A DNA stretch of 64,000 bases, from positions 46,237 through 110,236 of the forward strand of contig NW_002060959.1 in the NCBI RefSeq assembly GCF_000150275.1, written 5' to 3'. The translations under genes were made by a program, and so were the position numbers. The first letter of the stretch is position 1; every line of letters starts with the position of its first letter. Below are positions 1-64,000 of this stretch, one piece after another. Source of the stretch: Trichoplax adhaerens (lineage: Eukaryota; Animalia; Placozoa). The notes under the pieces were generated by a model. That model was given only the letters and a program-made list of their open reading frames with translations. It had not been told where the DNA came from and made no database searches.

Positions 1-31
1 AATAGCAACGAGATATAGTCTTTAAACTTAC

Positions 32-3000
32 AGGCTTACTTATGGGATCATCTTCTTCACGCACTTGTAGAACAACTTTGCCAATGTGTTTACCAGCAGC
101 CATATATCGGAATGCGCCTTCTAAGTCGTTTCGATTAAATACGACATTGTTTAATGGTTGGACTACACCACTTTTTATGCCCTCTAATATCATTCGGTGT
201 ACCATCGGCCATTCCTTGTTTTCACCGTCAATTAAAGCATCCAGCAAAATTCCATGAAACGATACATTACGTAAAAATAGAGCCATACCTAATGCTGAAT
301 TATTAGATAAATCGTATTTTCCAATTTCCAAGAATCGACCATGACGAGCTACTACTCGTACACTTGCTTGTAGTTTTTCTTCGGCTAATGAATTCAATAC
401 TACATCAACACCACGTCCATTGGTAGCTTCCATTACCAATTTTTCAAATGTTAAATTACGGGAATTACCGATATTTTCTCTGCATAATTTCGGGAACTTC
501 TTTAATAAAAATTCTACCTTTTGTTCTGTACCTACTGTGGTAAAAACTGTGCATCCTTTCGATAAAGCTATAGCAATAGCAGCCTGACCTACACCACCAG
601 CACCTGAATGAATCAATACAGATTCGCCATCTTTTAATTGACCTCGTGTAATTAGGGAATAATATGCTGTCGCATATACTACTGGTACAGTAGCTGCATC
701 GCGTAGACTCCATGAATCAGGAATAGGGAATGTACAATTTTTCTTCATGACAATATTAGTCGCTAAACCCTTAGCATTGACGAATCCCATTACCCGGTTG
801 CCCTTTTCGTCTTTACCTGACCATTCCAAACCTAATACACAATCTTGTGAAGCTAAATCGCCTGGTAGTGCATCTGGAGGTAATTTACCTGCAGCCAACA
901 TAATATCTCGGAAATTTAATGGTGCGTAGTAGATATAATATGAACCTTCATCACTTTTTGGTTGAGCATGCTTTGATGAAGCGAACCATCGTAATGATGA
1001 TAAATCACCACGAGTTACAACGTTCACATATGCTTGTTCATTAGTCAATTCAGAAGATTCACCTTTACGTACAAATAAATGACGGAATGATCCTAATTTT
1101 CCATTACGATGAATATTCATAGCAAGATCAAGTCGTTGAATATTTTTCATTTCTTGAGTTAACTTTATATCAGGACTGGAGCCATTTAGCTGAGCGTTAA
1201 ATACACAGCGAATATTTTCACCGCCAGGTTCTTTACGTAAGCAATTAGTCATACCTACAATACCTGATGTACTATTGCGATCACTTAATAACCAAATCTT
1301 TTGGTTATTCTTATTATTTGAAATGAATTTTTTCAATTCATCAACCCAATCAAAATTCTGATTACTGATGTTTAGTATGGTTGGCGAATTGACAACGTTT
1401 CTAGGATTATCTAGGCAGCAGAGGAATAGTGTTGATAGTAGGCCGTCACTCTTCTTACCAACAACATTGAATCCTCCGGCTTCTAAAATTTTCACCCATT
1501 CATCTTCTGATAACATATTATGAACTGGTTCATTCTTATCACGCCATGCTTTATCATTTACTCCGAATATAGATAGTACTGTCGCAAAACTACGAGTGCA
1601 TTCATGTAAAAGAAAGAATCCACCTTCTTTCAGCATTTTTGCAGCCATTGATACTTGTTCTTCCGCTTTCAAATTTTCATGTACTGTAGCATAGTTACTT
1701 ACAACTAAATGAGACGATTTTTTTAAATTTCTTTCAATCGATGATTTGCCGTTAAGGTTAACGATGGAGATGTCGTTAAATTTTTCTGCTTCCGGCTGAA
1801 GTTGAGATTCATCATTTCCGTTACCTACTAGAGCTGTATAACTGACGTTCGATTCTGGTTGTGAAAGAAGGACCGGTAATACACGTCTAAACAGTTGACC
1901 ATGAGTAGCACCAATTTCTGCTACTTTCAAGGGAGAATGAAGTATATTTTCGAAAGCTACATCAACCGATGTTTTCAGGTATCTGTCAGTTAGCAACGCA
2001 CCACTAAGGACGTCATCGGTGAATAATTTTTTGTTCTCCCATAATATTTCAGCAACTGATTCACTAAATGTATTGTCAGGTTTCAATTCGCATATTTTAT
2101 TCAATAAGCTAAATATACCATGATCTTGACTGTCCAAGTAAGCTTCTATCTTATCATTGGCAAGATTTTGTCGTGCTTTCGTGTCTTGTTGCAATGCAAT
2201 CAAATTCTTAACCGCATTAGGGACAACGTGACTATTAAATTTCTGACTAAGTTCTCCGTATTTCATTGCAGCATATTCTTCAATATCTGCTCTGTATTGC
2301 AATAAATTCTTATCTTTTCCAAAAATATCGCTCTCGAAATACGGTATGAAATAGATTTCTTCTAAACTGGGAGCATTTTGTCTATCTTGCTTTCGCGGAG
2401 CAACTGAAGTATGTAAGCCTTGTAGTTCTACTCCACCAGCGACACACATATTTGTATAAGGATTGATGCTATATTCCAAAAATTCTTCACTTTTCTCCAC
2501 TTTTTCAGTTGTTTCTTCACCGCTATTCTCTCCTTTATCCTCACTTTCCTCTTCATGATCAAATGGCTGTTTGCGAGGATCGATACAAATATGACGAATT
2601 CGTGTTGGCAATCTTAGAGAACGCCCTGGTAGACTAAATACAGACATTTGTAACATAGTATCAAGGAAAGAAACCCAGTTGCCGTTCCACAATAGTTTCG
2701 CTCTCAATCCATTTTGTGCAGCAGTTTCGATACCTTGGAATGTTGGACCATAATCGTAGCCACGCAATCTTAGCTCTTTATAGACATCTTCCTTCGATAG
2801 TGGTGTAGCATCATCTTCACCGAATGCAGGTAATGGACTAATTTCCATATCATCTTCAGCAAGACTAACTTTGCCAGATACAGCTAAGCTACTGCCAGAC
2901 GTTACCACAAATTTTCCAACTGCATCCATTATCTCGACTTGTAATTGAATACTGCCAGTTGATGGTAGGATAGTTGCTTGATGAATAGTAACATCTTCGA

Positions 3001-3280
3001 AAACAACTGGAGTCTCTCTAAACATTTTACCTTTAAGACGAGCTAATGCTCTCCATGCAAGCACAAGATAACCTGTAGCTGGATATAGAACACGCCCATC
3101 AATAGCATGTCCAAGAACATAATGATCAGGTGAATTAGGAGAGACATCAATATCAAATGTGATAGCAGCACCACCGTCTTTTCCGCCTTTCTTTGTGAAA
3201 TGCTCTAAAGTGGGTACTGCCCATTCCTGTGAATGGTCCCAGACTACCGATGATGAAATCATTGGTGTACCTGGCGGAAC
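32..3280 (-). CDS. FASN: FASN large exon (1083 codons: DH, pseudo-MT, pseudo-KR, ER); missing from the ORF track
   Basis: Acceptor taatag|GTTCCG at 3280 and donor CCT|gtaagt at 32 give 3249 nt, phase 0-0. The frame has no stop before the window edge, which explains its absence from the ORF track. Confidence 0.9.
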
Positions 3281-6200
3281 CTATTAAGTAAAATATATTT
3301 TCCGATTAGTTATGTATTAGGGTCCTATAGAGCAAACTACTCAGATTTTGTAATAACATTAACTAGCTTAATTGATCCATTGCATATATACAAGTATTAA
3401 GATCAAGTTTAAAACTTCTTTTACTTTTATTTATTTCGCAAACTTACCGGTAGTGAAGTTTTAGTCAAGAATGCAGAAGGATCAATGTTTACTCCATTCA
3501 TGTACAACTGGCCAAGAGTTGTAAAAAATAGTTCTCGATTGCGAGGGTTATCCTTTCGCATAGTTTTCATTATTGTACAAGTCTTACTCATAGAGCGCTT
3601 CAACACAGCTTGAAGTAAATGATGCGGGCTAATTTCTATTACTATAGCATCTTCTGGTACTTTCTGCATAGCATCGTAAAACAATACTGGACTTACGAAG
3701 TTATTAACATAGTAATCTGCTCCAGCGTATTTTGCAATGTCTTCATGTAATTTAGATTCTGATACTGAAGAGCTAATCCAGCGAGATGAACGAAGCTTCG
3801 GTTGCGTAACAATTTTCTCAACAGCAGCTTTAAAAAATGGTGCAGCTTTCTTGATATAGTGAGAGTGAAAGGCTACACCTGCTGTCTCTACTTTTTTGGC
3901 AAAAATTTCTAATTATGGAAAAATGAATTATTTTGAGGTACGAGATAAAACGGCAATGTCAAGTCAACTAAACAAATTTATCCCAATTTATGACTTATCT
4001 ATCAAAAATTGTAATCACATCAGTAGGGTTAAAGTGTTTACATCTATCTATTGCTATTAGCTAACCTTCAGATTTTAATTGTTTGACAACTTCTTCCACT
4101 TTATCTGGATCACCCGAGATAGTAACAGTTTTTTCTGCGTTATGACATGCAGCTACAACATCATCTGGACAACGCTTTTTCGCTTCTGCCCATGTTAATC
4201 CGACAGCAGCCATTGCACCTTTCTCTAATTTAGCATCTAAGATAGATTGACCTCTCCAGTAGCCAACCTGCACTGCTTCTTCTAGTGTCAGTGCTCCATC
4301 AGCATAACCACAAGCTACTTCACCGGCACTATGACCGAATAGACCTATAAAAAAATATCAAAGTTTGATGTCTAAAACAACTGCTAGTTACATATAGTCT
4401 ACATCATTAGCATCCAATAATAAGCTTCTAGTTTTATGTACTATGATTACAATATTGAATTGGAACAAATTGCCTTAATTTGATATACTTTTATCTATAA
4501 GACTGTTATGTAATAGCTTCTACGTACCATCTGGTTTAAGGCCACAAGCTTTCAAACAATCGACTAATGCCACTTGTATGACTACTAGCCCAGTGAATGA
4601 GTTTCGGACATTTTCAAATGTGTCTTGATCACTATTTAGTAACAGATCCATTACATCCAATCCTGTTGGGAGTAACATTTCACGTGCTCTTTCAATACTC
4701 TCGCGAAATACTTCAAATTTCATCATATCTCGACCCATCTTAGCCCAGTGGACTCCCATACCTGAAAACACCCACCATACTGGACGCTTACTTGTTGGTG
4801 CAACATCAACATCGTGGATGGCATTTTCTGAATTTAATATTGTGAAACCACGTTGAGGATGATAATTGCTGGCAGTGGGTGTATCGGACATGCTATTTAG
4901 GAGATTGATTAAATCAGCTTTATCATGATGTTGATTAGCAAGTTCACATAACTTCTCCACGCTTTCTTTTGTACGACCAGAGCATAGTGCTATGGATAAA
5001 TCGTTACTTATTGTTAATTGGCTGTCCTCTTCATGGAAAATTCTCGGTTTCAGCACGGCATGAGAATTGGCACCACCAAATCCGAACGAGTTCACACCGA
5101 CATAGCCATCTGAAATTAGAGACGACCTCATGTTAATAATCACTACTTATCTAAACTGGTATCACTAATGTAAAAAGTCTATCTTATTGACGGTGTAATC
5201 GATCAACTCCTTGGTATAGCATCTTGTTTGCATAGACAAGTATCGAGGAGTATACTATGTATAGTATGTATTGACCTGGAAATGGTGTATTTTCTGTAAC
5301 GACTTTCAAACGCCCATCTAGCAATCCTGGAATGTCAGGATTGGGATTTTTGTAGTGCAAATTAGCTGTTAAAGTGCCATGTTGAGTGCATGCGAGTACT
5401 TTAGCAACAGCTGCTAATCCAGATGCAGGCTCACTATGTCCCATATTGGATTTGACGGTCCCAATGAGTAGAGGTTTATTACCACGGACCTCGCCTGCAA
5501 ACATATCACAGATTGAATTGACTTCTTGTGGATCACCAGCTTTAGTACCTGTTCCATGAGCTTCAACGTAACTAACATCACCAGGATTGATACCAGCTTC
5601 ATTGTAGATTTCCTTTAATAGGCGAAATTGTGCTCTGCCATTGGGAAATGTAACACCCTGCTCCTTGTATCCGTCACAATTGGATTTAGTATAGGGGACG
5701 GTGGCATAAATACGTTTGGCAACGCTTTTCTTCAGTAAAAGTACTGAAATGATACCTAAATATCGAATTATTGTGATATTTTAGACAAGGATATGCAATT
5801 TGTAGGTGATAGAGTATCATGCAAGAATGGTGATAATATGTAGGGTATTAGAATGGATCCTATTCTCGAGGTTACGGTTGCCATTGAAAATATTGAAAAT
5901 TACCTTCAGCACGACAGTAGCCATTACTAGCAGCATCGAATGCTTTGCACGAGCCATCGTGCGATAACATTCCAAATTTATGAAATTCCAAGCCAGTATT
6001 GGGTTTGAAATGACAGCATACCCCGCCAACAATTGCACCTTCACAACGTCCCATCCTGATTGATTGTACACCTTGATCGAAAGCGACTAACGATGAAGAG
6101 CAAGCAGTATCGACAGCAAAACTAGGCCCTGTGTCAACAAAAGCAAAGATTGTCTTCAACCTTGATCGCAATATCGGTCTAGTTCAGGCTATTTTAATGG

Positions 6201-6771
6201 CAGTCACAATAGCTATTTTATCATGTGTACTATTTATTACCATCACTCATTGACTTATTTGCCATCAAGGAAAACAAGTTTAAATTGTGGACTTACCGCC
6301 AAAATTGAAGTAGTATGATACTCGATTGGCAAACATGCAGGCATGGCAGCCAGTCGCACTGTAGCCTATCTGCGATTCTGCATCAGATTGGTAAGCGTGC
6401 AAAGCTTCGCTCAAGGTTTCTCCTACAAAGACACCATAATTTTTGCCGCGTAAGGTGTAAGGATTGAGACCAGCATCGACAATCGCTTCATAAGAGCATT
6501 CCAGCAGTATACGAAGTTGAGGATCCATGGTATTGGTTTGCTTGGGATGAATACCAAAGAAAGTTGCATCGAAAAGTTCGGGATTCTTCAATTTGCCATT
6601 ACGCTTTGGTAATCCATACAATCCAGGAGGCCATCGTCGGTCATCTTCGGTGACCATATCTTCAGCGTTGAATAAATGATCCCAAAATTCTTGCATGTTA
6701 TTGGATTCAGGTAAACGGCAAGAGATACCAGCAATAACAATTTCATCGTCGTCGATGAGTACCGGCGCCAT
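32..6771 (-). CDS. FASN: Animal type I fatty acid synthase, 3'-partial (KR/ACP/TE lie beyond the left edge). Coding exons: 6771-6297, 6128-5904, 5755-5276, 5109-4528, 4344-4066, 3908-3448, 3280-32
   Basis: Joining the GT-AG exons gives one continuous frame. KS motifs: [45 protein letters not shown]: VFSGMG, GHSAG, AFHS. Post-AT WDHSQEW. DH: [24 protein letters not shown]: [29 protein letters not shown]. Domain order and motifs match metazoan FAS. Confidence 0.93.
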
Positions 6772-8697
6772 CTGCAATAATTCAATCAATATGCATGGTC
6801 AGCTAGAGTCGTTCATGCTCAACCTTCAACTTAGTCGGATGATTGATCTACTGTCATTGAGGTGCGATAGACTAGATGCACTCTCATATGAATCGGCATG
6901 ACTGCTAAGGGTACGTGGATCGCAACGTGCTCCATTGCTTCCGTCCAGGTAGCCTGCATTGGCGAGCTGGGTTGGCTTAGTAAAAAATTGTTTTACCATC
7001 GCCCGTTGTTTCCAAAAGAGTACAGTACTGTCCTAGACCTGTTTGCCCTAATCTGGTATGTCCAGACCGTAGAGGTAAGGTGAAAAAGAGTCTGTTTTTT
7101 AAATCTCAATTCAAACCCGAGTCCATCTCTGAATCGATTCACGGCTCTACAAAAACTTCCTTCCTCGTATGCTCTCCGCCCTCGCCCAATTCAATTTTAT
7201 TTTCTACCGATGACGTACGTCAACATTTCCATTTTCAGGTACAGTATAGTGACACGGCAGGTCTAGTGACACCTAGCGTCGACACCACGATCGCACGACC
7301 GAAGGTTAAGGTTGCGCGACTGTCGCAAAAGAGTATCACGCCATTGATATCGCGAGTACTGGACAGTGTACTGTATTTTACTGTGGTTTTACTACTGTAC
7401 TGTGCATAGTTGACTATCGCGCTAGACTAGCCACTCCCCATAGTCGAGCCTTATGGTGGAGGTGACGCATTGAGTGGGTATGACTCAGTGCTAGGTGAAT
7501 GTGCCAGCCGGCATCCGTCTGACACATTGCTCCATACAATCCAACTGATGATCAGTGGGCACTGTTGAGTGTTGAGGGATTGCATAGCTATTCGTTCGGT
7601 TTAGTATCCAACTACGCTTGAACAGTATTGTAAAATGGTGCAACAAGTATAGCCTGATTCGGTCTCCAATGACTTGATAGCCATACCTTGCTTTGGTGGT
7701 GATGCAAGTCGTTTCACGTAGTCAATAAAGTACAAGACACGACCGTATTCCACGGTCACTCCACGTTGACATGGTTATGGATGACTGTACCACTGCGCAG
7801 TGCGCAGTGCGCTTTACTCTTCTACGTACGGTGCATAACCATCAACAATGTTCAATATCTGATCGTTCAAACCAGTCATTTCGCTTTACTCTTCTGTACA
7901 GTATTGTACTGTACTGTACATAACCATCTCCAATGTTCAATATCTGGTCATTCGAGCCTGTCATTTCCCACGACATGGCGGATCCAGAATTGCCGGTAAA
8001 ACTGTTTCAGCGGCATTTTTGCATGTATTTTACAGGGAAATATTTGGGCCTACTGATCATGGACTACTATCGCTATACAGTGCATGGATTAGTCCATGGT
8101 GAGGTATTAAATGGAGTGGATGGTGTAATCCGTCGCCGGAATCGTATGGAATACAGTAATATCTAATCTACGGTGCTGTCAGGTACAGACTGTATAAATA
8201 GTACCTGTTGTTTGAAAAACAACATTTTTTTTAAAGCTATTTTTGAAATGCCATCCAAGTATGGCTGAGCCTTGAACCACTAGGACCTTGGAAAAGAACG
8301 ATACAGTAACTGAAACTGTTACTAACAGCCCTGTTAGCCATTTAACAGTAATATTAAAAGTCATTATGTCACGCCGAACAATGATCTCGCAAAGTTGGAA
8401 GCCCTTAACCGATTGAGTACAAGCTGCATTGACATAAGTCCATTTAGATATAGTCGTTCCATACTCATCATGTCAATTCAGAATACCCTAAACCCCTAAA
8501 TTAGCGATGCGATTGAAATTGAAGAGAAAAAAAATAGCTTACCTTTCTTATCTTCTTCTTCTGTGTCTTTTTTTTCAGCCCAAAATAATGGCACGATCTG
8601 ATCAGATTGTTATTTGACTTGAAATCGGCCAAATAACCCTGCAGGAATTCACGTAGCTGTATCTTGCAATACAGTTGCGATAATTATGGAATTTGGA

Positions 8698-8759
8698 GGA
8701 GATTGGAAGCCAATTTATTACATCAATCTTCGATGCAATCAAATTGGCTTTCAATCTCC
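8698..8759. repeat. Long imperfect inverted repeat (hairpin)
   Basis: GGAGATTGGAAGCCAATTT pairs with AAATTGGCTTTCAATCTCC (19 bp, one G-T), with an inner ATTACATC/GATGCAAT stem. Confidence 0.85.
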
Positions 8760-9063
8760 AACCAATCAGCTTGTCGGTTGCTTCAAAATCTCGCTCGGGC
8801 CATCAATAATAAATAATAGGCTGGAGTCACAGAGATCCGGATTGGGACCCGCGGGACGGACTCATTGTACTGTAGACTACAGTGTACAGTACAGCATAGT
8901 ACGGTACATTCCATGAGACCATGCATAGACGCATGATTCATTGGTACAGGTGTGAACAATCATTATGGACATGCACTTTGTGCAGTACATTGTACTATTC
9001 AAAACAGTACTGTAGTGTACTGTACTGTACACTGTACATCTCAACCAGTGCACTGGGCACGGC

Positions 9064-9109
9064 AATGTGCTAACTACCCACACTCATTAGTGTGGGTAGT
9101 TAGCACATT
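9064..9109. repeat. Perfect 21-bp inverted repeat with 4-nt loop
   Basis: AATGTGCTAACTACCCACACT-CATT-AGTGTGGGTAGTTAGCACATT. Confidence 0.95.
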
Positions 9110-9287
9110 TTGGGGTATTGCTATATTTCGTCTAGGTCTTTTAGCACATTTTTGGTTAATACCATATTGAGTGCTACTGTTCAGGGCGTATGACTACAGT
9201 AGTGAATTAATACAAAATTCCAATTCCAATTAGGACTTCTGTCATTTAGATATTAATTACAATTAGTAGTACAGTGAATTGCCATTA

Positions 9288-9325
9288 TACTGCTTGGTGG
9301 ATAGGTGGGGGCATATGCCGAGTAA
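9288..9325 (+). pseudogene. 3'-terminal remnant of a secreted Cys-rich family gene (last ~10 codons, +1 G), followed by duplicated 3' flank
   Basis: tactgcttggtggataggtgggggcatatgccgagtaa matches 17836-17872 (TAWWIGGAYAE*). The downstream 9330-10020 resembles ~18080-18740. Confidence 0.8.
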
Positions 9326-10738
9326 AAATTGCATCTCCTATTTCAAGGGTTGTTTCGTATTTTACAACATCACTACCATATAATACCATATAGATATTGT
9401 ATTTTGTTAGTATTATTATCATGTAATTAGGAGATGAAAACAAGAAGCATCATTTCAGTTTATTGGTGGATTCTACATAGCAGATGGTTATTATAACTGT
9501 AGCTATTTTACAAATAGATTAAAATTAACGTTATAATAATGCTATGGCAGCCCTATTTTTAATAGCGTATAGCTGTTATGAATTATTGGCCAAATAGTAG
9601 CTGTATACTCAATGTTATCCAATAGGAATGTAATCAAATTTTTTTAATTTATCCATTTGTGTTCAACTTTTCACGAATGTTACTAGCAGTTTCTAACAAA
9701 ATCATGCAAACTTAAAATCGATCAACGATAGATCGCTCATGGACTTAGAGAATTCCTAGTGTCGCATTAATTTTAACCTTATCAATTGAATGCTTCAAAA
9801 TTAATCACTGCTAACCAATATTGGTAACCAAATCACAACAGCTCTACAGTAACAACATCAATAGCAGAGTATCTTCAACTCTGTCTCAGTCTGCCATATA
9901 TCGTCATTTGTATTGACTGGTTATGGAATAATAATAATAGAATCAGATATAAGCTTCTACAGTAGAAAGTGCAGTATAATCAATCAGGAGGCAATATCCG
10001 TTCATCCGATTTACTTCAATAAATATGTATGTTGTGATTTATGATGAGTTTGATCTTTATACTAGTAAAGTGATAATTAACATCCAACATAAACAACGAT
10101 AAAGCAATAAAAGTAATGGATTCTTATGGTATAAAATGTTAATTTAAAGGAAGAGATAACCCGTTTTTGTAATAACTTTTTACTATCCACCAATTGAGGT
10201 AAATTAAATGTAGTGATACTAGGCAATAGGAAATTTTGAATACCGTTTTTAAATAATTTGTGTTTTAAATTGAGGCTAGAAATAGAAGAATCAATGCTGC
10301 AGTTTTCTTTCAATTAATTCAGAAGCCCATTTAATCCGTAAGCTAGCTATCAAAGTAGTAAATTTGGCTGGTAGTATAAACTGCGTAATGAAGTGTTACG
10401 GTATTGCGTTGCCTAAATTATAGAATTTAAGAAAGTATTATCACTGACAGTGTTTCAGTATTATAGTATAGTAAATGTTTACGTTAGACTAGTCAACTTG
10501 CCAGGAAGTAGTCTGTGACAGGAAGTTAATCTAACTTTTCATATCACAATCTTGTATATCGCTAAATCACTTTTCTTTTACATTGAACTCAGCAGAAGAC
10601 TCCTAACTCATCTCGCTGAAGTTAGCTAACAGCTCTAGTTTAAATTAATTAAAAAATACTGTAAATATACAGCCTCCACCGAAAATCATTCCATTGAAGC
10701 CAGTTATTTTAGATAAAATTAGACATTTGTTTCAGTAG

Positions 10739-11420
10739 ACATATACAAACATAAATCGTGTTATCAAGTCAAAAAAATGTCTTAAACCTTCTGAAAATGA
10801 TTTTTTACACTATTTGACAGTAATATCAGCCTGTTCCGAAGTTGCTGCGACTTCGAATCAGAATCACTTTTCGTTTGGACAGTAATTATCTCCTATTACT
10901 CGAAAATGCTCAAATAGTAGCCTATCGTATGAGCTCTAATATCAATCTTTTATTAGGCGAATACAATTCCTCTATATCGCTATTTTGCCTTTTATTACAT
11001 CATATTACTTTTATTTTAGCTTCTTATGGATTCACACCCTTTCGTTCAACTCATAATTGCAATATCGCGGTAGAAAGTGGCCTAACTAATCGTTGTGACT
11101 ATGTAAGATTCTTGGCATTTATAAGCCCTTCTTTTCTCAAGATAATGCGATATATGCGTACGTGTATAGAAGTAGATTATATCAATATCAGAGGGCAATC
11201 ATGTAGAAAGTGCATTGTACTATTTTATTGTTCTGATACACACCATCTCCATGTCGATTTCCATTTTACAACAAGCGATAGTAGTAAACTATCTTTCCAG
11301 AATGTTGTGAGCTACGAAGATGCATTTGGTCAACATCATCAAAACAAACCAAAATTGTCCTATGTGGCTAACAAATAATTCAACGACTGGCTGGTGAATA
11401 AGTGGGCCGTATGCCGAAAA
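10739..11420 (+). pseudogene. Pseudogene of the secreted Cys-rich fibrinogen-like family (exon 2)
   Basis: Homologous to 17195-17872 (KSCYQVK, CDFESES, CIEVDYINIRGQSCRKC). It has frameshifts near 10745-10810, a premature TAA at 11376-11378, and TGA replacing the second W of WWIGG. Confidence 0.85.
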
Positions 11421-14098
11421 ATTTGTCTCCTACTGCTTTGGACAGCTAGATTGATATCTTAATGGATTAATGCTTTTACAAGTATTGAATGGTATATAAG
11501 TATTCAAATAGGGCTAATAGAGCAAAATTATAGTGTGTTCTAAACAACTTCTGCTTATTTGAATACCGAATTTTAGTATTTAATAGTTGATTCATAGAAT
11601 TATTTATGAACTCGTCACTACAATTCAATATTCCCCTGGTAACTTATATTACTGCATCATGATGAAATAGCATAATTAATACAATTTTTTTTGTCAAGTT
11701 ACTGCTTACTTAACTAGAAGATCAAAATAAGTAGCATCACTATAATTTTTTTTACCTACCTTGGACAGCAGATAAGTTTCACTGCTATAATTATTTTACA
11801 AGCTGATAGATTAGAATTAGCGGCATACTCGTATGTAAGGGTAATCTTATTTTGAAAACGTATAAGAATGTACTAAAGTCTGTCAGTTCCATCTATAAGT
11901 ATTAAACACTTGACAAAGTAATAAAGTTTTGAAAATTAGAATCTTACAACGATCGATACAGTCGTAATTTGATTTATGATTTGATTTGTGAAAGTTTATT
12001 GCGCAATTATAGAATTTTACGTATTATTTACAAATCCGAGAATATTATCTACCGGAAATTATTTTAGTCAATCAGCTCTACTTCAGTAGATATAGATGCT
12101 ATCTATAAAAATGGCAGTATCATCGGTAACAAAATCAATCGGATCTACTTTAATCCGAATGGTGAATTACAAAACCAAGTCATTTTCATCTTAATCAATA
12201 AAGTTATCGAGACCTTTTTAATATGTTAATGAAGATAACAAATAGTAATTAAGACTCGAATTTAAAAATGAGCTCAGACTTAAGCATATCTCATTAAAGG
12301 CATCGTGCCTATTTTGAACAGTACGGTACCTATTTGATATAAGCATAAACTTAATTAAGAAAGAGAGACAATCGGTCTTCGCCTTTATTATATTACATGT
12401 AGAAAGAATATCATTTCTACAAAATTGGCAATCATGCTAATTGTTATAAAAATAGAAGCCGTCTTAATACTTGGCAAGTAAAAAGCAGTTAAGCAGCTAT
12501 TGAAGAAATTGAAATTTTTGCTTTGTTGAGTAAGGAGCTAACTATTATAATCAATTAAACTGCTAGTTCTGATGTTGTAACTTGTTCTATTCCGTGTGAA
12601 TAATACTCCACTTTCAAGATAGCCTTCGCACACAATCTTTTATAACCTACTGTGATAATGCATTAATAAAAAACTGCTGAAATAGGTTATAGTCAATCCT
12701 ATACTTTTTATAATCATTCGTTGATACTGTCAGAAACAAGTTAGTATCAATACTATGCTTAGAAATAGTTCTGTTAGGGTGGTTTTCCTAGTAAAAATAG
12801 TTTACCATCGTATTGTATTTATCTTTACTCTTATATGATTAGCATTTGGATACACTTAATAGTCTCTGTGCTACTATATTTAAGGCTCTTATTTTATTAT
12901 TCTAAATGATCTTTGATCAGTACTATTTGCAAATCCTAATTTACAAGAACAGGTAAAAATAAGGATCTTACTTGCAATATAACATGGTAGAACATAATTA
13001 CTAGGAGATAGTGTCGAGGCTGTCGGCTATGGCTCTAATTCAGTACTTACTACAAGTAGTTCATGCAGTACTGGAGTTGTCTTATTAGCAACTACTGTCG
13101 GCTAAACACTTTATGTACGCACTATCTATTATAATGCTTTCTATTTCGTTTATCAATATTAATCGAAATGATACACGAAACTATGCCTTATTCCTTATGT
13201 TGATTGTTTTAAAAATAGAAAATTTACTAAAAACTACTGTCTGCTAAAAACTTTATGTACGCATTATCTACTATAATACTTTCTATTTCATATGTCAATA
13301 TTAATCGAAATGATTTCCTGAATAAGATGTATAAAATGTGGCTATGGTATTAATATCTTAACTGGATATCAAATTAAAATCGCCATAATCAATTAGCGAT
13401 AGTTTTATCTACTATTTTACTTAATTTTATCACGTAGATATTCTGCTTTAAATTACTTTGTAGAAAATATGATAATTTGTACCTCAGCATTGCATTTCTA
13501 TATGCCAATACAGTACGCCATACTAAGTTTTTTTTATTTGATGCTAATGTAGTTCGTATTTTGATAACTGATAAAATTAAAAAAACTCTCACTTCATTGT
13601 TCGCTTTATAATTCAGCATACGGTTATCCCGTTATGTACACGAAAGAATCTTTACTTTAACAAGTTTACTCGAGTAGAATAAAGGTCACAGCTGGTGATG
13701 AAGAATTTTTTTCTAGTCTATTCAATTACATTTAGAGAGAGAGGAAAGTGAATAATATAATCTAAATCAATCTCAAATTTAGTAGCTTACATTATAATTA
13801 ATTATTGCAAAATTTGTTTGGGTTTCAAAGAGAGGCTGATGTAAGATCAGACGTAAAGCGATAGTTAATTACCGCCATCAGCTTGATACCCGGTCTATGA
13901 TGTGTTGAGGTTTATGTATAACAATAACATTAGATGTAGACATTTTTAATCCTGCAATATATATAACTGCATCGCGCCCAATTGTTCATATTTTCCAGTT
14001 TAAATTGTAGAGAGTGTGTGAACTGCAGTTCGAATTCGAACACTATTCAATATTTTATTGCTTGTCTTCTTTTCTATTTTCTACCTTTAGCTAGAAAA

Positions 14099-15018
14099 AT
14101 GTCCAGATTGATCGCATTTGTTGTTATCCTAGCTGCTATTGTACCCAATGGATTTTCTTCGGTATATTCTAGCTACATACTTAATGAAGAAACTCTTTTC
14201 TTTGCTGTTGCTATGCTTCATGATTACAGTAACATTTTTAGCAAATTACTATTTCTACTAATAGGACTAGTATTAAAATCATATTTTACTGTTGATAGGT
14301 GGTTATCAAGCATCGCGCTAAATCTTGTTATGAAGTCAAAGAGTATCTTCAAGCTAACGAGAATGGATTTTATAATCTATTCGATAGCTTAGGCAGTCCT
14401 TACACTACTTATTGCGATTTTGAATCCGATACACCATTTGTTTGGACCTTGATAGAATCGTTTTCGTTACAAGAAGCTCAAAAAACAGCTAATCGTAAAG
14501 GTGTGTATGTAAATCATCCTATCGGAGAATGTATTCTATCTTGGTCAGCATTTCGATTATCTAGACTCAGAATGGATACAATCATAAGCTCATATGGGAC
14601 AACACACTATCGTACAACGTGCAATTTTAATTATGTTAATGGAACTGGATTAGCTAATCGTCGCGATTACTTGAGAGGGGAGATTTGTCGACGCAGTTAT
14701 TTCCACAGTACTTGGGCATTAAATAGATATGGCCAACCGACGTATATATGCAACTACGTCGACTACGTCAATGTCCGTGGAACTACCTGTCGCAAGTGTA
14801 CTGTTCCATTTGTTCGTCCTACAAGTAGCGTCCATGAACATATCGATCTTAGCATTGCAGCTTCCCATTGCAGTAAATTCACTCCTACCGATTCCATTTC
14901 CAATGAAGACGTTTTCGGACATTACGGTAATGCTAATCCGTTATTTTCATGTACGTCGAATGTGAATTCTACGACTAATTGGTGGTTAGGAGGTGCTTAT
15001 ATTGCTGAAGCTTTTTAA
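14099..15018 (+). CDS. Secreted cysteine-rich protein with fibrinogen/intelectin-like N-terminal motif, ~260 aa; exons 14099-14161 and 14299-15018
   Basis: Signal-peptide exon MSRLIAFVVILAAIVPNGFSS|gtatat and acceptor ttgatag|GTG, phase 0. Motif KSCYEVK...GFYNL...YCDFESDTPFVWTLI; ends WWLGGAY. Confidence 0.85.
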
Positions 15019-16910
15019 GCGTTTTATTACTATCAAAAACTTAATCATAATTTTGATAAGGATAGAACTTAAATTTATTTATCGCCGTCTCTACTTTAAT
15101 TCAACTTAGAGCTGTGTACACTTTTTGTAGCAATTTATCTATCATTGTTTAGTAATCATCTTTCTAGATATGTAGCTATAATTTTGAAAATGAACAAGTA
15201 ACTTAGTTATTTTAGCTGATAATGTGCCGTAGCAGGTTATCAATGTACGGTACATGAATGCATATCTCTGTGTACCCTAAAAAAGGAATAAAATTAATCT
15301 TTACACTCACTTGACAACTTGGTTTAATATCGCTTTATCCATGTCGAATAGTTGACAGATTCAATGAAGTCAAAAAGCTAAAGATATTCAAATAGTAGAA
15401 CTAGTGTAGATTATTACAAAGTCATGCTGGTATAAGGTCTAACTTGCTAGAGATCTACTATTCTCTGAGCTACCGTACTATATCAGTATCATAAATTAAA
15501 GTTCAATATCTTTTCGTCTGGATTATGAGCTTTTTTAGTTCAAGTTCTATATCATGCTGAACCGCAAGTGCAATTTTGTAAATACCTTAAGAAATTATTT
15601 GTAGGTTAAATCTAGACACTTTCTAGTAGACACGAAGGTCTTACCCAACAATGTAGTGCTTACAGTAGGAGTGCCTATAATTCTCTCTGTCTAGCATTTA
15701 TCCTCTATTATATTAATTGTTGATGGTTATATAAATACAATAATGGAATCATATCTACAATCTACAACGGAGAGAGTATAATTAAGCAGAAAGGAATACA
15801 ATTAATTTCGCCTACTTCAGTGGGAAATTAAACTGTGTAAGTTTATTCAATAATAATAGAATCACGTCTACCGTATACATAAATGTGAGCATCATCGATT
15901 AAAAAGTATTAATCAATCAGATAAACTACAATAGAAAATTTAAATCATAAATGTTTATTTATTAAGAATAAAATCGTATATACTATTGATAAATATATCA
16001 TCTAGATTGAAAGTCGAAGCGAGGCTATGCATAAACATGCCATATGAAGGTTATTGTAGCCATTTTAATTATTAATTAAATACGACCATCTAATGTAGGG
16101 CAGGCTTTCAAGAAAGTGTCAATTTATTTTACAGAAGTCTTTAACTTACTCAACGTGTGATTTCTTGGAATCATTCAGTAAAGTAATCGAAAGGTTATTA
16201 AGGCGTTGAATAAATGACAATAGCACGGGATTTCTGCTTCTCGTATTTAATCGAATAACTAACTTACGAATGAGGTGACAATTTTTTTCAACGCCTATTC
16301 GAAATCGCAAATCGAATTAACTTTTATTCTCTTAAGTTCTGATATCTCAGCAAGTTGTTTTCTTACTATCAATTCGATATTAATGGCTTTATGTAATAGA
16401 GCAGAAAAGGAATTGCAGTCATGATAAACTTTCAACAAGGTTAATCAAGGTTCATCGTTCTAAGAAAATCGTCATGAAAATTATACTTGATATCCAACCC
16501 AGGCAAATTTTAATCTTCTTATATTGATACACTTAAATCAGTGCAAGCTAAGGGATATACAGTATAAAAGAGCGAAATAACATATACATTAGACATTATT
16601 GACAATTCTGTTTGCCTTCTAAGCAATTGTTAATATTTGTGACAGTACTTGGTATAAATTATAAGCTTAGAAGAAGAAGTAACCCGCTTTTACAATTACT
16701 CGTTAATTAATATCCATCAAATTGAGGCAGACATTATTTGGTGTGATGTTAGACTAATAGAAAATTCAGATTCTATCTTGCATAATAGTGATTGTATTTT
16801 AAAGTAGAACATGGAATAAAGGAATAAACATTTTAGTGTTTTCCCATTAACACAGCAGGCTATTTTTAGTCCACAAGTGAGCCACTAAAATAGCAGAATA
16901 CTGTTCGTAG

Positions 16911-16917
16911 TATAAAA
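16911..16917 (+). promoter_or_regulatory. Candidate TATA box
   Basis: TATAAAA about 115 nt upstream of the ATG at 17028. Weak evidence in AT-rich DNA. Confidence 0.35.
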
Positions 16918-17027
16918 CCGCTCACGATTGAAATTAAGCTTACATTCTCCTCACACAATCTTGAATACAACCGCATCATTTTTATGCAAGTAGCGTAACA
17001 TAAAATTCCTTACTTATATAATTCAAG

Positions 17028-17872
17028 ATGGTCAAAATCTGGTCTCTCTTTGCTATTGTGGCTCTCTTACCACTTGTCATGCCAAATGTAAGTCTAATAG
17101 CTCAAGTTTAGATCGGATATACTCGTATACCTTTAGTAATTCTAATTCCCTTGATTTCGATCTGTAATATGAATAATGACGTTTACTTCTGTAGACACAT
17201 CACAAACCTAAATCATGCTATGAAGTTAAACAATTCCTTAAAGCTACTGAAAATGGCTTTTTCACTCTTTATGATGCTAACGGTAACCCGTTCCGAAGTT
17301 TTTGCGATTTCGAATCAGAACCGCCTTTCGCTTGGACATTAATTGAATCTATGACTCTCGAAAATGCTCAAAAAGCACAACATAATAAGGGCTTCAGTGT
17401 CAATATCCCATTAGGCGAATGTCATACCTCTATGTCTCTCTTTCGCCTTCCATCCCATCATATGTCTTCTGTTTTATCTTCTTATGGATCCACACATTAT
17501 CGTTCAACATGCAATTTCAATATCATTGAAGGAACTGGTCTAGCTAATCGTCGCGACTATATAAGATTCTCGGCATGTAGAGGTGCTTCTACTCTCAGTA
17601 ATATAAACGGTGGCTGTGTAGAGGTAGATTATATCAATATCAGAGGGCAATCATGTAGAAAGTGCCAGATGCCATTTTATGCTTCTAGTTCATATCATCT
17701 TCATATCGATCTTAGTGGCGCAACAACTACTTGTAGTAGATTTGGTTTTACTAATTTTGTAGCCAATGAAGATGTGTTTGGCTACTATAACTCTCATAAT
17801 CCAACATTTTCTTGTACTGCCAACAAAAATTCAACTACTGCTTGGTGGATAGGTGGGGCATATGCCGAGTAA
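17028..17872 (+). CDS. Secreted cysteine-rich protein, paralog of 14099-15018, ~245 aa; exons 17028-17087 and 17195-17872
   Basis: Signal-peptide exon MVKIWSLFAIVALLPLVMPN|gtaagt. Acceptor ctgtag|ACACAT gives THHKPKSCYEVKQFLKATENGFFTLYD...FCDFESEPPFAWTLIES, in frame with ORF 17351-17872. Confidence 0.88.
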
Positions 17873-20157
17873 AATTGGATCTCTCATTTGGTAACTGTCT
17901 ATTATTTTTATTGTTTCAATTGGTTACTTGCGTAGCACATTAAATCGAATCGTAAGACTTTTAGGGCTAGTTAAGCTATATAAGTACCCTGAATTGCAGA
18001 TATTAATAATGGCAGTTCTATAATATTATTTGTTATTAGCTCGTGATTCGAATTAAATATATACTTATTGAGACTCAAGGGCTATTCAGTGTTTACAACA
18101 TAACCACAAAATGCTGCAAATAATGTATTTTGTTAGGATTATCGTGTAATTAGTAGGTTAAATTAGGAGGAGCATTCTAGTACATTTGTCGATTCGGGAT
18201 AGCAAATAGCTATTATAACTGCATTTATTTTCGAAATAAATTACAATTAACGTTATAACTACGGCATACCAGCCCTATTTTAATAGCGTTTAGCTACTAA
18301 AAATTATTAGCAAAATATTAGCGGTATACTCAATGCTATAGAAGAAAAATTTAATAAAATCATCCACATTTATTAATTCGTGTCTAACTTTTCACGCATA
18401 CTACTAACAGTCGTAACAAAGTCGTATAAACTTAAGTTTTCAGCGATAGATCACTCAGTCATTGGCTTAGAGTATTCATTATCTCCTATAACTTTTAACG
18501 TTATCAATTGAATGCTTAGAAATCAATTATATTGTTAGTCAACATTTCCACCTAAGTTACTACAAATCTACGGTACCAACACCTATGGTCTAGTATTTTA
18601 GCTTTCTTAGTTTACATAAATCCTGATTTGTATCAATTTTTGCCGGCTATGGAATAGTAATAATAAATTCAGATATACAATTTATACAGTAGAGAGTATA
18701 ATTAATCACGATGTAAAATTGTCTATCCGATTGACTTCAGTCGAAAAGTGAATTATGAAAGTTAAGTTAATAATTATAATAGAATCACATTCTGCTATCA
18801 ACAATATTGAGATAGTCCAGTAGAAACTATTAATCAGATCTACTACGATCGAAAAATGAAGTAAAAAAGATTATGGATTAATATTAGAATCGCAAGCGCC
18901 ATCTTTAAACATGTGCATAATCAACGAAATAGTCCAATCAATCGTATTTACTCCAATCCGTAAGTAAATCATAAAGCCAATCTCTATTCAACTTCATCGA
19001 TTCAACTTCATCGATAAATAAATCGATATAAACTTCAACTTATAATTACTTGAACTGCGGATCTTATTAACGGTTGATTTAAAGAATTATTTACATGAAC
19101 TAGTCACTACAATTCAATTTGCCCTTCGCGTGTTTTATACTATTACACATTTTACAGTATCATGATAAAATCGCATAACCAATATAATTTTCTACATCGT
19201 CTAACTATATTCTCACACCTAGAAGATCAGAACAAGTAGCATCGATATAGTTCTTATTATCTACCTTAGATAACAAATAAATTTTACTATTATAATTATT
19301 TTACGGGCTGATAGATTAGAATTAACGATATACTCGTATATAAGATTGTTATTAGCTTTATAACGTGTAAGAATCTAATAAAGATTTTCGATCCAATCTG
19401 CTACCAGTTGACACTTAATGAATGCAACTAACAAAAGCAACAAGGTTTTGAAAATTTATACTTTATACTTATACTTTTCTTAGTCTAGAATTTATATTTA
19501 ATAATCTTCGATGATTAAATAAAATATGAATAGAATCATCTGTACTGCCTATGAAGGGAAAAGTATAATCAACCAGGAAGTAGTACAATCAGCTAGATCT
19601 ACTCTAATCTGAAATTGAATTTTAAAAGTTTTTTAATAATAATAGAATCGTATCTACTATCTATATAGATGTGATCATAATCCATATGAAGTCTTAATCA
19701 GATAAGAGACTGTCATTGGAAATTTAAATCATAACTGTTTGTTTATTAACAGCAGAATCGCATATACCAACATCATACATAAAATGAACAAAACAGGATT
19801 ATCAATTGGATCGAATCCATTCGAAAATAAATTATAAGTCTAAATTATTTTATCTTAGTCAACAAAGCTGTCGAAATCTTTACTATGCTAGTGGGAATAA
19901 ACACTAATAAGCTAGATTAGAAATTATAACGGAGTTATGTCTAAACCTTTCAAATCAAGGCTATGTTTGAACTTGCCAAATTGAGGCTATATTTAAACCT
20001 GCCAAATAGAGGCCAACGCAGCCTAAATAGCGTACGCAAGGTAATATTTTGTAGCGTCAAGTGTGGCATGCTCAAACATCTTGAAAGTTGGAAGTGTTAG
20101 ACCTAGATATTGTGGACCATTGTCCAAAAAGGCAATACAGTTCTCGTAAATCCTATT

Positions 20158-20441
20158 TCACTCTTTTCTTTGTATGCAGTATTCCTCTTTCAATTTTTCG
20201 GCCATTTTTCCCTCTCTGCATTCACATAAAACTTTCAATAATGTATCAAGCTTTGTTGTTGAGCTGAATTCAGAATACCATGCCTCCAGCAGACGATCAA
20301 CCTTCCAAAATCTGCTATTATTTGAATCAACTATTTCGTTAATGCTATTCGACGATAAATGCAATTTTCTACCAAATTCGGCCAACTTAGTTGATTCTAT
20401 TTTATCGGCGATATCTATAAAGATGCTACGTCTATTAGAAT
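20158..20441 (-). CDS. Death domain exon (type 2), terminal; phase-1 acceptor
   Basis: Acceptor ctaatag|AT. Translation DSNRRSIFIDIADKIESTKLAEFGRKLHLSSNSINEIV...LLEAWY...TKLDTLLKVLCECREGKMAEKL fits the death-domain pattern. Paralog of 40695-40979. Confidence 0.8.
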
Positions 20442-20820
20442 CTATTAGGGAAGATCAAAATATTTGAACAAATCAATAATGTGGAGGTCATTATTAATTT
20501 GTTGTCATTGCTAAAATTCCGAGTACAGCACATCGTTATTTACCTATAAATTAAAACACTGAAAATCATTGACAATGAACTATTCATTTTTAGGTAGTAT
20601 TCACTTAGCATTGGACTAATGAGCAGATTTTACATTACCAGTGGTTTTAGTATCATAATGACAATTCGAATATGTAACGAAATTATGGCAATGGATTAAT
20701 AGCTTTTAGAACAACGAAATGACTATGCTATAAAAATTATGCTTCGTGAGAAGGCAATATCAAGCTGTTACAAGTTCTCGAAAACTATTTGAGATAAATA
20801 GGTGATCATTACTACTTTAC

Positions 20821-20904
20821 CATCCTGTATTGGATCCATTGTGTTTTGAGTTGCCGTTTCTCCTTGTTGACTAGTCGTAGATTCTTGCATAACTGGTTTG
20901 ATAC
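20821..20904 (-). CDS. 84-nt linker micro-exon (GIKPVMQESTTSQQGETATQNTMDPIQD), phase 1-1
   Basis: ggtag| acceptor and G|gtaaag donor; open frame; homologous to 22007-22090 and to the 63-nt plus-strand exons. Confidence 0.7.
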
Positions 20905-22006
20905 CTACCGATTTACGTTAACAGATGCAAGTAATATATGAAATAAATATGAGAATATTAAATTTTTGGTGTTAAATATTGAAGGCTGTAGGTTCGTTTA
21001 AGTCGCTTGACATGGTATTGCAGCAGGTATTACAACATTATTTTATTCATATCTTTAACAAGCTCTATGTTTACGCACATGTACATATAAAAGCGAAAAA
21101 AGACACAATTTGAAACAAGTCAATAGATTCTATCAACTTGTCTAATTCAGAGTCACTATGTCCTATGATAACAATTGTTAAAATGCCTAAATGAGATCTA
21201 TGTTGAAAGTTTTATCACTATTTGACAATTTATAATATTGCTGGAATATGCGTGATACTCGTGGAACTCCAATTCGAGACGTCGAAACATTATTTTATGG
21301 CATATGAATATAAGATAGCGAATGCAATTGTTACTAATTCACTTGTCGTTATCTTATTCATAGTTAGTAAACTAATTAATATTTAAAACAGTAAAATGGA
21401 TAGAAAGGTTAGATAAACCAGTTTATTCTCACATCAATAGGTTTAAGAGTATCTATCATTGATTGAGACCAAAGCTGCTGTGATACTGATTATATATAAT
21501 TATTATTCGTTAAAATACGATGTCAATTTCAAAATTTATAGTCATAATTGCGAATTTTTGGATTAATGAAAAGAACTTAATATCAAATAGTACCCATCTC
21601 TAGTAGCTTATCCCTTACAAATTACTATGAATGGTATATTCGAGCACTACAAGAATAATTTGTCATACTGTATTGATTGCACATGCTTACTTATAAAAGT
21701 GTCATGAGTGCCTAAACGAGATCTATCTCAAAACTTTTATCACTGCTCGACCATTCGCGATGTTATTGGAGTATGCGTTATACTCATGTAGCTCCAATTC
21801 AAGATATTAAAACATTAAGTTTTAAGTCAATAAGGAGATAAGAAAGCGAAAGCAATTGTAATTATTAATTCACTCGTCTGTAACTTATAATTATTTATAA
21901 CCAATAAAATAATTAACGATTTATGCAGTAAAATATATAGAAAGTCTAGAAAAACGAATTTTTTTTAAGTAAATAGTTTTAATAATAACTACCATTGCTA
22001 ATTTAC

Positions 22007-22090
22007 TATCTTGTAATGGATCTATACCGTTTTGAGTTGTTGTTCCTCCTTGTTGACTGCTTATTGATTCTTGCACCACAGGTGTAATAT
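22007..22090 (-). CDS. 84-nt linker micro-exon (DITPVVQESISSQQGGTTTQNGIDPLQD), phase 1-1
   Basis: ctgtag| acceptor and |gtaaattagcaatgg donor, which is homologous to the donors of the plus-strand copies. Confidence 0.7.
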
Positions 22091-22977
22091 CTACAGATTT
22101 GCGTCGAGTAAGTAACATCTGATTATTTATGAAAATATTGAATTTTAGCTGTGTTAGGTTTTATACATTAAGCGTATAATTTCATTTCAGTCGCTTGATA
22201 TGGAATTATAGCAGCGGTTGCTACATTATTCTATCCATCTACTAAACAAGCTATATATATGCGCACATGTAAATATAAAAAGCTATCGAAAGACACAATA
22301 GGGATCAACTCAATAGATTCTTTCAATTTGTCTAATTTAGAGCTTCTTTGGCTTCTTATAACCTTATTTTAAATCCCTAAATGAGATCTATGTTACAATT
22401 CTATCTCTACTCGAGCATTCACGATGTTACTGGAATATGCGTAATACTTGTGCAGCTGCAATTTAAGGTGTCAAAACATTACTTTTTATGAAATATGAAC
22501 ATAAGAAGGCGAATGCAATTGTAATCATCAATTCATCTATCGCTAAATTACTCATATCTAGTAAACTAATTAACATTTAATGTAATAAAATGAATAGAAA
22601 GGCTAGAAAAGCCAATTTCTTTTTACATCAATAAATTTTAGAGTATCTACTGTTAATTGAAACAAAAACCATTGTAGTACTAGTCAATATTCGTTAAAAA
22701 TTCGATATCAATTTCAAAATTTATAGTTATAATTGTAAATTTTCTTAATTTAGGAAAGAATTTAATATAATTAAGATTTATCTCTAGTGGTTCATCATTC
22801 TACATATTACTGTAAACAGCATATATTTGCGTACTATACACATGAATAATATTGTTTCGCAGGCTCAATTATAAAATTGTCATTCTTTTACATTGACGTT
22901 AAGTCGTATTGACGCTAACACTGAAATGAACGAAGGACTAACAAATTAACGGACGATACGGCCGACTGGAGTAGTGG

Positions 22978-23421
22978 TGTCGCAAAAAGCTCGCGACGCG
23001 GAAACCAGGGATCATTAAAACTCCTTAAAAGGTAAAGCTACAACAGCTGAACGTGTCTACAACAGACTAGGAGTAGTCTAGTTTGAGGTTTAAAAGGATT
23101 TATTTAATTTAGTAGTCTTGAAATCCAAGGCTACTTCATCCACACGCACACCACTCGGCTAATCATCAACGGATCAGTTAATGAGAGGACCGGGCTTTAT
23201 ATACTTTCTCTCGGCTGCACAACTTAGATAAATAATTCTAAAACTTATACAGAACTGTATGGCCAACTGTTTACGAAGTCTGTACTTCGTCGCAACTGGT
23301 GTAACTAATGTTGCCTATTGTGTAAGATTAAGGTTTTACTCGTGCCTAGCGATTGACCGGAAAATTAGACTCGTGCTGCGTACGACGTAAAATTTAGAAA
23401 TGTGCAAGCTATTGCATGACG
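22978..23421 (-). mobile_element. Degenerate solo LTR (444 bp)
   Basis: Starts TGTCGCAAAAAGCTCGCGAC, resembling the outer LTR start at 38340, and ends CATGACG. Minus-strand TATA-like (~23197) and AATAAA (~23100). Same length as the outer LTR at 38340. No clear TSD. Confidence 0.55.
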
Positions 23422-24357
23422 GTAATAAACACTCATTGGAATTTAATTTAGTAATTTAAAAGTGTAAATCGTCGGCTCTTTGGTATCTAGCAGATTCAAT
23501 ATCGACTGAATCTTGGCCTGTATCTAGCTTATGCAAGATTACATTTTAAACTACTCAGAATTTTATTAGAAACCGAAAGATAATTGCGGTGTTTTTGCTA
23601 TCTCCTTTCTTAGTTATAGCTAAAGTACACAAAAATATCTGAGATATTGCGAATAATGATGAAATTTTCAAGATCAAATTATACCAGTAAGTCAATTTTA
23701 CTTCGATTTTAGCGCTAATGTTAAAGAATAAAATATCTGTATATAGCCTATGAAAGTATTTGCTATAATTCCAGTACTAATGTTAATGTCAATCTATTGA
23801 TTTGCGAAAATTTTAGTTTATTATGCTCTCTATTCAAATATACTGTAAACTATTGATATATATTATACAGAATAAAACTCATAATTATAATAGGAAGGCT
23901 TCTTACTAATACTCTTGCTGCAGATTCTAGGTTACTTATCTATACTTGCAAAAAGCATCTACTACTTTTGGTTGGTCAAACGGATTACGATTCTATTCTG
24001 CAGCAAAATCTAGGTAGATTACATTCATTACTGTTTAATCAAGGTAAAATCTCCGGTCTACCGGCGATAAAGCTAACAAGATTTTGCTTGAAGAAGGCCG
24101 TCAGTAGAGAAATGAAATAAGCAATTTAGAGTTTATCAGATCTAGCTATGAACATCTCCCAGAATTGAGATTAACTCAAAAAAAAACATGCTAGTTAGGA
24201 AAAGTAACAAAGGAATAAACTGAGTTACTAGCAAATCTAAAATGAATCATTCCTTAAGCTGTGGATTTAGTCAAGAGAACTAATCAAATTCTTTTTGCTA
24301 ATGTATTGCTTTCAAATTTTGTCTGTAATTAATTAAATAGTGTATTATATTTTAATC

Positions 24358-27300
24358 TCAACTAGCTATACCTGGCAACATTGTCCACCCATGGACAGAT
24401 CCACATTCGTAAATTTCATCACAATTGCAATATAACAGCTGTGAGCTGCTCTGGACTGGACTATTCACATCAACAAATGTATTGCAATTTGCACACTTTA
24501 TAAAATATAAACAATCTGAATTTTTGCATCTTGGCATCCGTTCCTTAATCAGTGATGATAATTTATTTCGAATAAATATATATGGTGGTTTTTCATTTAT
24601 AAGTTTTTTTACTTTATCTTCTATCTGTCGTTGTAGGCTAGGTTTATTTGACATCATTCGATAGCGATACTTGATACCAATCCAGGAACTTTCTTTTTTA
24701 ACAATAATATCACAACAATATTCTTTCAGACGATATTTTGCACACTTGTAACGTGGCTCAATCTCTGAACTTTGCCATTCTTTATAACAAGATACAAGTA
24801 AACAAAATAATATGCCATCTGGAATATAAGGCATTTGTGGTGGCTTAAATCCTATGTACAGCCATCCCGATGTTTTATATCCTTTGTCATCAAATTCCTG
24901 GCTATTTGAACGAAATAAATAGGGCACGAAATACTGATCAGGACAATTGTCATTTTCATTACTGATCTTGCAAATAATGTCGTACGATTCCATTAAATCC
25001 AACAGAAATTTTCTGTCCTTTTCTTCTACTTCGAGCTTGTCAAATTGGTCATTAATATAGCGTGATGACATAATTCCTGAATCTCGAGCAGCTTCATATT
25101 CTGCGTTTATTCTTAATCCTTTACAAACAGGTTCATCTAACTGAATAATTGTACGGAATATGTTTAATAGCCATTCAACTTGTGTAATAACTTTTCCTTT
25201 AGCAGATTCTTTTTGGCAATAAACAATTTCTCCTAGATCATGCAGATAGAGTAGCATTTGGTGAATATCTTCACTTCCATCGCATAATTGATACTCTTTC
25301 GCTAATTGTTCGATTTCTTCAGCTGCCATAATTCTACTAATTTTTTGATTCAACTTTGTAGAAAATTTTGCCGCTTGTTCGTTAAATCGATCCAAAGAAG
25401 TATGCAGTATAGCTGCCATAATATACCATTTGAATGGAATTTGAGAGAAGTGATCGATAGAAGGTTGATGATTAACAAAATCTCTCATGATATTATGCAA
25501 TTGCCCACAATTTTTTTGACGTTGCAATCGCACTTCTTCGCCATTATCTTCGTCATTACAGTTAAATATTATTTTAGAACCATATATATGATCAGAATAA
25601 GAAGGAAGCTTATTATGAATACATCTACTAAATTTCGAAAATCTTTGCTGACAGGCATTGTTATCACCTATTTTATCAGCATGCGTTCCGACTAAAATAA
25701 CTATAGGCCACGCGATATTTTCTAGAGTACCATTAATTTCCGTTACAGTACGAGCATTGCTTGTGCTACTACCAATAATTGAGGCGAGCCATTCTTGTAT
25801 AGCCTCCAAATATGTCATTTCGGTATCATTGCCGTCTCGATCAACGACATATTTATCTATATCTTGAGACATATCGAGGACTAACATGTAGATACAATTG
25901 CAAGATATAAATGGCTGATGTGTTATGTGATAGATAGAATGGCCAGCAAAATCCCATAGTTTACCATAATGGCAGTCATCTATTCCGATATTTTGGTTGG
26001 ACTCATAGTGACCTCGAAAGTAATTCTCGAGAAATTCTAGAGGGATGGTCTCTTCATCTGCCGATACAGACTCAGAAAAGGTCGACTCCTCATCTTCCAG
26101 TACAGACTCAGAAAAGGTCGACTCTTCATCTGCCGATACAGACTCAGAAAAGGTCGACTCCTCATCTTCCAGTACAGACTCAGAAAAGGTCGACTCTTCA
26201 TCTGCCGATACAGACTCAGAAAAGGTCGACTCCTCATCTTCCAGTACAGACTTATAATAATCTGATAGAACTTGAGATAACTGTATTGCTTGTCGAGTAT
26301 CATAGGAGGAAAAATCTGAAAGCGATTTCTCTAATTTCATTTGGTATTTAATAGTTTCTATTGCTGTAACTACTTTTCTCGCTAGGACAGATATAAACTC
26401 ATCGACCGATTTATTATCGACGTTATATGTAAGTAATTTGATAAGTTCTTTCGTTACTACTGCCGCCGTTGTCGGTCCAATTTTACCAATCAATCCTTGC
26501 CGTGTGAAGGCTTGGATAAGACATGATTTTCCGACATTTTGAGGACCTGTTATCAGGAATCTAATGAAATCATTACGACAAGATCCCTCTTTTCTAGCTT
26601 TTGCATACGCTTCCTTATATTCTTTCTCTTGAGTGAATATAAAATTAAATGTCAAAGAATAATTAATACATTTTACCTCTAATAGATACTTCAAAAGCGT
26701 CACCAGGTATATAATTGGAAAATTACATTTTCATAAATTTCCTGACTTAGTAATATTGCTACAGTAACTATCCATGACATGGTATTGTATATAAAAAATT
26801 GCAACTCTTATCATATCTTGCAAAACTTTCATGCACGAACAACTCAACTTTAAAAGAAGAAAGTTGCACAATTAATGTCGTAGTTACCAATTACGTTCTT
26901 GATCAATGTTCCACATACTTAATAAAGAAACCTGATGTGATTTATAGTAATGTGAAAATTGTTTTCCTATAGTATAACATACCTTCTATGATCTTGGACA
27001 TCGCATTCCTTTCTTGCTTTTCCAGTTCATTTAGGCGTAGAAACGCTACAATAGTATCGCATAAAATTAATATTACAAAGAGGTTGTCGTACTTATTAAT
27101 TCTTATAACAGCTAAAACTATTTTGATGAAGATTATATAATTATAGGTCTTAATAAGCAAAGTAAATACTGTAGTAGGTACTAATCTTATTATCAGATAG
27201 GCAAGTTGATTTACTTTGCTAATACTCGTTTAAGGATGGAAGTAATATTAACATTTCGAAGTCATAGAAATAAATTAAGAGCATATTTAACATGTAACAT

Positions 27301-27808
27301 AAAACGCTCAACAAAAATATTATATTCTACTTTGTTTCAATTTTTTAAAATACTACTATTCAACAATATACTCCCACAACTATCAGTGAATCGCATTCCT
27401 AAGAGCATTCACTAATTTAGTGAATGAGTAAATCAGTTGCGTTCAACAAAGCCATCACATTAATATATGTATGTTACGTATACATAGTTCGTGTACCATG
27501 ATTATAATCGACAATAGAGAACGTATTAAAGATAAAGCAATTTGTCGTACAATAACCTTGATCTCTGTTTATTTCATCGACCATACCACTTTTACCAATG
27601 CGCAATAAAGCATCATTCAGTCGGTCAATGGTAGCGGATAAGCCGTATTTCGTATGCCATTTCTTGAGAAAAGCCATCGCTTGATGATCTTCTATTTTGT
27701 ATTTTGACTTGATAGCCTTGATGTTAATCGAAGGATCTAAGATCGCTGCTAACCTTGTCCAATCCCCTTTAATCCTGACTGCAATGTTGGAAAAGTAGAC
27801 TCTGGGGT
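24358..27808 (-). CDS. Roco-family protein: Death domain - linker - ROC GTPase - COR - Cys-rich tail; no kinase or LRR seen; 5' start unresolved. Exons 27808-27557 (DD), 27045-26983 (63 nt), ~26627-24358 (ROC-COR)
   Basis: ROC motifs G1 GPQNVGKS, G2 GPTT, G3 LWDFAG, G4 VGTHADK. COR signature LLYLHDLGEIVY...WL. C-terminal CANC...CNC..C. DD exon DPRVYFSNIAVRIKGDWTRLAAIL...FLKKWHTKYGLSATIDRLNDALLRIG. All junctions are phase 1; the last acceptor (aag) is less certain. Confidence 0.85.
26050..26252 (-). repeat. Coding minisatellite: 36-nt units alternating A/B (72-nt dimer), ~5.6 units, encoding SVLEDEESTFSE / SVSADEESTFSE
   Basis: GTCGAC recurs at 26081, 26117, 26153, 26189 and 26225. Units of the same type look identical. 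Confidence 0.97.
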
Positions 27809-28995
27809 CTATAAATAGTTATTGATAACATAATATAATCATCATATGAAACAGTCATTTCCATTAACTTTCCTATTCGTCGCAATAATGAATTAACAGA
27901 ATACTCTAACTAGTATGTCTTTTTTGAAATATATAATTAATTACATGCTTACAGCCCTCCATTCTTAGAAACTATATTAATAGATTTACAAAGTACAATT
28001 ACGGACCTCTTATGCTATCCATCTTCAGTTAAGATTAAGCTGGTTTGATTTTATACCTGAATTCAGAACATGAGTGAAAGCTAACTGCTATCATTTTAAG
28101 ACTAAGTAACAAGTAGAAAGTATAAAATGATACTGATATTAATTATTGATACCTTCAGGTGGAATTTTTTTCTCAATTATTTTCTTTTATCTGGATAGTG
28201 TAATCGGCTGATTCCTGTCGATTCTAAACTTCGTTAACTTCGACAATTGTTGAAAATCAGTAACAAGGTTACAATACTTATTTCATACTGAATCAGATGA
28301 TGAAGTAAAAAACAAGGAAATTATTATTTCAAATACCTATCTAACATTACAGTCTTCCTCTACTTAACTGCATTAATAACAAAAAAACGATAGCTATTAT
28401 AATTATCCATCATCAAATTGGTTTGAAATTCAAGATACAGTTTACAAGTACCGTGGTTTTTCTACCTTTCATCACTAGTAGATTGAGAATTAAAATTTTA
28501 CAAGACACTTTACAAGATATGTGCAAGATATCAAAAGAGCCAAATAGTTATGATCACAGATTAATGAGGAAATCACGGTACCGAAAGTAAATTGGTGTTG
28601 CTTTTTAAAAGTGTAAATGGATGAACGGTACGCTAGTTTTAGACTCCCGATAAATATTAATGTAGTAATAGCATCTAGATTATAATATGAAGAGAACCCT
28701 TCCCCTAATTCTTGAAATTACTTATTCTATAAGTGAGTTTTGTGGGGCTTAGAACTATTAGCCAATATTTATTCCATGACAGTGTAAACCTTAATATACT
28801 ATACTCTACTATTCTATATACAAAAAGTCATGGTCTACCGTCTTTCGCGCCTTCAATGTAACCGTTTTCAAGTACAAAGGAAGACTAATTGAGCAAGTAT
28901 TGATGGATTATATTATTAAGATAATCTTAAAATTTGTAAACGTAGATAGTCTAGAAGCTATTTTGATTCATTCCTATCCTACGCAACAGGTAATC

Positions 28996-29111
28996 CTTTT
29001 GAGTGCCAGACCTCATGGCTCTAGCACTCAAAAGTCTCTTTCCCTAAGGGAAATCACTGATCAAGTAGGTTAAATCGCCATTCTCCACGAGCGCGATCGT
29101 GGAGAATGGCG
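28996..29111. repeat. Cluster of three adjacent inverted repeats
   Basis: CTTTTGAGTGCCAGA/TCTAGCACTCAAAAG (28996-29034); TTTCCC-TAA-GGGAAA (29039-29053); perfect 15-bp CGCCATTCTCCACGA/TCGTGGAGAATGGCG (29076-29111). Confidence 0.9.
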
Positions 29112-29791
29112 TGTCTTGAGCCTAAGTTGGAAGTATGGAGTTGGCTGTACTGTACAAGCGTATATTAGCTTATAAGAGAATCTACAAAATACCTGCACAA
29201 TTCTAACGTATTACCACATAATGTTGCAGGATTACTCCAGAACCTGTTGAATTATGGCGATCATCTGCGCTTACCTGTAGGATATAATCCGCTACTGTTG
29301 TGTCGGTGATTTCTTGACTCGCTGATCGAGACTAATTGGAGTGGATGGCAAATGGATGTCGGTACTGATGTCCCCGGTCAGCAAAGCAAACAGGTTAATT
29401 AAGCAAAAATGAAAAAGAAAAACTCCACCAAGTCGCCAAACGTACTGGAACACGCCGGCTAATGCCAGCTCATTTGCATGTCAATCGTAAACAGTAGAGT
29501 GTACCGTTACAGACATACCATACAGTTGAAATAACTAGTAAAATCATCAGCCTGCATATTATTAGTATGGTGAAGGTAGCTAATCGTGGGCTAGCACTGC
29601 TGGAAGAGAACCTTTTCTGAAGTAGTTCTTGGTCTGGGCACCTGCAATTGGTAGCGAAACCGCCGAATTACTGGAAATCAGCGGCTGGTTTGCTCAATTT
29701 GTATTTTAATCAAGATAGAAATTATCCTTGTTGTTGTCCGTTAACTGTCCTAAAATTTCAAGATAGTTGTAATCGATATTAAACTGCGATT

Positions 29792-30164
29792 ATGGATAAA
29801 GAGCAACGTCAAGCTATCGTCGATCATTGGGATACACTAGCCGAATCGATGCCCAGTAATCATATGACAAATAGTCTAATTGCAAAAAGAATACTCTCGC
29901 CGACTGATTTACAGGGAATTAATGCCAAAGAAACTGAAAACGAAAAGAATACTACCATTTTGAATAAAATTTTAGCCTCAGTATCGCCTGATTGCTATGC
30001 CATCTTTATTGATGCTTTGAGACAGATTCCTAATAAGAACAGCCGATTAGCAGACATGATTGAAAGCCGTTTTAAGGAACAAGCTTCCGCTGATTATAGA
30101 AGCGACGCTAGTAAATCGAACAATTTATCAAGCGCTCGTAAACGACAAACAGTAGGTCAGTTAG
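29792..30164 (+). CDS. CARD domain first coding exon, copy A (donor at 30164 or alternatively 30155, both phase 1)
   Basis: MDKEQRQAIVDHWDTLAESM...LIAKRILS...I.AKETENEKN..IL.KIL..VSPDCYAIFIDALRQ...LADMIE fits the CARD pattern. Donors G|gtcagt and G|gtaagg. Confidence 0.85.
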
Positions 30165-31212
30165 GTAAGGAAATGGAGCTGCAATGGCTGTTCTTCTCAT
30201 TGTAAAGCGATTAAATTACTCAATTAGAGTGTTCATATGAAAGTATAACTTATAAAAATTCGAGCCTAGTCTCATTGCAGGACTAGTTACTATAGATAAG
30301 TAGATTAGAACCAGCGCTATTAAAATTGAACATTTCTTAACATCGAACTTAATTTTGGGGTTATACCGTAACCATGGACTACCATTTGTGCATATACACT
30401 GTTCTATTTCTTTGACTTACCGGCATCCATTAGGTATAAAATTGATTGATTTCATCGATAAAGATAGTGGTAGTAGGCATTATAACCTGTAATTAACGAT
30501 TATGAAACAACTGCAATATTTTAAATTAGTTTTAAGGAACAATTTTCGCTTTTCGCTGTATTTACAATCATCAGCACTCTAAATTGGCGAATAGATCGCG
30601 TTGAACTTAAGATTCGTAATTCTGCTACGGTTTCAATATAATTTGTTAGTTACTCGGGTAAATGGCACCGTGCATGCAGTAAATATGACTGATCTTTCTA
30701 GCTATCCCTAACATACTGTACGGATACGTTAACATTGGGCTATAGTTACTACCTATTTCCGCTAATTAGATTAAAACTCTGCTATAGCTTTAGTAATCAA
30801 TTGACTTGGAAAAATAATGTAATCGAGTGCTGCTATCAATTTTAAAACTTTAAAACATGTATCAGAAGCATAAGTTTACATCAAATAGATTTTGCGCTAT
30901 TTTTGTTTATCATTACCTCTTAATAAGTATGAAAATTCCTAGCGCTTGCGCGAGTAACAGGAAATTAATCATAAATGAATAAGATTATCCTCAAACAATT
31001 ACGCACCCCCGACTACCCACACCTATAGTATAACGCGCTTATCTTAAATACGATCGCAAGTAAGCGCATATATTTCAAAATAATACAGCTCTACAGCACC
31101 AACACCGATAAAATCGGGCTATATTAGCTCAGAAATGATTTTAGTTTTCTTTCGTATGCATTCAATGTGCCTTCATACCGCTGAATTAATGAACTTGGGT
31201 TTATTTTACAAG

Positions 31213-31275
31213 AATCTGAAACTAGTCGACAGGAAGGAACAGCAATGCAAAACGATATGGATCCAATACGAGATG
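31213..31275 (+). CDS. 63-nt linker micro-exon (ESETSRQEGTAMQNDMDPIRD), phase 1-1
   Basis: ttacaag| acceptor and G|gtaagt donor; conserved at 39881 and 60924. Confidence 0.75.
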
Positions 31276-33385
31276 GTAAGTTAGTAATGGTCGTCTATTC
31301 ATCGTAATTAGTTTTCTTGCATACTTATACGATTTGGTTATGCCACTTACTGACGTAAGACTAAAATTTGTGTGGTAGTCTAATATTAGCTTAGACGACA
31401 TGAAAATAAATAAATCAATTAAGCTTATAGATTGTATTGTTTGATCGAAGTAACTAATGAATTAACTATTTGATTGAGTAAATTTAGAAAATAGACCGGT
31501 AACTAATTTTATAGAGGAAGTATTTAGCATTACAGCTTTTACCAAACTAATCTGCTAATAATGCTACCTTTACTGTAGTTAAACATTAAGTTGCTTTTCT
31601 GGAAGTTAAACAGATTATATTGCTGATTTTCTAGCAATTATGATACTATGTAATAGTAAAATCAGCTGACGGATGAAGAAAAAATTTTCGATAACATTAG
31701 GAAAGGAGAACTAAGAACGATAATAACAGCGATTGTAGCCGCTTAAATACGTTACCTAACTTGTTTATAACTTGAAGATTGCAAAGAACATCACTAAACA
31801 CCTACAGAACTTAATACGAGAGAAAAATTCTATGATTAGTATTACCTATTACAAGCTGAAATTTATATACTTGAATCATTACAAGCATCACTTTAACTTA
31901 TATAATCTATTATAAATATTGTCAATAGTCCTAAACTTCGGTATTATTTTTAAGTCATATCTAATTTACTTCTACTTAAGATGTTGACAACAATAACTTA
32001 TCTAACATCTCCAATTCACGTTAACTCTACAGTAGATATCGCAGTGCTTAAAGAGTATGGTGTGATTTAAGTATGATTCTATACATGTGTCGGTAATACA
32101 GTTTCGCATGTAATGGCCCAAATACGATACTTAGGAAAGTATATAAATTATAATTATTAGTATTACTAATTGTAAGATACATACTGTACTCGTACATATC
32201 AAAACTGCACTGTATAAGAGAGCTTACAATTTACAAGGCGATCTCAGGTTTGTTGCAAGTGATCGTCCAAAGTCTTAACTTCTTGCAACAACTCCCACAT
32301 CATGTTGCAATTTTATTGTAATCTCATAAGTACTAAATATAGGAATCTGTCATACGAAACGTTACAAATCTAACCAACTAAGTAACTATGGAAGGCATTA
32401 TATCAATCCTGATCGCTCTGACGTCTTTTCTAGTTACTAGACTTTAAGAAAAACTGAAAATTAATCTTGAAACATTATCAAACATTTTTGTATAGTAACT
32501 AGGACAGTTTTTCGTCGATAACGTAAACAAATTATATTTCATTGCAGACGCTATACAATATAGCATTTTACATTACTGGAGTGTTGTTAATAAGCCCTTT
32601 ATAAAGGATAGCGTTTTACTACGAAATCTGAATTGTAATCTAGAAATGCTGTCTAGCTCTCTTTCCTTAGAACTCGTAGGTAATTGCTAACATTTTTTGC
32701 CTATCCACGAATTTGTGATACAAGATTTGTTGATTATGGTGTAATTAGTTCATGAAGAACTGATTAGACGTCAGAGTGTACACGATCTCAATATCTCACA
32801 CCATCTTAGTAAAAAGAACACGACCAACTTTTCTATAGCAATTTACATAAAACTTTTCTGTAGTAGACGATATGAAAACTTGTTAAAACAATAGCGATGT
32901 GTCGTTTCGACAAGGTAAATTAAAAATTAGTATCACTTTCTATGCTGTTATACTAGTATGTTGTCAATGAATTATGTTTCTACTATAATTATAACATGTT
33001 TAAGTAGGACAAAAGGCTATAATTTTATGATTATCATATTGTGTAAGAGTTACAATTATTTAGATTATTCATAATTTAGTACTTAAAGTAATCGGTAATA
33101 CGTAATTTAACATGTATATAAATACTGAATTGAATTTGACATTAACCAGTACGTATTGAATTAAATTATCAAGCTAAGAGCTTTTGTGATTGATTTATGT
33201 TTATTACATTGAAATATGATTTTTGATATTGCCTGCTATAATCATTTAAAACTTAGCCGCTACTTAATCATTACATCCTAAATTTGTAATCAATTTGATA
33301 TCACTATAAATCTATCTCTCTGATAAATATTCTCTTTGTAAGTAGCTACGTAGTAACTAAACTACCAGTTGTATCTGTTATTTAG

Positions 33386-33427
33386 GTCGAAAACCGAAAA
33401 ACTCTGAAGATATTAAAAAAGACACAG
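33386..33427 (+). CDS. 42-nt linker micro-exon (GRKPKNSEDIKKDT), phase 1-1
   Basis: tttag| acceptor and ACAG|gtaatt donor; conserved at 41833-41874. Confidence 0.65.
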
Positions 33428-36400
33428 GTAATTACAACTATAGGCACATTTTAATGCTATTATGGGTTCATCACAATTTTAAGAATATTAGTTATCCGTC
33501 TATGGTCGTTAAAATTTAATTATTATTAGGATTTGTCAAACTTTACTTAAAGTTATGTTTATGCAAGATATTTAGCTGTACAGATACTGTAACATGAAAT
33601 GAATACATTCCAGCTAGTGATTGTAACTTATAGTAATTAGGTAATAGAGTCACAACGTACATAAAACTATCACAAATTAAACTTCACTGCGTGGTGATGA
33701 CTATTATTGTATTATCAATGCAGCTTTTCACTTAGTATATAAGATCAAATCTTACCGATACATAAATTTTCATATAAGTCAAACACAATAACATTTCACT
33801 TACAAATAATCAAAGCTGAATTGACGCCTTTTGAGTAAGCATAATCGATTAATTAGTTGTTTTTAATAATTAGTGTTGCTTACAAATGTTTCCTAGATCA
33901 TTTTATGTTATTTTTCTAAAAGTAAGTCTCATAATAACATATTAAGTTACAAGGCATAAATTTACATCTAAGAGCGTCACTGCGTTGTGACACAAGTATA
34001 TGAGGAAAAGCAATCGATTAATTACTCGGTTTCTTGGTAATCTACATGCTATTTTTCATTTTTGTCTTCAGTAAGGCTCAATAATGGGTAGTGTAAAGAT
34101 CGTCTTAGATTCGTATTCCATACATGCAAATGTAATAGAACCTGTTCTACTAACTGCATATAGATCGCAAGGAATAAAAAGAATTTTATAATATCAATAG
34201 TTGGTAATTTCAGATTATTACGTACATTTTTCGTAATTTAATAAGTACAGCTTTTTTCGAAACTTGAGCTCTAAAGGGTACGATGCGCTTACTGAATAGA
34301 AATTGCTATCGTTCATTTTCCAATTAATTTATCGGGCAAAGAATTGTCTTTGCTAATATCGATATCACATTGCACAATTACGACATTTATTTAAAACGTA
34401 ATTTAATTACATTACTTCGCAGTATATGATAAATTCGATAAGATGTCATTTCTTTGCTTAACCTTTTATTTGTGAGCAGCCATTAATAATCATTAATTTA
34501 ACAATTGTGAATCTTATTCAAATCTAAAAGGGGTTGATTCTGAAGACACTCGAAAAGACACAGGTACTTCTATTTAAAGAAACAATTTGATATATTCCGG
34601 AATTCTTTGTAATTTTATTAACAATTTTTATTGAATATAACAGGCGGGATATTTTACGAATTAAAGCAATATTTGAAAAGGGTTGTTCTTTATTTTGTTC
34701 TACCATTTATAATATTAGTTAACCTAATTTATCTCTATTTACGTTACAAGTGGTAATAAAGTATCCGCAGCTAAAATTTTTTGAATCTCTAAGATGCGCA
34801 TTAAATGGTGTATATTATCTTATATGACATGAAAGTCACATTAGGAAACTTTAGTTAGGAAATAGAAAATAAGATGAAAATTGGCAGAGGTTGTGTTCAT
34901 TGTTAGGTAGTTAGACTATTATTTTTATGACTAAATCTTGATGTTTAAAGGTTACTCTTTAGACTTTTATAATGTATTGATGATAGAAATTACGTTAGAA
35001 GTGAAGTTTGATGTATTTTATAGTTAACTTGTTGGTTTTATAATGTTTTGTAAGGGAATCATAGGGTAAATTGTGTCTGATCTTTGAATGATTTTTGTTT
35101 TCTTAAATTGTGCAAAGTAGTTTTCTAAAATGGATCTTGAGAGTAATTGGTTAGTAAATGTTTAGTTTTGCATACCTGTGACAGCTCTGCGAAGCCTATA
35201 AATGATAGCGCTATTAGAAAATTTAGAAGGCGAGTAGAAGAAGATTGTTTTGAAGAACTTGTTGAATTTAAAAGGCATTCTGGGTCGAATTGTCGTAAGT
35301 TAAAACGTGCTACTTTTTGAAAGGTTGTTTGGCTGTTGACAGTTTTAAGTTTGTCACTTATTTTATTAATACTTAAAGTTAAATATTTGTAAGGTTGTTC
35401 GGTTGATACTTCTCTCCATTTTTTTTTGTGTAATAAATTGTTCGATTATTTCCCCAAGTTCTATTTGGTGTGAAAGTTTCGTCAAGTCGACCGGAGTGTA
35501 ATGAAAGTAGAATCAATGTTTGTTAAAGTTTTGTAGCTTGATCTCTACACTTTTCATTTCATTACACAGGTATATTACAAGATAATAAATGATTTATAAG
35601 CTATTGCTAGTAATATGGAATATGTGTATCAAATGACTAAACTTGATAAATTTAACAGTTACACGAGTGCATAATGATCACAATTCATTACTTACAGTAG
35701 AAATCACTGAAGTTATAATATGCTAGAATGAATCATATATTGTACTGTTGCTATGATCTTACAGATTGCATCGACATGCGACAAGTGGCTATAAAGCATC
35801 CGCAGCTAAAATTTTTAGAATCTCTAAGATGTACTTTAAATGGTGTATATTATCTTACATTGACTACAGTATTTTAAAATCGGATTTGAGACCTTTAATA
35901 AAAGATTTCTAGCATTTATCCATCCTTCATGACCATCTCCGTGTAGATTGTTACATGAAATGTTCTTTTCAGCTTAAGCCCATTCGTGATTCGTCGATCC
36001 TAACGAAACAAATTACCGCTTGTGATTCCATTCTTTAATTGCTCTTTGTGATGTGTCTACTTAAAAAATTGATTTGAAGCCAGATGTTTGTGAAAGTAAT
36101 AATATCGAATCGTCTTATAAGCAAGCCGTGTATCCTTTACATAAATGGGATGAAAATTAAAAAAAATAAAGGTCCAGTGTAGCTTTAGCTATTTCCTGTT
36201 GACAGTTTCAAATAGAACTATAAATATGCTTGAAAATGGATGCAATTAAACGGTAATAAATTGTGAGCAATTTAATCCAATCTTTTACCAAGAAGGCACT
36301 CGATGCAGTAAACTACGGATATTGGCGATAAATAAATTCCGAAATTATTCAAATATGTCAGAAAGCTGATCATAAAAGCTTAAAGATAAGCTTATAATTA

Positions 36401-37422
36401 TATAATCAATGATCGTATTTTCACTCTTCCATATGATTGTTGCAATAACTATAACGAGATTATTTCTGCTATTTAAGTGATCCTGCAAGCAATGTTTTGT
36501 TGGTGATTTGAAAAGTATCGTAGCTCCAGCATTACTGGAAGGTGTTGGCCATTGCCTTGCTATGGAGCTACATATTTCCATATTTCGTAGAGTCTACGCC
36601 ACGATCACATGATTGAATTTATATTACCTAGGTTAAGGTTCTAATGATTTGAGATACTTGATGGAATAGTTTACCAATCGTAGGGTAGGACTACAGTACT
36701 TTAACAGAACCTTTCCTTGAGTAGTCCTAGGTCTGGACAAGGACTACTAAAAAGAAAGAGACGAGACAGGAAACGACCACGTAGTAAAATAATGTGGAGA
36801 CTTATCATTTTTTTCGTCATTATACTATACGCTACCGATGAAGCCGTATACCATAGTGTAGTAGTTTCAGCTATTTACAGTAGTAATTGAAGTAAGGTAG
36901 TATTAATAAGTAGAATAGTCTACTATACTTATACTCTTGTGTCGCGTTATTAGAGATTTGTTAAATTTCAATGTCTCAAATTTTTGAGTTCGACGACTGC
37001 AAACCTAAGGGGTTGTAAAACTTAAGCACTACATATAGTGAACAAAACCAACTTAGCAGGCTAATAGCTGCTAATTTGCATACCAATCGCAGACAATATA
37101 GTGTAACGCTACACACGTGCGATACACTTAAAATAACTATTAAAATAATGTCCCATCTCTTTCTTTTAATAGTCTTAAGTCTGGGCCAGGGTTCAACATT
37201 CGGTTCGATTCGCCTAATTCGACATTCAGTACTATTCGATCCGATTCGAGAGTTTGCACACAGTCTAGGTCCCTGATTTCGGTATCGAAACGGCCGAGTA
37301 ACAGGAAATCATCGGCTGATTTGCTCAATTTGTATTTTAATCAAGATAGAAATTATCCTTGTTGTTGTCCGTTAATTGTTCTAAAATCTCAAGACAGTTG
37401 TAATCGATATTAAACTGCGATT

Positions 37423-37795
37423 ATGGATAAAGAGCAACGTCAAGCTATCGTCGATCATTGGGATAAACTAGCCGAATCGATGCCCAGTAATCATATGACA
37501 AATAGACTAATTGCAGAAGGAGTACTTTCGCCGACTGATTTACAGGGAATTAATGCCAAGGAAACTGAAAACGAAAAGAATACTACCATTTTGAATAAAA
37601 TTTTAGCCTCAGTATCGCCTGATTGCTATGCCATCTTTATTGATGCTTTGAGACAGATTCCTAATAAGAACAGCCGATTAGCAGACATGATTGAAAGCCG
37701 TTTTAAGGAACAAGCTTCCGCTGATTATAGAAGCGACGCTAGTAAATCGAACAATTTATCAAGCGCTCGTAAACGACAAACAGTAGGTCAGTTAG
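37423..37795 (+). CDS. CARD domain first coding exon, copy B
   Basis: Near-identical to 29792-30164 (7 substitutions seen), with the same donors. Confidence 0.85.
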
Positions 37796-38339
37796 GTAAG
37801 GAAATGGAGCTGCAATGGCTGTTCTTCTCATTGTAAAGCGATTAAATTACTCAATTAGTGTGTTCATATGAAAGTATAACTTATAAAAATTCGAGCCTAG
37901 TCTCATTGCAGGACTAGTTACTATAGATAAGTAGATTAGAACCAGCGCTATTAAAATTGAACATTTCTTAACATCGAACTTAATTTTGGGGTTATACCGT
38001 AACCATGGACTACCATTTGTGCATATACACTGTTCTATTTGTTTGACTTACCGGCATCCATTAGGTATAAAATTGATTGATTTCATCGATAAAGATAGTG
38101 GTAGTAGGCATTATAACCTGTAATTAACGATTATGAAACAACTGCAATATTTTAAATTAGTTTTAAGGAACAATTTTCGCTTTTCGCTGTATTTACAATT
38201 ATCAGCACTCTACATTGGCGAATAGATCGCGTTGAACTTAAGATTCGTAATTCTGCTACAGTTTCAATATAATTTGTTACTCGTATAAATAGCACCGTGC
38301 ATGCAGTAAATATGATTGATCTTTCTAAATATTCTAAAT

Positions 38340-39375
38340 TGTCACAAACCAGCTTCGTGACAAGGATAACGTAAAACAAATCTCTAAATTACTATAATCT
38401 CCTGGATTCAGTATCCCTTAACTATCTCACAAGAATTTAGACACCTTTGATTCTACGTTAAACTCAACTAGACAAATTGAGAACTACTTGTCATGGTGCG
38501 CCGTTACTAATTAAGTAACTGTTGATTAATGAATGCTTATGAATAGATAAGATAAGGTTATGTGCTATGTTTAATGCGCTTATAGCTGATAATAGGATAT
38601 TAGAAATGAGATAAAAATAGAAGTTGTTAACAGTTAATTTACTGTAGGTTTATAAGTTGTGTTAATCTCTAAAAATTGAGCCGTACATGGACGATGGTTA
38701 AGCGTCTTAACACCTGATAGCTTGTAGCTATCTAAGTCTGAGAATATCGACATGTATATTTAGTAATGGTATTATACTAATTAATGTAACTTGTAAAGTA
38801 TGAATTCTCACTCGTTAATATTGGAATTCACTGTAGAAACCTATTTAAGCGCGTGTGTTTGTAGAATAAAGTAAGTAATTGCTCATGAAACGGCAAGACT
38901 CATATCGTGAAGAATAGTGTAACAATTAGTCAGTTGTCTGTGGAGATCAGCCGAGAAATCGAGTTCTCAAATACTTCTCTCATAGAAACTGAAAGTACTG
39001 GGAGAAATAGCCCAAGTTTTAAGTAACTACACTAGAGTTCTTTACTTTCCTTTGACACAAGTGAGGGTTGTGACACTACTTTATTCAACTATCTGACGGG
39101 CTTATATACCCTTCTACAGCAGCTAACATTCACGAGTTATCTTATAAAAATACTTAGGTGAGAACATCTACCTAACTAATTTTTCACAGTCAGACTACAA
39201 TATGTCCATTCACAGAATCATTTCAGTGCACATTACAGCACAGCATTAAATTTACTGAAACACATTTATAATTAGAGTAATTCCTATTGTAAGTAACTAG
39301 TTGTAATATAATATCACTATATTATATTAACCAAATTTAGATATCTATTTCTTCACGGTAGTTCGTACCATGACA
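38340..39375 (-). mobile_element. Solo LTR (outer; ~444 bp after removing the nested insert)
   Basis: Absent from paralogous introns (30700, 43400, 59530). TGTCAC...ATGACA termini; minus-strand TATATAAG (~39102-39109) and AATAAA (39080-39085). Imperfect TSD (taaat/ccaat). Confidence 0.75.
38489..39075 (+). mobile_element. Solo LTR (inner, 587 bp) nested in the outer LTR
   Basis: TGTCAT...GTGACA termini; perfect 5-bp TSD CTACT (38484-38488 and 39076-39080); TATTTAAG then AATAAA at ~38842-38870. Confidence 0.85.
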
Positions 39376-39880
39376 CCAATATACTGTACGGATACGTTAA
39401 TATTGAGCTATAGTTACTACCTATTTCCGCTAATTAGATTAAAACTCTGCTATAGTTTTATTAATCAGTTGACTTGAAAAAATAATGTATTCGAAGGCTG
39501 CTATCAATTTTAAAACTTTTAAACACGTATCAGAAGCATCAGTTTACATCAATTATATTTTGCGCCATGTTTGTTAACCATTACCTCTTAATAAATACGA
39601 AAAAATCTAGCATTTGCGCGGGTAATAGGAAAGTAATCATAAATAAATAAGATTATCCCCAAATAATTACGCATCCTCGACTACCCACACCTACAGTATG
39701 AAGCACTTATCTTAAATACGATCGCAAGTAAGCTCATATATTTCGAAATAAAACAGCTCTACAGCACCAACACCGATAAAATCGGGCTATATTAGCTCAG
39801 AAATGATTTTAGTTTTCTTTCGTATGCATTCAATGTGCCTTTATATCGCCTAATTAATGAACTTGAATTTATTTCACAAG

Positions 39881-39943
39881 AATCTGAAACTAGTCGACAG
39901 AAAAGAACAGCAATGCAAAATGCTATGGATCCAATACGAGATG
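39881..39943 (+). CDS. 63-nt linker micro-exon (ESETSRQKRTAMQNAMDPIRD), phase 1-1
   Basis: cacaag| acceptor and G|gtaagt donor. Confidence 0.75.
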
Positions 39944-40694
39944 GTAAGTTAGTAATGGTCGTCTATTTATCGTATTTAGTTTCCTTGCATGCATATACGA
40001 TTAGGTTATGCCACTTATTAGCATAAGACTAAAATGCGTATGTTAGTTTAATATTAACTTAAACGACATAAAATGAAATAGTTCAATGCAAGCAATATTT
40101 TGTACTTCAAATTGGCATGTTACGGAGGTTGAGAGTTCGGCATTAGTCGCAATAAAGTATAATAGAATAGCTAACGGAAGAGCAATCTTTTTTGAGCTAG
40201 TGTAAGAGAATAATCGTGTAACATTATCGGGTGAGTAATGACGTGATTAGTCGAATAACTATAGTAGTGTAGAATAGATAAAGCGTGCAAGCATACTGTG
40301 TAACTACCAGAACTAACTAACGAAATTGGTGAAAAAAGAATAGCTTTTATAATGTAAGGAGTACAGCAGGAGGAAATTATTTATAAGCGCGAATGATTCA
40401 TGAAAATAGGTTACTTCTATTTTAAGCTAGTGCTACGGTATAGTTTAGCTAGAGTACAAGATATTTCTACAGAGTAAATTGTTAAATATAGATCATACAT
40501 ATTTAGAGTTATGTTACAGTGTAGTGAAAAGTAATTCTTTTACTAAAATTTGACTATACTGCTTTTAGAAGTAAACACTGCACAAATTATATAAAGATAT
40601 TAATGCATTTTGTTAGGAATTTTAGGAGCGTCAATGAATTAATTACAACATCTAAAATATTATCAATATTCTTCAATTATTTGATATCATTTAG

Positions 40695-40979
40695 ATCTTA
40701 AAAGGCGTGATAGCTTTATGTATATCGCTAATAACATAAAGTCAATCAAAGTAATCGAATTTGGTCGAAAGTTGCGATTATCTGAAAATGATGTTGACGA
40801 TATAGTCAATTCGAATCGTAGCAGATTTGATAAGTTTATGAATCTGTTGGAGGAATGGCACTCTCAATTTGTCTCTACAGCAACGTTTGATAAATTATTA
40901 GATACTTTGCGTTCTTGCAATGAAGTAGTAGTAGCTGAGAAGTTGAAAAAGAAATACTCTATATCAAGCAACAGTGGAG
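40695..40979 (+). CDS. Death domain exon (type 2), 285 nt, phase 1-1
   Basis: tttag|AT acceptor and G|gtaaga donor. Translation DLKRRDSFMYIANNIKSIKVIEFGRKLRLSENDVDDIV...LLEEWHSQFVSTATFDKLLDTLRSCNEVVVAEKL. Confidence 0.85.
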
Positions 40980-41832
40980 GTAAGATACGATTTACGAGTA
41001 CTGAATTGTATTCTAGGATAATGATCCACAATATCTAAGCCTAACATTTTCAATATGCAAGACGTATATAAGTATTACATGATACAACTACGTCCTACCT
41101 TGCACTCGCTTTTTAGTCGCATTAATACCACACATACGAATCTGATATTTCAAATAATGATTGAATTTAGCTAAAATCGATTGTTACGCATTCTAGAAAA
41201 CATGAAGTTAGGTAGCCAATGTGCTGCTGTAGATAATTCGACATAGAATATAAGCTTTACAAATAAATAAATGAACTAAGCTTATAGATTGTATTGTTTA
41301 ATCGCAGGAATTAATAAATTAACTATTTGATTGAGTAAATTTAGAAAATATACCGGTAACTAATTTTATAGATGAAGTATTTTAGCATTACAGTTTTTAT
41401 CAAACTAATCTACTAATAATGCTATCTTTAGTGTAGTTAAACATTAATTTTCTAGGACAAAAGGTTATAATTTATGTTTATCATGTTGTGTAAGAGTTAC
41501 AATTATTTAGATTATTCATAATTCAGTAGTTAAGGTAATCGGTATTACGTAATTTAACATGTATATAAATACTAAATTGAATTTGACATTAACCAGTACG
41601 TATTGAATTAACTCATCAAGCTAAGAACTTTTGTGATTAATTTATGTTTATTACATTGAAATTTGATTTTTGATATTGCCTGCTATAATCAGCTAAAACT
41701 TTACCGCTACTTAATCATTACATCCTAAATTTGTAATCAATTTGATATCACTATAAATCTATCTCTCTGATAAATATTCTCTTTGTAAGTAACTACGTAG
41801 TAACTAAATTGCCAGTTTTATCTGTTATTTAG

Positions 41833-41874
41833 ATCAAAAACCGAAAAACTCTGAAGATATTAAAAAAGACACAG
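41833..41874 (+). CDS. 42-nt linker micro-exon (DQKPKNSEDIKKDT), phase 1-1
   Basis: tttag| acceptor and ACAG|gtaatt donor. Confidence 0.65.
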
Positions 41875-44523
41875 GTAATTACAACTATAGACACATTTTA
41901 ATGCTATTATGGGTTCATCGCAATTTCAAGAATATTAGTTATCCTTCCATGGTCGTTAAAATTTAATTGTTATAAGGATTTGTCAAACTTTACTTAAAGT
42001 TATGTTTATACAAGATATTTAGCTGTACAGATCCTGTAACATGAGATGAACACGTTCCAGCTAGTGATTGTAACTTATAGTAATTAGGTAATAGAGTCAC
42101 AACGTACATAAAACTATCACAAATTAAACTTCACTGCACGGTGATGACTATTATTGTATTATCAATGTAGCTTTTCACTTAGTATATAAGATCAAGTGTT
42201 ATCGATACGTAAATTTTCATATAAGTCAAACACAATAACATTTCACCTACAAATAATCAAAACTGAATTTGCCGATTTAGAGCAAGAATTACGTAAATTC
42301 AGACTGCGAAATAAGTGCATAATAATGACCAATCGATTAATTACTCAGCTTTTTAGTAGTCTGTGTGCTAGTTGACATTTTGCCTAAAGTAATGCTCAAC
42401 AAAGAGTAATTTAATATTCGAATCTAATTGTTAAGATAGTAGAGTAATTGCAAAGAAGAGCGAGTACCGCTCTTTCATTGACAACTTCCAGAGTCAGTAA
42501 GAGAATTTAAATCTTTATAAGATTTGGTTAAATCATTTACGAAATACAAAATCGTAACAACTAGATATACGAAGAATACACTACATCGTAACTAGTGATT
42601 ATGATTGGTTAAAGGCGTTTACACTTCATCCTAGATAACCCTAAAATCGATAGCCAACGGACTACGCTAGTCTCTTTGACTACGTATACAAATACTACAA
42701 TTAATAGCTCAGTTAAGCCTGCAGTGACTACTAATATTCGAGGTAACTAGCATATTATTTTTATACTTAAGCTAACTTAGGGCCCTTGTTAATTTATAAT
42801 TTGATTATTTAATTACCGAGAGTAATGAAACTTAACCATTTTACCAATATCCCTCAAAATTACTTTTTACGAAATTTACGGTCTACCTATAACAAAGTTG
42901 TCTTTAATTTTGGAAGAAACTTCGCACTAGAAGTTATCATAGCTAAACTAAAATAAATTACGATTAATTAATTGATGTTCTATCTTACTTGAAATTATCC
43001 CTTTAGTAAGATTAGATTTGCTGTAAGTAAATAGCTGCTGCCGCTAACTGGAGTTATATCGTAACTATAGACTGCCGTTTGTGCATACTGTATACACTGT
43101 TTTAGTTGTTTGACTCATCGATATCTCTTAGGTATAAAATTTATTGATGAAATCAATAAATACAGTGATAGTAGGGATTGCAACCGATAATTAACGATTA
43201 TGAAACAACCTTAATATTTTAAATCATTTTTAAGGAACTATTTTAGCGTATCGCTGTATTTATAATCATCAGCAGTCTAAATTGGTGAATGAATCGCGTT
43301 GAACTTAAAATTCTTAATTCTACTATCTTTACAATATAATTTGTTAGTTACTCGTGTAAATGGCACCATGTATGCAGTAAATATGACTGAGCTTTCTCCC
43401 TATCTCCAATACACTGTACTAATACATCAACATTGGGCTATAGTTATTGCATATTTCCGTGAATTAGATTAAAACTTTGCTATTGCTTTATTAATTGATT
43501 GATTTGAAAAAATAATGTAATCGAAGGTTACTATAAATTTTAAAACTTTCTAACATGTTTCAGAAGCATCAGTTTACATCAAATGTATTTTGCGCTATTT
43601 TTCTTAATCTTTACCTTTTAATAAGCAGGAAAGATTTTTAGCATTTTCGTGAGTTATAGCAAAATAATTATTAATGAATAAGATACTAATTTTTCGACAC
43701 AGATTATCCCAAAATAATTACGCATCCCCGACCACCTATCCCTACTAGGTCTATACAGTACGTAACCTTTAATGCTCACCACTACTGAAGTTTTCCATTG
43801 TTATTTCCCAATATGTTAAAGCATTAAAAAACTCATCAAAGGCTCTATCGCCAATCTAAGGCAAAACATCCAATAAATCGTAAACTTTTCTATAAAACAA
43901 AATTAAATAATTACGATAACTGCTCTCCGACTACCAAATTTATTCTTGCAGTAAATAAATAAACTACTAATTTAGCTTGCCATCGCATATTAGAATAGAA
44001 TATTGTTTAACAGTTACTGAACATGTACTATATAAAAACTCCTTACTCAAAAGCCATCGATTTAGATTTGATTGTTTGTTTGTGGTATGACATTAATATA
44101 TTCGCTCCTAGTAAATATTCACATATTGGTGAGATTTGATGGTAACATTTTTGAGCAAGTAACATACGACTGGCTCTTAGGATTTTACGATATTCTTGAG
44201 TCACTGATCCTGAGGACGTTTTGGGTGGCTTATCTAAAATATTAAATAGATTTTTAAGTTCGAGAAAAGCTACAGTTCTGATAGAAGCTGTATCTGTTTC
44301 TCTTTGCGCTAATTCGAATTACAAACGGTTGTATTTAAGATAAACCCTTTATACTCCGAATAAAGCTCAACCAGGTGATCCATGATAATCCCATTTTCTG
44401 GTAGAAATAACAATAAAGCGATTAGAGTAGAGAATAGTACGATAACTACATAATGAATCTAGATTTTCAATTCATAGTTTTATTATACTCAACTAAATCA
44501 ATAGTTGGTAATTTCAGATTATC

Positions 44524-46440
44524 ATGTAAAACGAATAGCTCTAAGGTAGTAATTTCTACAGAGTACTGATTTTTGAAATAGCATTCGTTATATCGCTAAG
44601 GGTGGCCACTAGGCTTTTCAATTTTGATTGATATAAAACTGTGATGAAAATTGAATTAACATAGAATCTTTATAGAGTTTTCTACACAGCCATTTTGATT
44701 GTTACATTTTCTTATAACGGTTGTTATTGACAGAGCAAGCTTTGCTTGCATACGCTAGCGATCCTTAGACACATTATAATGATTGGTATAGAATTGATCA
44801 CAGTACTAAGGACATTGTAACGCACTGTAGATATTTTACAGTACCAGCTAATCTTAACTTGGTATGTCCATCACTGTACTGTACAATAATTATCATAATG
44901 TACTTTGGATTATTAACTAATCTTAATATAGCATAGTACATTACTATTACCGGGATATATATAATATCGAATGATAATCCCACCCATCCTCCCTTGAAAT
45001 GAGCAGCGTGGGGGTATTTATACTACTGTTAAATGACTCTGATTATGGGTTCATTTCAATAGGTCAGTATAAGATTCTTACAGTACTTTTAACCTAAAGA
45101 TTTCTTCATGTAAAACGAATAGCTCTAAGGTAGTAATTTCTGCAGAGTACTTATTATTAAAATAGTATTCGTTATATCGCTAAGGGTGGCCACTGGGCCT
45201 TTAAATTTTGATTTCATGTAATATTCTGATGAAAATTGAATAAACATAGAATCTTTATAGAGTTTTCTATACAGCCATTTTGATTGTTACATTTTCTTAT
45301 AACGGTTGTTATCGACAGAGCAAGCTTTGCTTGCATACGACAGCGATCCTTAGACACATANNNNNNNNNNNNNNNNNNNNNNNNNNNNNNNNNNNNNNNN
45401 NNNNNNNNNNNNNNNNNNNNNNNNNNNNNNNNNNNNNNNNNNNNNNNNNNNNNNNNNNNNNNNNNNNNNNNNNNNNNNNNNNNNNNNNNNNNNNNNNNNN
45501 NNNNNNNNNNNNNNNNNNNNNNNNNNNNNNNNNNNNNNNNNNNNNNNNNNNNNNNNNNNNNNNNNNNNNNNNNNNNNNNNNNNNNNNNNNNNNNNNNNNN
45601 NNNNNNNNNNNNNNNNNNNNNNNNNNNNNNNNNNNNNNNNNNNNNNNNNNNNNNNNNNNNNNNNNNNNNNNNNNNNNNNNNNNNNNNNNNNNNNNNNNNN
45701 NNNNNNNNNNNNNNNNNNNNNNNNNNNNNNNNNNNNNNNNNNNNNNNNNNAGGATATATATAATATCGAATGATAATATTATCTGTTAATTTTATTAAGA
45801 AATTGACCATAAACGTATATTTGACAGTTTCGCTCACCAACCTTAACATAGCATTAATACCGTATATAGTAACCATCCTTATTCAGTAAACATACTAATA
45901 CGAAAGTTACTTAACGAAATTTGAATTGGTATAGAAATGAATGATCTGTAGGGTTTATGTAAATATTATTGAGAAGGTAGAAGTGATTGATACACATCAG
46001 TAGGTACTATTAGTTCTATTGCTCTCTTACAATTCGTAGTGTTATCCTACTGTAGTTCCCCTGTCCCGATTACTAATATGAAAGTTACTTAACGAAATTT
46101 GAATTGGTATAGAAATGAATGATCTCTAGGATTTATGTAAATATTATTGAGAAGGTAGAAGTGATTGATACACATCAGTAGGTACTATTAGTTCTATTGC
46201 TCTCTTGCAATTCGTAGTGTTATCCTACTGTAGTTCCCCTGTCCCAATTACTTTTGATTTCTATACTGTATATAGTAACCATCCTTATTCGGTAAACATA
46301 CTAATACGAAAGTTACTTAACGAAATTTGAAAAGTGATTGATACACATCAGTAGGTACTCTTAGTTCTATTGCTCTCTTGCAATTCGTAGTGTTACCCTA
46401 CTATAGTTCCCCTGTCCCGGTTATTTTTGATTGCTATATA
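44524..46440. repeat. Local tandem duplications flanking an assembly gap
   Basis: 44524-44772 matches 45107-45360. About three copies of a ~180-200 bp unit lie in 45861-46440. Confidence 0.8.
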
Positions 46441-46882
46441 TCATATTACAAAAAGTATTTCTAAGAGGATAATGTTCGTTAGTCAGCGATCTGATAGTTA
46501 CTGAACCTCTGTTAAAGAAATGTTTTGATACTTTCTGGAATTTGTTGTAATTTTATAAACATATCAGTACTTATTCTAGAGTAAGCTCGATAATATTCAG
46601 CTATTATAGGATTTTTTTAGGCAAAATAGTGGAAGCAAATAGAAAGATATAATATCTTAAATCTGTTTATTTAGCAAGAGAATAGAAATTAAATTCATGA
46701 AAAGACCGTACCTTTCTATATTATTTACGATTGAAAGATAAGCACATAGTTACTTCATCAAATTGAATTAGAAGTGAATGAAAACACTTTATCTATACTT
46801 ATATTCCTTACGAATTAGAAAGGGATAGATTGAAATTCAGTGCAAAGAATTACCATTTGCTATTACCATTTGCTTATCCACT

Positions 46883-47301
46883 TGTGAAGTTGATTGATAA
46901 ATCAAGAATCTTCAAAACTTTAGAAAATTAAGATTTATTAAACAAAACCTCCTTTACCAAGATACAACGTAATCGATTAGCTGAGGACCTCTAACGAGAA
47001 AGAACTATCTTACTATACTAAACTACTCGCTTATATACCTTTCCGCGTTTACAGTCTTAGCACCTTACTTACTACACACTTCAGTATTAGCATCTCAAAT
47101 ACAGGATAGTTTACACTTTTCATGTGAAGCTCTAGTGTGAGCACTGTAGCGCTCCTCTTCAAAGGATTACAGTTACTTAGCTAGCTATATTTAATACTTA
47201 AGCCTCTAACGAGAATATCTATTACATGTTGAACACCACACCTACGGTAGACATTACTAAATATATCATCAACTTAGAATACAATATTACACTGTCTTAC
47301 A
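46883..47301 (-). mobile_element. Solo LTR (419 bp)
   Basis: TG...CA termini (TGTGAAG...CTTACA); 5-bp TSD CCACT (46878-46882 and 47302-47306); minus-strand TATATAAG (~47030) and AATAAA (~46935). Confidence 0.8.
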
Positions 47302-49229
47302 CCACTTTAGACAAGATTTCAATCATAAGAGTCTAAAAATTGAGCTACTGAATTGCAATGATCATTCTTCATTCAAGATAACACAAAGACCGATAGCCAA
47401 AGTGCTACGAAAGCTATCCAGAATGTAAATACTGCAATTCATAACTTGATCAAGCCTGTTGAGACTATTGTTAATTGAAGCACTAAAATATTATTTTCTG
47501 CACTTACGCCATCTTAGGAATTAGATTGTATTATACACTAAGAGTAAATTTCCAGTGATATCTTTGAAGATTACTTTCACTAAGGGTTATGATATTATTT
47601 GTTTTCCTATAATTTCTATAGCCATAGAGCTATTAGTAACTATAATAACGTACAGTAATAATACTATATAGAGATATTAAAGCATTGCTCTAGAAATTAT
47701 AGTAATGGCAATGAAGTAATTATACTTACGGCAATATTTTGAATTTACTTCAATGTTTTCATTAATATTCTCCTTTAAGCTCCTCTATATGGCTTAATTG
47801 TATAATGTAAGGGCCATTTTATATATGGCATTGTTTATGTATTATATTCACTATATTCAAAGTTCTCTGCCAAATTTACAATTTAGGTGGCCGCATGGTG
47901 ATTGGAATCTCTCTGGTAATAGTTATTGCTATCCTGTACATTCGTTTTAGCCAGGATTAGAAAGGGAAGCATTAATTACTTTTATATGTTTTAGTTTTCC
48001 GTCATTATTGAATTATACAGTATTCTACATGCCATTCCATATTTTAAAATGTTTTGCAAGTTATATCGCCGAAAGGTGTTGAACATTAATTGTAGAGTAG
48101 CCATATTTTAAGTAGAATAATTCGGATTGTACAAGGTAATGATGTTCTATTTTAAGAAAAGTGTTCTGTTTGATGACTCAGTTCTGATTATAGTTAATTA
48201 TGTTATCATTAATAGATTTAACGAAATGTATTTGAGGTTCGCGTAGATGAGCTTACCATAGAGAGAGGCTGTACTTCACTTTGAGCTCGGAATACTTTGG
48301 ATTTTAGACTAGGTTCCTTTAGTAATTAATTATTACTCTACTATTCCTAAAACCTTGTAATAAAAATCTTTTCGAAAATTCTATTCGACTAAGACAGTTT
48401 TTTGTACGACAATTTTATTACACTTATCAGTAACAGAATTTGAGTTATGAAATGGAAACTGGTAAAGAAAGTTACAGTGTTAGGTGAGTGAAAGGAACTC
48501 ACGGCATAGCATGAAAAATAGCAGGAAGGAACAGATATTGAACTTCTGCTTGTCATTATTTTCTAGCTCGACTTGCTTTTGTAATTGCCGCTAACAATTG
48601 ACATTGTCAATTTGTCGATGAAATTAGACTGTATCATCTACCACCAATTTATTCATGTCGTATATGATTCGTGATACTACATGAGTCACGTAAGAAATCT
48701 TGTATAGTGTGAAAAGTAATACAAAGTTTATTAGGGAAACTGTATCGTAAAAATATAAGACAGATTTAATAGGAAGTATAAATCTGTAAGCGTAAATCTG
48801 TGTAGGTGATCGTAAGATGGTCCAAGTATAAGTGCAGAATGGAGGTAGAATGCAAGAGAAGGATTAATGTAAAATTATACCAGTCGAAAATAAAGAACTG
48901 CTCAGAAAGGCTACAAAACTAGAAAACTATTCACATAATACCAAACATTCATTCGTAAAGTATATGATTTTTCCATTACTACGTATACTGTATACTCATC
49001 GTATTCCAATATCACTCTAAAATCTGATAGCTATTAATATGCATATACACGTATGCTAACCGCGGTAACTGCAATATTCGATACGCGTAGATCTGTTCAT
49101 TACTGTAAATTTACGACGTTAATAATAGTCTTCCTGTCGAAATAGTTCATCGAAATCATAATGAATTAATGCAAAAACCAAAAAATTAGATTTTTAACAC
49201 ATTTAGGATAAAGATAACAATTATCATCT

Positions 49230-49844
49230 TGTTACAATACTAGTAATCGTATCTTGTAAATTAGTTTGTTAGTCTCTATAAAATTGTTTATTACTTGAAG
49301 TATTAATTGAAAATCTAGATTAATTATTAGCACCAGTAAGAGTTACTGTTAATTAAGGTTGTTAATTAATATACAATACTGTATAGTGGTGCTGAGCCTC
49401 TAGTTGTTAGTTAGCTAATAATGGTGATAATTGATTGATGTTGTTTACACCTGATTTATATTAATTGATGTTGTTTACACCTTGACTCGAGTCATGCTGA
49501 GTCATATAATAATGGTAATCCTGTTTCTCATACTGAGTGAGTAAATTGTATTATACGTATTTCTCTACTTTGCATCACCTACGTGTGGCGACTGTATATA
49601 AGCTCGAGCAGAAAATATATCGCTCAGTTGATACTTCTCTAGCGTACGACAAGGTACTCTCGTGGCATGACCAGAAGTAAAAACTCATAAACTAATCTTA
49701 CAAGAAGCCGCTTATTATACTTGTGAGGCAGTTGTTAGTCTTGCTTACAGTATCTCTCCGTAGTTAGTTGGTGACTAAGTAGCTATTAAGTTAGTTACTC
49801 ACATTAGAAGAGAGTAGACAGTGGTATTACTCGTGTAGGTGACA
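49230..49844 (+). mobile_element. Solo LTR (615 bp)
   Basis: TGTTAC...GTGACA termini; 5-bp TSD CATCT (49225-49229 and 49845-49849); internal TATATAAG at ~49595. Confidence 0.8.
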
Positions 49845-52800
49845 CATCTACAACTGCATTTAAAGCATTTCTCTGATCATTTAGTTGATATTATGCTTTC
49901 GATCATCTCATTCATTGTCAAATATTATCTACAGTAGATAGTCCGCCATTCAACAACCTCTCGTAATTACGTCATATTTTTCTGAGATGGATACAAAAAA
50001 CTAGTGGTGTTATTACCGTACTTGGACAGTAACAGTGTTACATTAAGCATTCTAACATTATATCGAAAGCCGATAAACAGTTAGCAATGAATAAAATTGA
50101 AGATTTGTATAAAAAAATTCGTATCAATAATACAGGTCTGATTTATTCTCTTATATTAAGAAATATTCTATATTTCGATACATCCGTAGAATATGGATTT
50201 AAGTTCATAGTTAATTTTTATAAGGATTTATTATACTGCACCAGAAGGTATGTTTGTGTCTTATATTTAGTTGTATAGATATTTTAATATGATATCAATC
50301 CATTCCAACTAGTGATTACATTGTACAATAATACCGTTACTTTTAAATAGTATTACTTACAAATGCTTCTTATACTATACTATATTATTCCCCTAGGAGT
50401 AAATCGCCGTAGGCGTATGACACAATTAGACAATCTCAGTTTAATTTTTAAAATTTCCCTGAGCTGCTTACGTTCGTCATCGACGTAAGATTACGGTTTC
50501 TTAGTATAAAGGAACATTTTAATCTTACTAACGCATCTGCTGTCAATCATAGCGATAAGTAACTACCTCAGCAGAGCAAAAGTTCCAGTAAATACGTTGT
50601 CATGTTATCAGAATACTCGTTACTTCAACTATAAGTTTCAAAATGATACAAAGTGAAAGAAACTTAAAATTTTAATCCATAAATAAATTGTTGCAATATT
50701 TCTTACAGTTAATAACATGCAGAGGAGACAATTTAAAGTGTCATGAGGTATGAATTCGAGATATAATGAAAAATTAGAATATTAATAAACTAGCTAGATA
50801 GATTTCATTTCCAGAAATTATAAACTAAAGTTAGTGTTTGTGTTAGCATTGTAAATACACGTATTCATCAATTTGTTTACAAATTGATTCCAGATTCATA
50901 AATTTCGTAATAACAAGATATTATTCAGATTTATGTAGCAATGGTTTAATTCCAAATTCAAACTTAAATCAAGAGTAGGCTATAATGTTAAAGTATATAT
51001 GAAAATTCTGGTCTTTAATCATCTCAATATTATTTTACACAAGTTTTTGTACCGTTTTCAAGTAAGAATTGAGTAACATCAGAAAATTATTTCAAGAAAA
51101 TCAAATGTACCACTTTGATAGCAAGAAAATAATAACTGCCATCATTGAAAATAGTAATCCAATGAAGGACTTGCAGGCAAACTTTTATAAAGATTTCTCT
51201 TCATTTTAATTCATTATTATACATCAAAGTTCTTACTCAAGAAAAAGAGAAAGATGAATTTCAGAAATCATCAAATAAATTGTGTAATTTTGTTAAACCA
51301 ACGAAGGAATCGAAAATCAATTCGATCTCCAATTAATTAAGATAACGTAGTGTAACTCGTAAAGTAGCTTAAGGTTACGATTATAAGATTATGCAAGAAT
51401 ACCTGAAGTTTTAGATTTGCTTATAAGATCATGCAATTTTCCCTTTCTTGATAGTACAATAAATATTTAGTTTAACTTACAAAATATCACATATGGATAA
51501 TACAGTAAAGTTTAGCTTTAATTGAGGAAGTCGATAAGTTAGTTGATAACAGATGATTATTAGTGATTAGCAGTAGATTGCAAGTTATGAGTTCAATCGG
51601 ACATTTTAGTAAATAGCTTTTAGAATAAAGTTTTGATTCTTAGTGTGAGTATTCTATCTTCTAAGACTCGAATCTAAGTTTGGTAGATTAAAGAGTGCTT
51701 AGAGTTAGTCGCTTAGATAGTTAAGACTACTTTAGAGGAAAGAATCCCGTTCATTTTCGTGTTGCAATCTCGGTTGTGGCAGAAGATGTGTTGGCCTCCC
51801 TAACAATCCTAAGCCAAGATTTTTGGGGTAACCAAATAAGAATTAAACTACTGCCTAGTGGATACGGATTATGAATTTGCCAAGTGTATTTTATCTCCTC
51901 GCCATCTTACTTTAATAATTGGTTACTAACACAACACACGTAATCGTATCGTAAGAATTTCAGAGCTAAATGAACTATATTTTAGGGTATTTTAGGTTAT
52001 AAAATATGCATACTTGAACTGCAGGCGCTTTGTTTTTGGTAGATCTGTAATATTATGTTTTGTAAACTCGTCACTGCAACTAAATATACTCTTACTGACC
52101 TTTAGTTTTAGTTCGTATTTTACAAAATCACTATAATGATGATACGATCGTGTTATGTAGTTTTTACATTACGTTAAAACTAGTCGATTGGAATAATCAA
52201 CATTGCTATAGTTCATTTACCTATGCTTCAATAGCCAATGAAGAATGGATTAAGAACGAGCTCTATTAAGATTGAAATTATTCCCTTGAAATACAGTGCA
52301 ATTGGCGATTAACACATTGCAAAGCCTACACACTGAAGGTAGGTCTCATTTTATTAATGAAGAAAATAGCATCATCGAATAAAGTATAACTACTTTTTCC
52401 ATAATGTTTCTATAAGCCGAATTCAAATTTCTTGGAAAGATACTCTCTACAGCTGGAAACATCACTTCAGTACAATTCATCCTATGTTAATGGTCAATCT
52501 CAATTTGTTAGTATGAAAGAGCTACAAGATTTTGCAACGTCAACAAGCTAATTACACAATTATGATAAGCTTAATTCCGTCATTATTTACTGCTTTGCTG
52601 GCTATGTATCCCTCTAATTTTTTCTAATACAGTCATACATATCTGCACTCAAGTGCAGCAATCAATTAGTATGGTATCTTGAAATGACACCAAATCATCC
52701 ACAGTGACCCTCGACGATGCCTATTTCACGCTTTGCAAATTAAGACTAGTTTATTGTGTTAGAGGTATTAAAAATATCACTCAAACAAGTAACTCATTGT

Positions 52801-54290
52801 TCTAGGGAAAAATCGTTATATAATGCCACCTAAGTAATCATGCTGTCGGCTGTATCTAACATGGAGCCCATTACAAGATTGCAACTTTTATCTAATTAAA
52901 GTTTCATTTTAAATCTAGACTTGCAACTATAAAATTCAGGAACAATAAAGGGGAGCTTTCGTAACCGTTTAGCCTAAGCATATTTAAATAGTCAAGCGTA
53001 AACGGTGTTTCAAGTTCACCTGCTTAAAATCATCTTTGAAGTTATATACAAGTATGACTGCATGAGTACAATTACGAATATCATGTTTTTACCCTTTGGA
53101 ATTATCTTTGCAACATAATAATTGCAGAAAGTATTATACCTTTTTTAACGTCTATCTTCATTTGAAATCTTGGAATCATGTTTTGAAATGCAATAGTTGT
53201 AATCATTAAACATCTATTAGAACATTTTCAACGATATCATCAAAGGTATAGATAGAATCTGTATCAGATCTTGAAAATAAATTAAAACTTCGGCTTTGGA
53301 TTTTTCTCTCGCCAAGCTGCAATCTTGGCATTCGACGCAATGCGTTGGTATAAGCTATGCAGACCTTGCACCTGATGAAAGATGTATTCTTTATAGCCCA
53401 GAAAGCTTTTTAGCAGCAAAGTAAAAGTATAAATCACCTAGAGTCAGCTATAATTCAAATAGTTATCATAGAACAATTAACGTATTCTCTATAGCCAAGA
53501 AAACTTTTAGCAGCAAATATAAGATGTTCAGCAGCAAAGTAAAAGTATAAATCACCTAGAGTCAGCTATAATTCAAATGGTTATGATAGAATAATTAAGA
53601 AATAATTGATCTACCTGCCTAGATATATGAACTATTTATCTAGCTAGCTTACCGTAAATTAGCAGCTGATAAACTACTCCTTCAATTTCTTATTATCTAC
53701 TGTCGTCAGGAATATCGACGTCACATAGCATCATGAATTTTAAACAATCAGACTCGATTTAGGTATAAAGTGTAGATAGATCATTAACCTGCAAAGCGAT
53801 CTACGTACATATTATCCTGCTGTCTCGTTATCATTATAATACAATGAAAATATGTTTAATCCATTAACTTTTATCCATTTGTAAGTGATCTAGACTGCAA
53901 TTATAGCGACTAAGATCGAAATAGATAATTTCTGCTTATTAAATACGTCAATTCCTATTTTTATCTGATTGAGATGTGATCTTTATCCAGATACCATATT
54001 GTTTCATACTAATATAGACTTTTGCTAATTTCTGAAAATTTAAAGCAAAATTTAGTAAATTCGACCCATAATAGCAGAATATAAGTGAAAAAGAATGCGA
54101 TAAGTTCTACACTTAACAATAATTGTTAATAGTGCCCTAGTTTATTAAGGAATTAAAGTTCAAGTAATATAAATTAAGACATTGCCGATATGTCTACTAC
54201 ATAAATTACATTAATCTTATATTAAAGTACTATCAATTCTTACCATTTTTGTACATATCTAATAATTATTGTCTATTAAATTATTACAAG

Positions 54291-54358
54291 CGTTGCCAGA
54301 ACATTCGAAATTTCTCTTTACAATGGCGAAACTGTGCGAGTTAATAATCCAGATTCAC
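54291..54358 (+). CDS. Small exon (VARTFEISLYNGETVRVNNPDS), phase 2-1, preceding a DD exon
   Basis: tacaag| acceptor and C|gtaagc donor. The paralog at 57957-58030 has a frame-preserving 6-nt insertion. Confidence 0.55.
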
Positions 54359-54503
54359 GTAAGCGATACTTGCTAGTAATTTACAACTATATTTGCTGAT
54401 GTAACGTTTATTCATTATCGTCTTTATGTCTAATCATTAAAACTATCTTCAACACCGCAGTGCAAATAATCAAATACGTATGCCTCTTTTTACATAACGA
54501 TAG

Positions 54504-54779
54504 CTGCACAACGCTATTTTAACCTGATTATCAAAGATATTGGCGCAGAATGGAAAGACTTAGCTAGAGTCCTAGATTTTGATCAGACCCGAATTAAAAC
54601 TATTAAAGCCAATAATTCTCTCGATGTCAATGACCAATGTGCGGAGATGTTACATGTACAACATAATACGAAAGGGAAAAGTTTCAACAAGTTAGAGCTA
54701 ATTAAAGCTCTCTATAAAGCTAATTTAGCTGCAGTTGCAGAAAAGATAAACATAGATCATGAGATAACCCAAGATCCTG
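54504..54779 (+). CDS. Death domain exon (type 3), 276 nt, phase 1-1
   Basis: gatag|CT acceptor and G|gtaaat donor. Translation AAQRYFNLIIKDIGAEWKDLARVLDFDQTRIKTIKANN...DQCAEML...LIKALYKANLAAVAEKI. Confidence 0.85.
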
Positions 54780-57700
54780 GTAAATATCGTCATTGTTTAA
54801 TATTTTTACTTGACGTAGAAAATTGTTAATTAACTACTATACTAATATGAATATTAGAGTTATTGCATCATGAATTAAGATTAGTATCGACACAGCAGTA
54901 GAGTTGATCACTAGGATAACTAATAGTTACAGTATAATGAAATTAATTAATGAAAGATAAATATGTATAATTACTGCTTAAATTTAAAAAACCCTATAAA
55001 TAGAGGAAGCCAGAAAGCATTAAACACTAATAATGATCAAGGTCAAGTACATAAAATTGTTCGTTTAAAATAACTAGAATATATTCAATCAAAAAGTAGA
55101 ACATAGATCATATTGTATAACTGCTAATAGCGTGCTAATTATGTTATAAATCTGCAATAAGCAGATTACACTATCAGGCGTCTGATAGTAATTAGAAATA
55201 CTCGGAGGATGCGCCAGCTTTATAAAAATATGCTGGTTATAAGAATCGCTTTAGATGGGTATGAATTCATACGGGTACATCATAACATGCTAAAGCAGTA
55301 ATAATTAGTATACAAATCGATTCGAATGCAGAGATCACCTTAGTGAAAGTTAAACGTAAACGTAATCTACAAATCATCACAAAANNNNNNNNNNNNNNNN
55401 NNNNNNNNNNNNNNNNNNNNNNNNNNNNNNNNNNGGCATAGTGTCAGTGCTTTATTTACATAATTAAATTAAAAATTTTGATTATCTTTATGGCCGCGAT
55501 ATGCAAAAGATATGGGCAGCAATGATGGAGTTGGAAGACAAGTCGTAGATAGCGAATGTCAGATGGTTTATACTCATATCATCATCCCCAATTGTTATGA
55601 CTAATGCTAATTAAACAGTCTCATTTTACTTTATTAAACTACTTAAACATAGGATATACGATTTTGTAATATAATTTAATTACAAATCGTGATACAAAAG
55701 AGAGAAATATGGTAACCGGTCAGTGGTCAACTTATATACTGAAAGTGAATTCAATGATGACTCTACACTACATTTGTCGGTGTTCTGTAAGCCAAGCAAA
55801 GAGATCTTCCTGCCCGAGTTACCAATTCGATATATCAGCTCCATAGTTAAGCTAATAAAATTTTCATAACAAGAAAGCAGAAATGAGCTGCATACGTGTA
55901 GATTACTACGAGTAGAATCATCTCTGCTAACTAATTGATGCCGACTTACTTATATCTTATAATTTACAGTACGAATACGAGTAACAATCATTTTAAGACT
56001 TCTAAATGCACGATACAAAGCAATATTACTCTACTTAGTGAAATTAATCTTATTATTAGATACTTTTTCTAGATAGATTTAGCCCTTTCATGGAAAATGC
56101 AGGTAAAATTTTGCATTCATTTTCATCATCAACGAAGTAATTATTACATCGATTGATTAACTTATTAGTTTTAAATTTTATATTTATTGCTCTAATTACC
56201 TAGATAGTGCTACATTGGCCATTCTTTCTATATTAGAGATGTTTCGAGTCTAGAACTTCTTGTAATCAATTAATCCACAATCTCGGCTTTAATTATAATT
56301 ACAAGATGACGTAACTGCCATATGAATATTATTACGCACGCGTATTTAAAATGGATGCTACGGCCGTAAGTAGACATCGATCCTGACCTGTAGTGGCTAT
56401 ATTAATTAAATAGCGCTCTACCACATTTATTCTGCTCGGCATTCGATAACCTCCAACGTGCATCAAAGTGGCGGCATTGATCTTGAATTAACTTTCTCAG
56501 CTTTTATCCTTTATTGATCGACGTTAAGGACATTGAATTTGCTCATTTTATTATTAATAAAGTCAGCTTCAGCCGCTGTTTGAAATGAATAAAACGTAAG
56601 TAAACATTTTAGGAAGCATTTATCTTCAATTTCTATTTTGTACTTGATAATTTGTTATGAAATGGCTGGTACGACTCCATTAATTAGCATCTCTATCGGC
56701 TTATTTGCAATCAATATACGTAATTGCTAAGAGTAAGGTGTTAAAGTCTTTATATAAATTATCATCTTAAATTAAATTACCTATAAATGGACTAATGAAA
56801 ACAATAAGTTGTGATTATTGAAAGTAGTGAAAACTAGACTGGTTACTGATCACTTGAATAGTCAGGCAAACTTAGTATTTATCAAATTTGTCAGACTACA
56901 ATCTCTTCTAGAGCTAAACTTTAGACCTTCAATTTTTTGGAAATGTCATCAGTTAATTCATACAGTTAATATATATATAAACATCTACGAGCCCTGCTTA
57001 GATAACTTTATTAAACTATTTCGGTTATCTATGTAAATGTGCATCAGAACATAGATCAAATAAGTACTAATATCGGCAAATTTTAAATCACTTTTTAACA
57101 TTTTAATTATCTTACAGATACTACGCTATTGCTATTCTATAAAATTCGTGTAATTCGATGTTCTGCTATAATAAAATAAAATAAAATTAAGATAGGTAAC
57201 CAACAAAGGAGTATCTACTGTACAAGTTTTCTAGCTAGCAACTATCGCTTACTTTCGTTTATTTATGCTGTATACTATTATAATAATCTAATCTGTAAGA
57301 ATTTCACTCAAGTTACCGTAAATTAGCAGCTGATAAGCTACTTCTTCAATTTCTTATTACCTACTATCGTAGGGAATATCGATGTCACATAGTATCATGA
57401 ATTTTAAACAATCAAACTCGATATAGGCCTACAGTGCAGATAGATCATTAACTGCAAAGCGATCTACGTACATATTATCCTGCTGTCTCGATATCATCGA
57501 AATACAATAAAAATATGTTTAATTTACTAACTTTAATACATTTGTAAGTGATCTAGACTGCAAATGCAGGAACTACGATCGAGGTAGATGATTTACTGCT
57601 TAATTAAATGCCTTAATCCCTATCTCTATATCATTGAGGTGTGATCTTTATCCAGATACCACTTTGTTTCATATTAATATAGACTTTACTAATTTCTGAA

Positions 57701-57956
57701 AATTTTAAAGCAAAATTTAGTGAATTCGATCCATAATAGCAGAATATAAGTGAAAGAAGTATACGATAAAATCTACACTTGACAATAGTTGTTAATAGTG
57801 CCCTAGTTTATTAAGGAATTAAAGTTCAAGTAATATAAATTAAGACATTGCCGATATGTCTACTACAGAAATTACATTAATCTTGTATTAAAGTACTATC
57901 AATTCTTACCTTTTTTGTGCAAATCTAATAATTATTGTCTATTAAATTATTACAAG

Positions 57957-58030
57957 CGTTGCAAGAACATTCGAAATTTCTCTTTACAATGGCAAAACTA
58001 AGCGAGTAAAAGTTAATAATTCAGATTTAC
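57957..58030 (+). CDS. Small exon, paralog of 54291-54358 (+2 codons)
   Basis: Same splice sites; open frame. Confidence 0.55.
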
Positions 58031-58176
58031 GTAAGCGCTGCTTTCTCGTAATTTACAACTATATTTGCTGATATAACGTTTATACATTATCGTCTTTATG
58101 TCTAATCATTAAAACTATCTTCAACACTGCAGTGCAAATAATCAAAATATGTATATCTCTTTTTACATAACGATAG

Positions 58177-58452
58177 CTGCACAACGCTATTTTAACCTGA
58201 TTATCAAAGATATTGGCGCAGAATGGAAAGACTTAGCTAGAGTCTTAGATTTTGATCAGACCCGAATTAAAACTATTACAGCTAATAATCTTCTCGATGT
58301 CGATGACCAATGTGCGGAGATGTTACATGTACAACATAATACGAAAGGGAAAAGTTTCAACAAGTTAGAGCTAATTAAAGCTCTCTATAAGGCTAATTTA
58401 GCTGCAGTTGCAGAAAAGATAAACATCGATCATGAGATAACCCAAGATCCTG
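58177..58452 (+). CDS. Death domain exon (type 3), second copy, 276 nt, phase 1-1
   Basis: Same splice sites as 54504-54779; differs at KANNSLDVND vs TANNLLDVDD. Confidence 0.85.
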
Positions 58453-60923
58453 GTAAATATCGTCATTGTTTAATATTTTTACTTGACGTAGAAGATAGAG
58501 AATATCTCGTAGAAAATTGTTAATTAACTACTATACTAATATGAATATTAGAGTTATTGCATCATAAATTAAGATTAGTATCGAAACAGCAGTAGAGTTG
58601 ATCACTAGGATAACTAATATTTACAGTATAATGAAATTAATTAATGAAAGATAAATATGTACAATTACTGCTTGAATTTAAAAAACCCTATAGGTAGTGG
58701 AAGTCAGAAAGCATTAAGCACTAATAAAGATCAAGGTCAAGTACATAAAATTGTTCGTTTAAAATAACTAGAATATATTCAATCAAAGAGTAGGACATAG
58801 ATCATATTGTATAACTGCTAATAGCGTGCTAATTATGTTATAAATCTGCAATAAGCAGATTACACTATCAGGCGTCTGATAGTAATTAGAAATACTCGGA
58901 GGATGCGCCAGCCTTATAAAAATATGCTGGTTATAAGAATCGCTTTAGATGGGTATGAATTCATACGGGTACATCATAACATGCTAAAGCAGTAATAATT
59001 AGTATACAAATCGATTCGAATGCAGAGATCACCTTAGTGAAAGTTAAACGTAAACGTAATCTACAAATCATCACAAAAACTCATTTTGTGACAATTCCAT
59101 ACATGCAAACTGAAATAAATCTGTCCTACCAACTCTACTTACGCTATTAAAATTAAACATTTCTTAACATCGAACTTAATTTTGGGGTTATACCGTAGCC
59201 ATGGACTCTCATTCGTGCATATACACTGTTCTATTTATTTGACTCACCAGCATCTCTTAGGTATAAAAATTGATTGATTTCATCAATAAAGATAGTGGTA
59301 GTAGGGACTGAAACCTGTAATTGACGATTATGAAACAACTGTAATATTTTAAATCAGTTTTAAGGAAGTATTTTAGTATTTCGTTGTATTTGCAATCGTC
59401 AGCAGTCTAAATTGACGAATAGATCGCGTTGAACTTAAGATTCTTAATTCTGCTATGCTTATAACATAATTACTTGGTTACTTGTGTAAATGGCATCATA
59501 TACGCAGTAAATATGACTGATCTTTCTAGTTGTCATCAGTATACTGTACTGATACGTTAACATTGAGCTATAGCTGCTATCTATTTCCACTAATTAAATT
59601 AAAACTCTGCTATAGCTTTATTAAACAATTGACTTGGAAAAATAATATAATTGAAGGCTACTATTAATTTTAAACTTTCTAACATGTATTAAAAGCATCA
59701 GTTTACATCAAATAGATTATGCGCTATTTTTGTTAACCATTACCTCTTAATAAGTAAGAAAAATTTTAGCATTTGCGCGGGTAACAGCAAAATAATCATT
59801 AATGAATAAGATACCAGTTTTTTGATACAGATTATTCCAAAATAATTACACATCCCCTACTACCCAACCCAACAATATAAAGCGCTTATCTTAAATACAA
59901 TCGCTTTTAATTAGAATTAGCGCANAAGAAAAAAAGATATAGCTTCTATCANAACTGTAGCTTTTCTCGAACTTAAACATCTATTTAATATTTTAGATAA
60001 GCCACCCAAAACGTCCTCAGGATCAAATGACTCAGAGCATCGTANNNNNNNNNNNNNNNNNNNNNNNNNNNNNNNNNNNNNNNNNNNNNNNNNNNNNNNN
60101 NNNNNNNNNNNNNNNNNNNNNNNNNNNNNNNNNNNNNNNNNNNNNNNNNNNNNNNNNNNNNNNNNNNNNNNNNNNNNNNNNNNNNNNNNNNNNNNNNNNN
60201 NNNNNNNNNNNNNNNNNNNNNNNNNNNNNNNNNNNNNNNNNNNNNNNNNNNNNNNNNNNNNNNNNNNNNNNNNNNNNNNNNNNNNNNNNNNNNNNNNNNN
60301 NNNNNNNNNNNNNNNNNNNNNNNNNNNNNNNNNNNNNNNNNNNNNNNNNNNNNNNNNNNNNNNNNNNNNNNNNNNNNNNNNNNNNNNNNNNNNNNNNNNN
60401 NNNNNNNNNNNNNNNNNNNNNNNNNNNNNNNNNNNNNNNNNAAACGATCAGAGTAGAGAATAGTACATCAACTACATAATGAAATTAGATTTTCAATTTA
60501 CAGTTTTGTTATACTGTACTCAACTAAATCAATAATTGGTATTTCAGCTTATTACGCACAGAACGAGTACCGGTAATTAATAATATAGCTTTTTCGTAAT
60601 TTAGAAAGTACAGCTTTTTCCGAAACTTTAGCTGTAAAGGGCCTATGATAGCTAAAATTGCTCTATCGCAAGTCAATTGATAGAATCTGTTGCATCGATC
60701 AAAGTAATCCCTACTTTACAGCTCCTGTATTTGCATGCACTTAAAATAGAGCTCATTTAAAGATCGAATAGTGTTAAAATACCTACAAGGGTATTACATT
60801 GAGCCTATTAAACAAACTTATGTGTTTAATATGTATGAGTAGAAAGCGAATATTTTGGTATTAATGCATGTTTTACTCATTTCTGTTAACGCAAATTGAT
60901 ACGTCTTGGGTCTATTTTGCAAG

Positions 60924-60986
60924 AATCTGAGATTAGTCGAAAGGAAGGAACAGCAATGCAAAACGCTGAGAATTCAAATCAAGATG
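60924..60986 (+). CDS. 63-nt linker micro-exon (ESEISRKEGTAMQNAENSNQD), phase 1-1
   Basis: tgcaag| acceptor and G|gtaagt donor. Confidence 0.72.
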
Positions 60987-61601
60987 GTAAGTTAGTAATG
61001 GTCATCTATTCATCGTAATTAGTTTCCTTGCATACATATAAGATTAGGTTATGCCACTTACTAACATAAGACTAAAATATGTGTGTTAGTCTAATATTAG
61101 CTTAGACGACATGAAAATAAATAAATCAATTAAGATTATAGATTGTATTGTTTGATCGAAGTAACTAATGAATTAACTATTTGATAGAGTAAATTTAGAA
61201 AATAGACCGGTAACTAATTTTATAGAGGAAGTATTTAGCATTACAGCTTTTACCAAACTAATCTGCTAATAATTCTACCTTTAGTGTAATTAAACATTAA
61301 GTTGCTTTTCTGGAAGTTAAACACTTACGAGTATAGCGCCAAGTATTATGAGTTATCGATACAATTAGTTAGGCGATAAAAGCAATAAATATTATCATCA
61401 GTATCAGGCAAGAGATTTCTTGGCTAGTACCGATTCTGAATTCAAGGTACTATCTGATCTAGGAATTTTCCTTTTTTCATGGTGCATATAATAAATTTTC
61501 CAGTTAATAATTCGCTATACTGTAGTCTGTACAATATCATGTACAATCTTCGTAATACATAATTTGGTATTGCTCATATTAAACATGTTTCCTGTTAACA
61601 G

Positions 61602-61658
61602 GAACGGATATCACTAATCAGCCACATGCAATCATCGATCAACCAAAGAAAAAACGCC
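61602..61658 (+). CDS. 57-nt micro-exon ending in a PKKKR NLS-like motif (GTDITNQPHAIIDQPKKKR), phase 1-1
   Basis: ttaacag| acceptor and C|gtaagt donor; length divisible by 3; open frame. Confidence 0.62.
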
Positions 61659-62971
61659 GTAAGTTATTTATCACCGTAAATAAAGGCCTAATCAACAAAT
61701 CATCACGAAAACACGTTTTAGGGCAATTCCATACATGCAAACTGTAACAAATCTGTCGTACTGACTCTACTTACCATATAATCACGCAAAGAATTTTATA
61801 ATAACAGATTACATTGCTGATTTTCTAGCAATTGTGATACTATGTAATAGTAAAATCAGCTGACGGATGAAGAAAAAATTTTCGATAACATTAAGAAAGG
61901 AGAACTAAGAACGATAATAACAGTGAATATAGCTGCTTAAATACGTTACCTAACTTGTTTATAACTTGAAAATTGCAAAGAACATCACTTAACACTTACA
62001 GAACTTAATACGAGAGAAAAATTCTATGATTAGTATTACATTTTACAAAGCTAAAATTTATATACTTGAATCATTACAAGCATCACTTTAACTTATATAA
62101 TCTATTATAAATATTGTCAACAGTCCTAAACTTCGGTATTATTTTTAAGTCATATCTAATTTACTTCTACTTAACATGTTGACAACAATAACTTATCTAA
62201 CATCTCCAATTCACGTTTACTCTACAGTAGATATCACAGTGCTTAAAGAGTATGCTGCGATTAAAGTATGATTCTATACATGTATCGGTAATACAGTTTC
62301 GCATGTAATGGCCCAAATACGATACTTAGGAAAGTATATAAATTATAATTATTAGTATTATTAATTGTAAGATACGTACTGTACTCGTACATATCAAAAC
62401 TGCACTGTATAAGAGAGCTTACAATTTACAAGGCGATCCAGGTTTGTTGCAAGTGATCATTCAAAGTCTTAACTTCTTGCAACAACTCCCACATTATGTT
62501 GCAATTTTTTTGTAGTCTCATAAGTACTAAATATAGGAATCTATCATACAAAACGTTACAAATCTAACCAACTAAGTAACTATGGAAGGCATTATATCAA
62601 TCCTTATCGCTCTGACGTCTTTTCTAGTTACTAGACTTTAAGAAAAACTGAAAATTAATCTTGAAACATTATCAAACATTTTTGTATAGTAACTAGGACA
62701 GTTTTTCGTCGTTAACGTAAACAAATTATATTTCATTGCAGACGCTATACAATATAGCATTTTACATTATTGGAGTGTTGTTAATAAGCCCTTTATAAAG
62801 GATAGCGTTTTACTACGAAATCTGAATTGTAATCTAGAAATGCTGTCTAGCTCTCTTTCCTTAGAACTCGTAGGTAATTGCTAACATTTTCAGCCTATCC
62901 ACGAATTTGTGATACAAGATTTNNNNNNNNNNNNNNNNNNNNNNNNNNNNNNNNNNNNNNNNNNNNNNNNN

Positions 62972-63459
62972 NGGGACTACACTTCTTTGACCGTCACTAG
63001 GTTACTCGATTACACAAGTAGTTGAGCGCAGGCTTTTGAACAGATAACTATCACTACAGTTTATTCTTTTCTATGCCTTTCTCCTCGTCCACATGGCATC
63101 ATAGTTAGCCTTTATATACTTTCTAAGATATTTACTATTTACATTAATCTCACGTAGGAGATCTCACAACCATAACCTCCTATCCAGTAATAATCTTACA
63201 ACACGACTACAAATCGTGTCAGCATAAACAACTCTCTAACACAAAGGTTGCACATCATCAAGATTTATATTTATCTAGCCTATCCTCCTATTCGAATACA
63301 TACAAAATAACTAAGGACAGTTGATCATCAAAACACCTTACTAACAAACATCATAACACATCAATTTCCATCAATAACAAACACCATAACACTTCAATTT
63401 CTATCTATAACAAACACCATAACACTTCTAACTCATCACGGCAAAAAGGTACCGTGACA
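62972..63459 (-). mobile_element. LTR fragment (other end lost in the gap)
   Basis: Ends GGTACCGTGACA (reverse complement TGTCACGGTACC, like TGTCATGGTAC of the outer LTR). It abuts catatctaatt, which continues as a copy of the 62151+ intron sequence. Minus-strand TATA (~63113) and AATAAA (~63060). Confidence 0.65.
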
Positions 63460-64000
63460 CATATCTAATTTACTTCTACTTAATATGTTGACAACAATAA
63501 CTTATCTAACATCTCCAATTCACGTTTACTCTACAGTAGATATCACAGTGCTTAAAGAGTATGCTGCGATTAAAGTATGATTCTATACATGTATCGGTAA
63601 TACAGTTTTGCATGTAATGGCCCAAATACAATACTTAGGAAAGTATATAAATTATAATTATTAGTATTATTAATTGGTCAGTAAGAGAATTTATATCATT
63701 ATAAGATTTGGTTAAGTCATTTACGATATACAAAATCGTAACAACTAGATATATACGATCTAATATACTACATCGTAACTAGTGATTATAGTTGGTTAAA
63801 GGCGCTTGCACTTCATCCTAGACAACCCTAAAATCGATAGCCAAAGGACTTTGTCAGTCTCTTTGACTACGTATACAAATACTACAATTAATAGCTCAGT
63901 TAAGCCTGCACCGACTACTAATAATCGAGGTAACTAGTATGTTACTTCTATACTTAAGCTAACTTAGGGCTCTTGTAGATTTATAATCTGACTATTTAAT

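What the first reader, a model, noticed from the sequence alone, without database searches (positions are those of the whole stretch)
20158..64000. Exon-cassette-shuffling CARD / Death-domain / Roco locus (candidate innate-immune or cell-death diversification system)
Seen: over 44 kb there are two CARD first exons, five death-domain exons of three sequence types, about ten linker micro-exons (42, 57, 63 and 84 nt) and one single-exon ROC-COR module. Every internal DD and linker exon except the 68/74-nt pair is phase 1-1 with length divisible by 3. The CARD exons end in phase 1 and the ROC-COR exon starts in phase 1, so cassettes can be added, skipped or swapped in frame. Paralogous segments A (29.7-34 kb), B (37.3-44.5 kb), C (59-64 kb) and the inverted copy (20-23 kb) each carry a different cassette set. 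Known: death-fold domains assemble signalosomes by homotypic binding; symmetric exons are the substrate of exon shuffling; Roco expansions with CARD/DD N-termini have been reported in placozoans. Inference: the locus produces a variable repertoire of CARD-linker-DD adaptors and DD/CARD-Roco GTPases through recombination and/or alternative splicing. The plus-strand cassettes have no terminal exon here and may splice to another ROC-COR exon beyond the right edge.
Basis: partly seen in the sequence, partly recalled or inferred. Interest (0 to 1): 0.88.

Follow-up and report, generated by a model that had tools for sequence, protein, structure and literature searches.

The report
Exon-shuffled death-fold and Roco gene cluster
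This stretch of the placozoan Trichoplax adhaerens genome is a fast-evolving tandem cluster of cell-death/immune-type genes (one Death-Roc-COR-Death GTPase and several CARD/Death adaptor genes) built from one-domain exons that all share the same reading-frame phase and have been duplicated, lost and inverted between gene copies over evolutionary time; nothing shows that the animal mixes them on the fly.

Summary
The window (Trichoplax adhaerens, C1398:46237-110236) has two CARD first exons, five Death-domain (DD) exons of three types, about ten linker micro-exons and one 2,256-nt ROC-COR exon. Every boundary I could check is phase 1.

- Gene B is transcribed and spliced in one order: CARD, 63 nt, DD, 42 nt.
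- Gene B has a terminal exon inside the window (47887-47960). It encodes a hydrophobic tail anchor. An independent Trichoplax sp. H2 gene model joins DD, 42-nt exon and this tail.
- No second COR domain lies on the 1.3-Mb scaffold, so no ROC-COR exon waits beyond the right edge. A 12-kb gap does.
- Copies A, B and C, both flanks and a paralogous cluster on scaffold C1392 differ by whole cassettes: DD present or absent, a duplicated 84-nt linker, an inverted and now dead CARD2.
- This is germline exon shuffling in a birth-and-death gene cluster. Four runs gave no exon-skipping joint and no recombination signal.

Roco genes with CARD/DD domains are published for this species. This scan reached the same reading on other DNA of this genome. 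New here are the unannotated genes and the tail-anchored CARD-DD adaptor.

The parts
20158..20441 (-). Terminal Death-domain exon (type I') of the Roco gene; stop codon at 20158-20160
   Evidence: Pfam Death hit. Open phase-1 exon ending in a stop. 53% aa identical to B's DD. Inverted paralogue of 40616-41065.
20821..20904 (-). 84-nt linker exon, phase 1-1 (candidate)
   Evidence: AG/GT-bounded open phase-1 exon. Its core is related to the adaptors' 63-nt exon. Lies in the repeat unit 20807-21663. No RNA was laid here.
22007..22090 (-). Second 84-nt linker exon: tandem duplicate of the linker cassette (candidate)
   Evidence: The unit 21993-22855 is 73% identical to 20807-21663.
24372..26627 (-). 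Single ROC-COR exon, 2,256 nt, phase 1-1
   Evidence: Pfam Roc 37 bits and COR-A 51 bits. 69% identical to TRIADDRAFT_61412 and 61414. Splice sites read. dN/dS 0.16-0.28 against paralogues.
26050..26252 (-). 72-nt-period minisatellite (2.8 copies, 100% match) encoding an acidic Ser-rich insert inside the Roc domain
   Evidence: TRF; translation.
27557..27808 (-). Death-domain exon type III, 252 nt, phase 1-1, upstream of ROC-COR
   Evidence: Pfam Death; splice sites and frame read.
29792..30164 (+). CARD first exon of gene A (ATG at 29792; ends in phase 1)
   Evidence: Pfam CARD. 98% nt identical to B's exon. An in-frame stop lies just upstream of the homologous ATG in B.
31213..31275 (+). 63-nt linker exon of A
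   Evidence: 94% copy of the RNA-verified exon of B, with intact AG/GT.
33386..33427 (+). 42-nt linker exon of A
34531..34563 (+). 33-nt linker exon (GVDSEDTRKDT)
   Evidence: Matches the annotated exon of TRIADDRAFT_61417. The RNA loose end GGTTGATT after a 42-nt exon fits this copy, but also fits the C1392 copies.
37423..37795 (+). CARD first exon of gene B
   Evidence: Pfam CARD. The GT..AG joint 37795|39881 is seen in runs X5 and X9.
38340..39075 (.). High-copy transposon-like insertion with terminal inverted repeats, in intron 1 of B
   Evidence: Word depth up to about 1e5 in X1. Many contigs break at 38338/38340 and 39075. The insertion is absent in copy A and in one X13 contig. Terminal inverted repeats.
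39881..39943 (+). 63-nt linker exon of B
   Evidence: RNA joints on both sides.
40695..40979 (+). Death-domain exon type I of B, 285 nt
   Evidence: RNA joints on both sides. Pfam Death. 94/94 aa identical to H2 protein P0029.
41833..41874 (+). 42-nt linker exon of B
   Evidence: RNA joint 40979|41833; splice sites.
43778..44297 (-). Inverted two-exon CARD2 module, now a dead cassette with an in-frame stop in its second exon, inside B's last intron
   Evidence: tblastn with TRIADDRAFT_61417. Inverted relative to C1392 47519-48114.
47887..47960 (+). Terminal exon of B: a hydrophobic segment of about 16 residues, five polar residues and a stop (tail anchor)
   Evidence: RNA contigs run from the 42-nt exon into GGCCGCATGGTGA. 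That 13-mer occurs in the window only at 47889, directly after an AG. H2 model P0029 ends with the identical 24 residues. The exon has only two copies genome-wide.
54504..54779 (+). Death-domain exon type II, copy 1 (276 nt, phase 1-1)
   Evidence: 96% copy of a left-flank segment.
58177..58452 (+). Death-domain exon type II, copy 2
59993..60044 (+). Start of a CARD2 exon of copy C, running into the assembly gap 60045-60441
   Evidence: Collinear with the intact left-flank CARD2 and with the inverted copy at 44186-44353. Inferred by coordinate mapping.
60924..60986 (+). 63-nt linker exon of C
61602..61658 (+). 57-nt linker exon candidate of C
   Evidence: AG/GT-bounded open phase-1 exon; no RNA was laid here.

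Best explanation
The locus is one of several germline-evolving tandem clusters of death-fold genes in Trichoplax adhaerens. Every domain sits in its own exon, or exon pair, bounded by phase-1 introns. Unequal or illegitimate recombination within introns has therefore duplicated, deleted, inverted and moved whole cassettes between neighbouring genes without breaking frames. This is classical exon shuffling combined with gene birth and death.

The living genes in the window are these.
1. A minus-strand Roco gene, DD - Roc-COR - two 84-nt linkers - DD, under purifying selection. I infer that it acts as a nucleotide-switched scaffold that exposes Death domains.
2. Plus-strand gene B, a protein of about 278 residues: CARD - linker - DD - linker - C-terminal tail anchor. 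It is transcribed and constitutively spliced. I infer that it is a membrane-anchored, RAIDD-like bridge between DD-bearing partners (its DD is a paralogue of the neighbouring Roco gene's terminal DD) and CARD-bearing partners such as CARD-caspases.

The rest is less complete. Gene A (CARD - 63 - 42 - 33 nt) has no recognised 3' end. The two DD-II exons are duplicated 5' parts of a multi-DD gene. Copy C continues across gaps, probably into 42-nt and TIR-like exons. Several cassettes are dead relics. Diversity arises between gene copies over generations, not within an individual.
For: Shown:
- Domain content and coordinates.
- GT..AG joints for CARD, 63 nt, DD and 42 nt in two RNA runs, with a 342-nt contig matching B with no other letters over its DD part and one (39904) in the 63-nt exon.
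- The terminal tail exon, supported by an RNA loose end unique to 47889 in the window and by the independent H2 protein TrispH2_011880, which joins an identical DD, a 42-nt exon and an identical tail.
- Phase 1 at all verified boundaries and in the annotated paralogues.
- Cassette-level differences between copies: DD cassette indel, linker duplication, CARD2 inversion with a stop codon, CARD2a relics.
- The same gene layout on scaffold C1392 at 68-93% identity.
- ROC-COR dN/dS of 0.16-0.28.
- A genome-wide family: 110 Death, 24 CARD and 49 COR-A hits, most COR hits lying in open frames of 700-800 codons.

From the literature: at least 17 Trichoplax ROCO genes with CARD, DD, TPR and LRR domains (PMC4104024); two CARD-caspases in placozoans (PMC6321704).

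Inferred: the binding partners, membrane anchoring and signalling role.
Against: - RNA was laid on only 6 kb, and only as assembled contigs. These drop rare isoforms and cannot phase paralogues, so alternative cassette use is not excluded.
- One transcript junction joins two 42-nt-type exons directly. No adjacent exon pair in the assembly explains it.
- RNA contigs over the 5' half of B's CARD exon look A-like, so which CARD exon feeds B's transcript is not phased.
- The 13-mer that links the 42-nt exon to the tail exon also occurs in the left-flank paralogue.
- Recent copies show no clear purifying selection: CARD A versus B has pN/pS 0.65 on only 7 differences.
- The assembly here is full of gaps. 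Expression of the Roco gene and of A, C and the DD-II exons was not tested.
Confidence: 0.75

Rival explanations
1. Active repertoire generator. The phase-1 cassettes are combined within an individual, by alternative or cassette splicing or by splicing across neighbouring genes (for example A's promoter and exons feeding into B's 63-nt, DD, 42-nt and tail exons). This would yield many CARD/DD adaptor isoforms.
For: All exons are frame-compatible. A has no recognised terminal exon, yet its last exon has a phase-1 donor. One RNA junction joins two 42-nt-type exons, which in the left paralogue would need skipping of a 63-nt+DD pair. The H2 model of the C1392 gene includes a 57-nt exon that the T. 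adhaerens model skips, although the exon is present in the DNA.
Against: For B, four runs show only the constitutive joints, with no skipping joint and no foreign loose end at the acceptors among the rows shown. The 42-to-42 junction can come from copies hidden in the 12-kb gap. The difference in the 57-nt exon may be only an annotation difference. B's CARD exon has an in-frame stop just upstream of its ATG, so A cannot read into it.
Confidence: 0.1
2. Assembly artefact. A, B and C (and some flank copies) are diverged haplotypes or mis-scaffolded repeats of one or two genes, so the apparent variety of cassettes is allelic or spurious.
For: There are four gaps in the finding, a 12,134-N gap at the right edge, and both clusters lie at scaffold ends. 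Copies are 90-97% identical. RNA shows two variants of B's DD-to-42-nt junction (ATCA and GTCA), which could be alleles. At 37466 every run reads C where the reference has A.
Against: The tandem order (A-like 3' part, intergenic stretch, CARD exon) recurs in the C1392 cluster. Copies differ by kilobase indels, an inversion and 4-18% divergence, far above the roughly 1% expected between alleles (the 1% figure is from my own knowledge). Independent samples hold B-specific intron and exon sequence. H2 has B's DD and tail on its own contig.
Confidence: 0.08
3. Mostly dead DNA: a decaying cluster of pseudogenes and exon relics with no current function.
For: The inverted CARD2 carries a stop, and CARD2a relics carry stops in A, B and the right flank. 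A lacks a 3' end. The window's genes are absent from both public annotations. Young copies have pN/pS near 0.65-0.95.
Against: The ROC-COR exon is intact over 752 codons with dN/dS 0.16-0.28. B is spliced in RNA from two studies. B's DD and tail are 100% conserved at the protein level in Trichoplax sp. H2.
Confidence: 0.05

Closest known systems
Trichoplax adhaerens ROCO expansion (Civiero et al. 2014, PMC4104024), e.g. TRIADDRAFT_61412, 61414, 61416 on scaffold C1392
   Same: A single-exon Roc-COR core 48-69% identical to these three, a C-terminal Death domain after a short linker exon, and phase-1 introns.
   Different: The window's gene is not in the public protein sets. It has one DD on each side, a duplicated 84-nt linker cassette, and a young acidic minisatellite inside Roc.
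RAIDD/CRADD (CARD-DD adaptor of the PIDDosome); Trichoplax paralogue TRIADDRAFT_61417 and its H2 orthologue, annotated 'CRADD'
   Same: N-terminal CARD plus C-terminal-side DD in a small adaptor. The CARD exon is 87% identical to TRIADDRAFT_61417.
   Different: Gene B has micro-exon linkers and a C-terminal hydrophobic tail anchor, and it lacks the second CARD of 61417. Orthology to vertebrate CRADD was not tested.
MAVS (CARD adaptor tail-anchored to mitochondria and peroxisomes)
   Same: An N-terminal CARD and a single C-terminal transmembrane segment followed by a few residues. This is a resemblance in architecture only, recalled from my own knowledge.
   Different: No sequence homology was shown. 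B carries a DD, which MAVS lacks. No proline-rich or TRAF-binding region was examined. RIG-I-like receptors are reported absent from placozoans (PMC6321704).
DAPK1-type Roco proteins (Roc-COR followed by a Death domain)
   Same: Roc-COR with a C-terminal DD.
   Different: No kinase, ankyrin or LRR domains. There is an additional N-terminal DD.
[quoted passage not shown] 2012)
   Same: A ROCO family expanded in clusters, with same-phase modular exons duplicated and exchanged between paralogues, proposed as immune-receptor diversification.
   Different: There the shuffled units are 72-nt phase-2 LRR exons, and alternative splicing is documented. Here the units are phase-1 death-fold and linker exons, and no alternative splicing was seen.
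Domain grafting of death-fold exons in invertebrate immune genes (lophotrochozoan RLRs, PMC8998645)
   Same: CARD, DD or DED domains each encoded by one exon, and gained or lost between sibling paralogues.
   Different: A different host gene family and phylum. Here the exchange links adaptors with a Roco GTPase gene.

Membership tests
Roco (ROCO) GTPases | Roc GTPase domain directly followed by a COR domain in one polypeptide | tested here: met
   Pfam Roc 37.0 bits (cut-off 27) and COR-A 51.1 bits (cut-off 35.3) in the single 781-aa open frame. 69% identity to annotated Trichoplax Roco proteins.
Roco (ROCO) GTPases | Intact nucleotide-binding motifs (P-loop GxxxxGKS, DxxG, G4) | tested here: inconclusive
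   Read from the translation: GPQNVGKS and DFAG are present, with GTHADK at the G4 position. Roc is split by an insert of about 150 aa that includes a minisatellite. No biochemical or structural test was done.
Roco (ROCO) GTPases | COR-B subdomain | not tested
   No COR-B family appeared at E<=0.1. The 150 residues after COR-A are conserved among paralogues, but I did not fold them.
RAIDD/CRADD-like bipartite death-fold adaptor | One CARD and one Death domain in a small non-enzymatic protein | tested here: met
   CARD and Death exons are joined in RNA.
RAIDD/CRADD-like bipartite death-fold adaptor | Orthology to CRADD, and binding to PIDD and caspase-2 | not tested
   Only the name given to the H2 paralogue. 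No phylogeny or binding test was done.
Tail-anchored membrane proteins (MAVS-like topology) | A single hydrophobic segment within about 30 residues of the C-terminus and no signal peptide | tested here: met
   The terminal exon encodes a hydrophobic stretch of about 16 residues, then 5 residues and a stop. The same C-terminus is in H2 protein P0029. Membrane insertion itself cannot be tested here.
MAVS family | Sequence homology to MAVS CARD and signalling downstream of RIG-I-like receptors | not tested
   The phmmer search of 1.84 billion representatives with the CARD exon returned 13 hits; the seven I scanned carried CARD, DD or TIR domains, and that library holds no names, so none was checked against MAVS. 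RLRs are reported absent in placozoans (PMC6321704).
Exon shuffling by symmetric phase 1-1 modules | Domain boundaries coincide with same-phase introns, and paralogues differ by whole exons with intronic breakpoints | tested here: met
   Phases. DD cassette indel 40088-41260 with intronic breakpoints shared by A and C. An inverted linker+DD pair shared between the Roco and adaptor genes.
Regulated cassette-choice loci (Dscam-type, protocadherin-type, or brown-algal ROCO alternative splicing) | Multiple alternative joints from or to the same exon in RNA of one organism | tested here: not met
   Only constitutive joints for B in four runs. The junction variants differ by single bases and fit paralogues or alleles. 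Contigs can hide rare isoforms, so this is weak negative evidence.

The most novel reading that the evidence does not exclude
The cluster is a working sensor-adaptor module unique to placozoans. A DD-Roc-COR-DD GTPase (standing in for the missing LRR-NLRs and RLRs) would signal through a neighbouring CARD-DD adaptor that is tail-anchored to an organelle membrane like MAVS. Frame-compatible cassettes would be used combinatorially, by cassette skipping or by A-to-B read-through splicing, to vary the adaptor set within an animal.
Probability: 0.1. Interest if true: 0.75.

Novelty: new member of a known kind. Interest (0 to 1): 0.42.

Why it matters
Placozoans lack LRR-type NLRs, RIG-I-like receptors and cGAS-STING (PMC6321704). 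They have instead expanded Apaf-1-like, Roco and death-fold genes. This locus shows at base-pair resolution how such a repertoire grows. Each domain is one exon, all introns are in phase 1, and whole cassettes have been gained, lost, duplicated or inverted between neighbours, including exchange between a GTPase gene and adaptor genes.

The window also adds genes missing from the public annotation. The most notable is an expressed CARD-DD adaptor with a C-terminal membrane anchor, conserved in Trichoplax sp. H2. It is a concrete candidate for organelle-based death-fold signalling in an early-branching animal. The result also cools the stronger claim: there is no evidence for a splicing-based or somatic diversification system.

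Tried and rejected
- ROC-COR exon beyond the right edge: rejected. The only COR-A hit on the 1.33-Mb scaffold is the window's own. The right flank starts with a 12,134-N gap.
- Invertible-cassette idea for the inverted CARD2: no flanking inverted repeats beyond chance-size matches, and the inverted copy carries a stop.
- 108-nt phase-1 candidate exon at 42635-42742 (copy at 63822-63929): no joint and no X5 or X9 depth, so I do not count it.
- DD-DD binding between B's DD and the Roco terminal DD: complex prediction gave 'no answer' (score 0.02). This is no evidence either way.
- Protein Atlas look-alikes of the H2 DD-tail protein: generic Death-domain clusters only, all below 0.8.
- Short N-terminal and linker exons of the Roco gene: tblastn with the paralogues' short exons found nothing convincing. 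The exons between 27557 and 26627, and the first exon, remain unresolved. The 63-nt candidate at 27045-26983 is unsupported.
- Literature search on 'death domain / exon shuffling / phase 1 / CARD' returned only cardiology papers. No paper links MAVS to Trichoplax in substance.
Exons were searched one by one by reference, and the joined product was compared with P0029 only by reading.

Full report
**Origin and context.** The window is G000:C1398:46237-110236 of a 105.6-Mb genome in 1,414 contigs. Its best protein matches are Trichoplax adhaerens proteins, so this is the placozoan reference assembly. DNA is about 30% G+C, with short exons and AG/GT introns. Genome-wide six-frame Pfam searches give 110 Death, 24 CARD and 49 COR-A hits. 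Most COR hits lie in open frames of 700-800 codons, often beside a Death exon. The window is therefore one of several clusters of a large family. The literature already reports at least 17 T. adhaerens ROCO genes carrying CARD, DD, TPR or LRR domains (PMC4104024; quoted in PMC11378527).

**Observation.** In window coordinates:
- Death hits lie at 20185-20421(-), 27564-27788(-), 40727-40951(+), 54515-54748(+) and 58188-58421(+).
- CARD hits lie at 29810-30064(+) and 37441-37695(+).
- The only COR-A hit on the whole 1.33-Mb scaffold is inside the 781-codon open frame 24358-26703(-), which also scores for Roc.
- The five DD exons fall into three types.
- Self-BLAST confirms the paralogy: A 29632-30700 = B 37263-38327 (96%); A 31609-32728 = C 61803-62922 (97%); A 33005-33822 = B 41453-42269 (94%); 53649-55384 = 57313-59078 (93%); 20076-20520 is an inverted 68% copy of 40616-41065.

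**RNA evidence.** I had one read-laying run and used it on 37400-43399 with four runs. Runs X5 and X9 show three GT..AG joints:
- 37795|39881
- 39943|40695
- 40979|41833

A 342-nt contig spans the end of the CARD exon, the 63-nt exon and the DD exon; its DD part matches B with no other letters, and its only difference is 39904 A>G in the 63-nt exon. Gene B is therefore transcribed and spliced as CARD (ATG 37423 to 37795), then 63 nt (39881-39943), DD (40695-40979, 285 nt) and 42 nt (41833-41874). Each internal exon is phase 1-1 (sequence).

**B's terminal exon.**
- After the 42-nt exon, contigs run on into GGCCGCATGGTGA. In the window this 13-mer occurs only at 47889, directly after an AG.
- In phase 1 that exon reads a hydrophobic stretch of about 16 residues, five more residues and a stop at 47958-47960. 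This is a tail anchor.
- The same 13-mer is present in the one other genomic copy of this exon, in the left flank. RNA alone therefore does not assign it to B.
- However, the annotated Trichoplax sp. H2 protein TrispH2_011880 (P0029, 143 aa) consists of part of the 63-nt exon, a DD 94/94 identical to B's, a 42-nt exon and a C-terminus identical to the window's tail exon.
- B therefore encodes a CARD-DD adaptor of about 278 residues with a C-terminal membrane anchor.

**The Roco gene (minus strand).**
- The ROC-COR exon runs from 26627 to 24372. It starts after an AG, at codon position 2, and ends one base into a codon before a GT. It is 2,256 nt and phase 1-1.
- Upstream lies a 252-nt phase 1-1 DD exon (27808-27557).
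- Downstream lie two 84-nt linker candidates (22090-22007 and 20904-20821) inside a tandem repeat. After them comes a terminal DD exon, 20441-20158, ending in a stop.
- These exons follow the pattern of the annotated paralogues on C1392. There, P0001 and P0005 are Roc-COR, then a linker of about 100 nt, then a terminal DD, with phase-1 introns.
- Against those paralogues the window's ROC-COR exon has dN/dS of 0.16-0.28, so it is a constrained gene.
- Its 5' end is unresolved. No RNA was laid on it.

**Cassette differences between copies.**
- B's segment 40088-41260, which holds the DD exon with about 600 bp of intron upstream and 280 bp downstream, has no counterpart in A or in C. Both share the same two breakpoints. 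The left-flank paralogue keeps the segment.
- The Roco gene's linker+DD pair is an inverted paralogue of the adaptors' 63-nt+DD pair.
- The 84-nt linker cassette is tandemly duplicated.
- C1392 has two DD exons on each side of its ROC-COR where the window has one.
- A two-exon CARD2 module sits in plus orientation and is intact in TRIADDRAFT_61417 and in two left-flank copies. In B's last intron it is inverted (44297-43778) and carries an in-frame stop.
- Degenerate CARD2a relics with stops follow the 42-nt exon in A, B and the right flank.
- The window segment 37.7-58.8 kb is a 90-97% copy of the left flank (contig 11.8-39.3 kb). The whole layout recurs on C1392 at 68-93% identity.

Together this is the signature of repeated intronic recombination in a tandem family. 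The uniform phase 1 keeps the frames intact, and some cassettes are left to decay.

**What is not supported.**
- No exon-skipping or alternative joint was seen for B. The three single-base variants of the DD-to-42-nt junction fit, in turn, the reference B (ATCA), the H2-type form (GTCA, matching P0029) and the left paralogue (GTCG).
- One junction joins two 42-nt-type exons directly and remains unexplained. It could reflect skipping of a 63-nt+DD pair in the left paralogue, or copies hidden in the 12-kb gap.
- RNA contigs over 37476-37603 differ from B at 4-5 positions and look A-like. At 37466 all runs read C where the reference has A. The CARD exon that feeds B's transcript therefore cannot be phased.
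- No repeats flank the inverted module.
- Contigs drop rare variants, so alternative splicing is not excluded. It is simply without evidence.

**Gaps.**
- Gap 45361-45750 lies in B's last intron among tandem repeats. No frame crosses it, and the H2 model bridges it functionally.
- Gap 55385-55434 separates two tandem copies of a 3.4-kb unit bearing the DD-II exon.
- Gap 60045-60441 interrupts a CARD2 exon of copy C. Its flanks are collinear with a left-flank copy at matching spacing (520 versus 522 bp), so the order is supported, but the frame is unreadable.
- The flanks of gap 62923-62972 are not collinear with any paralogue.
- Immediately right of the window lie 12,134 N. Beyond them come a 42-nt exon, a CARD2a relic and TIR-like exons. 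This is where copy C most plausibly continues.

**Annotation status.** Neither the ROC-COR exon, nor the CARD exon, nor a search seeded from the 87%-identical paralogue TRIADDRAFT_61417 returned a protein from this window. These genes are therefore absent from the public T. adhaerens protein set. Only the H2 fragment P0029 represents gene B.

**Function (inferred).**
- Death-fold domains assemble by homotypic contacts. This is established knowledge.
- B has the CARD+DD logic of RAIDD, plus a MAVS-like tail anchor.
- B's DD is a paralogue (53% aa) of the neighbouring Roco gene's terminal DD.
- I therefore propose a membrane-anchored bridge between DD-bearing Roco or multi-DD proteins and CARD-bearing effectors. 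Two CARD-caspases are reported for placozoans (PMC6321704).
- A structure-based binding test returned no verdict.

Exons were searched singly by reference.
- Earlier notes of this scan on other pieces of this genome (s1-807334, s1-734994) describe phase-1 modular ROCO/CARD arrays with exon swaps and no evidence of mixing by splicing. I reached the same reading here independently.

**Verdict.** The locus is a new member of a known kind: an exon-shuffled, birth-and-death immune-type gene cluster within the published Trichoplax Roco and death-fold expansion. The tail-anchored CARD-DD adaptor is its most interesting new element.

Noticed in passing
window 4520-6789 (-): Exons of a polyketide/fatty-acid-synthase-like gene (ketoacyl-synthase N and C domains, KS-AT linker, acyltransferase). 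The segment 3429-8793 is duplicated at 95-97% about 80 kb downstream on the same scaffold (right flank).
   Followed up: partly
window 38340-39075: A high-copy element of about 736 bp with imperfect terminal inverted repeats (TGTCACAA...TTGTGACA), inserted in intron 1 of gene B. Word depth reaches about 1e5 in one run. It is absent from copy A and from one RNA-run contig.
   Followed up: partly
window 26050-26252: A perfect 72-nt-period minisatellite (2.8 copies) inside the Roc domain, between the P-loop and the DxxG motif. It encodes an acidic, serine-rich repeat.
   Followed up: partly
window 41837-41876 (RNA contigs of X5 and X9): Transcripts in which a 42-nt-type linker exon is followed directly by a second, GTCG-type 42-nt exon. 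No adjacent pair of such exons exists in the assembled 160 kb.
   Followed up: partly
window 37466 and 37476-37603: All four runs read C where the reference has A at 37466 (Lys versus Thr). RNA contigs over the 5' half of B's CARD exon carry 4-5 differences and resemble copy A. This could be a strain difference, gene conversion or an assembly error.
   Followed up: no
L015 (C1392) about 49244-49300: A 57-nt phase-1 exon is included in the Trichoplax sp. H2 model of the CRADD-like gene (P0028). The T. adhaerens model (P0012) skips it although the exon is present in the DNA. This is either a cassette exon or an annotation difference.
   Followed up: partly
right of the window: C1398:110237-122370: A 12,134-N assembly gap starts at the first base after the window. 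The first 160 kb of the scaffold hold eleven runs of five or more N and are a mosaic of 85-98% identical segments.
   Followed up: yes
window 45893-46252: A 178-bp tandem repeat (2 copies, 97% match) directly right of the gap at 45361-45750. A 253-bp duplication (44522-44774 = 45106-45359) lies directly left of it.
   Followed up: no
left flank L002-L003 (window -34.4 to -19.1 kb): The left paralogue of gene B appears to carry, in order: a CARD1 remnant, an intact CARD2, 42-nt, 63-nt, DD-I, 42-nt, a TIR-like exon, an inverted CARD2 and the only other copy of the tail-anchor exon. This suggests a CARD-DD-TIR tail-anchored relative.
   Followed up: partly
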